The notes beneath the pieces were generated by a model. It saw only the letters and a list, made by a program, of their open reading frames with translations, was not told the DNA's origin and did no database searches. Both the position numbers and the translations under genes were made by a program. Source: Fistulifera solaris (taxonomy: Eukaryota). From it: DNA of 64,000 nucleotides. Numbering within the stretch: position 1 is the stretch's first letter; each line of letters opens with the position of its first letter. The stretch spans positions 558,001 through 622,000 of the forward strand of contig AP026128.1 of the NCBI GenBank assembly GCA_030295235.1, in the 5' to 3' direction. This document shows, one piece after another, positions 1 to 64,000 of this stretch.

Positions 1-1108
1 AATATTGTCGTACATGGGTTTCTTCATTGCCATAAAAGGTATCAACCGTTTGCGCCGTTGTTCTTTCCAGCAAGTCTCTATCTATTTGTGAGCCTATCGC
101 GTTTTTCTCCGAGGAACTAGGTTGCCGCTTTTGGTCGGTGCGAAAGAGAGCTTTTCGAAGTACACTTTGTCGTATCCTTTTCCTTGATTTCTTGTCAGTT
201 GTGTTGATGATTCGATCATAGAAATAAATCATGAGGGAAACGCCCATCACCAAGCAGGATGACAGAATCAACGTCCTCGTTGGTTGCGACGCCATTCTCT
301 TCAACAACTTATGCAATTTGTTTTATTTTGTGATAGCCTGGCATTTCCAAGGATTTTCTTTACCAGTACTAAAAAAAAGCAGTAAGGGCATGAATCTAAA
401 TGGTAAACCCGGTAAGGGCATCAAAACAAAGCAAGGCCCGTATTGTCGTGCTGCATTTTTGTTTTCATTCTTTATTTTTGTGGTGGGAGGTTGAAAGTAT
501 TTGCTCTCTGACGTCCTACCGGTACCAATGATTAAACTTAAAACGCACTTGGTACTGACACAAGTTAGTTGGAGACAAAAACTGTATGACTGTTTGACGG
601 GGGCTATAGATAACAAATCGGCTGAAATGCTAAATAATTCTGAACGGAAACACGAGAAACATTTTGCCTCTAAATGAGACGTCCATGGGTTAACGTCTCC
701 GTTAAAAGAGAACAGGATCTTGTTCCACCTGGTTGGAGTTCCCACATCACCGTAGACCGTAGATTGGTCTACGTAGGTGAAACGCAAAGGACACTAAAGC
801 CTATAAGATGGATCCATAAATCTGATGGATGAACTGATACTACGTAGCTGTAGTACAAAAGGAAATGCTGTCATAATTGCCCCATTACATAGCGAGACAT
901 TGCACGGTTTTCCTGAATCAGGTTTCTACTTTACAAATGAGTCTTAGCCATCATCATTCGTGGTTGCAGTGAAGGAGTAGGGAGTAGCGTTGTAAACTTT
1001 AGACTCCGCCTCGATGGAAAGGACGGATCCAAACGGGCGCATCTCATTTTTATTGGACTTCGACTTTCGACGAAAGAACATGTTGTCATTCATCATCATC
1101 TTTCATCT

Positions 1109-1666
1109 TTGACCATGACGACCGATGAAAACGCTTCATTTTCCATTCTGGAGTGCATTACTCCAAACACAAAGAAGCGGACCGTGGAGCACTTCGATTC
1201 TAGCGTTGACTTGCATTCCAGCAGTGAGCTTCGTTGGCTCGATTCCTCATCCTTCTCGGCAACTCTGTCGAGACGAAATTCCATCGCCACCGATGAACCG
1301 CCTCGTCTGCCAACGCGAGGAACGGATACCTACGAGCCTTTAACACCAGGAAAGACTTTCACAAGAGTACCTCTACCAAGCCCCTCTGAAGTACCCGTTC
1401 GGTTCGTGTCGGTGTTACCCCAACACCAGCGAAACGTATCGCAATTGTCAGTGCCCTCGCTGAACACCATTGATGCTGATATGGCAGTATCTGAGAATGA
1501 GTCGGTCACTGCTCTACACACAAGATTATGCTCGAATTCTTCTCTTCCATTTTTGGGCAATCTCATTTTGGACACCGATGAGCTGACTTACTCCGACGTT
1601 GACGAAAAATCATTCGTCTCCGGCTCTTTGTTATGTCAGCTTGAATTGGAAAACGGACTCAGCTGA
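1109..1666 (+). CDS. hypothetical low-complexity Ser/Thr/Pro-rich protein
   Basis: 185-aa uninterrupted ORF, convergent with the next gene; no recognisable motif. Confidence 0.4.
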   Translation: MTMTTDENASFSILECITPNTKKRTVEHFDSSVDLHSSSELRWLDSSSFSATLSRRNSIATDEPPRLPTRGTDTYEPLTPGKTFTRVPLPSPSEVPVRFVSVLPQHQRNVSQLSVPSLNTIDADMAVSENESVTALHTRLCSNSSLPFLGNLILDTDELTYSDVDEKSFVSGSLLCQLELENGLS

Positions 1667-1806
1667 ACACTGCCTCTTTTTAATAAACTATTATTTAACT
1701 TGTTCTGTTATTGTCTATTCACCACAAGAGTACGCATACGCATGTATTTTCCATAACCGTACCAAAGCGAACAGCGTCCTCTACCACAAATATCGACAAT
1801 TACGTT

Positions 1807-2792
1807 TTACACAGTCTCGCCACCAACTATCTTGTGCTCGTAGCGAGCTGTGCCATCCAGATCCCCTTCGAACTCTTTCATCAAGGATTCCATGTTCATA
1901 CCTTCCTTTTGAACGCGAACGCTGAAGTAAAGCGCTGGTAACATGCTAATGAATCAAAAGAAGAGATATTGTGAGACAACTGCCAGGCAATAAACATCAC
2001 AACCGATCTCGACACTTACATGCTGAGCAAGGGCAGACTAATAAGAGACAGAAGGCCACTGAGTATAATCGCCACGATGGAGGCCCCAAAGATTGCTCGA
2101 ACAACTCCTTCAAAGATTAGGGATGCGATCCAAATTATCACGTTCAACAAAAACACGGAGCAGAAGATGTAGCAGCGGTAGCCAGGAACCAGGTCGAAAG
2201 ATCGTGTAAAGGCACCAATTGGTGACTGGTTCTCAACCACCAAGATTGGCAATGCAATCATGAGACTGATGATGACATAGAGAGCGATTGCAAACGCCGT
2301 AACACCGATGAGGACAGCCAAGACATAGTTTTCGTTGACGTAAAGCATAATAACAGGAACGGCAACCACGGCAAAGAAAATGGAGAGTAGCAGTAAGTAA
2401 AGCATACCGAAACAGAATAAAGCACAGAAGCGATCCATGGCCACTGCCCAGCTTCTTTTAAATGCCGGCTCTCTTTGCATGTAGATTTCGGATACCACGT
2501 GAATAATCGCGGCCTGAATAAAAACAGTAATCAATGAAGAAACAACTATTTCCAATTGCAGAGCAATGGCTTTCTGTGGGGATGAGTACTGAGTGACTTC
2601 TTCGTACATCATCTCAGAATCTTCCTCCTCGGGCAACGGTTTGCCGATGGTAACGGCAAGGATGATCTTAGGAATGGTAGCTATCAAAGCCAATTGCGTA
2701 AACAAGAGCAAGTGGCCCCCGTAGATATTGAAAACTCGTTGAATCAAGTCGAACGGGGACAAGTATGTGAAGAAATCGTTTCCTGCTGCCAT
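1807..2792 (-). CDS. multi-pass membrane protein, paralog 1 of 6 (YciC/UPF0259- or GDPD-membrane-domain-like, tentative)
   Basis: ATG at 2792; about 6 hydrophobic segments; family motifs FFTYLSP, IQAAIIHVVSEIY, LPILVVENQSP..AF.RSF.L; intron 2019-1946 (GTAAG..TAG); exon 2 LYFSVRVQKEG to TAA at 1807. Confidence 0.8.
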
Positions 2793-3798
2793 GTTAATGT
2801 TAAGAAGAGGGTATGGAGGCTGAGAAAAGATACTTGTAAATAATGATGAGCGATACTTCACACTTCACGCTGATTGAAATGTATGACCTTGCTGCCGATA
2901 GCAGTTCACACTGCTTTATGAAACGATGGCGATCTGGCGATCTGGCGATCAATGCTTCTTATTTCGCTGTATGTATTCGTTCGGAAGAAGTCGAGTTCAT
3001 TCGGAAGCAATAATAACGAAAAAGCCCGCATTGAAAATTCGTTGTTTTTTCTGTAAACGTGACTTACAGCTCTCGGGACTCGGAAATGTTTTTCAATAGA
3101 ATCTACGATCCCAAATTTTGTCATCCAATGATCTACTCCGCAGTCTTAGGTTACGGAAAGTGACAATACAGACTATCATGGAAGCATTTGCCGCCGCGAG
3201 AATTTATCGGGTACTCTACTACTCGTCTCCCTATTCAGCATGGTTAGCAACGCCATGAGTGCGTTTACACCACCATCCCCTTACATACGAAAAGCGCCAA
3301 TAGACAGAAGATTGATACAGGCGAGTTCTTTCTGTCCGCTTATGGCCGATGAACTACTTATTCAATCAATCAAAAGCAGCCACATTACCGTCAGCAGTGG
3401 ACGTGCCAATTCGTATTACGCAACCTCGTTACCGTCTACCATATTATGATAGTTTGCTGCCCCATCGCTGTTTAACATTTCTAACTCTCTCACAAAAGTT
3501 TCCCTGTTCAAGCCTTCTTTTGACAGCGCATCATCACGCGTCCTCTAGCACCACCGAGCTCATTACTCGTTACTCAATTTTTTATAAAAAAAAATAGTGG
3601 GACCCGTGTGCTCAGGAACTAGGGATGGAAACCTAGAGTTACGATTTACGATGCATCACTTTTCATTACGGAGCACATGCGTATCGGCGACCTATCAATT
3701 TATAATACCATATCTTTCACAACAAGTGCCGCGGTCTTTGAAGCTTGGAGTGTTTTCGCAAAGTGCTCATGAACTACTAGAGGTACGGAAAAAGTCGC

Positions 3799-4840
3799 TT
3801 AAGACGAGACGACTGGCACCATTCCCAGGCAAGTTTCCAGCTCACCATTGTCTTCCGCGATCCTACTATTGAAAGGATCGTCTCTTTTGAGTTCTTCGGT
3901 CAAGGCTTCCATGGTCAAACCTTCCGCTTTGACGCGGGCACTAAAATAGAGCACTGCGAGAAGACTGCAAGTAAGAAGGAGATAGGTGTGAGAGCGGAAA
4001 ATGACGGGATGAAGTAGTCTTTGTCACAGTCATTACGTACATGGTTCGTAAAGGAAGAAAAAGAACGCCGACAAGACCCTTGAGTGCAATGGTGAATGCC
4101 GCAGTGCCAAAGAACTCGTCCAAAAGTCGTCTGTACATCCAGTTTCCAGCAAGTAGCGGAACAAGGAGCAACATCATTGAAAATAGCAAATAGCAACCGT
4201 GGCCACAAATAAGGGCATTCGCTTTCTTGGCCAATTCAGGGCCTCTGTGCCTCTCCACAATCATAATCGGTAAGTTTACCGTCGCCCAAAACACAAAATA
4301 AGCAGCAAAGCAAGCACAAATCGCCATAAGAACAATTAATGACCAGTGTGTGGGATTGAAGACGATTAAAGCAGTCATCACGAGTTCAACCATGAAGCAG
4401 CAATATGTGAATGTGTAAAACCACAGGTAACAGTGCACGGTATGAAATCGATCCCAAAGCACACGCAAGCTTCCTTGTAGTGTAGATTTTGTTTGCGTGT
4501 AGTATTCGGCAACTACTTGAATCATGATGGCTTGCATGATGGTGTTGAACACACAAAAAGCGGCGAGTTCGATGAACAAGAAGGCGACCGAATCCGTGAA
4601 CGGGTCTCCGAAAACGACGGCCAGGTCGGGCAATATGTTCTTTTCATCCATGTTCGTCGCCGACTTCAAATAAACAGTTAAAGCAATTTGAGGAAGGATC
4701 GCAAAGAGTGCTAGTTGAGTGAACAAAAGCCAGCGGTTTCGGTAAATGTGAAACGTTCGGTCCAGCGCTTGGCAAGGAGACAGGAACGTAAACAAGTCGT
4801 CTTCTGCTTTCATGGTTGTAGCGGCAGAAATAATCGACAT
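3799..4840 (-). CDS. multi-pass membrane protein, paralog 2 of 6
   Basis: LFTFLSP..ALDRTFHIY..RWLLFTQLAL, QAIMIQVVAEYY; intron 4040-3965 (GTACG..CAG) at the same position; exon 2 LYFSARVKAEGL to TAA at 3799. Confidence 0.8.
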
Positions 4841-5261
4841 TATTGTGAAGTATAGAATGACCACCGATGCTTCTTGACAAAGGAAGAGTTTACGATTACA
4901 TTCAAATCTTAATAATTCATCATGGTCGCGTCGTCTTTGACCGCAGGCGATTTCGACAAGGCGCAGTTTCACAAACACTCGGAAGCTGCTTTTTCATTCG
5001 GCAAAAAGATACGTGAAAATGATGCAGACCAGGAAATAAATAGATGACTTTTTCTACTTAAGTCCATAAAATATCTTCGCATCGGACCGTGACCAAAAGG
5101 ATCCCTACGGGCGAGAAACCCCAACCTTCGTCGGCTGCTTAACTTTATGTGATGGCCGCGCGCACAAATAACGACGACGGCGCTCTGGCTGCTAGAGAGT
5201 TGCATTGCGATTGTTACTATTGTTCGTTGTTTGGAAGATTGCCAGTTTATTCTGTAGAATA

Positions 5262-6506
5262 ATGGCACCCAACGACGATGCACCCAAGGGGAAACCCAAA
5301 CGACGCAAGCGAGGCGGAGGACGGAATTGGGAGCGCAAAAAGTTGGGGGGACCGAAAGGACCTCCTCCGACACCTCAATTGAAAGTGACGATCCGGAACA
5401 TTCACAATGCTGATCTTAATGGTACCGTCCAACATGTCGGCGATCGGATTCTGCGCAAACTCGTTCAACTTGCCGGTGATAAATTGAATACGCCAGATCG
5501 TATTGTGTTACAATGGGATGAAGCTGGATTTCGTGCCCTGGCAGAGGCCGATGAGGCTGCTCGAAAGCTTCGGGAGGAATGGAAATCAAAGCAAGAGTCT
5601 GATGGAAAGAACATTGACACGAAAGAGACAAGTAAGGAAGGAGAGGTAGCGGATACAATTGAAACTACTCACTCGAATGACGAGTCGTCGGACCTACCAT
5701 CGGCAGTTGTCGAGGGTATGGAGCACTTAACGATTGACAATCCTCCTCAAGATGAACCAACTATCCACGTGCGGGCTCTGTATGTTTTGCCGCCTAAAAA
5801 GACGAAGCGACGAGGAGAAAAGACGGGTTGTGCCTACTTGGTATTGACGGCACCGCCCATTGCCGCTCGTGAACTTGATCCAGATGCCGCCTCGACGCGA
5901 TCCGGAAAGTCGGCGTCCGATCAGGCGCCAGCACCCATAGATTACTCGCAAGATGTAGCGAAGCGTCGACTGATGATTCAGCGTACTTTGGAGGCACTTA
6001 TCAAAACGGCAGAAGAAGACGCCAAAACGAAACAGGAATTCAGTGAATGCGTCGTTCTGGAGTCGCTGAGCGGGAAAACGTGGAAACCGCGCACCGACAC
6101 TATACGCCGTGATCGTATGGAAGGGACGATTGAAGAAACAGCGGATTATAAGGCGTTCTTCGAGAAATCGGAACAGGAGAAAGAAGAACGGAAAGCTCGT
6201 CCTAAACCGGCACCGGGTGGTGGTGTGTCCTCCGTTATGACGTCGGCGTCGAGTAGCATCAATAACGGAGGTCAGCCGATCGCGGCAATCGTTTTGCACC
6301 TGCGAAAGAAACAAGAGGAGGAAAAGAAGCGCAAGCAGGGGAAAAGTAAGCCGAAAGAAGGAAATGGAAACAAAGGACTGCCTAATCAAACAGATACAAA
6401 AGCAGGCGCCAAGAAAGTCAGAGGAGGAAAGAATAAGAGAAATAAGAAAACTTCTTCCAATGGGACTTCGAAACCATCAGCAGGCGTCAAACCGGGAAGC
6501 GGATAG
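5262..6506 (+). CDS. UPF3: UPF3/Smg-4-like nonsense-mediated decay factor
   Basis: LKVTIRNI and GCAYL RRM-like strands; DRMEGTIEETADYKAFFE resembles the UPF3 D.R.GTIE...DY..F.E motif; Lys-rich tail. Confidence 0.6.
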   Translation: MAPNDDAPKGKPKRRKRGGGRNWERKKLGGPKGPPPTPQLKVTIRNIHNADLNGTVQHVGDRILRKLVQLAGDKLNTPDRIVLQWDEAGFRALAEADEAARKLREEWKSKQESDGKNIDTKETSKEGEVADTIETTHSNDESSDLPSAVVEGMEHLTIDNPPQDEPTIHVRALYVLPPKKTKRRGEKTGCAYLVLTAPPIAARELDPDAASTRSGKSASDQAPAPIDYSQDVAKRRLMIQRTLEALIKTAEEDAKTKQEFSECVVLESLSGKTWKPRTDTIRRDRMEGTIEETADYKAFFEKSEQEKEERKARPKPAPGGGVSSVMTSASSSINNGGQPIAAIVLHLRKKQEEEKKRKQGKSKPKEGNGNKGLPNQTDTKAGAKKVRGGKNKRNKKTSSNGTSKPSAGVKPGSG

Positions 6507-6763
6507 GAACGCCGTACATTGTTTTTGTTGTTATTTCGCTCTCTGTAGCTCTCAGGAGCTCTTTATGAGGAAGGTCTGTGCATTGCAGGTTGCACTCTGT
6601 GTATCAAACATCACTTGATGATTGAAGGGACGGCCGTCTTCTGTTGGGCCTTACTATTTAAGGTGATGAAGGGATCGGACGTCGACTAGCGCTGTTGCGT
6701 TTACCACCAAGGTTGTAGTTGTCGGTGGACTGAGTGATTAAACATGAAAGGCGTAATCTATGC

Positions 6764-7671
6764 TTAAGATTGATAAAGCTTTGACTGTCTGATAATGTTG
6801 TTAAGCTCTCTTTTGTCGTGTTCTCCGTTCGACAAATGTTCTTCTTCTTTGAGATCGTTACCGGCTCGTGTGCCTTCTTTGCCGCTCATTTTGCGTTCCA
6901 CCTTTTTCAAGATTTTGTAAAACCAATAGAAGTTGAGTACATGAAACACCAGACCAATGGTGAACGAAAACCATATCATAGAAGGTGGGAAACAATTTGA
7001 ATAGGTTTCATTGTTCCTTTCGGCCCACATGGAGGACACCAGCAAGAACCATAGACACGGAAAGAGGAGGATGCGGAACAGAAAAAGGTAATCACAAACA
7101 TGCCCATGTTCGCGATCGAAATAGCATCAGGAAATATTTCCGCCCGCACCATCGTCAAGAAAATTGTGGAGACTTCCACCGTCAGCGTTGCCCCCAGAAG
7201 ATGAGGAGAATCGTAATAGCAAAAATACAACATGACCAAACCGGTGGCTCCACCGTGTAAAACAAAATCGAAACTGAGATTGAATCCATCCGCCAAGTCG
7301 AATAAGGAATATCCGAGCGTAACCGCTGGTAGGATGCGGTGCAGGCTGGTCATAGGACCCTGACATTGCATCGATCGAAGCGGTTCGGCGGTCCCCGTCA
7401 AGGAGGCGCTTTCCCAGTCGAGATAGATGCAAGCCAAACTACCAAGACCGCTTACGAGCGCATGCAGTAAAGCGTACCAGTCGATACCGCCCTTTTTATG
7501 GCAAATCGAGCGGACGACAAACAAGGCACCGACAGTCGTGATGGCAATGTCGCGGTATTTCCATGTCCAGGCTCCGGCGTCATCCAGTATCTGACAGAAA
7601 CGCAATATTTGTTGCGTCAACGGTGATAATGCTCGACTACCATTACGTAGCAAGTCTTCCGCTTTGATCAT
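6764..7671 (-). CDS. TLC (TRAM/LAG1/CLN8) domain membrane protein; frameshift near 7080
   Basis: ALLHA, GYSLFDL, FVLHG, EVSTIFL and HVLNFYWFYKILKK match the TLC signature; split over two ORFs. Confidence 0.75.
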
Positions 7672-8082
7672 CGTGTTTGTATACAATGTTCTTGCACTGT
7701 CTGTTCGAAAGGGTATCGTCTTTATGATATCTATGATGTGAATGCGAGAGACGAGGTTTCGGTGAAAACGAATCTTCGCATGCTTCAAAAGTTTCAAAGC
7801 GCTTATGCGGACGTCCTTCAGCTTGCTCTGCGACATGGCGTAAAAATTGTTAAATAATACTCCGTAGTACAGTTAGAATTAGAAATTCAGTGTCGCGAGA
7901 GATCCACATTTGTTGCCATACTGCAATTAACTCGTGTTTTCGCGCCCTTTTCGATGACTATTATGCTTATGATTGATTTGCTTCCGGATGAACTAATTCG
8001 TGCATGATGATAATGAGATCCTTTTGAAGTTCATGTCATTATATATAACCGCAAGGGTGCCGATCCTTACATACTTTTGAAC

Positions 8083-9032
8083 ATGACAGCGCCAGAAAAC
8101 TTATTTACGTTCCTCTCTATAGGGGGAAGCTATAAGCAGGACGTTCAGCATTTACTCGAGTCGCTGGCAACTATTCTCGCAACTTGCTCTCGTTCTGGTC
8201 GTTCCTCAAATCATACTATCTATCATCTTGCGAAAAACGCTCCTCACAGAAAGTGATGATTCAATGGATTTCGATCATCTACGAGTTTACGGGATAGGAT
8301 TCGCTTTTGCCTACTCATTTGGCACCGTGATTCAAGCCGCTGTCGTCCACGTGGTTGCTGAATACTACACGCAGTCGCCCTCAACCTTTCAAGGCAGCTT
8401 GGCTGTTGCATTCGATCAATTCTTTAGTCTTTTCGGCTACAGTCTACTGTATGCAGCGGCGTTGTTTATTTCGTTTGTGGTAACGCTTAGCTTATTCTTC
8501 ATGATCCTGGTGCAAAATCGAGGAGTGCAGCTGTTTGGAGCACTTCTTACTGCCGCAAGTGTGGCACTCAGTGTCTACGTCATGTGCTCCTTAACGCTAG
8601 CATTACCAGTTCTGGTGGTTGAGAAGCAATCACCATTTCGTGCAATTATCCGAGCTTTCGAACTGTTCCCAACTTATGGCATTTTTTTTCTTTTGTGTCA
8701 TATTTCCGCTGGCTGTCGTACTACTTCCGGTCCTTATGACGATGTCGGCAACTTTTAAAGATACTACTTTGGTGGCGGTGTGCAAAAGTCTTCCGGTAAT
8801 TGTTACATTACCTTTGCAAACCATGTAAGCATTCTGATCTTTCAGGTGCACTATCTTGAGCCCTTTACTCACTCCTAGTGTTTTCAGTTTTTTCACCGTC
8901 CTGTATCTCAGTATTCGCGTTCAGAAAGATGGTTTGAATATGGAGATGTTGATGAATCAGTTAAATGGGGGTGGTGGCGACGCTCAAAGCTACGCCTACG
9001 ATACATTGATAATAACGGAAGCAAGTCCGTGA
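8083..9032 (+). CDS. multi-pass membrane protein, paralog 3 of 6; two homopolymer frameshifts (about 8122-8126 and 8682-8694)
   Basis: MTAPENLFTFLS, QAAVVHVVAEYY, LPVLVVEKQSP; intron 8825-8887; exon 2 LYLSIRVQKDGLN to TGA at 9032. Confidence 0.7.
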
Positions 9033-9489
9033 GCCGGTGTAGCTAACTTTAGCCTCTTTGTGGTCGTGATAAGAACAAGAATGTGGTATTGCGTTGTTTT
9101 TGGTGCTTTAAAAGCTTTACGGTACCAGGTACCGTACGTAGACCTAGCTGTATAGAGAGGATCGATGTTCTTCATTATTCTTGACGATACCAGGTAGCAA
9201 GTTGCGCCGCCGGGCGTGCTGTTGGACGAGCGGACTATAGTGACGCACACTGTAGCTAAGTTGAGTCCAACTTACATAAGTACGTACCAGGTAGTAATAT
9301 CTTCAGCGTACTACGTATCTTTTGGAGCACGGAGGGAGTTTTTGGCAGTACTGAAACCACGTGCATTTGTACAGCAGTCAATTTCGAGCTTCCGAGTTCG
9401 TTATCACGACATTATTTCTTTTTTTTTTTCTTATTTCCCCCCGTCGTTTGCCCATTGTTTCACTCATTCGAACCATCCTCATCTTCACC

Positions 9490-10553
9490 ATGGCATCGAC
9501 AGACAACTTGTTTACCTTCCTCTCTGTAGGAAATGCTGTAGATCGAACTTTCAGCATTTACATGAGCCGCTGGGTTTTGTTCAGCCAATTGGCGCTGGTG
9601 ATTGTTCTTCCGCAAATCGTTTTGAATATCATTCTACTAAAGACTCTGCTGGTCGAAGAAACAGCACCAGTTCCCGAAGATTTTGGAGCTCTCACAGATG
9701 ATACTTTGGGGACACTCACGGATGATGCGGCTATACCGTTTCCAAGTACATTGCCGACCCTGTCGCCGCAGCTAGGTCTTGCTTTAGCGATCCAAGTTCC
9801 GTTCTCTTTCTTGTTCGGTATTCTCATTCAAGCCGCAATCGTTCAAGTTGTCGCAGAGTATTACACAAACAAGCTTTCCACGTTCAGAGGAAGTTTGGTT
9901 CTGGCCGTTGATCGGTTCTGTGCTATATTCGGCTACGGTCTCCTTGGCACAGCTGGGTTCTTTCTGTTCTGCCTCGTGGTCGGTGTTCTACTTGGTATTC
10001 TCACTGCGTTCCAAGCTCCGCAATTCTTCTTCATACTTATCGCTCTCGCAGCTTTTGTATTCCTTATTTACGTGATGCTTTCTTTGACGATTGTATTGCC
10101 AATCTTGGTGATAGAGAAACAAACGCCAGTAGGCGCCATCAAACGATCTTTTGAACTTCTTCCTACCTATCGGTGCCACGTCTTTTGTTCCATGTTCTTA
10201 CTTGCTATTGTGGTTATTTTTGGAACGTGGGTGTACCAAGCTATGATCGGGGCCATGTTGGGGACTTCTATCTTGAGTTTCGTGGTCAGCGGTCTATCGG
10301 CTGTTGTCACTTTGCCCTTGCAGACGATGTAAGTGAACGTTTCTTTCCCCGCTGCTTTTTTCCTTGTGGCACAACTCACGCCTATGATTCGTGTCGTCAC
10401 TCTAGAATTGCTGCTGTTCTCTATTTCTGTGTCCGTGTCCAAAAAGAAGGTTTGAACCTTGAAACATTAGTGAAGGAGTTGGAAATGAGTAGTGATGGGG
10501 CTGTGAACTACAAGAATGTGTTGCTGGCGGAAGCCGACGAAGAGGTCGTGTGA
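9490..10553 (+). CDS. multi-pass membrane protein, paralog 4 of 6
   Basis: MASTDNLFTFLSVGNAVDRTFSIY; intron 10329-10405; exon 2 LYFCVRVQKEGLN. Confidence 0.85.
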
Positions 10554-11048
10554 AACTAGCACGAGTGAAGTGCGAGCTAACGATAACATAAGTTTCGTCG
10601 TTGTAGTTGACCTTAGCTAGAAAGACGTATAGCATATCGTCCATGAGACTGAACGCATAACATGCAGCGTTCTTTGTCGACCGCTGAAAGAATAAGGGCA
10701 ACATTAGACCGAAGTCAATGTTATGGCTCGTCGAGTAAGCTATCTAATGTAAAAAGTACTAAGGTATTTTGCTCGTCATGTTCACGCAAGAACAAAGTTA
10801 GTTTTCGTTTCTAAGCAGCGTTTTTGGCCGGAACCTTGAACCAGCTTGAACAGTACAGTACAAAAATCTACGCGTATTTCTACGTCGTACATACCGCAGT
10901 CAACACTCTTGTTCATTCGTGAGTTGCGACAGCTTCCGAGTGCTATCTACAATGAAAAATATCTCTTTGCAGGTTGCAGTGATGAATGAGCTCACAATTA
11001 TTTTCTGGCAACAAAATTGGGCCACAATCAAGCATTACACTTCATAAG

Positions 11049-12059
11049 ATGGCTACGACGGGGAACCTCTTTACATTCCTCTCTGCGGGCAACGCTGTCG
11101 ACAGGGCGTTTAGTATCTACTTGAACCGCTGGAAGTTGTTTACTCAACTGGCGCTCGTTGTGGTCATTCCTCAAATCTTGCTAAAGATCACCTTGCAAAA
11201 GACTTTGATCATGGACGATTCTGGAGCTTTCGCTGAGAACGCGGAAGCCACATTCCAGACGATGTCGCCGAAACAAGTCGCCATGCTAGGAATCGAAATC
11301 GCCTTTTCTTTCTTGTTTGGCATTATCGTTCGAGCGGCCATCTTTCAAGTGGTCGCGGAATATTACTCACAAAAGCTATCCACATTCAAAGGAAGCTTAG
11401 TCCTCGCTTTCAATCGGTCCTGCGCTATTTTCGGTTTCGGTCTGTTATATTCAGCAGCGGTTCTTGTCTTCGGTATGGCGTTTGCTTCGCTTATCTGGTT
11501 GCTCATTCTTTACAAAGGGCCTGATTTTCTTGGGACGCTACTTTGTGTGTCAGCCGCTGCCTTTGTTGTTTACGTCATGCTTTCTCTCACGATTGTGCTA
11601 CCGATCTTGGTCATTGAGAAAGAGTCTCCCATTGGCGCGGTCAGACGATGCTTTGAGCTCCTTCCGACCTACCGCTGCTACGTGTTTTGTTCCATGCTTC
11701 TGCTTGGAGTCGTAGTAATCTTTACATCAACGCTCTACCAAGCCTTGGTGGGAGCAATATTCGGTGTCTCCATGTTGACGACTGTGTTTGGTGGTCTTTC
11801 AGCGGTGGTCACTTTGCCTTTGCAGACAATGTAAGTCGTGAACGCGGCCGTCCGCAGACTCATTAAACTCATTATTCGAGGCCTTTCCTCACCGATCGAA
11901 ATACCTTTCAGCATTTCTGCCGTCCTTTATTTCAGTGTCCGTGTCCAGAAAGAGGGTTTGAACATGGAAACGTTGATAAATGAGCTAGAAGTCAGTTCTG
12001 GTTGCCCCGGAATTTACAAAAATGTGCTGCTGGCGGAAATTGATGGTGAAGTTGTCTAA
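11049..12059 (+). CDS. multi-pass membrane protein, paralog 5 of 6
   Basis: MATTGNLFTFLSAGNAVDRAFSIY; intron 11831-11911; exon 2 LYFSVRVQKEGLN; appears closest to paralog 4. Confidence 0.85.
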
Positions 12060-12424
12060 ATGGACGCGCGTTCATCCATAGCCTCAAAGATCTTGTTGAA
12101 TGATAGTGGTTGGTGCTACCGGTCCCTGTAGCAAAAACTTGATAATGATAAAGCATTCAGATTTTCTACAAGTCGTTTCAATCCAGTATATCTTCGAAGA
12201 GCAGGACAGCGAAGAATATTGAATTCGGCTGGTTGCCGAATCTTTCTGTCCTAAGCGATTAGACTATTAGCGGTGGGCACCATATGCCATTGCTGTTGCC
12301 ATTTCGTCGGCATTGAATGGTAAGCTACGAGTAGCCATGTCTTCTTTTTAAAAAAGAATAATGGAAAGCATCATCACGAAGTATGCTGAAAAAAGAAAAT
12401 GCGGGTGTTTCACGATTACCTGCG

Positions 12425-12702
12425 GTATTTTTCACTTACCCAGAAAATGTGGGCGGTGTTATTTGCACGTACCCAGAAAATGTGGGGGGGGGGGGTGTTG
12501 TTTGCACGTACCCAGAAAATGTGGGCGAGTGTTATTTGCACGTACCGAGAAAAAGTGGGCGTGTGTTGTTTGCACCTACCCAGAAAAAGTGGGAGTGTGG
12601 TGTATTTGCACGTACCCAGAATTAATGGGGGTATTTGCACGTGTCCAGAAAAAGTGGGTGAGTGGTAATCTCACGTATCCGGAAAAAGTGGGCGTGTGGT
12701 AA
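12425..12702. repeat. minisatellite, 8 units of 29-39 bp (consensus TATTTGCACGTACCCAGAAAAWGTGGGCGNGTGT)
   Basis: CAC core at 12433, 12466, 12505, 12539, 12573, 12609, 12638, 12672. Confidence 0.95.
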
Positions 12703-12814
12703 GTTGTTCACCATTGCTTTTACTTTACCAGTGTACTTACGCAGCACACAGGGGAAAGCCGCAATAATTATTTAGACTACCAGTAGAGGGTCTCTAAGTC
12801 TAATTCGATCAACA

Positions 12815-13895
12815 TTGTTATCAAAAATACGTGATCATCCTCTGTCTACAAATAATATCGTTACCTGGTATGACGACATTTTCGACTTTCTCGCTCCAGG
12901 GCACTCGGTGGACAGGGCCTGTAGCATTTATAGGAGACGGTGGAGCTTGGTCACGCGCCTCGCTTTGATGGAGGTCATTCCTCAAATCATGTTGACACTC
13001 AGCTTGAAAAAAACTCTGGTATCAGCCACTTCTCAATGGATCGTTCCCAATATGGACGATATATGGAACAGCATGTCGACGATGCGAATCATCCTTCTCA
13101 GCACCGAATACGCCTTGTGCTGTTTGTTTGGTATAATCGTTCAAGCCGCCATCATTCAAGTCGTAACTGAATACTACGCAAACAAGTACTCTTCATTCAA
13201 AGCAAGCTTGAAGATCGCTTTTGACAGATTTGGTGCGATACTTTGCTTTAAGTTGCTCTACTTGACGGCTTTACTGATTGTCGGTATTGCAGTTGTCGGT
13301 TGTCTTTATTACTTGCTGTTGCTTCACAGCTTTGCCCGAGTCGGTGGTCTCGGACTCATCGCTCTACTAGTTATTGTCACAGCAATTGCAGTCTTCGCTT
13401 ATGCCATGCTGTCTCTGGCAATCGGGTTGCCGATCGTTGTGGTAGAAAAACGGTCATCAATCGGCGCGATGAAACGATCATTCGAGCTGGTTTCAGGGTA
13501 TCGTTGCTATATCTTCTGTTCCATCTTCCTGCTGTCACTTCTAATTGGCATTGGTGTCGTGATATATCACATCATGGTCGGGGTCATATTCGGATTTTTC
13601 TTTCTTTGGGACTGTATTCTATACGCTTTCGACACTTGTCACTTTGCCTTTACAGACGATGTAAGTGTTTCGTGCAATTCTCATCTATGTTTATCTTGCC
13701 CCGATGATTCAACTCATTTTGGTCTTCGTTTTCAGTCTTACTGCTGTTCTTTACTTCAGTCTCCGTGTTCGGATAGAAGGCTTGAACGGGGACACCTTGG
13801 CGGCAGAGATAGAAGAATTTAATATTGGTAGTGGCAGCGGCAACTACAACAACGTTTCCATTGAGGAAGCTGGCTGTGATGTATCTTTTTTATGA
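12815..13895 (+). CDS. multi-pass membrane protein, paralog 6 of 6; start codon unclear, frameshift near 13600
   Basis: IFDFLAPGHSVDRACSIY, QAAIIQVVTEYY, LPIVVVEKRS; intron 13661-13735; exon 2 LYFSLRVRIEGLN; no in-frame ATG ahead of the conserved N-terminus. Confidence 0.65.
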
Positions 13896-13960
13896 CAACC
13901 ATGTGCAATAAAAGAGTGAGGTCGTGTTCCTAGTCCTTTATAGAAAGCAACTGCAAAAAT

Positions 13961-14165
13961 GATTCATGACTGAAATGCAGTCGTCGGAAAGTTGATGTGA
14001 CACTGTTTTCGACGTAGAAATCGATGCATGAATTGAAAAATAATCTAAAAAAGTAAATCCCACTGCATAGATTAACAAATTAATAATTAGGAGAACGGAC
14101 TGAGTTTGGGTAGCACTATACGGCGGAATCGGCTCATGACTGAAGTGTAGTCGAGTCGTGTGGTA
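13961..14165 (+). repeat. Family A dispersed palindromic repeat, two copies 170 bp apart
   Basis: TCATGACTGAAATGCAGTCG at 13964 and TCATGACTGAAGTGTAGTCG at 14134; TTTTCGACGTAGAAA box after the first. Confidence 0.85.
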
Positions 14166-14291
14166 CAGTGGCAACAAATCTGATTGTTGTAAATTGAGGA
14201 AAAAATCTCCAAATCATGTTCTGACAATTTTAAAGTAATACTTGCATTAGTAACCTAATGATTACGACTTGAAAACAAGGAGTAAACGAAC

Positions 14292-14797
14292 GATAAAACG
14301 CTTCGAATGTCTACGCGTATTTTACGTAGCCGCCGTAGGAAATTTATCTCTGCAGGGGTACCCGGATATTGTGTTTTTTCTCCATCCTCCAATTCTTGGA
14401 TGTAGAGTGCCCGGATGTCAATGTTTCCAAATACACCTTATTTGCTTCGTATCGAAAAACAAAAATTGTCATCGATTCGAAAACAAAAATGTCGATCGAA
14501 CGAATGATGCAACGCTTCGAATGTCTACGCAGTTCCACGTAGCTCTCGTAGGGAAATTTATCGACAGAGGGGACACCCGGATATTGTGTAGTTCCGATCA
14601 CACCATTTTTCGCGTCTTTTGGACACCAATTGCAACAAAACTTTGCCCAACATGGCTTATGCAAGCCACCCAACAATAATCTACCTTGATTCGACTGTGA
14701 AACATCAAACAGTAAAAAGATAAAACGCTTCGAATGACTACGCGTATTTTACGTAGCCGCCGTAGGAAATTTATCTCTGCAGGGGTACCCGGATATA
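14292..14797 (+). repeat. Family B array: three ~78-bp conserved cores at 213-214 bp period
   Basis: AACGCTTCGAATGWCTACGC..ACGTAGC..CGTAGG(G)AAATTTATC..AGGGG..CCCGGATAT; TTTATC anchors at 14343, 14557, 14770. Confidence 0.9.
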
Positions 14798-14892
14798 TAA
14801 TTTCTACGAAAACACACACCTTTTATTTGTACGTGGTAAATTTACCAGATTGTAACGCAATCATCATCATTCTTTCTTTCATCAATGCAACC

Positions 14893-15864
14893 ATGCCAAA
14901 ATTCGGTGAATGCTTGATATGCGCCGAAGAATTTGCACTGCTGAGACCAACGTCATGCTGCAAAAGGCTACGTGTCAGCCGTGCCTCTTTCAGCACATCC
15001 AATCAATTCTGGAAGAAGCACGAACGGGAGGCCGACGTCGTATGGTATGCCCCTTCGGATGTGGGAAGGAACTTACGGATTATGACATACGCCTTTGCTT
15101 TCATCGACAGCATTATTCGGCTATCTGGGATTTTTGTGGGATCGTTTCTTTATATCATTTTGTTCGGCTGGTATGTTCCGAAAGTTGCTTCGGTTACGTG
15201 TCGACACCATTACTATTGGCTGTATTGTTTGCATTCTAGAGGAGAATGTCGAGATCTAGAAGCCTATGAGAAATGGAGTGTTTTGACGGCTTATGCTGAT
15301 ATGAACAAGAAGCAGGATGCTGTGATTGTTCATTGTCCCGCCACCGACTGTGATTATTCCTGGATTGTTGCCGATCCCGGATTCCGTGAGAAGAAACGCA
15401 AGCATGAGGATAAAAGTCGATTTCTGTGGTATACACCAATGAAACCTGAGTTCGTTCCGACTAACTGGGTGGAACCCGATCTGATGAATATAGAAGTTAC
15501 CGGCTGGATAGCGCAAGATATTGACGATCCCCGCAATGATGCTCGAAGAATGGTTTGCGGTAAATGCACGCACGTTTTCTGTGGACTTTGTCGCAATCCC
15601 TGGACGTATGAGAATCACCGTCACAACGGCTGCTCCTGTCGTAGTTATGCTCGCAAATTACCGCGCGGTTGGGATCATCAAGACATGGCTTCATGGACTA
15701 GTACTCGAGCCTGCCCGGGTTGTCAGCTGAGAACAACACGGATTTCTGGTTGCAATCACATGACTTGTCCGTGTGGGTATGAATGGTGCTATGTATGTCG
15801 TGGTTCGTGGAATTCATTACATTACAGTTGTGTGGACGGACAAACGAATTGCGTGATTTTGTAA
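14893..15864 (+). CDS. RBR (RING1-IBR-RING2) E3 ubiquitin ligase with C-terminal CaaX; compensating frameshifts near 14965 and 15140
   Basis: CLIC..CC / CQPC..CPFGC (second half in alternative frame); IBR HCPATDC..CGKC..FCGLC..H..C; RING2 CPGC..SGCNHMTCPCGYEWCYVC; ends CVIL. Confidence 0.85.
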   Translation: MPKFGECLICAEEFALLRPTSCCKRLRVSRASFSTSNQFWKKHEREADVVWYAPSDVGRNLRIMTYAFAFIDSIIRLSGIFVGSFLYIILFGWYVPKVASVTCRHHYYWLYCLHSRGECRDLEAYEKWSVLTAYADMNKKQDAVIVHCPATDCDYSWIVADPGFREKKRKHEDKSRFLWYTPMKPEFVPTNWVEPDLMNIEVTGWIAQDIDDPRNDARRMVCGKCTHVFCGLCRNPWTYENHRHNGCSCRSYARKLPRGWDHQDMASWTSTRACPGCQLRTTRISGCNHMTCPCGYEWCYVCRGSWNSLHYSCVDGQTNCVIL

Positions 15865-16130
15865 TTTTTACGAAGGATTCTAGCTTATTTTGTAAGTCGT
15901 AGGATCATATCGGTTAATTTCTTCAAGAGCGTGACAAGATAGTTCTACAAAATTCTCGTTCGTTCGTGACTCCACGTCGTCCCTAACATGACACGTGACT
16001 CGTGGCTCATGGGGGACGATCTCGTCGACGATAAAAAAGATCGATGACATGCAACGAAACAAAATAAAACAAATCATCACCTGCAAATCACTTATTCATA
16101 TTTTTGACATCAACGAAGATCAGTAAAAGT

Positions 16131-18579
16131 ATGGCGCCCAAGAATCGCCGCACGGGAAAGCAAACCACGCAGTCCTCTCTTTTTGACGAGGAGGAGAAAA
16201 AAGCGCCGTACGACGATCTTGTGTTAACGAGCGAAAAGCGACGAGGAGTCTACGAATGCGATTACTGTCGAACCGATATTTCGCAACTACCACGCGTCCG
16301 TTGTGCAATCTGTCCTGATTTTGATCTATGCTTGGATTGCTTGGTATCCCCTCCCAATGAAGCAAGTCATGATCCGACGCACGGATATCGCGTTTGTGAT
16401 AGTACGCGGTATCCGCTCTTTCCAACATCCAGGACCTTGTTGTCGTCTGTTTCCACAAAAACCTCGGTGAATGATGAGCAAGTGAATGAGGAAATGAAGG
16501 AAGGAGACGATAGCCAGGGAGAGGATGCGGGCGTAAGCAACGAAAAGGAAGAAAATAATGCACCGACAAGCGAAAACGAAAACAAGGCCGATGTAACAAT
16601 GGAAGTGGAAGGAAAATCTGATACAAAGGATGATCATAAAAATGCCGGTCTGGAAGACGGAGCAGCACCTGCAGATGACGATGGGGCTGCCTCTGAAATA
16701 GTAGTTGTTCAGACGGATGATCGAAAGGCCATTTGGACGGTGGAAGAAGATTTGCGCCTGCTCGAAGGCATCAAGATGCATGGGCTGGCAAAGTAAGTAA
16801 CATCGCGTGACTCTATATGGTTTAAAATGTTTTCACCATGCTAACAGTGACGTTATCTTTTCCAGCTGGGTAGACATTGCAGAGGTTGTCGGCGGACAAG
16901 GTACCACAGGCAAGACACCGAAACGATGCATGGAACGGTACTGGGATGATTTTCTTGGAAGATACGGGAAAATTCTTCCGCCGTATACTTTGACAGTCGA
17001 TGAAGATGCTGAGGACGAGAATGAAGCGGATGGCGGTGAAGAGGAGGAAGTGAAGGACGTGAAGGAAGACGAGACTACAACGCCTAGTCGGGCTTCGAAG
17101 CGAAGAGCGATGTTCATGCGGAGTCCAAGTTCCGTATCTTCCTTTTCCGCCACTAACTTCACGATGGGAGCACGTAAAAAGTTCCGAGCTGTACCAACTG
17201 ACTCTTTGCTTTCGGAAGACTCGGATGATTTTTGGCCGAACCCTTTCCTTCCGGAAGGAAGGGTCATTGGGGAAGAGGTTGGACGTGACTCTGCGTATAA
17301 GGCTGAGCAACTCTATGTCAAACTTATTTCAGGATTGGATTCAGTCGAGAAAGTAGCACAAGTAAGAAAGGAATGGGAAGAAAATCGTTTATTGAAACCT
17401 GGTGGCCCGACCGTTTTGCCCATGAGACCCGATGATTTGGTGACTATACCAGGTGCCGAGCTTGCGGGGTATATGCCTCGTCGAGGAGACTTTGATATTG
17501 AATGGGAAAATGAGGCCGAGCAAGCTATCGCCGACATGGAATTTCTGCCTGGTGAATCGGAGGCTGATGTTAATCTCAAATTGCAGGTGCTTCAGATCTA
17601 CAATTCGAAGCTAGACGAAAGGGAGCAGAAGAAAGATTTCATTATCAAGCGCCGCATATACGATTACAAGAAGAAGCAAGCCGAAGATCAGCGTTTACCG
17701 CGCGATGAACGTGATTTGGTGCAGCGTATGCGACTTTTCGAACGCTTTCATACGCCGAAGGAGCATGAACAATTCCTGGCTGATATACTGCGCGCTAAAC
17801 GCCTACGAAAGGAAATTGCAAAGCTTCAAATGTTTCGCCGCATGGGTATCAAAGATATGCTGGAAGCAGAACGGTACGTGGTTTGTAGACGTTTGTGGGG
17901 AATGAACGTCCGTCGAAACTAATTTACGTCTTTGCAGGTACGAGCTCGATAAACACAGGCACGCCATACATCTGGAAGCTCATCAGCAGCTGCTCAAGAA
18001 GGACAAATCGGAAAATGAGAAAAAGGAAAAGCAAGAAGAACCAGACTCTGTTTCCCTTTGGAAACAATACCGTAGTACCACGGATCATCGGAAAGGTCGC
18101 AAAAGCTTAGGACGTGGGCGGTCCCGCGATGAAGACACCGACGCAGTAGTAGCAAATTCGATCAAGAGCGAATCCGAAGTTGTTGACGCCATGGATGTTG
18201 ATGATCCCACACCATCAGAAGCCGACGCACATCCTGCGGAAATGGTTGTGGAGTCCGATGAGAAGAAATGTGAACAGGAGGAACAGATGCATGAAGGAAA
18301 TGTAGAATCAGAGATGGAAGATATCAAAAGCTCCCATCAGCCAACCTCCTTTCTGAACGAGAACTCCAACTATGCCAATTAGCCAAACTGAAACCTGCCG
18401 AGTACTTGGAAATCAAACGAATGATAGTCCAACAGTCGACAGCGGCTGGTCTCGTTGAGAACCGACGGAAGACACTGCTGTTGATAGACATTGAGCGAAG
18501 GGGCGATGTGATTGATTTTATGGTAAAAGCCGGTTGGGTGTCCCCGAAAGTCGAAGCCGAGGTCCGAAGCATAATTTAA
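16131..18579 (+). CDS. ADA2: transcriptional adaptor ADA2 (ZZ finger, SANT, SWIRM)
   Basis: CDYC..CAICPDFDLCLDC; WTVEEDLRLLEGI..GL.NW.DIAE; GYMPRRGDFDIEWENEAE; introns 16793-16865 and 17874-17937; SWIRM LSERELQLC after a frameshift near 18335. Confidence 0.92.
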
Positions 18580-18609
18580 CGGTACCAGTGAGCGCTCTAG
18601 TGATAACAA

Positions 18610-19668
18610 TTATTTTTTAACTGCTTCGTACGATGCTCCATGGTCACGCGTCTCTCTCGAGGGCATGTCGCTGCTGTACGATCGCCAATAAGGGAAAGGC
18701 TTGTTCGCTTTCGTAATTTTCCATGCCCGCTCAAACGCATCGACTATATCATCCGAAAGGGGACCTTTGTCTACAGCCGCTCCGCACGCAGCTAAATTCT
18801 CGTCCAATTGGGCCAATGAACTCGCTCCGAGCAAAACACCGTCATTCTGCGACAAGGCGGAATGACAAAGCATCCAACGATAGGTAGCCTCCACCATGGA
18901 TATATTTTCCTCTTTACAGCTCTCTCGAATGATTTGGATGGCTTCGAAATTGGGCGCCGTATAGAAACGTGGCAAATAATTGGGATTGTTCTTGAAGCGG
19001 CCTTTCATGACCGTGTCGGGGTCGACGTGTTTCCCGGTGAGAAGACCGGCCGCCAAAGGGTTGTAAGCCACAAAAGCACAGTTGTTGCGTTTCAAAATAG
19101 GCAATAACTCGTCTTCCACCAAACGATTGAGTGGATTATAGAGTCCTTGATATACAGTCGGAGGAGTTAAATTGTGTAGAGAGCACAACTGAAAGGCCCG
19201 CTCCATTTCATCCGCGTGATAGTTACTCATCCCAATGCCCGAAATCTTCCCCTTCGTTACCAACGAATCCAAATAGATAAGACTATCTAACAGTGAATGT
19301 TCCGGATCCGGCTGATGCAAATAGTATTCGCCGCAGGAATCAATTTTCATGGCAGCGAAGGAGGCATCGAGTTGTGCTTGTATGCCGGACGGCGACAAAC
19401 CCTGCGGTTGACTCGGATGTGCCTTGGTTCCTACGGTCAATGAATGCTCTATTTTCGGTAATATTAAACCCAACGTTGTTTCCGTCTTGCCTCCTGCATA
19501 AATGCGTGCTGTGTCGATCCAGGAATGGGATGATTCCGTGTCGTATCTTTGATTGTGCTGAACAAATCGCTGAATCATGTCCACCGCGACGACTTCATCG
19601 ACACGGGACGATGTTTGAGACCACGAGAACGTCATCGTCCCTAGATATAAGCGCGGTGTGGTTCTCAT
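18610..19668 (-). CDS. aldo-keto reductase, AKR7 (aflatoxin B1 aldehyde reductase)-like
   Basis: LGTMTF, IDTARIYAGG, YYLHQPD, PTVYQGLYN, AYNPLAAGLLTGK, LGASSLAQL. Confidence 0.9.
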   Translation of the reverse strand: MRTTPRLYLGTMTFSWSQTSSRVDEVVAVDMIQRFVQHNQRYDTESSHSWIDTARIYAGGKTETTLGLILPKIEHSLTVGTKAHPSQPQGLSPSGIQAQLDASFAAMKIDSCGEYYLHQPDPEHSLLDSLIYLDSLVTKGKISGIGMSNYHADEMERAFQLCSLHNLTPPTVYQGLYNPLNRLVEDELLPILKRNNCAFVAYNPLAAGLLTGKHVDPDTVMKGRFKNNPNYLPRFYTAPNFEAIQIIRESCKEENISMVEATYRWMLCHSALSQNDGVLLGASSLAQLDENLAACGAAVDKGPLSDDIVDAFERAWKITKANKPFPYWRSYSSDMPSRETRDHGASYEAVKK

Positions 19669-19877
19669 AATGACTTGAGTTGATCAATACGGATGAAAAG
19701 GTAGTTATGAATGCCGTCTTATTATCATCTCGTCGCGTATTTTTTTGCGTGACGAAGAGGGACGAAGAGGGAAAAAGGATATCATCATGAGTACCGGGTG
19801 TCCCCTTATACGGTACTCACATTGTAGACGAGACTACTTTTCAGTACATACAGTTGTAGGACAGTAGGACTAAATGT

Positions 19878-19922
19878 TACGGAGTATCCGTTTTCCCCAA
19901 GACTGCATTTTTTCAGTCACGA
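19878..19922 (-). repeat. Family A solo copy with expanded loop
   Basis: reverse complement TCGTGACTGAAAAAATGCAGTC followed by TACTCCGTA, in the divergent AKR/PPIL2 intergenic region. Confidence 0.7.
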
Positions 19923-20052
19923 TAACGCAATCGCTCGTCGCATTTTATCTCTCATGGTTGTTTTTGTTTGCCTAGACCCTGTGTTATTAACTCAATCTGA
20001 TTATTCATCATTCTACCAACGAAAATAACGTTAAACCTTGAAACAACTAATC

Positions 20053-21681
20053 ATGGTCCGACGACAACGCGAAAAACAGTATCAATCCTCACGCGAACAC
20101 CGCGATCATGCGCAAATGCGCTCGGGCACAACCACTTCGGGTTCGACGGTGCAACGGAGGTTGCCGTTCACGCATTGTGCCTTGTCATTGACGGCGTTTG
20201 AAACACCCGTTTGCAATCGTGAGGGTATTGTCTTTGAGAATACGGCCTTATTCCCCTTTGTGATGAAACATCGCATCGATCCCGTGTCCGGGGCGCCGAT
20301 GGAGTCACGGGATATTATAACACTGAACATGGATCGCGATGAAGAAGGAAGGTGGCAGTGTCCGGTTTTGACCAAACCTTTTGCGGATCATACCAAAATC
20401 ATAGGAATATTGCAACCAGGCGGAAAAGAAGCCAATGTTATATCGTATGAGGCTTATCACGAACTGAATGTCAAAACCAAAAACTACGAAGACTTGATCA
20501 GTGGTGTCAAATTCGATAAGCACAAGGATTTGCTCGTATTGAATGATCCGGATGACGAAGATTTAAATCGACGTCGTGACATCAATCACTTTTATCATAT
20601 TCTACATTCAAGGGAGTTGCAGACGGAGCAAAACACGGAGGGGAATGTTCGTCACAGTGTCACGGCTACGCGTGTCATGGAGAAGCTCAAACAACAAAAA
20701 GCCAAAGAAGAAGTGAAAAGCGACCCTTCACTTAATGATTCATTGAACAAAGAGTCGATGCTTTACATAGTTATCGACGGAGAAAAGGTACCCATCATGG
20801 CCTTGGATGTGACCGGAGTGGAATTTACGACGGGCCGAGTTTCCGTTTCCTTGACATCTTCCGCATCGGCTATTGCCCATGATAATGTACAGAGAGTCGC
20901 CACCGTCGAAGAAGTTCTCCAGTCACAATTTCAGACCATGCGCAAATTGAAAAGAAAGGATATGTCATTCTGGAAACGAATATGGGAAACATCACTCTCG
21001 AACTGCATTGCGACATGGCGCCTCGAACGTGTACCAATTTTCTCGGTCTTTGTCATCAGCACAAATACGACGACACGACATGTCATCGACTGATCAAGTC
21101 TTTTATGGTACAGCTGGGAAAAGCACCCAAGGGCGAAGAAGAGGAGAGTCTCTGGGGTGATGCCTTTCCCGATGAGTTCGATGAGCGGCTGTCGCACAAC
21201 GAGGAAGGTGTTCTCAGTATGGCCAATGCGGGTCCGGGAACGAACCGCCGTCAGTTTTTCATCACATTTCAAAGCTGTACACATCTCGATCGCAAGCATT
21301 CCATATTTGGGAAAGTGATCAAAGGAATGGATGTAGTAAAGAATATGGAAACAATACCGACGGACAAGAAAGAAAAGACCGATGGAGGAAATCAGAATAC
21401 TTAAAACAGTTGTGCAAACGGATCCTGCCGAAGAAGCCAAACAGTTGGATTTGGAACGAATCGAAAAAATTATTCGTGAACGACGAAAAGCTAGTTCGAG
21501 CGCCAAAAGTATTAACGAATCAACATCACGCGCCCCCGATAAAGGATCGGCCGTTGGGAAATACCTTACTCAGAATACAACAGGAAAAGCATCCTTGAAT
21601 GAGAATCAAGGGACTGGTGACACGTCAAGGCTGGCACCACCTCCCAAGAAGACGAAATTTGGGAATTTTAGTGGATGGTAA
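20053..21681 (+). CDS. PPIL2: PPIL2/Cyp60 U-box plus cyclophilin protein; frameshifts near 20955 and 21375
   Basis: RLPFTHCALSL, CPVLTKPF, HCDMAPRTCTNFL, FPDEFD..LSH, LSMANAGPGTN..QFFITF, HLDRKHSIFGKV; tail KFGNFSGW. Confidence 0.9.
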
Positions 21682-21737
21682 ATCTGAAGCATGTCATCTA
21701 GCCAAGCTTACAAACTTAGCGAATCCTTCCTCTTGTC

Positions 21738-22581
21738 TTATATGTTTAATCCGAATAATGTGCCATCAAATTGTGATAGATCGTCTATCACGTAATCTGC
21801 CTCCTGTACAAAGGATTGTTTTTCTTCCGTTGTGAATCGAGGATCCGGAATGGCAATGACTCTGCAGCCAGCCGCTTTGCCGGACTTCACTCCGGACAAG
21901 GCATCCTCAACGACCAAGCATTCGGTCGGATCCACGCCCATCTGTCGGGCCGCTTCCAAGTAGATATCCGGAGCGGGCTTCCCTTCTTGGACGAGAGGAT
22001 GATCGCCTGGCACGATGACTTGGATTCGGTCAAAGAGGGGACCGTGTCGTGTCCGTTTTTTCGCGACGGAAGCTGCTCGACTCGAAGTGGCAATGGCCAT
22101 GGGTATCCCGGCCGCCGCGAAGCGCTCCACGAGCTCGGAAGCACCTGTACATTTTTCGACTTCCCTCGCAATATTCGTTTAACTTTTCTTCCCATCCCTG
22201 CCATAATTCGGTGACCGTCGGTAAATTGTGATCGGCAATCTTCCATACGTCTCGTGCATAAGATATGACAATGGGAGCCCATTCCGATCCTCGTAATCCA
22301 AGCAACTGCTTTTTGAGTTCCCAAGGCAACCGATATCCTTCTGACGCGTAGGATTGCCACAAGTCTTCGGGCAATTGATCTCGAAACACGGCGAGCATCG
22401 CCTTGTCACTGAGTGCTTCCGTGTCAAGCAAGGTTCCGTCGAGGTCGAAAAGAACCGCCTTGATTGGCTTGTCAGTCGCGGTCATTGGTCTAATATGTCG
22501 TGTTGGACTTGCTTGTTGATCAGTTTTTGCGAGGAGGCAATATCTCGGCCATAACAGGGCTGCAAACAAGATGATGAACAT
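21738..22581 (-). CDS. HAD-superfamily phosphatase, HDHD1/pseudouridine-5'-phosphatase-like; frameshift near 22155
   Basis: FDLDGTLLDTE, AIATSS, GKPAPDIYL, CLVVEDALSGV; start could alternatively be the ATG at about 22485. Confidence 0.85.
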
Positions 22582-22917
22582 TATAGCAGATCGGTATTGT
22601 TTGCGAAAAAAGGAAAAAATGCTGCTTTTGTTGCAACTCGTGACTGAATTCCAGTCGGTTAACCATTGCGGATCCGTGCTTTGTCCGTTGACCGTTTTCT
22701 TTTCTGTGGTCCTCTTCTGCTCTGGTCGTCGTACGTCGATTTCTGACAGCGTGTAAAAAGCACGGCAAAACGCAACGATCGATCGACCGCAACGATTATT
22801 ATTGCGATGAATAATAAGGACAACAAACAATCAAGAACAGTCTCAAATAATTTACCATTATCCTTTTCGTTACGCATTTGAGTCAGTTACAGGTTTGTTA
22901 GGGCCTGTGCGAAAATC

Positions 22918-23948
22918 ATGACAAACCCGTTGTTAGGTATGTTAACAAATTCCATTTTGCTGCAACATTCATCCTCGCCCATGAGAAATCCTGCTCGGCA
23001 TTATTATTTGTATCGCCGCTGACACCCTCCTTCTTTGTAGGCAAGCGAATTTCTCTCGTTTCCAAGAAAAATATTCGTTACGAAGGTGTCTTGTATTCTA
23101 TCAATGAACAAAATGCTACGGTAGCGTTGCAAAACGTCAAAACTTTCGGGACGGAGGGTCGTGAATTGGCCGAAGAAGGATGCATTTTTGTAGCTCCTGC
23201 CGATACAGTACATCCCTATCTTCTCTTTCGTGGACAAGATATTAAAGATTTGCATGTACATGAACAGCCAGCCGAGGAGCAACCGACACAGACGACGGAG
23301 CCGACTCCTACTGTCCCAGCAGTGAAAGAAGAACCCAAGCCCCCTGTCGCAACAACAAAGCCACCGGCAGCACAACCAAGCAACCCTGCGAAACCACCAC
23401 AACCCACGCAGCCGACGAAGACGACTAGTGAGAATGCTGGACGAGGAGGAGAAGGCCGAGGAAATAACAACAATCGCCGCGCACGAAACAGCAAGGCTGC
23501 TCCCGGGACGGGTGCGAGTTTGCTAAATCGCACGGCTCGTGGTGTAGTAGGAGACACCGCTACCCCGCAGGGAGAATTCGACTTTCAATCCAGCTTGGAA
23601 AAATTTAAAGAGCAGAGTGACGATAACGATGAACCAATCGCGGAAACGGCTTACGAGAAGGACGACTTTTTCGACTCGATCTCGTGTGATGCTCTCGACA
23701 AGCAATCTGGAACGGACAATCGATTGAAAGGAGCAGAAGAGCGTCGTTTGAATACAGAGACCTTTGGTGCGGTGGCTTTGAACACGCAGAGCCGAAGACG
23801 GGGCGGTATGAATGGACGCGGAGGCCGAGGACGTGGTGGTGGACGTGAAGGTCGAGGCAGCAGCACAACCGGAAGAGGTCGCGGCGGGCGTGGAGGCCGC
23901 GCCGGTGGAAGAGGCCGGGGACGTGGACGCGCTTTCACGTCGGAATAA
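22918..23948 (+). CDS. LSM14: LSM14/Scd6/RAP55 mRNA decapping activator
   Basis: exon 1 22918-22936, intron 22937-23040; GKRISLVSKKNIRYEGVL Lsm domain; FDF, FFD and TFG boxes; RGG tail. Confidence 0.93.
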
Positions 23949-24347
23949 AAAGAAAGGCAATAATGCTGCAAGCGGGGGCGCTTCTTGTGTTGCGGAAATC
24001 CTTGCTTGATTAGGCCACACTTAACTCTAGATATCATCTTGCTATTCGTTTTTCACAACTTGATTCCCTGTCTTTCACCGCTGTCGTTGTTGCATGCTTG
24101 ACTCGATTGATAAAAGTTTTGGCTTGCTTTCCTTTCGATGTTCCTTCAGTTCACGATTCTTTCAGACGATGCGCTTTTCTAATTCGACAAGTATTTCCAT
24201 GTGGCACTTTAAAAGGATGGATTTAAAGTTTTTTTTGATTCTGACAAAGATGTCGCTGCTAAGGACATATAAAATTTTTACGTCCTTAGCCGCTGCTCCT
24301 TGCTAAAGTTCATTATTTCGAAATATTAGGAAATAGATCCAGCTCAT

Positions 24348-24400
24348 TCATGACTGAAATGCAGTCGCGGATACTTACACGGCGAAAATTTTACTCCGTA
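24348..24400 (+). repeat. Family A solo copy
   Basis: TCATGACTGAAATGCAGTCG at 24348-24367 and TACTCCGTA at 24392. Confidence 0.85.
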
Positions 24401-24637
24401 TTCGTTATCTGCGCTTCATTTTATTGCTGTCGATCTCTCGTATATTTATTTGTTGTTTCATTTGTTTGTCGTTTTCTGGCAAGGCCGAAGAGTGTTGGAA
24501 AAGCCTGGGGTAGAGGCGTGTTCATTAGGTTGCAAGATTTGTTGCTGCTATATTCTTTTCGGCAGCAATATTGACGATCTTATATTGTGCCTTTCAAGAT
24601 CGTAGCACCTACGAAAAGCACAAAATACCTCCCAACA

Positions 24638-26508
24638 ATGCCAGGGATTACGCGAACAAGAAGACATTTTATATTCACTTCTTTAATCATGATTTTGGGA
24701 TTCTCACGCCACGTGGCGAGTTGGAGCCAAACGCTGACCCAGTCGAGCTTCACGCAATCCATGAGACTCGTCCGGCGGCGGACGTCGTACCATCAAAGTC
24801 AAATACGGATGATGCCCGAGGGTCCGGAAGTCCGAACTCTTGTGGATCAGTTACAAGGAGGTGTGGGGAAACGACTGGTGAATATACAGGTCTTGTCCGG
24901 TCGATATCGTCAAAATGGGCCTCCCGATGGGTTTGTCGAGTTTGCGTCTACCATTACGCGATACGTTCCGGGTGACGACAAAGTGGACCACGTCGATATT
25001 ATTCAGGAATGGAACTGCAAAGGGAAGTTCATTTATATCGTGCTGGATGATGGAAAACAGGTGCATCACAATCCTAATTTTCAAAGATCCATTTTTATTA
25101 CTTTGGGAATGACGGGAAAGTTTGTGGCAGAAAAAGTGCACCGACAGGATAGTCGGTTCGCTCGATGGTCCATGGAGCTTCTCGATTTGAACACGATGAA
25201 GACAAGTAAGATATTTTACCACGATCAAAGAAACTTTGGCACCCTCAAGTTTTGTTTGAAGCGCGCAGATCTGCAAGAGAAACTTGATTCGTTGGGACCA
25301 GACATTCTTGATAGCTATATCACTGAACAAATGTTTCTGGATATTGTGGCTGCGCAAAAGCAGGATCTTAATATTTGCAAGTTTCTCATGAATCAAACAA
25401 AAATTTCTGGCGTTGGAAACTATATCCTTGCTGAAGCGCTTTACCGAGCTATGATCGATCCTTTCGCGTCATTGCACGAAATCAACGAAAGCCGGCTGAA
25501 AAGTCTTTTCCGTGAAATTCGTACCACGGCACTGCAATCTTATCAGGCGAACGGCTTGACTCGGCAAAACGGTGGGCAATACAACACCATGGACGGTGAA
25601 CAGGGCCGATTCAGCTTTGAACTGCAATGCTATGGCAGGGAAACATGTGCGAGAGGAAAGCCTGTACTGAGAGAAATCAATGGGCCCCATGATCGAACTA
25701 TCTGGTACACGGAAGATCAACTGTTTATGCCTCGAGATTTGAGAGTGACCGGATCCGCTCAATCTCTCCAGCTGGATGATTCTTCATCCGAGCAAATGGA
25801 AGAGACTTATGTCTCGTTTGACCTCGCGGATGGGCTGACTGAGCCTAGTTGGCGAAGCGTCCTTGAAGACACATTTGAATCCGAGTCATTTAGGGCATTG
25901 AAAACATTTTTAGAAAAAGAAAGGCGGGATGGTGCAACTATCTATCCGCCGCAACAAAACATCTTTTCTGCTCTAAACAGCTGCCCGTTTGATCAAGTCA
26001 AGGTGGTCATCGTGGGGCAAGATCCTTACCATGGTCCCGGGCAAGGAAATGGTCTCGCATTCTCGGTTCGATTTGGAGTTCAACCACCCCGTCTTTGCAG
26101 AATATATTCCGCGAGGCTATGTCAGATGTTGGCATCGCGCAGCCGCTTCATGGCAACTTGGAATGTTGGGCAAAGCAAGGTGTTCTGCTTTTGAACTCGG
26201 TTCTTACGGTACGCCAAGGCGAGGCGAATAGTCATGCGAATAAAGGCTGGGAAGATTTCACTGATGTAATCATCCGACGGCTCAATGATGACCGCGAGAA
26301 TCTCGTCTTTCTTCTTTGGGGGCGTCCGGCTGCGACGAAAGCGAAATGCGTTGACGAAGGGCGTCATCATGTCATAAGAACCAGCCACCCTAGTCCACTG
26401 GGTGCTACTAAAACCAACTCGCCGTTTTTGTCGTCGAAGTGTTTCAGCAGATGCAACGAGTATCTGACTTTTGACGGTAGCGCTCCTATTGACTGGAGTG
26501 TTGTGTAA
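24638..26508 (+). CDS. Fpg/Nei DNA glycosylase fused to family-1 uracil-DNA glycosylase, with N-terminal presequence; frameshift at C-run 26087-26090
   Basis: MPEGPEV (24812), KGKFIY, LGMTG, DQRNFG, LMNQ..ISGVGNY..AE.LY (H2TH); in the same frame VIVGQDPYH, GLAFSV; after the shift QGVLLLNSVLTV, FLLWG, SHPSPL. Confidence 0.9.
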
Positions 26509-26698
26509 AATACTGGACGGACTAGGGGACTAGGCACTAAAGACATCGAGAGCCATCCTAGTTGACTGGGGGCTACTAAGACCACTTCGTCGTTTTTGTC
26601 GCCGACGTATGTCAGCAGATGCAACAAGTATCCGACATCTGACGGGGGCGTTCCAATCGGTTGAAGTGTTTTGTAAAACTGGGATGGGCTAGGGGACT
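26383..26698 (+). repeat. diverged tandem duplication (168-bp period) of the UNG 3' end and downstream bases
   Basis: 26383-26531 aligns with 26551-26698 (AGCCAYCCTAGT..CAGCAGATGCAAC..TGTAAAA..CTAGGGGACT). Confidence 0.85.
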
Positions 26699-27128
26699 TG
26701 TGACTCAAGAAAACTCGAGACTCACAAGAATGTCTTGTGACTACCGTTGCGATTTTTCTTTGTGGATACAAGTTCTTGTTATTCCGATGTCCGCGATGTT
26801 GTGAGTCAACAAATTACTCAGTTTCACTTCAACAAACGAGTGATGACGGCGCCTTCTCGACGAACTTCCAAACATCGTCATTCTCATTATCACTTCTTTC
26901 TTTGACAAAGAGGTAGATCACGTTGACTTTTAAGCATTCGCTCTCGAACGAAAACGAAAACCACCTGTTTCCCAAACGCGTCAACTCTTAACTGCCAATT
27001 GTGTTCGCAACTTTGCGGAGAAAAATCGAATAGCGATATCAGCCGAAATGCGAATTGTCAATCGCATTACTTTCCATTGGACCGAATTATTGTTCTCAAT
27101 ATAAATTCAAGAATTGCATACAACAAAG

Positions 27129-28856
27129 ATGAATCATTTGATCTGTTCCCTGCTTGTCTTTAGCTCGCTCCCTCATGGGATATTTGGCTTTCATGTGATT
27201 TCCCCTTCGATAAGAACCCCGTCGTCGCTCCAGTCGTCTGTATCTGTTTCATCGAGTCAAGCAAAGTCCCAGCCAAACGAGGCGATGCCTTGGCCACTCA
27301 ACGTTGAAAAATACGGCGAGTTCGATCAACACAATGATTGGGGTTTCGTGTATTCCTCTGTACCTCCGGAAGCTTCTTCGTCGTATGAAATTGGCGATAT
27401 TGAAGGTCAGATTCCAGCAGACTTGTCTGGGGCATACTACAAGGCAGGACCTGGAAACTTTGAGCGAGAAGGACGAAGATATGCGCACGTCCTCGACGGA
27501 GACGGATTCGTAGCGGCTTTTCACTTTGACAACGGAAAGGCTCGATACACAGGTCGCTTTGTGGAGACAGAATATTTTGTCCACGAGTCACTGGAAGACA
27601 AAATCAAATATCGTAATGTCTTTGGAACTCAGCGCTCTGGCAGCATACTCAAGAATGCATTCGACTTGGTTCTCAAGAATGTCGCTAACACGAATGTGGT
27701 GAAATGGGGCGGACGGTTATTCGCGTTATGGGAGGCAGGTCGTCCCTACGAGCTAGACCCGGATACTCTGGAAACATTGAAGCAAGCAGAGGATGGGCCC
27801 TATGAGGGCCTTGGCACAGATGCAAGGATCAGAGGTATCACAGTTGATCATGGTGGTCAAATTGATAAGCTCATGGGCGTAGGACGTGCATTTACAGCAC
27901 ATCCTCATATCCTCGATGATGACACGATGGTCGCATTCAAAGCAGCCACCAGCGTGACAGACAAGAAATCCTGCTTAGAGTTCTTGGAATACAACAAAAA
28001 CTGGGAAGTGAAAAAATCAGTTGATTACTCGTTTGATGTTGGACCGCCACCACACGATTTCAGCATTTCAGAGATCTACTACTGCTTCTTCGAGAACCCG
28101 TTCGGTGCCATGGACAACGTCCCGTACTTGTTCGGCGTCAAAGCCCCGACACAAATAATGCAGCTTCTGCTCCGTCGACCAGCTATTTTGCACTTGGTAC
28201 CGCGACATTCATCTGCAAAAGCCATGACGGTGGAAGTCGCGCCCTACTTTAATATTCACAATGTTCCGGAAGCAATTGAAAGAGACGGGAAACTTTACTT
28301 GTATTCTAACGGATGGGATTTGAATGATCGACGATTTTTCCCAGATTCCAAGGATTCTGTTCCTTTCCTCGGCTCGTGGGGCGGTCTTTACCCAGATTTC
28401 ATAAATGGCGTCGTTCCTCCGAGTTTCCTGTACGAAACAGTGGTGGATTTGCAGTCCGAGACGACGGTTAGTCATAAAGAAGTTGCACCGGGAGTAGTCA
28501 TGGAGTTCCCTGTTTCGGATCCAAACAACTCGGAGGTTGTGTATTGTACAGTTGCCGCTACCGACTACACATCTTTGCCTGGAACCGGATTGTGTAAAAT
28601 GAATGTCAAGACGTCGGAAGTGGAGTGCTGGTGGGCCGAAAACAAGGTATTCACACACGAAGTTACTCCAGTTTCGAAGCTGAATGGCGAGGCTGGGTGC
28701 TGGCTTCTTACCCTTTTTTACGATTCTGGCAAGAAGCGTACATCCCTGGCCATTTTCGACAGCGAGAAATTCCACGAAGGCCCAGTCTGCCGATTGCATT
28801 TGAAACATCATTTGAGTTATGGTCTTCATGGGTCCTTTTCGTCGTCCTTGAATTAA
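27129..28856 (+). CDS. carotenoid cleavage dioxygenase / apocarotenoid oxygenase, probably plastid-targeted
   Basis: HVLDGDG, NVANTNV, ALWEAG.PY.LDP.TLET, FTAHPH, PHDF, NIH, LSYGLHGSF (four Fe-binding His); signal peptide followed by FG-F. Confidence 0.92.
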   Translation: MNHLICSLLVFSSLPHGIFGFHVISPSIRTPSSLQSSVSVSSSQAKSQPNEAMPWPLNVEKYGEFDQHNDWGFVYSSVPPEASSSYEIGDIEGQIPADLSGAYYKAGPGNFEREGRRYAHVLDGDGFVAAFHFDNGKARYTGRFVETEYFVHESLEDKIKYRNVFGTQRSGSILKNAFDLVLKNVANTNVVKWGGRLFALWEAGRPYELDPDTLETLKQAEDGPYEGLGTDARIRGITVDHGGQIDKLMGVGRAFTAHPHILDDDTMVAFKAATSVTDKKSCLEFLEYNKNWEVKKSVDYSFDVGPPPHDFSISEIYYCFFENPFGAMDNVPYLFGVKAPTQIMQLLLRRPAILHLVPRHSSAKAMTVEVAPYFNIHNVPEAIERDGKLYLYSNGWDLNDRRFFPDSKDSVPFLGSWGGLYPDFINGVVPPSFLYETVVDLQSETTVSHKEVAPGVVMEFPVSDPNNSEVVYCTVAATDYTSLPGTGLCKMNVKTSEVECWWAENKVFTHEVTPVSKLNGEAGCWLLTLFYDSGKKRTSLAIFDSEKFHEGPVCRLHLKHHLSYGLHGSFSSSLN

Positions 28857-29370
28857 AGGAGTATTCGGTGTAGGGGAGAAACCATTGTGAATTGATGCTG
28901 AGAAAAGAATGAGCCCCGTCTGATCCAAAATAGATTATTTAGAGAATGTTATTTTATTGTTAGCCAATTCTACAACATAATAGTGCGAGGTAAGACTCAT
29001 GGATAAAGATCGGCATCTTGAATTCATGAGTGATGATGATGACAGCCCTAGCTAGCGTTAACGTGTACGGCTTTACGACACGCGAGGTAAAATGCGTGCG
29101 ATCGCGAGTGACTCAGCTTTTTTCGCGTCAACACTCAACACTCGCAAAAATATGATGAGCATGTCAAACACGCCAGAACAGATTATAAGAACAAGCGATT
29201 AAGTTCGTGTCATGGCTCATGTCAGCGCTAAACACTCAGCGAAAAGTCGGCCACACGTTTCCCTCGTCTTACATTTATGATTCTCTGGCTCCCCCAGCCC
29301 CAGCGGATGGTATAAGAGCTGCTCAAATTGATTTGAGAACCCCATCCCGAACTTTTATCTTGCAATTATC

Positions 29371-29967
29371 ATGAAACGTTTTGTGGCTGCACTAATATAT
29401 CTCTTTACCGTTAGTGACGCTCTGGTCCCTAGCTTCCGAAGGAATGTTGTCCGACATGAGACGCAGCTTGGTATGTTCAATTTCTTCGACTCGTTACGAC
29501 GATACATTGATCCTTCTTGGGAAAACAATGAAGAGAAGGCAGAAGAGAAGGACGACGAAGCCGCCGGTTCCCATCGTTTAGTTTCGATCCCCGTCCAATC
29601 CCTCAAACCAGGAGCCTTACGTCTGTTTCTTATGTTTTATCTTATGGGATTGCAGAACACTCCCGATCGCCAGACTTGGCGAGCCAATCAGCCGTCGCCG
29701 GACGAATACATCGTAGACTTTTACTATCACGATCAATCGGGTCTAATATCCATCAAACTCGGGGAAAATGAAGTTACAATTGATCGCTTGGGGACAAATC
29801 CATCCAATGCTTATATCATGCAAGAATCGGTGATAGTTGAAGGGGTGCTTAATGAACTCCACACGTGCGCGTTTGATGAATCTGTAGCAAAGGAGGATCG
29901 TCTTTTGCTCTTGAAAGAGCCTCATGATGCCATTGAGAAAGCACGTGATGCTCTGTCTTTTGGTTAA
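29371..29967 (+). CDS. uncharacterised, probably plastid-targeted protein (paralog of 32261-32830)
   Basis: signal peptide SDA-L; shares K.GALR..Y L.G.QN.P..W, PS..Y..QES..G.L.EL, RLL.L.EP.DAIEKAR.AL with the paralog. Confidence 0.75.
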   Translation: MKRFVAALIYLFTVSDALVPSFRRNVVRHETQLGMFNFFDSLRRYIDPSWENNEEKAEEKDDEAAGSHRLVSIPVQSLKPGALRLFLMFYLMGLQNTPDRQTWRANQPSPDEYIVDFYYHDQSGLISIKLGENEVTIDRLGTNPSNAYIMQESVIVEGVLNELHTCAFDESVAKEDRLLLLKEPHDAIEKARDALSFG

Positions 29968-30514
29968 CAACTGCTGGGCACCTCCTCGACTATGAGAAAG
30001 AAAAAAATAAATGCTGTGGGCTATGTACACATGAAGAAATCGATGATGACAAAACAAGCTTATCTATAAAGCTTACGATACATCGAAATCCGTGATAGAG
30101 CTAGCAATGTAGAAATCATCGGCACGCTTTAACTTTTTATTAGCAGTTGCTGATTCATGATGAAACTTATTGTGGCGACCCTTCACTGAAAGTCTCATAA
30201 ATTGTTTCTGCGACCTGAATCATAGTGCTAATAACTCACAGAACCTAGCGAAGTAGATCCTTTCACCGGGGAGCCTGGGACATCTGTTGTTGCTTTCACA
30301 CTAATGCAGGATCGGTTTATACTTGCGTAGACATGAGTCCGTCAAAGATCCAAAGACATGAGTCCGTCAAAGATCCAAATGTAATGCAATCGTTCTTTCC
30401 ATCTTGCCCTTCCTTGAACTTCATGAATAGAACTAGTTGTCTTTGACATTTTGTAGTTGTATGGTTCGCATGCTTCAAACCACTTGTGAAAGCCAATAAC
30501 AAGAGTCATTCTCT

Positions 30515-31335
30515 CTAAAATACATCTTCGTCCGTGTCATCATCGGAGGCAACAACGTCCTCCAGAGAGGTGTAGGTCCGCACACCATGTGGAGCATAGT
30601 GATGCTGCGGGGGGCGATGCTGAGCCATGGGTGGAATCATAGGTTGATATTCATCTACATCGCGAGTTTCGGGGTGATAGGCGGCCGCGTGCATTCCAAA
30701 TGCGGCATTGGCCTTTCGGATAGAATGAGTTAGCTGGAAAATTCAACAAAAGTAGAAGACAAAATCGACGACGCACCATCGTATCCAAAGGGTTATTTTC
30801 GGTGGCTGATTCCGAATCAGAATTGTGTTCAGACAGTTGTACCACTGGATAAGATCCGGAGGAAGAAACATCATCATCTTCGTCGTCATCGTCTTTTGAC
30901 TTTCCGTCGCGTCCGAATCCGGCGAAGGAGGGCGTTTCTCTGCGGAAACAGGTAAAGTCCGCATCTTGATTTTCACAGTTGGTCCCTTTTTCAGAGGAGG
31001 TTTAGCTGCCGTCGTTTTTATCCTCGTGTTTTCGCTGTCCTTCTTTTTCGTTCGGGGCTTTTTGGCTGCTTTCGTCTCCGAAGATGATTCGAGCGAGTTC
31101 TTTTGCGCTTCAAAGTGTTTCCCTTCTTTCCAGGAGGAACCTTGACTGCCACTGGTCGTTTCCAAATTGAAGTTGATTGTAGATTACCTTCCTCATCGAT
31201 ATTCGAACAAATTTCTTCCAACCAAAATCGGCGCTGTGCAAGCTGAGCATTTACAGCCGACTCTGCTCTCTTGACAGCTTCCATGAGCAACGCATGAACC
31301 TTTCTCAGCGACTTTAATTCGGCATTTTTGTCCAT
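30515..31335 (-). CDS. hypothetical protein (helical N-terminus, Lys-rich and acidic low-complexity tail), several frameshifts
   Basis: overlapping ORFs 31335-31018 and 31165-30743, plus terminal frame ..YTSLEDVVASDDDTDEDVF ending TAG at 30515. Confidence 0.5.
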
Positions 31336-32260
31336 GTTGTATAGAGTGCTTTGTAAAATTTAAGTAAGGCAATGCTGTTGACTAAAAGATAACCTTACAT
31401 TGCAATGCATCGTTGCACATGAAATGGGCCAAATTTCATGGGCAAGTGCCTTGCATTTTGGAAAATTCAGTCAAATGTCGAAAAAGCATCCGCATTTCAG
31501 GAAAATTAGGAATAAATATTTAGGATTGTGTTTGTGGAGGGGGTCCCTACTAGACCTATAAGTCTACAAAGTATTCCAATAATTAGTCTAACATGAAAAA
31601 GTACATATTGTTTCGGAGCGGTACTCTATTTTTGTCGGGAGTCGCAGTGCGTTTGGAAAATGACGCAAAGGTTGCACGGACAGACTGCACCCAGTTAAAG
31701 GACTCGTGACTAAAAACGTGAAAAATACTTGCCATGACTCAACATCTTCTAGTACATTTTCTACGCGTGATTGTGTAGCCTGACTTTTGGTCTTTCTCAG
31801 GCCATGATATTTATGATGTTAGCATTGAAATCAAGAATGATATATCGCCCCTCCCTCTTTCTGCCGCATTGGTGTCGATAACACCATGGAAAATGAATAT
31901 GAAGCAAGTGAAAGGGAACGCGAAAAGAGTCACGTTGCCAATCCTTTGTGGTTGTTTGCGTATAGATAAGCCGAAAAATGGATATTTGCTTTCTCAATCA
32001 TTGCGAAGGAAGTGTACCAGCACCGTTGTAGTTTACTCCATTTTGGAATCAATCGAACAAAAAAGACGGTGAATGGGGCCTATCATAGAAAATAGCAACT
32101 TTAGTCATCAAAAAGGCATGATACGTCCGCTCTTTTTATTAAAAGCCGTCATTGTACCCTTTCTCTTCGGCTTCTTTCCAATGAGAGGGCTTGTAAATTC
32201 TCTCATGGTATCGACGACAAGCGATGCATTCTGGAAGGTGTTACCGAGTTTGGATTTGCA

Positions 32261-32830
32261 TCATGCTTTACGTGCTGGCAATGCGAAACGAGCCTTTTCA
32301 ATAGCATCCGGTTCATTGAGCTGCAGCAGTCGCTTTTCCTGCTCAATGTCATTCACTTCGACGGCAACGTTATTCAACTCGTCCAAGATACCGTGAAGCA
32401 AAATACTCTCTTGCAACATGTACTGCAGCGACGGTGCATCCCCGAATCGTCGAACCTGGACTCCATTCTCCTGAAAATCAATCGACACCATCGCTGTCCC
32501 GTCTTTAAAATAGACTTGCAAATCACCAGCGTCTCCTTGTTTAGTCAGCCATGACTTTGGTGCCGGTTCGTTCTGTATTCCTACCAAATATATTTGCATA
32601 AGGAACCGCAGCGCACCCACTTTTACATTCTTGGCGGGAATATCGATGATGATGGGTGGACCGGACGTTTCTTGTTTCCGGCCTCCGAAAAGCTCCAACG
32701 CGCTCCGGTGCGATCGAATGACACTCGGACGCTGCAGCGAAAATGCTAGACAAGGGAAAGAAAATTGGCTGAGCCCCAGCAAAAGGCATGTCAAATACAT
32801 CAAGTAAGACAAGAATCGATGATTTATCAT
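32261..32830 (-). CDS. uncharacterised, probably plastid-targeted protein (paralog of 29371-29967)
   Basis: hydrophobic signal then CLA-FSL; motif-level similarity to 29371-29967. Confidence 0.75.
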   Translation of the reverse strand: MINHRFLSYLMYLTCLLLGLSQFSFPCLAFSLQRPSVIRSHRSALELFGGRKQETSGPPIIIDIPAKNVKVGALRFLMQIYLVGIQNEPAPKSWLTKQGDAGDLQVYFKDGTAMVSIDFQENGVQVRRFGDAPSLQYMLQESILLHGILDELNNVAVEVNDIEQEKRLLQLNEPDAIEKARFALPARKA

Positions 32831-33583
32831 GGTAGAATTGTTCTTTTATCAGTTGCTTTTGTCATCGAGGCTGGGTCGGTTTATTACTGAAACAACAATA
32901 TTATACGGCGACATTGCGCCCGCCATTACTTCGTACTGTACGGGTTTTTACTATCGACCCAAAGTGTTAGTTTAAGGAGACCACGACTGCATTTCAGTCA
33001 TGAATCAATAGTCTTTCGAGCGACGGATGTTACCTACAATTCGTTCGATCGCCCAGTTTCTTGCTTTATTTGTCATTGTTGCAATGAAACAGTCTTCAAC
33101 AGTGTTGTCATCATACGTCATTATATTTACGTCGAAGAGCCTTGCGAAACGTTGTCTGCCTTGGTTTTTTACTATGGACCCGAAGTGTTGGTTTACGGAG
33201 ACCACGACTGCATTTCAGTCATGAATCAATAGTCTTTCGAGCGACGGATGTTACCTACAATTTGTTCGATCGCCCAGTTTCTTGCTTTATTTGTCACTAG
33301 CCGCTTACGCGGGCTAGCCCCTGCGGGGGGCAAGAAAGAGGTGTAGGCGATAAAGTAGTTTTGTGAATGTAGTGTAACTGTAAGTGTATTTTTAGTTTAG
33401 ATTGAAATATTTATTGAAAAATCTCTTTGTAGACCACATTTCGAGTAAAAATTTGGTCTTGTGGTAACTGATTTTGGATATAGATGACTTCATCTTGATT
33501 GGCATGGACAAATACTTAAGAAAAGACTGCAAGTATGAATTGTTACTTTCGGCTAGAATCCGTTGCAACTCTTCAAAAATTGA

Positions 33584-34732
33584 TCAATCCATTTCCCGGT
33601 CAGAAGTATTTCCGTCACGCACATGTTGCAATCTGAGCTCTGCTTGAAGGGCAGGATCATAAAAGTATATTTGCAAGCACTTTGGGATTTCATGTTCGGA
33701 AGGAAGTAATGGACCAATACGTCTTACCATCTGTCCTGATATTCTAAAAGCAGACGGCCCACCATGATTCACAGTTTTATCTTCTACTTGAAGAGACGCC
33801 ATAGCCATTCCTGAATTGAATTTTCTTATGTGTTTACGAAAGTATTTACTTCGTGGATCGTCACTTGTCATTAACTTTCGTAAATCAGGTGGCAACTGTC
33901 GGTAAGAAGGTAGCTTGATTTTACCTTGATTGCAACAAAGTTTACCCAAGTGGGGTTTTGCTCGAGTTCCTTTGTTTTCCGATTTAAAGCCAAGCGCCCC
34001 ACAGTAACTACAACAAATATTTTGAGGTCCGATATCGTACGGGGTCACACTTCTTGCATCAAAGGTATCAATATCACAATTTCTTCCAGACATAAAAATA
34101 CGACGATGTCGTGTATTGTTATTTTGTCGTTGCTGCCGGTGTTGCGCATTGTTGTTTTGTCTTTCGTTTTCTCTTTCTTCGGCATTCAAACTTTCTCTTC
34201 GGGCACGATTGCGAGCGCTGTTGTTGCTCCTTTGATGTGCATGGTCTTCCTCATCCAAAGCTTCTCTTCGAGCACGATTGCGGGCGGTATTGTTCCTCCT
34301 TCGGTGCTCTCGCTCTTGCTCATTCAAACTCTCCCTGTGAGCACGCTGTCGCAAAGCATTCTTCAACTTCTGTTCAACTTTTCCGGTTGCTGTTTTTACT
34401 CTTTGACGATACGAACGTTGTCGCAAAGCATTCTTCATCAGTTGATTGTGAAGTTGTGCTGTTGTCTTCGCTCTTTCACGATACGCACGTTGACGCAAAG
34501 CATTCTTCATCAGTCGATTGTGAAGTTGTGCTGTCGTCTTCGCTCTTTCACGATACGCACGTTGACGCAAAGCATTCATCCGTCGCTTGGCTTGTAACAC
34601 ATCATCATCGGCATCACTTCTTGTCAATTTTGATGGTTCGATATATACTTTGTTTATTGCGTTCATCTTTCTTCCGGCATCACTTCTTGTCAATTTTGAT
34701 GGTTCGATATATACTTTGTTTATTGCGTTCAT
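33584..34732 (-). pseudogene. truncated Helitron RepHel N-terminal region (no HUH Rep or Pif1 helicase)
   Basis: CSYCGA..F..E..CC.QGKI.LP zinc-binding motif; FRKHIRKFNS.MAMASL, FRISGQMVRRIGPLLP, PKCLQIYFYDP typical of Helitron N-termini; 24-aa KNALRQRAYRER repeats. Confidence 0.85.
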
Positions 34733-34880
34733 CTTTCTTCTTTCGGTTTTGTGCTATCAAAAGTGCACAAACGCAAAACGCAAAACGAAACGAAAGCGAA
34801 AAGAGCACAAACGCAAAACGGAAGCAAAAAGAGCACAAACGCAAAACGGAAGCAAAAAGAGCACAAACGCAAAACGGAAG
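34340..34880. repeat. internal tandem repeats of the Helitron: 72 bp x4, 66 bp x2, 28 bp x3
   Basis: GCAAAGCATT at 34351/34423/34495/34567; GGCATCACTTC at 34610/34676; GAGCACAAACGCAAAACGGAAG at 34803/34831/34859. Confidence 0.9.
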
Positions 34881-35489
34881 ACTCAGAAACGTCGCATTCG
34901 AAATTCGAAGACCAAGGAAACGTCACTCTACACTTTACTACTACGTACAATTAAATGTAAACTCGACAAAAGAACGTAAACTCGACAAAAGAACACAGAA
35001 CAACCAATGGGAACAAAGCAAACAACACAAAAAACAAAAGGAACGTCAAATCCGTGACTCGGACACCCGGGACCAGCGTTACGTTACGTTACGTGACACA
35101 CACACGGACACAGCGCGCTATTATAAATAGATATAAATAGATTGTTGCAATGAAACAGTCTTCAACAGTGTTGTCATCATACGTCATTATATTTACGTCG
35201 AAGAGCCTTGCGAAACGTTGTCTGCCTTGGTTTTTTACTATGGACCCAAAGTGTTGGTTTACGGAGACCACGACTGCATTTCAGTCATGAGTCATGAATT
35301 CCCGAGCCGTCCGTACATGATACGTGCGATGCTGTACCGTTTACCGCTTTACTTTCTGCAAAAACCCAACAAAAGCTTTTGTTTGCTCCACCGCGATGGA
35401 AACAGACTCGGACGTTCATCACCAAGTGGATCGAATTTACAAGTTTCTTTCATTCCAAATTAAGCAAATTACTCACCAATAATCTCAAA

Positions 35490-36002
35490 ATGTCAGGTAA
35501 GGAATCCGCGTCGAGCGCCGACGCTTGAAGACCGCTAGAAAATCATATCTCACGCTGTTGATTGCTTTCCTCGAAAAAAATGAAAATAGGCAAGGCAAAA
35601 ACAGTTGCAAAGGCTTTGAGCAAGGGAATTTCGAAGAAGGGAACTCGCATTCACACTAAAGTTCACTTCTACAAACCCAAAACTCTTCAACACACGCGAA
35701 AGCCCAAGTATGCCCGAACCAGCGTCCCAAAGAAGAGCACGACGGATAAGTTCGGTATTATCAAGTATCCTTTGACAACAGAATCTTCGATGAAATTGAT
35801 CGAAGACAGCAACACACTGGTTTTCATTGTTGATATCAAAGCCAACAAACGTCAGATCAAGGCGGCTATCCAAGACCTGCACAAAATTGAATGCGAGAAA
35901 GTAAACACTCTCATTACTCCCCGTGGTTTGAAGAAGTGCTACGTCAAATTGACAAAGGATTACGATGCATTGGATGTTGCCAACAGAATCGGAGTAATCT
36001 AA
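35490..36002 (+). CDS. RPL23A: 60S ribosomal protein L23a (uL23)
   Basis: exon 1 ATGTCAG, intron 35497-35589; [38 protein letters not shown]. Confidence 0.97.
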
Positions 36003-36114
36003 AGAATGAATTAGACTTTGATTGAAATTTGTTGCGATCGTATCAAGTGCATGAAGTACTGGTAGTATGTGCGGATATCAAAGTTAATCTGTTGTTATGA
36101 ATACGCCAGAAAAA

Positions 36115-38013
36115 CTACAATCCTTCATCAGTTTCTTTGCGGGCAATCTGATATCCTCGCATCTTGATTACTTCGTCGTCACTCGTTTCGTCTCTGTCGA
36201 AGATCCATCCCTCATTTTTCACTTCTTTGTTGATCGTGATAAGCTCGTCACTTTTCCCCTGTATGACCATAGCACCGTCCAGATCAAGACTTTCGATTAC
36301 GACTGCATCTCCACGAACAATGAGAGTAGAGCGCTTGCTAATCTTTACCTTATCGGGATGAGGAAAAAGGTTTTTCAATTCGCCTGGGCACGTCAAGGAG
36401 CTGGGGTCCAAAACAACAGCCGGTAAAAGGTCAACGTCGATACCCAAATGATTCTCTTTATCGCCTTGTTCCACTCGACATCCAATCGATCGAAGCATCT
36501 TACGGAATGCCCCATACTGGTCGCGTTCGCCGGTGGCTGCCGTACCAGGAGCAATCCCTGCGCTTGCAAAGCTACACCGTCGGGAGTGGCATTCTTCACC
36601 GGTGAAAAGCACAGATCGGCTGGGACGCTCGTGTAACCAACCTTCTTGGCATCTTCTCCTTCCAAAACCGTAGGAAAGTCTTGCATCATACATTCAAGGC
36701 GGGTGGGCTTCTTGAATACAGTTTTGCTTTCGTCCTTGTATTTCGGGTTGACAAATTCCGGCATGATTCCTTTTGTTCGTTCCAGAGCTTTGTGGTACCC
36801 ATCAAGCTGAAAAAGAAGCTGATTGATATTACCTGGAAATGGTGAATACCCCGTTTCTTCGTCATTCACATCACCGTTTGGGCTACCAGTCAGCGCGAAG
36901 AAGAGGGTCGAGTTGGTTGTATTCGACGTTGATTGTTCTACAAAAGTGGAAGTCAGATTGTTGTTCCTCGTGTTGCATCATCTAAGTACTTGTTCGGACT
37001 TACCTCGTCTCGCCCGTTGCTTTGTTTTCTAGCTTTGCAATTCCTCCGATGGCTTGCTTGGCCTTTCTCGGGACTGCCAACGAGTTCATGATCAAGTCCA
37101 TTTTCTTGGACACACCGAGCATCAGTGGAAGCGTGTGAAAAGCTAAACCATTCGTATCCTGAAACAAAATAAGCCATTTAATTCCTTGATCTATCCAATT
37201 TTTTTGCGACACGGTGTCGGTAGAGAAGCTCGTGAATATCACCGTGACCGTGTGGTTTCGTTAACACCTTGAACGGCTCATCGGGATCCCTAGCAATTGT
37301 TGCATCGTTATCCGTAAGAGCAGGAACTCCCTGACCTTGTTGCACAATAGTTATTTGTTCCTTTTCCATGCCAAAATAATTGTTATCCTCCAACAGTTTG
37401 ATAGTTCGATCGTTCGTATCGTTTGAAGTCATTATACACAGCGGAAGTTGCTTTCCGGTGGAGTACTTTGCTGCAAGGACAGGATATAGTTAATGTAATA
37501 CTGCAGGTAGCAAGTCATAGTTGCTGTTTCCGTAGGCAGCGCGATCTGAAAAAACGCAGTGTTAGATAGATCAGAAAAAGGACACCAGTTGAATGGGATC
37601 CTGGAGCTTACCTTGATTCCACTGTATCCGAGTCGTTCGCCAAGCCCACCAGCAACGAGCACAAAACCGATGCAACCAAGTTCCTGCATGCCGATTGCTT
37701 CTGTTTCTTGGTACTCGGTAGTACCAAGTTCAAAGGCTTCTCCTTTCGGTACACTGGGAATCCAACCATCCAGTGGGTTGACTCCATTTCGACTATCCTC
37801 CAACAGTTCTCGGGCTCGCTTTGTATAGCCTAATATTCCGGTCGGATAGGACTCGTCCAATGCTTCCAGTTGACTTGCCAAAGTCTTTCGTGATTCGAGA
37901 CTAGCGTGAGGAAAGTCTTTGAAAAGATGACTTTGCCCTCCCGAATGCAAATTTTGGAGAAGTTCCTGTTGCTTGGGAGATAATTCTTTGATTGACTCTG
38001 CAAAGTCCGTCAT
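36115..38013 (-). CDS. USP: UDP-sugar pyrophosphorylase; several frameshifts
   Basis: FVLVAGGLGERLGYSGIK, KPHGHGDIH, LFQDTN, INVEYNQLDPLLR, YSPFPGNINQL, TRLECMMQDFP; introns 37611-37546 and 37003-36938. Confidence 0.92.
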
Positions 38014-38377
38014 GTTGCTCGTTTATCGATTGAACGTACAAGTGGGGCAAATATCTCGACAAAAGTTTAGCTTTACTTCTCTGTGCCTCTTGCAACGCCA
38101 GGAAACACTCTTTTCGAATCTTTTCTATGGTATTTGATCAAGAAAACGAGTGAGTCGCGTCGAGTGTTTTTATCCTGGTGTGCGTTGCGGACGAGTGCGG
38201 GCGGATGCGGGATGTGGCGGAGGTTTTTTCAACCTCTGCATAAAACTTGTTCATGTCGAATAAGGATCCAAAACCTTCAGAGCTACAACGTGTGATGGTG
38301 ACGTCAAACCGGATGGCATCAAATTAAACTCAAAGTTCTAACCTACTTGTACAGTACGTATCAGCTTTCCATGATTT

Positions 38378-38430
38378 CGTACCACTATAGACTTTAGAGT
38401 AAAGACGTTCGTTTCAGTTTTCAGTCATGA
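38378..38430 (-). repeat. Family A degenerate solo copy
   Basis: reverse complement TCATGACTGAAAA followed about 27 nt later by GTCTATAGTGGTA (box B end). Confidence 0.6.
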
Positions 38431-38490
38431 TGCTGTCTACTGTCTACTCTAGAGAGACTACCTGTACTGTTCAATTGGGACGAATGACGA

Positions 38491-39931
38491 ATGGAAAATA
38501 GAACTCGGAAGCTGGAAAAGAAAAATGCGCACCGAGCACCGAGCACCGAAAAGCTTTTCAGTTTTTCCTGCGTTCATTATGTTCCTTTGGATATTTACTC
38601 GCCTTTCATCTCTCCACCCGTATTTAGAATTCGAGACAAGAGAGGCTTTGACGGGAAATTTGTACCGAACAGGGAACAAATTGCCATCAACAAACAACGG
38701 AGTGGTGAAGAGAAGCATTTGAGACGTCCGATCTGGCTTTTGGCTGCGTCCCTTAACAATGTCCGCTCCATCCCCCACTCTTGTCCTTCTTACGGTGCTA
38801 GTATGTGTGCTCTTCACCGGTTACCAGCGTAAGTGAATCGTGAGAGCTATTATCAAGCGTCACAAAGCGGAATGTGTCAGTGGGTCTGCTTCAATTTTCT
38901 CGCTCTCTGCTGATACCTTTTTCTTTTTAGTTGAGAGAGCAAATGATGCATTAGTTGCGACAACACTGAGAAGAGACGAGTTGTACCCGATTGTCGCCGA
39001 TCAGTGTGAAGCGGATCTAATCCAATTCTGTAGACCATCGCCGCTCAATGCCACTCAGCCTTCCGACGTTGGTGACAGAGCGTTAACGAGCTTGCCTGAG
39101 CTTGAAAGCTTATTACCGGAGTCTTCGTTAAACGACAAACAAGCTGGAGACGCTCCATCGGACCAGCCAGGCGCTGCTCTGATGGTGACCCCGACTCGGC
39201 AGCTCCGCACTACCCCAGTCCACAGCCGCAGTTTGACAGAAGATACGAACTCGGATGGTATCCTATTTCCGTATGAATGTTTGGAGGCGGCTTGGAAAAA
39301 GAATCTCGTTAGTGTGAAATGTAGCACCGCTTTGTTTCAGTTACGAGGCGTTGAAGAGTTGAAGCATCAGCAACAACGCAATTGTGAGACAGCATCCTGG
39401 GTATTCTGGGCCAGTTGGTGTTGGCTTGTTTGCTATTGTGCAGATATTGGTCGCCACTTGTCGATATCGGCGTGCTTTCTTTTCACCTACCGGTTTGTCA
39501 TGTGGGACTTTGTGGTCCAATACCATGGCTACTTCGCTTTCTTATCGTACATCATGGGTTTCGCTACCGGTCACTTCATGACCTTTCTCTTTCTATCTGT
39601 GTTTCTGTTGAACCTGCCCGTGTTCGCGAAAGGGCATGCTAGAAGGCAAGGTGACATCAGCAACGAGGAGGATCAATCCCCAGGCAGCGAACAGGATTGT
39701 ATTACTGGACAAAGTGAAACTCGTGGATGCGCTTGTTGCAAGGCGCCAACTTACTCGGACAATCCATCAGAGCTAGCAGAAAGTTGCTGTGAATGCTGTA
39801 TGGGCTCGGGCGCTTGCCGCGTAGCTTGCGAATCCTGCTGTGACAAAGAATGCTGCAAGACAAGCACTGACGCTACAACCGAGCAAGAAATACTGATTCC
39901 TGCTCTGGTTGTGGGAGAGCGTTCAACATAA
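38491..39931 (+). CDS. hypothetical membrane protein with Cys-rich C-terminus
   Basis: probable intron 38829-38930 (GTAAG..TTTTAG) joins two ORFs; 3-4 hydrophobic segments; CACC..CCECC..C..CESCC..CC tail; start uncertain. Confidence 0.55.
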
Positions 39932-40374
39932 CACGTTGTGGCTGCTTCCTTATGCATGCACAAGGACAAAGAAATAGATGAGTAGCAAAGCATGGCAAGC
40001 CTATCTACAAAAGCAAGTAATTAAAATATGTGCTATTAGCTTCAGCTCCTTTTGCTGTTGAAGAGCACGATATCTTGTCAATCCGACAGAAAACTTGGGA
40101 ACGGACACCCGCAGTTGCCGTCCACGCTTACCTGTTGTTAGAAGTGATGGCGCTCAAAGATGAATTGTAGTGCAGTCAAAGCCTTCCAAACGAATATCAT
40201 TGAACGAAAAGAAAGGAAGATACAGTTTTTGCTTGTATAGTTATAGTCATTTTCTCTATCACATAAAGGATCGGAATGAATCCGGTCAGGACTTATGAGC
40301 TAGCAGCACGATAACTAGTTGCAATTCGTCGCTTTCATTGAAGGACCAAGCAGACGGCAGCTGAACGTATCTGC

Positions 40375-41095
40375 CTATAGAATAATGCACCCGCAATTGT
40401 TCGGCTCGACAGCTTCTTCGCTCACTGCTGGTCGATCGAAGGAAGGTGCCGATTTGACAGTAGGTTTGGAAGCTGACACGGCCTTGGTGGGAGACGGCGG
40501 AGCCGGTGTGGCTGCTGGGGTAACAACAGGCGCAGAGTCTTCCGCTTTTACTTCTTTCACAGCAACTGGAGCGTCAGCTTCTTTTGTAGGAGCGACAGCA
40601 GCAGGTTTGGTCTCTGGTTCATCAACTGGCTCTGGTTCCGGTTCCGGTTGAACCATTGGCTCCGGTTCCGGCTCAGATTCAGGCAGAGCAGGCTCTGGTT
40701 CGGCTTCTGGAACAGCAACTGGCTCTGGTTCGGGTTCGGGGACAGAAACGGGTTCTGGCTCCGGCTCCGAGACAGCGACGGGTTCCGGTTCGGACACAGA
40801 CTCGGGCACGGCAACGGTTTCTGGTTCGGCTACAACCGCAGATTCCGTCTGTGCGGGCTCTTCTGTCGGAACTTCGGCCGCCACCTTGCTATCCGATGCT
40901 TCCGTAATGACTCCCTCATCTTGGGAAGGAATTTCTGGCGTTGTTTCGACCACATCAGACGGTATATCTTCCAAAGTGTCGACCGACTTGATCTCGGTTA
41001 AAGTAGGGCCACTCTCGACCGATTGCGCATCGTTGCCCGGCTTCTTGGCGCCCTTACCTTTGCCTCCTTTTCCTTTTTTTGTTCTTCTTGCCCAT
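40375..41095 (-). CDS. Glu/Pro-repeat disordered protein with basic N-terminus and C-terminal CaaX (CGCIIL)
   Basis: ATG at 41095 gives MGKKNKK if one base is restored in a homopolymer; EPEPEP repeats; ends NNCGCIIL. Confidence 0.7.
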
Positions 41096-41547
41096 TTTAA
41101 AAGATATCCTTCGCTTTCAAGTCGTCGCTGTGCCGATTGACTCACCTCGTAATAAAAATGGTTGCGTTGTCGTTTGTCGATTGATGACACTTGGCGAACG
41201 AACGGCCATCTGCGCAACCATGACCGTGACCAGAGTACACTATGAGATAGAGAGCGCGCGCGATGAAGCTGATGTATAAAACATTTTAACGTCTTTCAAC
41301 GTCCAAAACACATTCATCATAGTCTACAACGAATACAATCGGAAGCGAGCCAGCCTGTCCCTTCCGTTCGTGGTTCGTGACTCGTGACCCACAAGGTGAG
41401 ACGTGACCCGCATTCCCCAAACTCGTGCCACACTCGATCTTTTTCGAAAACAAAAGAACAACAATAACGATAGATTAACTAACATAACAGCGCACTGCTT
41501 CATGTATGGAATGATTGAAACAATAAACGACGACGAGAGGTGAACGG

Positions 41548-43836
41548 ATGAAGCCTATTGCCTTTGTTCGACGTATTTCGGTGTTGTGGTTTCTGTTCAG
41601 CGATCTTCGTTGGACGGATGCATTTCAAATACTAGTGAGATCTTTGTCCGTGGCTCCACGAGAGGTGTCACAAAGGACACGAAGGAAGCTGCTTTTGAAT
41701 GTCAAGAGGCTTGGGGCAGATGATTCATTAACGTCGAACAAAACACAAGCCAACAATTCCTTCCTTTTGGCCGAAAAGACGGAGGAAGATTTCAACGACA
41801 TGTCCGGTTGGGTCACTGGATTGCGTCAATGGCCCTTGATTCCCATAGATATCGAGACGAAGGAAACAAAGTATTACGATTCGTCGAACGAGCAGTCTTC
41901 CGGTGGTTTCCCTTTGACACGGATTCTGAATATGGAAGCACTATTGGCATTTGCGACACGCAAGGGAGAAGAAAGTGAAGTTCCCTCCAAGTTGACGACG
42001 GAAAAAAACGAATTGAATGATGATATCGTAGTTTCTATGGTGACTTCGGTGGAAAACAACACGTCAAACACCTCAAGTGACATACTGGATTTCTCTTTTC
42101 TGGAAGAATTGAGCGCTTGGGACAAGTGGGTCGATGGTCTTCGAGAAAACATTGGAGGTATCCGCAACCAAGGAACGGTACTCAGTCGTTCGAGTGGCTT
42201 TCTGCGGCAGACAACGTCCCGAATCGAGTCTCTTTTGGTAGACGCTTCATCGGTGGTATCACCAAGAACCTTACAGGCCACGTTACGATGGGCGAGCGAA
42301 ACCATTCTCAACCAAACACTGGCGGATCGATTGCTCGAAACGGCCCGTGATATTGCTCTCGATCGTGGTTTAAACATGACAGAGGCAACCGAATCGGCGC
42401 GGGGTACCACGGATTTTACTATCGACCTTGTGACTGTGGCGGATGGAGTTCTGAGAAAAGGATACGTGGAAGGTGATCCTATTCCTCGTAGACGAAACGA
42501 CATTCTTTATGGTATTCCAAGCATTCCTGCATCCCGTGCACTCTTTTCCGACTTTCCGTCGGCGGTCGAGATCAATGTTATGTCACCAGTGATAGTGAAA
42601 GATGCCGAAATGGGAGCGTTGGCAGGAGCTATCTATCAAGAAACGGTACCTAGAACGCAAGCCTTGGGTCAAAATATTGTTGCGCAAGGTGTTTCCGAAG
42701 ACGTCAAATGGATGATCACTGATAGCATTGCAAACGAAACATCATTTACGCTCGCTAAGGGATCAAATGACAAACCATTTCTTGTAAGAACAATAACGAT
42801 TCGGGGTTATGATGCATCCGACGAAGCTGTTGATCGTGAGCGTCTTCTGAACCGCGTGTGTGCAGCGTCGCCGGAGCTGGTGGACGTTGGTGGTGGTGTT
42901 TACTTGCACTCTGGCTTACGAAATATTGCCAAGGCGATTTACAACGACACGAAACAGTACATTGACTGGACAGCTCCCGACTGCAAAATCGTGCTCAATG
43001 GACATTCCATTGGCGGGTCTCTTTCTATTTTGGTTCTATTTGAAATGATTCTAGAAAGAGGATCTGACTATGTCCTGAATAAGATCAAGAAAGTTTATAC
43101 ATACGGGTCTCCACCGATTGCGACATTGGTGACACCTCCCAAAGCACCTCGTCCGGGGGTTTGCTATGTTTTGAATTCCTTTGGTGTACCGTCGTCATTC
43201 GTTTCGTCATACATTCAGCCCTGGGATCCGATTGTTCGACTTTTCTCAGGAATCGATGCATTGTATCCACTGGTTGGAGATCTTGGTACCGATGGTGTTA
43301 CACCATGGGCAAACGGCCCACCCCGCACCTTGCGACCTGTTGTCAAGGCCTTGTTGGAAGCATGGGATGGATGGCCGAGCTTTCGTGCGAATATTCAAGT
43401 AAACTTGAAGCAAAATTATACAATTGTTGGTACTCCGTTCCTTCTTCTACCAGACCCAACTCGCTATCTTGCGGATCGATACTTTTCGGTGAACATTCCA
43501 GTGCCGGCGGTGGAAACGATCCTTCGGTTGTCACCTCATGAAGTATTACCTGCACTTGGCACCCTTTTTGTATTGGACGTTTTCGAATTGAGTTTATTGC
43601 CACAGGCCATCCGTGGATTTGTACATCATTTTTATCCCGCCTACGACAACCCGCTCATCGATTATGCAAGACGGATGTCGCAAAAACCAAAAGAGCCACA
43701 AGTCTCGAGTGTTTCCCTTCTTGAGAAGCAGAAAACTGCCGAATTAGCTGAGCCATTAAGTAAGGTCAAAGTTCCTCCCCGACAGGACAAAACGAGTGGA
43801 TGGCGCGTGGCTACACAATGGTTTCAAGGTGAATGA
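41548..43836 (+). CDS. class-3 lipase (alpha/beta hydrolase) with N-terminal targeting peptide
   Basis: ITIRG, LHSG, VLNGHSIGGSL nucleophile elbow, YTYGSP, DPIVR; TDA-F presequence. Confidence 0.85.
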   Translation: MKPIAFVRRISVLWFLFSDLRWTDAFQILVRSLSVAPREVSQRTRRKLLLNVKRLGADDSLTSNKTQANNSFLLAEKTEEDFNDMSGWVTGLRQWPLIPIDIETKETKYYDSSNEQSSGGFPLTRILNMEALLAFATRKGEESEVPSKLTTEKNELNDDIVVSMVTSVENNTSNTSSDILDFSFLEELSAWDKWVDGLRENIGGIRNQGTVLSRSSGFLRQTTSRIESLLVDASSVVSPRTLQATLRWASETILNQTLADRLLETARDIALDRGLNMTEATESARGTTDFTIDLVTVADGVLRKGYVEGDPIPRRRNDILYGIPSIPASRALFSDFPSAVEINVMSPVIVKDAEMGALAGAIYQETVPRTQALGQNIVAQGVSEDVKWMITDSIANETSFTLAKGSNDKPFLVRTITIRGYDASDEAVDRERLLNRVCAASPELVDVGGGVYLHSGLRNIAKAIYNDTKQYIDWTAPDCKIVLNGHSIGGSLSILVLFEMILERGSDYVLNKIKKVYTYGSPPIATLVTPPKAPRPGVCYVLNSFGVPSSFVSSYIQPWDPIVRLFSGIDALYPLVGDLGTDGVTPWANGPPRTLRPVVKALLEAWDGWPSFRANIQVNLKQNYTIVGTPFLLLPDPTRYLADRYFSVNIPVPAVETILRLSPHEVLPALGTLFVLDVFELSLLPQAIRGFVHHFYPAYDNPLIDYARRMSQKPKEPQVSSVSLLEKQKTAELAEPLSKVKVPPRQDKTSGWRVATQWFQGE

Positions 43837-43916
43837 ACGAGCCTACGATAAACGTTCTACAATATATCACTTCCTGTAACACGTAAAATAATTTTCACTA
43901 TTAGATCACTACTTCT

Positions 43917-44605
43917 TTACGAACTCTTGGATTTCTTCAACTTTGTAAGCAGTCGTCCGACTGCGCTGAAGAATCGCAAACGCTTCGATGGCTTGTACGG
44001 TTGACATTCCGGAAAGGGCAAAGCTTTACCGACACCATAAAAGTAGGCGAATGCACCTCCTAGACCGCCGGTATTCCCAATGCGGCGATCGACCGTGTAA
44101 AAGCCAAACTCCTTGATTTTTCCGTCTTCCGAAAAGTCCATATGCAGCACTTGCGGCGGCAAAATCAACTTTTTTCCGGTGGCCTCAACTCCCATAAAGG
44201 GAGCTTTGTGCACGGATTCGACGCGACTGAAGAACCACACTCGATTGGTTTGCAGAGGATCGACGAGAAATCCAAAAATTGGTTGTCAATATCAAACGAA
44301 TCGGTCAACTTGAAGCTGGCCAACGATTCCAAAAATTCCGTTTTCCCGATAGGCCCAATGACCGGGGCACAAAATTCAAAATCTTCCGCCAAACAATCTC
44401 CATTGTCGACCGTACCGATGGCTATTTCCGGTCCCAAGAGTTCCTTGGCCTTTTGAATCAAATCGGCTGGAGCAATGGGAAATTTGGATTGAGCGAGAAG
44501 GGCGGCTTCGTCCAAGGTCGCTACCGGCGTCGGCTTCACGTTGATGGACGAGAAGGCCCACACGGCTGATGGAAGAAGAGGAAGGATTGTCAAACAGACT
44601 TTCAT
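43917..44605 (-). CDS. plastid-targeted SnoaL/NTF2-like protein (tentative fold); frameshift near 44275
   Basis: VWA-FSS presequence; LAEDFEFCAPVIGP, NRVWFF, ATGKK..LPPQ, GNTGGLGGAF. Confidence 0.6.
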
Positions 44606-45163
44606 GATGTGTAATAACCTTGTGGATTGGCGTCTTTGAAGGATTATTACTCGGAAGATACAATGATAGTCTCGAACGCAATTGTTGCTCGCGCGAAAAC
44701 CTTGTGGAAAATGAGCGAGAGGGAAAAGGGAAAAGAGAAAAGAGAAAAACGCCTGTAATTGGTCTACAGTAACCTTTACAGTACCAAAGCTTTCGAATGA
44801 CGTTGACGTTAGGCGGATGACGTGTCTCACTCGCTCTACTTATTGTACCTGGTACGGTTACAATAGTGGATAAAAAAACGACCTTGAACGAACAAACATC
44901 TCAGATCTAAGGTTTAATAAATCGCTTCATTATTTTAGTTCTTTGTCGATACTCTCTCTACATCCAGACTTCAAAATATTTTGAGATACATTCGTGCTTA
45001 GTCCTATTCCGGGGCAAAATTAACACTGCGTTCCAGTCAAGGAACCATGGCTCGCAAAACGGAAAGAACTTGTCATCTTTACCTTGTAGGATTACGTAAG
45101 GGAGGGAGAAAGCCATGGATTACCGCGTTTCTTCAAAAAGGCGCTAGACCCCACGCAAGCATT

Positions 45164-47228
45164 CTAGCTAAGAGATTGTAAGAATGAACAACCGTTGATG
45201 ACTTTTGTAGTGAGACAAACAATGTGATAGGGAAAACTGGGTCGTTTCGATAAGAACCGAAGAGCGGCCAATTCTGTAAACGTTACACCACCAACGTAAG
45301 TAACAATCAAGACTGGCTTCTTTCCTTTCACTCCGTCGGCTACTTCGGCTTCGGCGAGTGCTCCCAGTGTTCTGCTAGGAGGAGTTTTCAATGCAGAAGA
45401 CAGGTCTCGAGGTGGGCTGTGCTGTTCTACATCGACGATTCTTCCGGGGATTTCACGTAGAATCTCATCTCTTCCATTCCATCCTTTCATCGCCGTCTGG
45501 ATAAGACGCACGCTCAAGGGTGCGTACCCACTGGACACATAGGACACGTCATCGGGTTCTACCGTATCTACCTCTGCATTGATCAGGATCAACGACTTGC
45601 GTAAATTGTTGAACGGGGAAGTCGTGTCAATCCATAGACCGTCCCGCCGGCGAAGTAAACCAGCCTTTTCTAAATTCCCCAAAATGAACAAATATTCATA
45701 TCCGTACGTCTGGATGACATCGCGGCGTAAGCTGTCGTATCGCGAGGACTTAATGCCTCCCGCGCAAAGTGATTGCAAGCACAAAAGTCGAAAAAAAGCG
45801 ATAAGGTGGATATTGACAGGCAACCAGATCGTCCAGCATATCGTAGCACGTATCACCTTCTAAAATAGAACGTTCCATCTGCCACCTTTCTCGAAATGTC
45901 GTCTCTTCGCTTGTATGTTTGACAAGCTCCGCGAGATGTATATGATTCGTCAAAGATCTCAGATTTTGCGTAAAGACAGGGATGTTTTTGACAAATTGGT
46001 GGATTTCGGCCAAGTCTTTCTTCTTGCCCTTGCTAGTAAAGTTGGCATGGGACTCTCGTAAAGCCTTGGCCTGATTTTGAAGGAATGATCCGAACTTCTC
46101 AACATGCTGGTCGCGGACTTCGGCATAGAGAGTGTCTGACCCGTTAACGCCCAGTGAAACGAGTTCCTTCTTCGTTTCCTTCGTTTGGTCTTGCTTGAGT
46201 GCATCGGAATTGTCGTTTGCATCAGAATTAATTGTATTGACATCGAGTGTAATGAATCCACAATCGATTCCTACAACATCATCAAGAAGTCCTTCATACG
46301 TCAATGGGGAAATCATGGGCGTCACCAAATCCACTTTACGATCGATGATAATCAGCGCAGTTACGTCGCCTCCGCTAACCGTTTGTCCCGACTGCTCCTC
46401 GGCACGATCTCTGTCGGCCAAATATTCGTCTACGGTCATACTGGATAGCTTTCGCGCCACTTCCTCGCCAAGTGGTCCATATGCCTGAATGCGAGGTATC
46501 TTGCCGCATACATCTTGCAATTTGAGCAAGCTCCGAGCTACGGTTGTTATGAGAGCACTTGGCGTGCTTTCGACGGCACATTCCCGAAATGCTTCATTGT
46601 ATTCGATCGACAAGACGTCTGTTTCCAGAGGGTATATATCCATCTGCAGGCGATAAATCGAGACATTTGGGGCAGAACTAAGCCCTAGATCTTTCATCAA
46701 TTTGTAAATGATCGCCGTGGGCTGTGGAAGAAAGACGAGTCGATGATGAATTCGAAACGATTTTTTCAAATTCCGAATCCGCTTGGCGACAAGCTGCATT
46801 TGTGAAAGATCCGCTGGTGATAGAAAGTATGTAATGACATCAACATTACCCTCCGTCTCTTCTCCGCCGTGCTCTTGATTCAGAATTTGTGTGCCTACAA
46901 TAGTAATTGATGCTGGTAGAGGGAAAAACAAATGAGCGTCCCAGTTTTTCTTCTTTCCCTGAAACGTTCGCGTATGTGGGTCGGAAAGAACCTGGCGTAA
47001 AAGCAGCGTACGCAAACTTTCTGTTCCAAACACTAAAAGCTGTCGAAAAGAAGACGAAGCAAGCCCTGCTGAAGGATCGGATTGAAGCAGTGTCAAGAGT
47101 TGCTCTTTGTTATCGAGACGGAGCGCCACGGACACTGCTGGCAGCGGATTAAGCGGCGTAGGCGGTGGCAGGATAATTTCAGATTCCTTGTCGGCAACAA
47201 TTCCAGGATTATCCATGTTTGCTAACAT
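45164..47228 (-). CDS. VPS33: Sec1/Munc18 family protein VPS33; frameshift near 45795
   Basis: PLETDVLS, IIIDRKVDLVTPM..LTYEGLLD, LYAEVRD, QTYGYE..L.NLEKAGLL, YV.SGYAPLSVRL, GGVTFTELAALRFL. Confidence 0.92.
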
Positions 47229-47322
47229 TCTAGATACTGTTTTGTTGTTTGTTGTTATGCTTATTGTGCAATGAAAAATGCGGCAGCGTGTCGCGTCTTC
47301 TCACTCCGTATAATCTTTAGTT

Positions 47323-47605
47323 TCCGGGTCCCCTCTGTCGATAAATTTCCTTACGAGGGCTACGTGAAATGCACGTAGGCTTTTCAGGTCGCGCATCTTT
47401 TGTCATTTTTTCTACATTTCGACTTCGACGATGTCGATTACTGATTTCTGGTATCGCTTAGTTGTGTCGGCAATGGTAATGATGGTGTTGATTAGCCGTT
47501 TCACCCGAAAGGGGTGTGGTGAAAATTTGAAATGTCGGGGTGCTAACTACATCGATAAAATCACTACGGAGGCTACTTGATAAGCACGTAGACATTCGAA
47601 GCGTT
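47323..47605 (-). repeat. Family B array, two cores at 214 bp period
   Basis: reverse complement CACGTAGCCCTCGTAAGGAAATTTATCGACAGAGGGGACCCGGA (about 47323-47366) and AACGCTTCGAATGTCTACGTG..GTAGCCTCCGTAG..TTTATCG (47535-47605); GATAAA anchors 47340 and 47554. Confidence 0.85.
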
Positions 47606-47923
47606 AGATCTTCCTTCTTCTTCCCGTGTTATGTTCGAATTGATGTAAAGTATTGCTATTGCTTCTAACGAGCTGTGTTGATGATATTTAAAGTGACTTT
47701 TGCTGAAAAGATACCCACTTATAACTCTCTTGACTAATTGAGGTGATCGAATTTTTTTGAAAGAGTGACGTAAGCATGTATTACGTCAGCATGGCGTCAG
47801 CCTCGCGAAGATTTCGATCTCGGTTTGTCATTCTGACACAGAATGGAGCAACCAGTTTCCACTTTTATACCTTGTGTCTTCCATTGTTTTATTGCTATCC
47901 TTCCCGAACGTCAAACACTCAAC

Positions 47924-48349
47924 ATGAAAGTTCTGAACGTAGTTTCTTCATCCCTCTTGCTAATTGGTGCGGCACATGCCTTTACCGTTCCTTCGAATGG
48001 TTCTCTCCGAACCGAAACAGCTTTGAACGGTCTTTTCGACGGATTCAAAGGTATGGGAAGTGGAAAAGCGGACTTGGACGAGGAATGGAGAAGACAGCAA
48101 GCTTATTTGGCGAATCGTCAGAAGTTACTGAAGGAAGGATATTTCGAAGGGCAGATGGAAGCCAGAATGAACGCCAGAAAAGCCGCCATGGAGAAGTTCA
48201 ATGCTGGCGTCGTCGCTCCTTCACAGGCCGCGAAGGAGGAGGAAGTTAGTCAGCCCGTAAAGAAGCGTGCCTCTGTTGACGAAGAGGTCTTTGTGGACGA
48301 AAGTGCCGACTTTATGGGGGCCTTGAAAAATTTCTTCAAGAAGGAATAA
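47924..48349 (+). CDS. small plastid-targeted hypothetical protein
   Basis: signal peptide AHA-FTVP, transit-like segment, LDEEWRRQQAYLANR helix. Confidence 0.7.
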   Translation: MKVLNVVSSSLLLIGAAHAFTVPSNGSLRTETALNGLFDGFKGMGSGKADLDEEWRRQQAYLANRQKLLKEGYFEGQMEARMNARKAAMEKFNAGVVAPSQAAKEEEVSQPVKKRASVDEEVFVDESADFMGALKNFFKKE

Positions 48350-48690
48350 GCGGTGTGCAGCGAGTGTACTGGAACAAGCTGGGTCGGCTGTTGCAAGAGT
48401 TTCCTTTTATATCCATACTGATATCCTCATGTACGATTTTATCTAATGCGAGGTTTTATAAAGCTCAATGACTTTTCTATGTAAACGAATATCTTCATCG
48501 GTTGATGCAAATAATTGGAAGCGCTAGTAAAACCAATCAAACGGAATCGTAACCAAAGGAACGTGCATTGCAGATTTCGAGAACAACAAGCAAGCTAGTG
48601 GTATATGCCCCATCAAACAAGCCTATGAAGAGTAGGTGTTTTCGTGAAAAGAATGGCATACCCATGGTAAAAGTCGAATACACATAGATG

Positions 48691-48955
48691 TTTCGTGACT
48701 GGAATGCAGTCGTGAAAAAGGTCGCATAGACTTTGGGCTTATAGTCGATTTTTTATGGCGACGTTCGCCAGTCCCCAAGGCTTTTCGACATAAAACATCA
48801 TCGAAGAGTAAATTATCAGCATATCTTCAATGCAGTGTCACTTGTATAAATGAGCAAGAAGAACGGAAAATGATAAGCAGTCCTGTGAAGCATGTTCATG
48901 ACTCATGACTGAAATTTGGTCGTGGCAAAAACGGACAACACTTTGAGCTATAGTC
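48691..48955 (+). repeat. Family A diverged pair, 210 bp apart
   Basis: TCGTGACTGGAATGCAGTCGTG at 48693 with CAAGGCTTTTCGAC box; TCATGACTCATGACTGAAATTTGGTCGTGG at 48896 with CAACACTTTGAGCTATAGT. Confidence 0.8.
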
Positions 48956-49256
48956 GTTTCATTACCGGTAAGTTTTTTGTTGATGGTGACGTGCTTCAAA
49001 CGCAAAAACGTTTTGCGCTTGAAAAGAAAGGTGCGGAATTTTCTAGGACCCTCTTTGGCTGTGTCTTAGAAAACGCTCACCCTTCTAAGCTCTTGTTTGT
49101 CACAAAACGGTCCGTAATGGATTTATGGCGGCTTCGACGCGCGGAGTGAAGCTAATTGGGCCATGTCAAGACGACATCGTCTTGATTTCTTTCCAGAATG
49201 TGCACGCACATTTCTGAAGTATGTGTTCAGCGACATCTGATCCGCCTTCTTCGACC

Positions 49257-50584
49257 ATGGTACTCCGTTCCACGCATACGACCACTCTCTGTGAGCCTGC
49301 GCTAGCGCGACATTGGCAAATGGCCGTCGATAATCCGTCGTGTATCACGCACGAAATTTTTGCACCATGCTTCGACATCACCCTCCTTTGCACGTCGTTC
49401 AAAGTTTGTTGTCATTGAATCGGACGCTGGCTGTTTGTCCGCCGAATGAAGCGACTCCGGCGCTTCATGTCGGCGTGCAAAGCAATTGTGAACTAGCCAT
49501 CATTGCTTGTTTGGTGGAAGCGTGGCCAGAAGGTTTGCTGCGAAAGGCCCCTTGTGGGCGCAGTCAGGTTCGCATGGACCCACTGATGTATGCAAAACTA
49601 TATCGACGCAGTGATTTTCGACTTATTGAGCTCTTGAGTACCAACAATGTGTCAGCGTGCCAGAAGAGCGATTTTGTGACTCTCAATGGATTGTGTCAGT
49701 CCCAGTATTCGACGCTCGTAAACGACTCCTCTAAGGCTACAGAGACAGGAACCGAGAAATCTTTTGCGCCAAGAGTGCAATATGTAAATCATACTTTGAC
49801 TTCTGCCGTCCCTTCGCTGGCTGTCAAGCGATTTACATCTGACTCTGGTGACGACGGCAATGATGCTAGTGCAACGCCGGGCGTTGTGAACGATGAGGTA
49901 AGTCGGCTCGGTGCGAAGCCGATTTATTCACCCCTTATCGAACCTACGTATACCGGTGACAAGATAGACCAAGTCTATCATCAACACATTCATGCTGCGA
50001 TGTCCTACGAACAAGAAATGGCTGAATTGCGAGCTACATGTAAGGGCGTTTTGAGAGAGCATCATCGTCTGGTAGAGCGAGTGAAGATTTTGGAAGATCA
50101 AGACAAAGTGAAGGCTTGCCAATCTAAAGAAAGAAATGAGGCATGGCGTTCAGAGTTAATGTCTTCAGTCGCAATGCAAGTAAACCGGCAACTTTATCAG
50201 CAGTCGAAGGCACTGGAAAAGATTGTGGAGCGTTTGGAGCATGACGTCTTAAGTTCTCACAAGGATACACGTCTACAATCAGAGCTCATGAACAGCAGGA
50301 CATCGCAAACGGAGTTGATGATGTTGTACATGCAGCAGCAAATGGAGGAGAGGTTTCCTGTGGATCGAACACAAGCTCGAAAACGCTCGAACAAACAAAA
50401 AGTACAAGATGAAAAAGATACTGCCGACGATTCTCGCTCACTGCTTCGTGAAGATGAATACCATGACCTTTCGAAAAAGCCTTATCAGTTGGGACACAAG
50501 CGGCGATTTTCAAAAAGGCTTGGCATTTTCTATGTCAGGCATAATTGTGCTCGAAATATTGGCAAGCTTACAGTTCCCTTATAA
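49257..50584 (+). CDS. hypothetical protein with degenerate ankyrin-like N-terminus and coiled-coil C-terminus; frameshift near 49360
   Basis: HPPLHVVQSLL, PALHVGV..IIACLVEAWPEGL; heptad-rich segment. Confidence 0.55.
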
Positions 50585-50682
50585 ATAAAAAGTCAATTTG
50601 AAAAATACCGCTCGAGTCAGGTGTAGCATAATAAAAAAAGAAGTACATTTTAAAATTTCATAAAGATTAGGAGAACTCTAGC

Positions 50683-52055
50683 TTATCTTCCATTGCCAGT
50701 ATTGGCAAGTGGTCGAGTATGGATTTTGCCGGACGATGTTCGACCGACAAGCGCCACCTTCTCTTCCAGCGAAGGAGGTTGCGGGGCATTGTGCAGATGG
50801 ACTTTCATTTGCTTAAGATTCTCCCATTCTACACGCAACAAATTCCATATTGCTCTACGGAAGACTTCCAAAAATTGCGTACACAGAACGAATGAATCCT
50901 CGCTCGGAAACATACTCTTCGAGAAGCGCAACAGCCAACTGAATCGTAGCACTGCGTCCGCCACTAGAATCAATGCCGACATGGCAGCTCCAAACCGGAG
51001 CCTTTGTCGTAGAATGGCACGCCCACAGTTGGTTGCTTTCATTGGATTTTGCATCATTCCCCAGTCCATAACAATATCCCAATACAACGCATAGAGAGCA
51101 TTAATGACCAGGAGAGCTATCAGATAGCTTTCCAGCTCTTGTTCTTTCTTCGGCGAAAGCGTTTTCGAGTATGCAGATAGACAAAGAGGGAAAATACTTG
51201 TCGAATATTTGAGCGCGTTCCAGAGATGTTGGAATCGCTTGGGGTCTCCCTTCAAATAGCCGACTCGATACATGACAAAGCATTGCCGCGCCCGGATGAC
51301 ATAAGGTACCGCTGCTAATGCTGAAGGAATCAGAATGTTTTGAGCAGAAGCCTTCATAGGACCAGGGTTGGAAGCCATGTGTAGCAATATGCCCCAGTCA
51401 AAGAAAACTTTACTCAGTGAACACATGGCATCCGCGAAAAATACATCCACAAACGGAACGGGTCGCGGGGGTATCTTGAATCGGGTGACACAAGACCGGA
51501 ACATCGCGGGTTGAATAGCTCGAATCCACGTTGTAAGACAATGCCAGTAGCTCGCCGTAACCAGTGCAGCGAAGGGAAAGGCAGTGCAATGCTCACGGCG
51601 ACCACCAAGTAGAATGAAAACACCGCCCCGACGGGTCCGCCGTGCAAGCGATCAATCCAAATGAAATATGTGAAATGAAGTAGTAATATCCAAAGAATCG
51701 ACAGCGATACTAATCGAGACCAGGTAATGGAAGAAGCAGATTCGTTCAAGCCCTCCATAATAAAATCTTCGTCACTCAAACCTCCTCCCTCGTCCTCTCC
51801 TGAATATTCATTCATCCCGGAAAATGATCGCATCTCGGTTACTTTCATTTCTTTGGCCGAAATCTCGTCACTGTCGAGATGCATCAAATCGTGCTTTAAA
51901 ACCTTGGCGTAATCAATGCCGAAGAGTCGAAAAAAGTAAATATTCATCCCCCAAAGACCAACGGACGCAATGAGCACCGTCGGACTTCGTAACATGGCGT
52001 GGGCGGGTCCTAGGCCCGGTCCGAACACATCACCAGCTTCTTGTGTAGACGACAT
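50683..52055 (-). CDS. EXS-domain (ERD1/XPR1/SYG1) membrane protein with no SPX domain; frameshift near 51475
   Basis: LWGMNIY.F..FGIDY, V.FVDVFFADAMCSLSKVF, RARQC, HLWNALKYS, YWDIVMDWG, LRFSW, LEVFRRAIWNLLRVEWE. Confidence 0.9.
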
Positions 52056-52275
52056 ATTGTTGTATGCGTTTGTAAGGAAATGAAGTGCTTGTGAAGGATG
52101 AAACAACTACCTCCCTTTTGTCGTTGAAAAACAATTACCTGGTAAAACGCGGAGACGGACACCTCTTGAAAGCAGGATCGTCATTTTCGCCGTTTGTTCC
52201 GCCTTTAGTTTTTTTTTGAATCTCCATCACCGCTCTGTCCTTCCGGTTCTCTCGATTCATACTAAGAAACTTCTT

Positions 52276-53584
52276 ACCCTTTGTTGTTCGGTTCATGACT
52301 CATGACTGCTGTACAATCCAGTCGTGGCGGGCGTAAACCAACACTCCGTTTCATAGTGAAAATTCATTTGTTGTCGATCCTCGTATTTTCGACGTGAAAA
52401 TAAAAGAACAACTTAACAAGTAGTTCATAATCATCATTATTACGACTTTATTTACCCGTAATTATTATTATTAGATTCGCAGTCGAATGACAATGGACGG
52501 ATGCGAGAGACGCATAAACCGGAACCCTTTGTTGTTTGGTTCATGACTACTGTACAATCCAGTCTTGGCTGGCGTAAACCAACACTCCGTTTCATAGTGG
52601 TAATTCAAGGTGGCGATCGTCGGATTTTCGACGTGAAAACAAAAGAAACGCTTAACAAGTAGTTCAGAATCATCATTGTTGCGACTTTATCTACCCGTTA
52701 TCATAACTATATTCGCAGTTGAATGATAATGGACGGATGGGAGAGACGCATAAAACGGAACCCTTTGTTGTTTGGTTCATGACTACTGTACAATCCAGTC
52801 TTGGCTGGCGTAAACCAACACTCCGTTTCATAGTGGTAATTCATTTGTTGTCGATCCTCGTATTTTCGACGTGAAAATAAAAGAACAACTTAACAAGTAG
52901 TTCATAATCATCATTGTTACGACTTTATTTACCCGTAATTATTACTACGTATTATATTCGCAGTCGAATGACAATGGACGGATGGGAGAGACGCATAAAA
53001 CGGAACCCTTTGTTGTTTGGTTCATGACTACTGTACAATCCAGTCTTGGCTGGCGTAAACCAACACTCCGTTTCATAGTGGTAATTCATTTGTTGTCGAT
53101 CCTCGTATTTTCGACGTGAAAATAAAAGAAACTCTCAACAAGTAGTTCACAATCATCTTTGTTGCGACTTCATTATTTACCCGTAATTATTATTATTAGA
53201 TTCGCAGTCGAATGACAAATAGACGGATGCGAGAGACGCAAAACGGAACCCTTTGTTGTTCGGTTCATGACTACTGTACAATCCAGTCTTGGCTGGCGTA
53301 AACCAACACTCCGTTTCATAGTGGTAATTCATTTGTTGTCGATCCTCGTATTTTCGACGTGAAAATAAAAGAAACTCTCAACAAGTAGTTCACAATCATC
53401 TTTGATACGACTTCATAATTTACCCGTAATTATTACTACGTATTATATTCGCAGTTGAATGACAATGGACGGATGCGAGAGACGCATAAAACGGAACCCT
53501 TTGTTGTTCGGTTCATGACTACTGTACAAAATCCAGTCTTGGTCGGCGTAAACTAACACTCCGTTTCATAGTGAAATTTCAAGG
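52276..53584 (+). repeat. Family A-related tandem array, about 5.3 units of 236-248 bp
   Basis: TCATGACT at 52300, 52541, 52777, 53022, 53265, 53513; units near-identical apart from indels and one swapped segment. Confidence 0.97.
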
Positions 53585-53704
53585 ATGATTCACGAAAAGA
53601 GCCGCGTATCGGCCGCTTTAATTTGACAATACTGGTACAGTATCAAAAACATTTGTTATCATCTCGACTGTTGCTTTCCAAAGTATTGCATATTAAAAAG
53701 AGAA

Positions 53705-56578
53705 ATGTCAGCTTTCCGAGGCCGAGGCGCCGTACCGCCGAAGAATTACGTACCCGGACTGGGTCGCGGTGCCGCGGGCTTTACGACGCGGAGTGATGTG
53801 GGCCCGGTCGTCCCCGAAGACGCCGCCACCGGGAGTGGCAGTCGAGCGGCGGAAGCGCGGAAGCAATTGCAATTCGGAGTCGCGCCCGCCAATTATGTAG
53901 CGGGGGCGGGACGAGGGCCGGGACTTTGAATGCGCAGGGAGAGGAAGGACCCGTCGGAGCGTACGATAGTTTTTCTGGATATTCGGCGGCGCCCCAAGAA
54001 GGTCAATACGATGATGACGATGACGAAGCTGACAAAATATGGGCGACTATCGATGAGCGAATGAATCGAAAACGAAGGAAAAAAGGCGACAATACACAAG
54101 ATGATAATGATGACGCCGGTGGGCGAAAGCGAGCCAGAGCAAGGATCGGCGCGCAATTTCACGAACTCAAGGAAAAATTAGCCGAAGTCACAGAAGATCA
54201 ATGGGCTAGTATTCCGGACGTTGGGGATCATAGTTTGAAGTATAAGCAGCAGAGGCGACAGCAAGATACGTTCACGCCATTATCTGATTCACTTATCGAG
54301 CAGAGGAATAAGTCGCAACTGGACGCTTCCGCAGGCAATACGGCTCTTGCGGGTACTACGATAGCGGATGACGGATCTGGCTTTAAGTCAGTCGTAGCTG
54401 ATATGTCTGGCCTCAGTGCTGCTCGTGGCACGGTTCTTGGTATAAGTCTGGATCGAATGTCGGGGTCAGTTGCCGGCAATCAAACATCAATCGATCCAAA
54501 AGGTTATCTGACGAGTCTTTCTGGTATTCAGTCGGTTTCAAATGCTGAAGTGGCGGATATCAATAAAGCTCGCTTACTTCTGAAGTCAGTTCGCGACACC
54601 AATCCAAAACATGGTCCAGGTTGGATCGCGGCTGCTCGAGTGGAGGAGGCGGCTGGAAAGATGTTGCAGGCGCGAAAAATCATCCAGGAGGCTTGTGAGA
54701 TATGTGCCGACAACGAGGACGTGTGGTTGGAAGCAGCAAGGTTGCACCCTCATGATGTTGCAAAAGTATTCTGGCTACAGCCGTTCGCCGTGTCCCACGA
54801 TCTGTGAAAATCTTTCTCAAGGCAGCGGATCTGGAACATCTCGAATCGAACAAAAAAGCAGTGTTACGAAAAGGTCTGGAAGCCAACCCCTCTTCGATTA
54901 CGCTATGGAAAGCAGCGATTGCTTTAGAAGATGCTGAAGATGCACGACTTTTGCTACAAGTAGCAGTAGAAAAAGTGCCTCATTCGGTGGAAATGTGGCT
55001 GGCTCTAGCACGTTTGGAGTCTTACAAAAATGCTCAGAGAGTTCTCAATAGTGCAAGAAAAGCGTTACCGAATGATAGGTCGATATGGATTGCAGCTGCG
55101 AGACTGGAAGAATCACAAAATCACGACGAAGTCATTGACAAGATTATTCAGAGAGCTGTCAAGTCCCTCGAAAAGAATGAAGCTGTCGTGACTCGCGCGC
55201 AGTGGCTTCAAGAAGCCGAAGCGGCAGAAAGTTCTGGTGCAGCGTTGACGAGTGCTGCTATAATAAAGTATACAATTGGTAAAGATGTCGATGACGAAGA
55301 TCGACAAAGGACTTGGGCGGAAGATGCAAAGGAGCTGTCGCCCGTGGCTCCATATCAACTGCTAGGGCTATCCTGTCACACGCGCTACATCTGTTTCCAG
55401 CAAAAGGACCCTTTGGACACAGGCAATTGATCTTGAGCGTAACCATGGAACGGCGAAAACGTTGGATGAAGTGCTTGAAGCTGCAAGTGAGCGGCTTCCT
55501 CAAGTTGAGATTTTCTGGTTGCTACGGGCAAAAGAGCAGTGGGTCAATGGGGATGTGAATAAAGCTCGCGATATTCTTGCGAAGGCTTTTGCTGTGAACC
55601 CTGAATCGGAAGCTGTTTGGTTGGCGGCATCCAAGCTCGAGCATGAGAATGGAGAAGTCGAACGCGCTCGCTTCTTCCTGGAAAGAGCCAGGCAGAGGGC
55701 GCCAACGGCTCGAGTGTATATGAAAGCTGCTCTTTTGGAGAGAGAACAAAAGAATCTTGATGACGCACTTCAACTTATTGAGGAAGGCCTATCAAAGTTT
55801 GTTAAATTTAGCAAACTATACATGATGGGTGGTCAAATATGCTCAGAAGACTTACCACGCAACAAGACCAGTTTATCACGTGCAAGAAAATTTTACGAAA
55901 GAGGGTTAAAGGAATGCCCTGAAAGCCACATCTTGTGGATTCTAGCGAGTCGCTTGGAGGAAGAGGCTGTGCATTTTGAGGACGTTGTGACAAATAGTCA
56001 AGGGGCTGGTGCCACCAAAGCTAGAAGTATTCTCGAATTAGCGCGGTTGAAGAATCCCAAGAATCCACACCTTTGGCTGGAATCCATAAGACTTGAACGC
56101 CGGGTAGGGACAACGAAGCTTGCTGAGACGCAGATGGCAAAAGCCTTACAAGAGTGTCCAAAGTCTGGAATTCTCCTAGCCGAGTCGATACTGAGCAGTC
56201 CGCGTGTCGAGCAGAAGTCAAAGGCAGCAGAAGCGATCAAGCGTTGTCCAGATGATCCTTTGGTTATCGCGGCAGTTGCTTCTCTGTTTGCGTCAGAAAA
56301 CAAAAAATGACAAGGCGCGTAAGTGGTTTGATAGGGCCACGGTTCTGAATCCAGATATTGGTGATATCTGGGCTCGATTCTACTTATTCGAATTGAAAGC
56401 CGGTACGCAAGAGCAACAGGAAAAGGTCAAAGCGGCTTGCATTGCAGCAGAACCCAAACATGGAGATATTTGGGCGTCAATTATGAAAGATATGAGAAAT
56501 AGAGGTAAATCTGCTGCCGAAGGATTGGAGTTGGTTGCTGAGCACATTCGACTGGAACAGAAGAAAGCTCTCGCGTGA
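53705..56578 (+). CDS. PRP6: pre-mRNA splicing factor PRP6 (HAT repeats); about five frameshifts
   Basis: NYVPGLGRGAAGFTTRSDVGP, IDPKGYLTSL, DINKARLLLKSV..TNPKHGPGWIAAAR, EPKHG. Confidence 0.95.
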
Positions 56579-56780
56579 CGTGAACCCCATTTTAATCATA
56601 GTATGGCTAAAGCGCAAATTCAAACTATTATCAGGTTCATAAATGATTTGTTTGTGAGCAAATAAAGGTGAATTAAGGGCTATTGTCTCTACGAAGTAAG
56701 GACGTCCTTACTACGAAGCACTATGAAATAAAAATAGTACTCCGTACCAGGTATCGGCCTTGTAGCTAGCACCGCTAAAG

Positions 56781-56845
56781 AGTCATGATTCATGACTGAA
56801 ATGCAGTCACGAAGAAAAGTAATCTACACATTGGTCTATAGTACC
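56781..56845 (+). repeat. Family A solo copy
   Basis: AGTCATGATTCATGACTGAAATGCAGTCACGAA followed by CTACACATTGGTCTATAGT. Confidence 0.85.
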
Positions 56846-57396
56846 CCGTGTATCGTGGCTCGTGGCTGACGGGTCACGAGCGCGCGAAATGTGCGCGACC
56901 AACGGGAAGGTGGAGGGAATGCGGGCCGATCGGAACGTCAACACGACGCAGCCTCTTGCGGTGAATTCGAAGTTCATGCATGTCCAAGGTAAAAAGAGAG
57001 AGACGTCGTACGAAATCTTTGCTCAAAGCCATGCATCTCGCAATTGCATACTATACGAAGCACTCGCCAGCCATACGCTACAATACGATTTAAGTGCTTT
57101 TGAAGGTGCGTCTATCTGGATTGTTCTCGTTACAGGATCATTGCATTTGAATGCCTGTGTTGTGTGCTATTTATGTTATTGCGGTAAAGCCCCGCTAACG
57201 CAGCGGCGCAACGGCTCGAGTGCTACCAGCAATCGTGTGAGAGCTACTGCTGTGTGCTCGTGATTACCCATCGTTTATAATGCCTGATCTCGGTCTCACA
57301 TTTTGTGATTTATTATCCGATTCGACAGTTTGTTTTTCCGGATTCAGTCGGATAAGTGCAAAAACAAAGACCTTCATTACAACTAATCATTCTATA

Positions 57397-60300
57397 ATGG
57401 ATCAAGACGAAGACCGCGTGGAAGATTCAACTTTCGACACCGATGATGATGAGGTCGAAGACGAAAACGAAGGAGATGCCGTTTCGGACGCGGGAGATGG
57501 GTCTGCTGAGGACGAGGAGGAGGAAGTCGCGGAAACGATAATGCACGATGACGATGAGGACGAAGAGGACGAACAAGAAGATGATCTCGGCGGCGAAGAA
57601 GAGGATAAAGACGAAGAGGAAGAGGTCGGAGATGAAGAAGAAGAGGTCAACGATGAAGAAGAGGAAGAGGCTGCAGTGGAGGGTGTGGTCGAAGCAAATG
57701 GGGACGATGAAGATGATGACGAAGGAGAAGAAGTACTCGCTGCTGTCATTATTGAAGACGAACCCATTGCTGCTACGGAGGAAGTAGAAGATACCGATGC
57801 GCAACCAACGGTGGAGATTGAAAAGGTGTACAAAGCAAAACCTGTTGCAAAGAAAAGCAAGCCGTCGTCCGCGGGAAAAAGAAGAAAGCCGGTACCAGTA
57901 AGGTAACTTTGCCGGCTAATGGGTTAAGAATGGATGTACGACCGGAAAACTTAGAAGCTGCTAAGGATGCACGAGCCACTTTGCGGGATATGGTTCAAAG
58001 TCTCCCTATGCCTTTCGGTGACATTCAAGTACGTTCATTTGGACGAATTCATCTTGAGTCCGATAAATCTGGAAAAGAGGCCAAGTTTTCATCCACGGGC
58101 TCTATTTACCCTGTTGGGTTTTCTTGTGATCGTTTCGAGTTCAGCCCTGTTCACGGGCGGGTGCTCAAAATGCGATGCACTATTTTGGATGGAAAGAGAA
58201 TCAAGCAGTTACAGCGAGAAAAAAGTTTTCCGGTAACGGATCGATTGGCTGACGGGCCAGTCTTTCGTGTTGTGTGGGGCCAGGGAATAGACGAGGAAAA
58301 TGATGACGACTTGGGACCATTTGATCCGGAACTTGATGCACCGTTGATCGACACCTCCAAAAAGATAACGGCAAATTCAATGAGACCCAAAGTTGGTATG
58401 CAAGTGCGGGTTCGCTTCGGCAAGAATCAAACTTACGGTGGGGTGATTACTGGAGTAGGAGATGTTTATCCGAGCACGAAAGAATCGCAACGCAAGGGTC
58501 TGACCCTAAACCAAGATATAACAATTAATTACGACGATGGTTTTTCTGAGACAATTTCGTACCCGGACGCCGATGTTGCGTTAGTGGTCCCCGGTAAGTC
58601 CAAAAGTATCGTGTCGTCGGGCTTGTCAAACGATTTTAACCTTCTGTTACAGGAATGGAATATGAAATTGACTCTCAAGGTAATGCCGAACTTGTGGAGT
58701 GGGGTGGCAAACGAGTTACCTCAGTTGTGGCAAATTCGCCATTGGAAGCTTGGGGGAACGTACTTGTGAAACTTGGTCTCGTTGATGAATTGATGCTCTC
58801 AAGTGCTCTTGAAGCGGTCGATGCTGCACGAAAAGAAGTCCTACAAGAAGCTAAAGACAAACTAGAGGGCAAAGCTAAGACGCCGATAAAGATTCGCAGC
58901 GAGAAGTCAGAGGAGTCGCCAAGCAGTGTTGCTGAAGCTCCGACTGAAATCAAGGAAACGCAAATTGTAGTGGACAAGTCAAAGGATGAATTATCTCAAA
59001 GTGTTATATCAAGTGAAGATAGGCAACCAGCGTCTGACGAAGAAAACAAGCTACGCGAACGGCTTAGTGATCTCATAGCTCAACTAGAACAAGTCGAAGT
59101 AGAAGATGGGAAAGCCGCGGTTGCTCTTGCGGATTCGCGAATTAATCTTCTCGGTCGCTTCATGTGCAACCCGTTCCAAGATGATCTTAATGGAAAGGCT
59201 CAACAAATGACGTGGCTAGCGACCGCGGTAAGGAAGGAGAAAGCCCGAATGGGAAGTACGGGTAATCGAAAGAAAGTCGTCACAGCTGTTGATTTGTTGG
59301 AAAGAAATGATTCTATATACAACATTGACATTGAAACGCTTATTGAAGGTCTTCCCGGTAGTGAGTTTTGTAAATCCTACATTTTCCAAGCATTTCGAAC
59401 TGGCGGATCGGCCATAAATCGGGCCTGGATACTCGAGGCTCAGCTTCGACAAGAAAAGGAGGAGATTAAGCGAATGAAGAAGTCGCGAGAGCTGGAAGAA
59501 AAAGAGTTGGAGAGAATATCACAGGAAAGCGAACGAAAGAAGAAACGTCTCCAAAATGAAGAAGTTCGCGATTCCAGAAAACGACAAAAGCTGGAGGAAG
59601 AGGAAGGAAAAAAGAAACAGAGAGTTGAAGAGCGGCTATCTCGGTTACGGGTACAAGTCGATGAGCGTCTGCTAAAGGAGGCTGCTGCTCAAAGAGAGAA
59701 AGTGTTGACATCTTTCGCCAAAAGTCTGGGTAAGGAATTCATTAGGAGGCGGAAAGCGGCTGAAATCGTTGCATTACAAAACGCTGTGGGTACGAAGCGT
59801 TCATTTGATGCGCATATGTCGCCATCACACCATCCTTTACCTCCATCTTCGAAATCATTCGAAGAAGATGCAGTCCGCGTTTGGAACTTCGTTTCGACTT
59901 TCAAAGATTTCTTTTTGCAACGCGGGTATCTGAACGAAATTCCAAGTCTAGAATCGCTTCAGAAAGCTATCGACTGTTTGCGGGGACACAATTATTCCAG
60001 TGTTGATCTGAGGGATGAGGCTGTTGGTTTGTTAACTGACTTAGCGATAGCCCTGTGCCAGCCTTTAGCGGCAAGCTTAACCAGGATTCTTTTCGCGAGT
60101 CTCATTGCTTTGAATCCAACGCTTCAAAAGGATTTTGGGGCTGCTTTCTTCAATGAAGTCAATTCGGTTGAAGACAATGCTGAAGTCCAACAGAGTGATG
60201 TACTTATACCAGTTAACAAGCATACTTGGAGAGATGTGGCACGACAGTCCTTACTCGCAGATGCGCTTGCTGAGCTCGGGATGCAAAGGTACGGTTTTTT

Positions 60301-63300
60301 CAGTTTTTTTTTCCTCCGTCTACGGACGCGACTCTGACAATATATTTGTGGTGAAGACACGAGGTGGCACACATACTTCGTGGCTACCGATCAGCAGGTC
60401 ACCCCAATTCCAAAGAAGCTATACGGTTAAGGCAAGCGGAGGATTTTAACGTAGCCGTGCTTCGTCAGGCAATTCATGAGAGTCGCGCGGTCCGGGGGAG
60501 ATTTTCCGGCGGCGATTCTTTGACGAGAGTAGACATCCCGTGTGACCCAACCTGCGACCCGTCAGACTATCGGTTCTATCTCCATGTTATCAACACCGGT
60601 GGCGACAGTTATGAATTTATGAAAGATCACTTGCAAAACGCCATTCGATTTCTCGATGAAAGTTCTGATGAAGCCAGTGTTAAGCGCATTCGCCAAGATC
60701 TGGAAAAACTTCTGACCATGTTTCATGGCCTAGACCTTTCTAATAACACTACAAAGAATGACACAAAAGTTTTCAGAAAAGTTCGTGATGGCGTAAAGAA
60801 GCTTCTAAAAGCTATTGCACTTGATACGAAGCCTGTAGCAGTGAAACATTATACAAGTCGTCACCAGATCGGCTTATTGAGATCACTCGAGATGAGCTCG
60901 TTTCAATATAAGAAGCTTGCACAAGCTCGGGAAAATTACATTGAAGAAGCCCTTAAACTCAAAGAAGATCTCAGCCGCGAAAAGGGCGATGATGCCGATG
61001 AAGATGACGAGGAAGATGAAGATAATGAAGCGGCTAATGCAGAAGTACTCGAGAACGGAGATGATACGAAAAATGAAAACTCAGGAACTACCACCGAAGG
61101 TGGAAAAAGTGAAGTAAACCCGGATGAGCAGGATGTCGATAAGTCTGCTAAAGAAAAGGAGTTGATTCTTGATGAATTCTTCAAGGATATACCTGGGGCG
61201 CCAGAAGGGATTCGACGCTGTTTGGCTGTCCTCCGGACACTATCAAACACAGCTTGTGCCGAGCCCTTCCTATACCCAGTCGACCCACAAAGTAACCCCG
61301 CGTATTATGATTCGCTTGTCAGACCGATGTGTTTACGCGAAGTGGGAAGACTTCTTCGAGAAGCAACCGAAGGAATGTCGGACGCAGATGAAACTGCTAG
61401 GATCGTGGCGGAATTTGGGAGAAATATGCGTTTGATAGGTCAAAATTGCCTTTCCTATGCAAACGCTGGTCCGACTGTAATTGCTGCCGGCTCGGAACTG
61501 CTTCGCATCTTTGAGCGGCTTTTCCTCGATTGGGTTCTTTCCCCGGAACACTTATTACCTCCCTTGGACAACCTCGATGATGACAAGTGCATTGAGCCTC
61601 ATCCAACTGATTCAGAGTCAACTGTACTGTTGTGCGACGGATGCGAGGGAAAGTATAACATATCTCGTCTAGATCCTCCTCTTCGTGAAATTCCGAAAGG
61701 GGATTGGTACTGTCCAAGGTGTGTTCAGGGAAGGTGGTGGGGTTCTCTTGACCCAAGAATCGGGAAAAAGATCAAAAAAAGCTTTGATGATTTCGGGGAT
61801 TTGAATCCCATTGTTCGAGAGGGAGTCGTCGAAAGTTGTTTTCTTGCTTATGGCGACGGAATTTTATCTCCATCATTGGCGTATACAATCACATTCGAAG
61901 ATAAGAGCCATGAAGTCTGGAGTCTTTCCCAAATAGATGAGCAGCTTTCCTCGCAAGGATGCCCGGTTCCTCCCATCAAGTACTTGGCTGCAGCAGCAGA
62001 GAGTTTAGGGTATGGGTTCGGTGTTGATCACGGTGTCCGACACGATCTTGTTCCTGTTGCAGCAAATCCAAACGTTTCTGAAACAGCAGCGCAGGTTTCT
62101 CTGTCAAGCTCTGTATTCCGTGATACAATTGCTGCATCAGGTGGTCTCCTGATCGTTGATCCACGTGACATGACTGCCGCAGAATGGCTCCGTTTACTTG
62201 TCTTACTAGCCATGAAATGTGCTTCAAGTGATGTTCTTCAGGCTTTGATTGGAAAAATGGAGACCGAAGCCGCGGAAAAGATGACTCGGCCACTCGAATC
62301 AGTTCAGCAGATAACCTCTTTATCACAAATATTGCCACCGGTTAAGACCGATGAAATCACAGATATTCAGCTTGAATCTAAACCAGGTGATAATGGACAA
62401 ACGCTTCGTGCTAAGGAGACTAAAGAGGCGAAAGTTTCTCATGCTGGCTCTGTCGTTGTTGAGGCTAGTTCAGTCGAAGTTGTTGAAGAAATTGATGTTG
62501 ATACTCAAGCTGTCGCAGTTCCTTATAATACTAGTTCTGAGGCGAATTCCGGAACGGATGATCATGGCAATACAGGAGCATTCCATGATTTTGTGAATCC
62601 GCTAGAGACTGCCATTCTTGAAAAGAAAAGACGCCAGAAAATCACCGAGGACAGCTTCACCGCCTATTGCATCAAGAATCAGATCCGATCGATTGTGGCC
62701 TCATTTGAAGAGGATATGTTCTCACCCCTTGTCGACGCCGTGATGTCATCGAAGAACTCTCCGTTGAGTTTCTCTAGCCTCCGGTGCCATAGAGTTACAT
62801 GTTATTTCTGTGGGTTGACGGATGTGGCTCTAGGAGCACCACTGGTGCGTGTCCCCTCAGATAGTGAGTGGGATCAACTCATACCACACTGTGCCAGGTC
62901 CCGACAGACTCACCTGGTAGCCGAGATACCAGTGCAAGAGAGAGCTAGCACTACGAAGTTGCTATCTGTTAAGGTTACAATGGGCGACGAGCTATTTTCT
63001 ATTCCATTTTCTTCGTCTAGCGACGAGAGCTTTCCAGACAGCGGCATGATAGAGTTCTTGCCGAGATCACCATCAGGATTCCAGGATGAGCTTCGATTTC
63101 GGACTGACACGGGACTTCCATTCGTCACCGGTTGTTTGTCTGCTCACGAATGCTGTGCAGTTGCTGCCCACAATGCCCGAAAAGAGAAAATGGTACAATC
63201 ATACAAAGAGAGGGAAGCCGATTGGGTTGAAAAGAAATTTGGTATGGAATGCGGCAGGACGCTTGAAATCGGTCGAGATTGTGCAGGGAGATCATACTGG

Positions 63301-64000
63301 AAATTCTTTTCTGACCCAAGTGCTCTTTTGTTTCCGGAGTAACGGATATCGACACTCAAGAAGGCTCATGGCAAAGGTACAACGATAACGCCACGATAGC
63401 AAGTGTCATTGTCAGCTTGGGAAAACAAAATATTGTCAAAGACTTGAAGCGCTCGTATCCGGGTGCTAACGAATTAATCGTCAGTGGCCTCTGGTCAGAC
63501 CTGCTCTTAAAGCGTGCTTTCCCGGGAGTCGCTAAATACTTAGCTGGACGGGCTGGTCCGGATTCAAATGCTGATGTTGAAAGCGAGGGCGTAATAGAAG
63601 TTGAAGGAGGTTTTGAGGTAAGATTGTATGCGGTTATCATGGGCACCTTACTGTTAAGACTAACAAATAATGACAACCAGCCCTACAATATTGGGGAAAA
63701 GGTTTTGGTGGAAGCTCGCTCAGGAAATTTGCTTTGGGATGCGACCATTCTTGGGCAGTCATCGCGGAAGAAGGATGGCGGCGAGGCACTAATCATTGAT
63801 GCCTATCAGGTCAGCTATTCGGATTGGAGCTCTCGCTATATAGAATGGGTGGCGCCGAACAGAGTTGTCGAACCAAATGAAAACAATCGACTTTTGCAGG
63901 TAGGTACTCAATTTTCCGTTTAAAAAAGCTAATTTCTTCTTAACACAAATCGGCTGCAATACAGGATGAACTTGAGGCGGAGAATGCATTCTCTCGTTAT
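57397..64000 (+). CDS. large chromatin reader (acidic N-terminus, FYR-like, Tudor-like, DDT-like, bromodomain, PHD finger, WHIM-like, chromo/Tudor-knot); runs off the window
   Basis: IYPVGF (FYRN-like); EPFLYPVDP..PAYYD..RPM.L..NCLSY.N (bromo); LLCDGC..L.PPL.EIPKGDWYCPRC (PHD); IGRD..GR.YW.F (WHIM3-like); Y.V.Y.DW..RY.EWV; introns 58594-58652, 60289-60356, about 63617-63680, about 63900-63965. Confidence 0.85.

What the first reader, a model, noticed from the sequence alone, without database searches (positions are those of the whole stretch)
13964..56845. Family A: a palindromic intergenic core found about 17 times, as solos, pairs and core-spacer-core arrays
Seen: box A (TCATGACTG-AAATG-CAGTCGTG; 8-10 bp inverted arms around a 5-nt loop) at 13964, 14134, 19901(-), 24348, 32984(-), 33205(-), 35271(-), 38419(-, partial), 48693, 48903 and 56790, plus six variants in 52.3-53.5 kb. 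Most are followed by box B (CAACACT-N5-7-ATAGT) and several by box C ((CAAGGC)TTTCGACGT.AA). Every copy is intergenic and most lie 5' of a gene. The boxes persist while the sequence between them diverges, and the arms stay complementary when the loop changes (AAATG, GAATG, AAAAAATG, TACAATC). Inference: this looks like a structure-constrained cis site, such as a nicking or recombination site of an unrecognised non-autonomous element or a chromatin/regulatory site, and not a neutral satellite. No cognate enzyme is visible in this window.
Basis: partly seen in the sequence, partly recalled or inferred. Interest (0 to 1): 0.8.

Follow-up and report, generated by a model that had tools for sequence, protein, structure and literature searches.

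The report
Diatom palindrome repeat, partly Helitron-carried
This is a real family of roughly 220-base non-coding repeats, each starting with a conserved palindrome, that lies in short rows between the genes of a hybrid diatom; some rows sit inside ordinary rolling-circle transposons that appear to have moved them, and what keeps the palindrome conserved is still open.

Summary
Real. All 17 listed copies are present; the 22-mer has 400 exact matches in G000 (control 0). The "core" is the head of one homologous ~217-bp unit, not a box in unrelated spacers. Box A outlasts the spacer even in copies found by spacer alone (median 0.83 vs 0.64), but its arms do not covary (421/500 shuffles as high), so it reads as a DNA dyad, not an RNA hairpin. 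Arrays are polar, differ between the two subgenomes, and one young subfamily lies on one subgenome only. A carrier is shown for a subset: 7 of 30 loci join the array end to a Helitron 3' module, 3 have a second one closing it, and one 526-bp composite ends hairpin-CTAG|T at a site empty in the homoeologue. The window does hold a deleted Helitron inside the 33-35 kb array. No intact RepHel or tyrosine recombinase was found. It fails the HINE, MITE, TRIM and retrozyme features tested and is not the published centromere motif. The scan noted what looks like this family at least four times on other pieces of this genome.

The parts
13964..13985 (+). Box A dyad, first of an old pair; box C follows after a deletion
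   Evidence: box also in homoeologue (21/23 identical)
14134..14155 (+). Decayed box A, second of the pair
   Evidence: 15.8 bits
19898..19922 (-). Box A with an 8-nt centre, no box B
22638..22659 (+).
   Evidence: 15.4 bits; weak counterpart in homoeologue
24348..24369 (+). Solo box A
32945..33231 (-). Two cores and one full 221-bp unit of the young subfamily; absent from the homoeologue
33297..35141 (-). Internally deleted Helitron1-type element inserted at A^T in a Family A spacer: 5' TC, 3' hairpin-CTAG
   Evidence: relatives at 3 other loci
33584..34732 (-). 382-aa ORF: N-terminal part of a Helitron RepHel; tip of the helicase remains at 33414-33518; no Rep domain
   Evidence: (39-52% identity to 10 proteins, 7 with PF14214)
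35142..35297 (-). First core (with 7-bp doubled left arm) and first part of the spacer of the same array
38383..38430 (-). Partial core: left arm and ATAGT box, right arm lost
48689..48956 (+). Old core-spacer-core pair shared with the homoeologue
52293..53576 (+). Six-core array of a diverged subfamily (period 236-250, widened dyad centre); absent from the homoeologue; 80-90% relatives at other loci
56783..56843 (+). Solo core; the homoeologue has a pair here, so one unit was lost
12429..12700 (+). 34-bp minisatellite whose units also flank many Family A arrays elsewhere

Best explanation
Family A is a dispersed tandem-repeat family: a ~217-bp unit headed by a conserved 23-bp dyad and an ATAGT box, in rows of mostly 1-3 and up to 13 cores. 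Shown: rows have a fixed order of unit types and often a shared right-hand end; some rows are the cargo of non-autonomous Helitron1-type elements on the opposite strand (5' module, array, 3' hairpin-CTAG), and one such composite is missing at the homoeologous site. Inferred: a RepHel, now lost or not assembled, started at one mini-Helitron, read past its CTAG and stopped at a second 3' end or near a box A dyad, copying the row to new gaps; rows then grew, shrank and swapped units by unequal exchange. Inferred: box A lasts because it is a double-stranded protein site or a stop signal that copies needed in order to spread. The Helitron step is shown for a minority only; for most copies the carrier is assumed.
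For: One consensus over 65 units. Polarity: AAGTT-type core last in 16 of 58, middle in 1 of 68 (Fisher p=2e-5). The 15-mer right-end motif has 61 matches, control 0; 22 of 30 fetched lie within 230 bp behind a same-strand core. A model built only from 27 young mini-Helitron ends finds a 3' module 57-160 bp beyond that motif, opposite strand, in 7 of 30 loci and a second one left of the array in 3 (L099, L103, L104); 0 in 500 kb of long stretches, 30 control loci and reversed sequence. L104: 526 bp, TCTA...hairpin-CTAG|T, homoeologue empty with the 3' junction exact. L103 shares both modules. 129 of 129 hits of the young unit lie on contigs of one subgenome set (sets inferred). 26 of 43 arrays start within about 10 bp of box A. 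End bypass and tandem cargo are described for Helitrons (PMC5148889, PMC7492417, passages).
Against: Most arrays show no Helitron module. Young mini-Helitrons also insert into Family A (6 of 29 loci), no more often than an unrelated repeat lies beside it (6 of 29), so some adjacency is shared habitat. Only one empty site was obtained and its 5' junction is approximate; six further homoeologous sites gave no clean junction (output partly cut). No intact RepHel found. Box A is a weak hairpin on the Helitron strand (-3.5 kcal/mol as DNA) with no CTRR behind it. BLAST ends are biased towards the conserved box. The loci studied were chosen by similarity to the window's copies and right-end motif, not at random.
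Confidence: 0.5

Rival explanations
1. Box A is a binding site for a host dimeric protein (transcription factor or chromatin organiser). The repeat spread as above or otherwise, and copies near gene starts are kept by selection.
For: Operator-like pattern: half-sites fixed, centre base free (62% vs 79-97% elsewhere), no covariation. Box A outlasts spacer in spacer-found copies. 0 of 47 convergent gaps hold a core (Fisher p=6e-4). Old pairs are shared by both subgenomes. Helitrons carrying rows of HSF-1 sites are known in Caenorhabditis (PMC6927752, passages).
Against: Between homoeologues box A is 70% identical overall, like the flanks at 72% (includes lost units). Many sites are subgenome-specific or lost. 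Other repeats also avoid convergent gaps: 5 of 40 vs 2 of 37, p=0.43. Orientation to the gene is 11 same, 9 opposite.
Confidence: 0.2
2. Family A is a non-autonomous element of an undescribed kind with its own enzyme, which nicks or recombines at box A so that unit circles integrate at existing cores.
For: Arrays often start at box A (26 of 43) and end after it or after ATAGT (23 of 43); a 7-bp doubling of the left arm is in 16 of 56 first cores vs 4 of 58 last; arrays mix subfamilies (L002, L070); a pair has collapsed to a solo at 56790.
Against: The dyad centre varies from 5 to about 10 nt, unlike recombinase sites with fixed spacers (own knowledge). No tyrosine recombinase (prokaryotic profile, weak for eukaryotic enzymes), no Rep domain, no match in viral or metagenome contigs. 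Ordinary homologous exchange at the most conserved stretch gives the same picture.
Confidence: 0.15
3. A satellite-like repeat with no cis function, scattered by repair-mediated insertion or extrachromosomal circles; box A looks conserved because exchange between copies homogenises it.
For: Young arrays have ragged ends and replace target DNA; the same gaps hold other repeats in the homoeologue; other palindrome-bearing tandem families (34-bp, ~213-bp) share the habitat.
Against: Shared right end and fixed unit order across many chromosomes and the Helitron-bounded composite with an empty site point to transposition of whole rows.
Confidence: 0.12
4. The core is a structured RNA (ribozyme, retrozyme or TRIM terminal repeat) and the unit spreads through RNA.
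For: A-to-G change in the left arm that keeps a G-U pair on the plus strand is commoner than its mirror (23 vs 5).
Against: No Rfam match at E up to 1; no covariation; folding z-scores -2.0 to 0.0; hammerhead core pattern on 7 of 290 unit strands; cores do not end in CA and no A-tail follows.
Confidence: 0.03

Closest known systems
Non-autonomous Helitron1 elements with captured cargo and doubled 3' ends (features as summarised in PMC5148889, passages seen)
   Same: 5' TC, 3' hairpin and CTAG, A^T target without duplication in L104; two 3' modules in tandem, as end bypass predicts.
   Different: Shown for 3-7 of 30 selected loci only; cargo is a tandem unit that is also abundant without any Helitron module; no autonomous partner found.
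Cg_HINE of the Pacific oyster and DINE-1/HINE (PMC7492417, PMC4067079, passages seen)
   Same: Short dispersed arrays, mostly 2-3 monomers of satellite size, fixed orientation to a conserved right flank; works like them.
   Different: No subterminal inverted repeats (mean longest 9.3 vs control 9.5, 21 loci), no TT target, no 5' microsatellite module; carrier ends are Helitron1-type.
Caenorhabditis Helitrons carrying rows of heat-shock elements (PMC6927752, passages seen)
   Same: Rolling-circle elements spreading repeated dyad-like sites into intergenic DNA.
   Different: There the factor and binding are shown; here no factor is known and no binding was tested.
Published Fistulifera solaris centromere/ARS motifs (bioRxiv 10.1101/2021.11.10.468027, sections 5-7 read)
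   Same: Dispersed on nearly all chromosomes; share a CAGTCG hexamer; sometimes adjacent.
   Different: Motifs 1 and 3 are the 3' end of a separate A-tailed repeat; only 6 of 29 such sites have a Family A core within 600 bp, in either orientation.
Replitrons (PMC10288648, passages seen)
   Same: Direct repeats at both ends and a palindrome near an end.
   Different: Replitron repeats are about 6 bp, not 60; the paper detected none in diatoms; no Replitron Rep was searched for here.

Membership tests
Helitron1 non-autonomous (composite L104 type) | 3' hairpin followed by CTRR | tested here: met
   L104 ends in a hairpin and CTAG; independent model hits
Helitron1 non-autonomous (composite L104 type) | 5' TC terminus | tested here: inconclusive
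   TCTA at the expected place in L104 and L103, but the flank there is diverged from the homoeologue
Helitron1 non-autonomous (composite L104 type) | Insertion between A and T without target duplication | tested here: met
   One empty site; 3' junction exact at CTAG|T, homoeologue reads A^T
Helitron1 non-autonomous (composite L104 type) | Autonomous RepHel partner with the same ends | tested here: inconclusive
   Only internally deleted derivatives at 5 loci; PF14214 search rang in no control
Helitron1 (the bare Family A unit) | Unit has its own TC and hairpin-CTRR ends | tested here: not met
   No CTRR behind box A on the minus strand, no TC at the unit junction
HINE / Helentron | 11-15 bp subterminal inverted repeats | tested here: not met
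   21 arrays: 9.3 vs reversed control 9.5
HINE / Helentron | TT target, T-rich ends | tested here: not met
   Only empty site is A^T; right ends are not T runs
HINE / Helentron | Short palindrome near the 3' end | tested here: inconclusive
   4-bp arms in and behind the right-end motif, seen by eye
MITE | Terminal inverted repeats and target duplication | tested here: not met
   No inverted repeat above control within 150 bp of the ends; no duplication at L104
TRIM | Terminal repeats bounded TG...CA | tested here: not met
   Cores run TGA...ATAGT
TRIM | Primer-binding site and polypurine tract | not tested
   No tRNA set was compared
Retrozyme / known ribozyme | Hammerhead or other curated ribozyme in the repeat | tested here: not met
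   Rfam 0 matches; core pattern on 7 of 290 strands; no covariation
Tyrosine-recombinase site / Crypton-like | Fixed-length spacer between arms; recombinase gene | tested here: not met
   Centre 5 to about 10 nt; PF00589 no match (weak for eukaryotic enzymes)
Replitron | Y1 Rep transposase | not tested
Published F. solaris centromere/ARS motifs | Match to motifs 1 or 3 | tested here: not met
   They map to a separate A-tailed repeat; motif 2 not tested
Any Repbase/Dfam entry | Sequence match | not testable with these tools
   Neither library is held

The most novel reading that the evidence does not exclude
Box A is the operator of a dimeric diatom protein, and Helitron capture has sown some thousands of these sites, in rows spaced about 220 bp, into promoter-facing gaps, differently in the two parental genomes of the hybrid. 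That would be a transposon-built regulatory or replication-related network in a diatom and a testable cause of homoeologue-biased expression. A bolder form: the protein is an undescribed recombinase that swaps units at box A.
Probability: 0.22. Interest if true: 0.72.

Novelty: new member of a known kind. Interest (0 to 1): 0.38.

Why it matters
As it stands it adds a diatom case to transposon-borne dispersed tandem arrays, known from oyster, Drosophila and nematodes, with a Helitron1-type rather than Helentron shell. It gives subgenome markers for an allopolyploid alga. Because many gaps hold an array in one homoeologue only, the genome is its own control: a regulatory role of box A can be tested directly with existing expression data and a reporter. 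Not found in print; Repbase, Dfam and subscription journals were not searchable, and the closed supplements of bioRxiv 10.1101/2021.11.10.468027 (centromere sequences, 'small-scale repeated elements') could show this unit.

Tried and rejected
Rfam and ARAGORN on the window: nothing. Box A patterns in viral and metagenome contigs: 0 in four scans. PF14214 in G000: 0 but no control rang, uninformative. PF00589: 0. Sequencing runs: no RNA holder listed. Laying four runs on 30001-49500: the spliced, A-tailed run X3 has no cover in the 32601-33250 bin, which is no evidence on expression; among 15 of 76 joints shown, those near the array join repeat copies and none is a clean empty allele; X1 record 8 bridges the 48.7/48.9-kb pair unchanged. 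Idea that the 34-bp palindrome is a TIR or subTIR: rejected, it lies in the same orientation on both sides and also forms free arrays. Idea of a unique left terminus: rejected, the left segment is another spacer subtype. Idea that Family A is the published centromere motif: rejected. Idea that young mini-Helitrons target the family: not supported against a control repeat. The first Helitron-end model included composite sequences, so it was rebuilt without them. Homoeologue conservation test: no excess for box A over flanks (7 sites). Homoeologues of L103, L099 and four other composites were not obtained, so the empty-site test rests on one locus. Look-ups by sequence, relatives and words found nothing.
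Full report
Setting. The window is G000:C13:558001-622000 of a 51.7-Mb genome in 62 contigs. Contig C14 is colinear at about 80-92% identity, so the genome has two subgenomes. I treat the species as likely.

Observation. All 17 listed copies are there. The ATAGT box follows 13 of 17, box C 9 of 17. None of 24 cores in 124 kb lies in an ORF. Genome-wide a 22-nt pattern has 400 exact matches, control 0. A core profile finds 51 cores in 500 kb of long stretches, 17 of them in 200 kb of the other subgenome; reversed sequence gives none. Extrapolating gives roughly 2,000-5,000 cores (inference; the window is richer than average).

Anatomy. The repeat is a ~217-bp unit; 65 units from different loci, including the 52-kb subfamily, align to one consensus. 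Arrays held 1-3 cores in 73 of 91 cases and up to 13 (selected loci). In 33 diverged units box A and ATAGT score 0.89 against the consensus, the link 0.44, the spacer 0.63 (found by core). Found by spacer alone, 25 hits still show box A at median 0.83 and 0.78 against 0.64 for spacer (the spacer model was trained partly on the same units). The arms do not covary: 99 distinct hairpins (of 108 listed; 9 shifted or redundant rows left out) give 2 two-sided changes, 421 of 500 shuffles score as high. The centre base is the freest position. This fits a double-stranded dyad better than a folded strand. One hint the other way: the change that keeps a G-U pair on the plus strand is commoner than its mirror, 23 vs 5.

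Order and ends. Arrays are polar: one core type is last in 16 of 58 and middle in 1 of 68. Many end in a conserved segment with a 15-mer that has 61 matches; 22 of the 30 fetched sit just behind a same-strand core. 26 of 43 arrays start near box A (with BLAST-end bias). No unique left end and no inverted terminal repeats were found.

Mobility. In the window the pairs at 13964, 48693 and 56790 have counterparts in C14; the 33-35 kb and 52-kb arrays do not. The sites at 19922, 24348 and 38430 are too diverged to call. All 129 hits of the young 33-kb unit fall on 19 contigs outside the set marked by another subgenome-specific repeat (only 40 of 319 candidates were scored), while box A itself is on both sets. 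So one subfamily spread in one parent (inference).

Carrier. The ORF at 33584-34732 is the N-terminal part of a Helitron RepHel, within a 1,845-bp element with TC and hairpin-CTAG ends at an A^T site of a spacer. It lacks the Rep domain, and only deleted derivatives were found. A young mini-Helitron family exists (42 matches) and inserts into spacers in 6 of 29 loci, no more than a control repeat neighbours the family. The stronger evidence is older: a model from 27 young mini-Helitron ends hits 7 of 30 right-end loci at a near-fixed distance on the opposite strand, and a second 3' module closes the array in 3. L104 is a 526-bp element of this build; C2 lacks it, the 3' junction is exact and the 5' junction approximate. 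Six other homoeologous sites gave no clean junction (partly cut from view). Helitron carriage is therefore shown for a subset and inferred for the rest.

Function of box A. Cores avoid convergent gaps (0 of 47), but control repeats are too few to show that this is special, and homoeologous copies are no more alike than their flanks. A host protein site stays open at about 0.2. A private nicking or recombining enzyme stays at about 0.15: none was found, and these searches are weak for divergent eukaryotic enzymes.

Comparison. It works like the oyster Cg_HINE arrays (PMC7492417, passages) but fails the HINE subTIR and TT tests (features from PMC4067079, passages). The composites meet the Helitron1 3' end and target tests (features from PMC5148889, passages). 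Replitrons were not detected in diatoms (PMC10288648, passages). HSE-bearing Helitrons are the regulatory analogue (PMC6927752, passages). The published centromere motifs 1 and 3 (bioRxiv 10.1101/2021.11.10.468027, sections 5-7 and passages read, supplements closed) belong to a different repeat. TRIM, retrozyme and recombinase-site features are from my own knowledge.

Verdict. A real, abundant repeat not found in the papers searched, best filed as a new member of transposon-borne dispersed tandem arrays. Four earlier notes on other pieces of this genome describe what appears to be the same family (their sequences are hidden, so identity is by description). New here: the Helitron-bounded composites with an empty site, array polarity and the subgenome-limited subfamily. 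Interest 0.38.

Noticed in passing
window 31460-31528 (+); L134-L163: The published centromere/ARS motifs 1 and 3 form the 3' end of a dispersed repeat that often ends in an A run (SINE-like), with one variant per subgenome. The motifs may mark a retroposon rather than a centromere signal.
   Followed up: partly
window 33297-35141 (-); G000:C1:1208k, C13:1412k, C30:469k, C28:255k: Internally deleted Helitrons keeping the N-terminal zinc-finger region and the helicase tip. Run X3 has a contig over 33871-34415 with 2 differences, which may come from a near-identical copy.
   Followed up: partly
L165-L193: Young 170-300 bp mini-Helitron family (TC...hairpin-CTAG), some with long GT microsatellites or in tandem; all 42 listed hits are on one subgenome set.
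   Followed up: partly
window 12429-12700; L047 (C13 about 626k), L139, L163: 34-bp minisatellite with a short palindrome, in free arrays and beside Family A; present in one homoeologue and absent in the other at some sites.
   Followed up: partly
L047-L048 junction region (C13 about 632k), L007, L078, L190: Another dispersed tandem family, period about 213 bp, built of ~52-bp palindromic subunits.
   Followed up: no
window 14272-14574 and 47328-47630: A further dispersed repeat in opposite orientations, with very high contig depth at 46901-47550.
   Followed up: no
window 2016-13822: Cluster of six paralogous membrane-protein genes (weak GPDPase_memb match for the one scanned), shared with the homoeologue.
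   Followed up: no
L037 (C14 about 570.4-571.7k): The homoeologue holds a different 1.2-kb sequence where the window has the 33-35 kb array.
   Followed up: no
L219 (C4 about 678k): The pyrimidine-rich tail seen behind the Family A right end occurs here without the array, next to telomere-like TTAGGG units.
   Followed up: no

What the first reader, a model, noticed from the sequence alone, without database searches (positions are those of the whole stretch)
32943..53584. Two different-looking tandem arrays (221 bp and ~243 bp) share one core and the same end signatures
Seen: the 33-35 kb array read on the minus strand has CAGTCGTGG-TCTC-CGTAAACCAACACTTCGGGTCCATAGT. The 52-53 kb array has CAGTCKTGG-CKGG-CGTAAACCAACACTCCGTTTCATAGT. 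Beyond box C I cannot align the units by eye. In both arrays the first core carries a doubled TTCATGACTCATGACT (35298-35283 and 52292-52307; also seen at 48895). In both, the array stops shortly after box B, and only the last core has AAACTAACACT instead of AAACCAACACT. Inference: the arrays are polar and are built as n spacers between n+1 cores, like TRIM tandem arrays, cassette arrays or rolling-circle concatemers with exchangeable cargo. Caveats: only two arrays, and the 52 kb array starts about 16 bp before box A.
Basis: partly seen in the sequence, partly recalled or inferred. Interest (0 to 1): 0.75.

Follow-up and report, generated by a model that had tools for sequence, protein, structure and literature searches.

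The report
Polar diatom repeat arrays, Helitron2-like
The two arrays belong to a large, old family of ~220-base non-coding repeats lying between genes of a diatom-like alga, which most likely spread as small non-coding passengers of a rolling-circle transposon; the one-way layout is real, but the two 'end signatures' and the idea of exchangeable cargo do not hold.

Summary
Both arrays and the shared core are real. They are two young subfamilies (F1, F2) of a genome-wide superfamily: 902 exact hairpin-core matches against 0 for the control, and 41 spacer clusters among 198 spacers. The 33-35 kb 'array' is three cores with a 1,845-bp Helitron1 in its first spacer.

Polarity holds. Arrays tend to start at the hairpin and end after a distinct last core; a fixed F2 tail follows 15 of 47 last cores and 0 of 135 others. 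The proposed signatures fail: the duplication is first-core-only in 1 of 12 arrays, and C>T is not enriched in last cores (p=0.35). Spacers are mostly diverged homologues (16 of 28 families), not cargo.

F2 has a 5' hairpin, an inverted copy of its arm near a fixed 3' end finishing in ATTTT, and variable 5' ends that carry flanking DNA. These resemble Helitron2/HINE non-autonomous elements with multiple 5' termini. No autonomous partner, clean empty site or target duplication was found, so membership is unproven. Both window arrays are absent from the homoeologous contig, while older cores are shared. This scan noted the same superfamily earlier on other DNA of this genome.

The parts
35237..35298 (-). 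F1 first core: doubled box A, 9-bp hairpin with 5-nt loop, linker, box B ending ATAGT
33297..35141 (-). 1,845-bp Helitron1 insertion (5' TC, 3' hairpin then CTAG, between A and T) splitting the first F1 spacer; a neighbour, not part of the repeat
   Evidence: (comparison with the uninterrupted spacer)
33584..34753 (-). Truncated Helitron Rep-helicase N-terminal reading frame (389 aa stop to stop) inside the insertion
   Evidence: 7 of 10 homologues carry PF14214, 3 of them also PF05970; no Pfam hit of its own
33005..33225 (-). One intact 221-bp F1 unit: core 2 (33225-33171), box C, spacer
32942..33004 (-). F1 last core (AAACTAAC variant), no box C; homology ends about 8 bases after ATAGT
48692..48960 (+). 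Old two-core, one-spacer member of the superfamily; the duplication is on the second core; present at the same place on the homoeologous contig
52276..53581 (+). F2 array: six cores (box A at 52293/52300, 52541, 52777, 53022, 53265, 53513), periods 236-248 bp; starts about 17 bases before box A; absent from the homoeologous contig
53570..53600 (+). Truncated F2 3' tail with an inverted copy of the box-A arm at 53587-53596 (candidate 3' asymmetric inverted repeat); the ATTTT end seen in other copies is missing here
13960..14153 (+). Old eroded cores of the same superfamily (outside the finding's coordinates); the first is shared with the homoeologue
19891..19922 (-). Old hairpin-only core
24346..24375 (+). 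Old hairpin-only core; a partial core lies at the matching place on the homoeologue
56786..56848 (+). Old core; the homoeologue keeps core-spacer-core here, the window has lost the spacer by an imprecise deletion

Best explanation
A lineage-specific superfamily of non-autonomous, non-coding mobile repeats that works like Helitron2/HINE rolling-circle passengers. Shown: each ~200-250-bp unit starts with a hairpin core; units stack head to tail; a distinct last core is followed, in F2, by a fixed 3' end; 5' ends vary and can carry upstream DNA; young subfamilies expanded in one subgenome. Inferred: the hairpin core is a 5' terminus (5' inverted repeat folded on itself), so an array is an element with several 5' termini and one 3' terminus, built by self-insertion or local unit duplication. 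Copying is anchored at the 3' end and often stops at one of the hairpins, which gives the n+1-core look. The 7-bp duplication is recurrent stutter at the foot of the hairpin, carried along when a unit is amplified. The enzyme would be an HUH Rep-helicase that is now lost, broken or undetected.
For: Polarity and register. F2 tail only after last cores, 15/47 vs 0/135, p=2e-10. The tail holds an inverted box-A arm (8-10 of 10 matches in 5 true tails; shuffle p 0.0005-0.11, about 0.01 for the common form), then an A-tract/T-tract fold-back in 3 of 5 folded copies, ending ATTTT. Fungal Helitron2 elements start TCAG with a 5' hairpin, end ATTTT, insert between TNAT and T and can have multiple 5' termini with one 3' terminus (PMC5148889, passages); here the base before the core is T in 257/351 cores and TNAT in 81/351. 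Helitron2 elements of Chlamydomonas are 3'-intact and 5'-truncated, sometimes with extra 5' DNA (PMC3627910, section 8); F2 copies likewise carry variable lengths of an upstream MITE. The hairpin tolerates G-T but rarely A-C pairs on the core strand. Young arrays are missing from homoeologous sites, so they moved.
Against: No autonomous partner: PF14214 and PF05970 gave no match in the genome (the first is inconclusive by its own control) and 0 of 260 flanking reading frames had a transposase, RT or recombinase domain. The inverted arm is seen only in F2: 9 of 156 arrays have one within 400 bp downstream, 7 of them F2, vs 2 upstream. F1 tails lead instead into a separate CAGAAATTCTG-type repeat family. 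The inverted-arm match is short and F2 tails are not independent. The commonest F2 junction is CGGT, not TNAT. No clean empty site in 10 comparisons, so the target site is untested. The G-T pattern is equally explained by CpG decay, and there is almost no compensatory change.
Confidence: 0.5

Rival explanations
1. Dispersed satellite-like repeat with no dedicated enzyme: the hairpin is a break or slippage hotspot, units amplify locally, and blocks are copied to new intergenic sites by double-strand-break repair or gene conversion, dragging neighbours along.
For: All 10 homoeologue comparisons show replacement of 44-1,170 bp instead of a clean insertion; copies are mosaics with MITE, Helitron1 and other repeat pieces; no partner enzyme found.
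Against: Does not by itself explain one fixed 3' end ending ATTTT with an inverted arm, nor strict core-tail polarity; replacement may reflect later turnover, since four-fold sites of the two subgenomes are only 80% identical.
Confidence: 0.22
2. Retro-mobilised repeat (SINE-, Penelope/retrozyme- or TRIM-like): units are transcribed and reverse-transcribed by target priming, giving fixed 3' and truncated 5' ends.
For: 3'-fixed and 5'-variable ends fit target-primed reverse transcription; 26 RT matches exist in the genome; animal retrozymes are tandem, intergenic and non-autonomous (bioRxiv 10.64898/2026.07.22.740005, abstract only).
Against: No Rfam match at gathering score in the window and none credible at E<=10 on the F2 array; no tRNA; almost no covariation; F2 internal cores do not fold better than shuffles; no A-tail, and no target duplication in 12 tailed copies tested, best common word 4-7 low-complexity bases; the one RT locus fetched holds no core.
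Confidence: 0.12
3. The core is primarily a host cis-regulatory or chromatin element, a palindromic factor site plus a second box at fixed spacing, kept in promoter regions by selection; arrays are a by-product.
For: Arrays avoid convergent gaps, 3 of 122 vs 22 of 130 background gaps (crude gene calls; 43 arrays had no called flank); hairpin arms are 90% identical between homoeologues vs 80% at four-fold sites and 74-77% in linker, spacer and flank; the box A-box B linker is 12-13 bp in 64 of 71 cores.
Against: The conservation figure is inflated because pairs were picked by having a detectable core on both sides; no strand preference in tandem gaps, 40 vs 29, p=0.23; neighbours are unrelated housekeeping genes; young arrays are missing at homoeologous genes. 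Promoter bias is common for mobile DNA (own knowledge). Compatible with the best explanation as a later role.
Confidence: 0.1
4. Integron-like cassette system: the core is a tyrosine-recombinase site (two arms around a short spacer) and spacers are exchangeable cassettes.
For: n+1 layout; a few mixed arrays (5 of 31 arrays with two or more clustered spacers); inverted arms around a short spacer resemble YR sites, and Cryptons occur in diatoms (PMC3212892, passages).
Against: Spacers are mostly diverged homologues; the most active subfamily F2 has a longer loop and a mismatch in the arm; loop sequence varies; the one unit loss seen against a homoeologue is imprecise; no recombinase among 260 neighbours; I did not run a genome-wide YR search.
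Confidence: 0.04

Closest known systems
Helitron2-type elements: FoHeli1/2 of Fusarium oxysporum (PMC5148889, passages read) and Helitron2/CRe-1,2,3 of Chlamydomonas (PMC3627910, passages and section 8 read)
   Same: 5' hairpin starting TCA; short inverted copy near a fixed 3' end followed by a fold-back; ATTTT end; several 5' termini with one 3' terminus; 3'-intact, 5'-truncated copies with extra upstream DNA.
   Different: No Rep-helicase partner found; 3' features shown only for subfamily F2; repeated 5' parts are whole ~220-bp units, up to 13 in a row, and have diverged into dozens of families; target site not resolved.
DTC84 / pearl-type elements with internal tandem repeats of the clam Donax trunculus (PMC3879986, passages read)
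   Same: Short ordered arrays, a fixed terminal variant, a truncated first repeat, and a palindrome in a conserved segment at the unit junction.
   Different: No microsatellite module, no constant left flank, no AA target duplication seen; one core is shared across many unit families.
HINE/DINE-1 Helentron derivatives: Cg_HINE of oyster (PMC7492417) and mite HINEs (PMC4067079), passages read
   Same: Dispersed arrays mostly of 2-6 units near genes, constant orientation to the flanks, T-rich boundary at the F2 3' end, consecutive arrays of different units.
   Different: There the hairpin and inverted repeat belong to the flanks and the monomers are often unrelated; here every monomer carries the hairpin. 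No 11-15-bp perfect subterminal repeat pair was found.
TRIM tandem arrays and non-LTR retrozymes (TRIM features recalled; retrozymes from search listing and one abstract)
   Same: n+1 repeated cores around n internal parts; tandem 150-400-bp units.
   Different: Cores in a unit pair often differ, no target duplication, no ribozyme or tRNA match.

Membership tests
Helitron2/Helentron (HINE) | 5' hairpin formed by the 5' asymmetric inverted repeat, element starting with T | tested here: met
   Box A hairpin starts each unit; pairs 5-8 invariant in 71 non-redundant cores (partly set by the search pattern); arrays start near it
Helitron2/Helentron (HINE) | 3' asymmetric inverted repeat 20-60 bp from the end, just before a hairpin | tested here: inconclusive
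   Present in F2 tails (8-10 of 10 matches, p about 0.01 for the common form); not found in other families
Helitron2/Helentron (HINE) | T-rich target without target duplication | tested here: inconclusive
   F2 3' ends finish in a T-run and no duplication was found in 12 copies, but no clean empty site exists in 10 comparisons
Helitron2/Helentron (HINE) | Autonomous Rep-helicase element with the same termini | tested here: inconclusive
   No PF14214 or PF05970 match in the genome (exon-wise, lower bounds); only Helitron1 fragments with other ends
Helitron2/Helentron (HINE) | Circular DNA intermediate with joined ends | not testable with these tools
   Only assembled contigs were available
Helitron1 | 5' TC, 3' hairpin plus CTRR, A|T target | tested here: not met
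   Met by the 1,845-bp insert, not by the repeat units or F2 tail end
TRIM / LTR-type | Near-identical terminal repeats and a 4-6-bp target duplication | tested here: not met
   Last core is a different type; no duplication found
TRIM / LTR-type | Primer-binding site and polypurine tract | not tested
   Not searched
Retrozyme / self-cleaving ribozyme repeat | Known ribozyme motif with covarying structure | tested here: not met
   No Rfam match; almost no compensatory change. An unknown ribozyme class cannot be excluded
Integron-like / Crypton YR system | Precise excision at a fixed crossover with unrelated cargo | tested here: not met
   Imprecise loss at 56.8 kb; spacers homologous in 16 of 28 families
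TIR element (MITE, foldback) | Cores arranged as inverted termini | tested here: not met
   276 direct, 9 convergent, 7 divergent neighbour pairs

The most novel reading that the evidence does not exclude
A diatom rolling-circle enzyme uses the hairpin core as a reusable docking and initiation site, so that diverged units insert at each other's termini and build mixed, ordered arrays; thousands of old cores left in promoter regions were then kept by the host as a cis-element, with subfamilies active in only one parent of the hybrid genome.
Probability: 0.12. Interest if true: 0.72.

Novelty: new variant of a known kind. Interest (0 to 1): 0.4.

Why it matters
If the Helitron2-like reading is right, this is a case of rolling-circle passengers seeding short satellite-like arrays in a compact diatom genome, something I found described for bivalves, mites, flies, fungi and a green alga but not diatoms. 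The two subgenomes give a built-in clock: old cores are shared, young subfamilies are one-sided, which makes birth, decay and possible domestication of the core testable in one assembly. It also matters for annotation: several thousand cores sit mostly upstream of genes. It is not a cassette or ribozyme system on present evidence.

Tried and rejected
Rfam and ARAGORN: nothing credible. RNA: no RNA holder listed by record; two runs with spliced, poly(A) contigs had no cover over the F2 array or the 48.7-kb pair, which is no evidence either way. The DNA runs looked like the same genotype and showed no empty site in the rows displayed. Outside this genome: the full core pattern gave 0 hits in metagenome and viral contigs (own-genome records may be left out); the hairpin alone gave 24 hits, none with box B, consistent with chance. 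The Helitron1 family as a dedicated carrier or targeter: 3 of 20 sampled 5' ends (of 50) have a core within about 110 bp upstream, in mixed orientation; rejected, although older Helitron 3' ends abut some F1 tails. Cores as TIRs: rejected. Protein-coding repeat: rejected by eye, since lengths vary by non-multiples of three. Partner search: PF14214, PF05970 (none), RT (26 matches, 1 locus checked, no core), 260 neighbouring frames (none mobile). Homoeologue fetches missed for L115, L126, L062 and L124, so these were left out. In one search one cluster (f6, an opposite-strand artefact) was dropped; two of seven rows were leader matches, not tails, and were dropped. A genome-wide tyrosine-recombinase search was not run. 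Supplements of the cited papers were not read; they may hold terminal alignments relevant to membership.
Full report
Setting. The window is G000:C13:558001-622000 of a 51.7-Mb, 62-contig eukaryotic assembly with compact, diatom-like genes. Earlier AI notes name the species; I did not test that. The genome holds pairs of related contigs: C13/C14, C1/C2, C11/C12 and C36/C37, 80% identical at four-fold sites. I use them as homoeologues.

Observation. The core, the doubled box A at 35298, 52292 and 48895, and the AAACTAAC variant in each last core are in the sequence as stated. The 52-53 kb array (F2) has six cores at 236-248 bp. The 33-35 kb array (F1) has three cores; its first spacer is split by a 1,845-bp insert at 33297-35141 that begins TC, ends hairpin-CTAG and lies between A and T, and whose reading frame has homologues with Helitron domains. 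Removing it restores the 221-bp period. Five further loci in the window carry older cores.

A superfamily. Exact genome counts are 358 for the box-B 14-mer (control 5), 902 for the hairpin (control 0) and 131 for the duplication (control 0). A profile found 338 cores in 95 sequences, with spacing concentrated at 200-250 bp; of 124 arrays, 38 were single and 41 had two cores. A rough density from 330 kb, partly chosen for cores, suggests several thousand cores. The core is a 9-bp hairpin with a 5-nt loop, a 12-13-bp linker (64 of 71), box B, and box C about 30 bases on. The 198 spacers form 41 clusters; most arrays are uniform, 5 of 31 multi-spacer arrays are mixed. Leave-family-out profiles detect homology beyond box C in 16 of 28 families, so the spacers are mainly diverged descendants of one unit; F2 is among those not detected.

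Testing the signatures. In 47 arrays of two or more box-B-type cores (F2 plus about 11 others), the duplication is in 7/47 first, 30/88 middle and 9/47 last cores and is first-only in 1 of 12 arrays, the window's own; C>T is in 9/47 last vs 18/135 other cores, p=0.35. In F1 the duplication is in 5/19 first, 10/35 middle and 0/19 last cores. The signatures therefore fail. Polarity itself holds: F2 5' ends lie near box A in 26/37 and 3' ends just past box B in 28/37 arrays; F1 5' ends in 21/34, and 19/34 F1 alignments stop after the hairpin of a different last core (selection of loci inflates these). A specific tail follows 15/47 last cores and 0/135 others; box C follows 11/47 last and 115/135 other cores.

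The ends. F2 copies share a 3' tail: an inverted copy of the box-A arm about 20 bases after box B, an A-tract, and a conserved end followed by a T-run. The arm match is 8-10 of 10 in five tails, with shuffle p of about 0.01 for the common form, and the A- and T-tracts fold back in 3 of 5 copies. In the window this tail is cut after the inverted arm. F2 5' ends vary: many carry different lengths of a leader that is a diverged unit plus the left part of an ~880-bp TTAA-flanked MITE, and some composites with other units recur. F1-like arrays have another tail (23 exact copies, most within about 120 bases of a core) that runs into a separate repeat family, and show no inverted arm. No target duplication was found in 12 tailed copies.

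Age and movement. Both window arrays are absent from C14, which has 165 bp and about 1.17 kb of other sequence instead, while cores at 13960, 24346, 48689/48899 and 56786 are shared. Eight more young arrays on C1 are absent from C2, with 44-459 bp of other sequence in place. No site is a clean empty site. The first 100 exact box-B hits lie on C1, C3 and C5, none on C2 or C4, and the young Helitron1 family shows the same one-sidedness, so both expanded in one parental lineage. That Helitron is a neighbour only: 3 of 20 sampled 5' ends have a core close by.

Mechanism. The F2 anatomy matches published Helitron2 termini: a 5' inverted repeat folded into a hairpin, a 3' copy just before a terminal hairpin (PMC3627910, passages), a TCAG start, ATTTT end, TNAT|T target and multiple 5' termini with one 3' terminus (PMC5148889, passages), and 3'-intact, 5'-truncated copies (PMC3627910 section 8). 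Here the base before the core is T in 257/351 and TNAT in 81/351 cores. DTC84 of a clam has the same ordered arrays with a fixed terminal variant and a junction palindrome (PMC3879986, passages), and oyster HINEs carry similar short arrays (PMC7492417, passages). I therefore read the arrays as non-autonomous rolling-circle passengers (confidence 0.5). Against this: no partner enzyme, 3' features only in F2, a short match, and no resolved target. The duplication as stutter at the hairpin foot is inference; the Helitron1 5' ends in this genome show similar short repeats in about half of 26 copies.

Rivals. Repair- or conversion-driven spread (0.22) fits the replacement-type junctions and mosaics but not the fixed tail. 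Retroposition (0.12) fits the asymmetry but lacks RNA-family matches, covariation, A-tails and duplications. A host cis-element (0.10) is suggested by avoidance of convergent gaps, 3/122 vs 22/130, and by arm identity of 90% vs 80% at four-fold sites, but that comparison is biased by ascertainment and there is no strand preference (40 vs 29). A recombinase cassette system (0.04) is weakened by homologous spacers and an imprecise unit loss.

Novelty. I found no description of this family or of Helitron2-like arrays in diatoms in five paper searches (listings only), and no full core outside this genome. The architecture is known from other groups. Verdict: real, polar, mobile, new variant of a known kind; interest 0.4.

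Noticed in passing
window 47350-47586: Another high-copy ~230-bp repeat; DNA contigs show joints that skip it and depth about 50 times the background. Probably a MITE.
   Followed up: no
window 12429-12700: 34-bp tandem array built on a CCCAGAAAA(T/A)(C/G)TGGG-type hairpin; the same motif family forms its own arrays elsewhere and follows some F1 tails.
   Followed up: partly
L166-L168, L175, L177: ~880-bp MITE with 29-bp terminal inverted repeats flanked by TTAA (piggyBac-like target, recalled); its left part is the F2 leader.
   Followed up: partly
G000, 50 places; window 35141: Young non-autonomous Helitron1 family, almost confined to one contig of each pair, with short repeats of its first bases at the 5' end and one tandem pair at C3:779553/779800.
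   Followed up: partly
L154, L106, L062, L101, L119: Older Helitron 3' ends abut F1 tails or first cores in opposite orientation; in L119 and L101 on both sides of the array, so some F1 arrays may have been carried as Helitron cargo.
   Followed up: partly
window 34176-34994: Internal 66-72-bp, 28-bp and 19-bp tandem repeats in the Helitron insert, partly encoding a basic repeat at the start of the Rep-helicase frame.
   Followed up: no
window 2016-13822: Cluster of about seven related multi-membrane-span genes in both orientations.
   Followed up: no
window 29332-29967 and 32261-32845: Two related small genes without Pfam match for the second, in opposite orientation.
   Followed up: no
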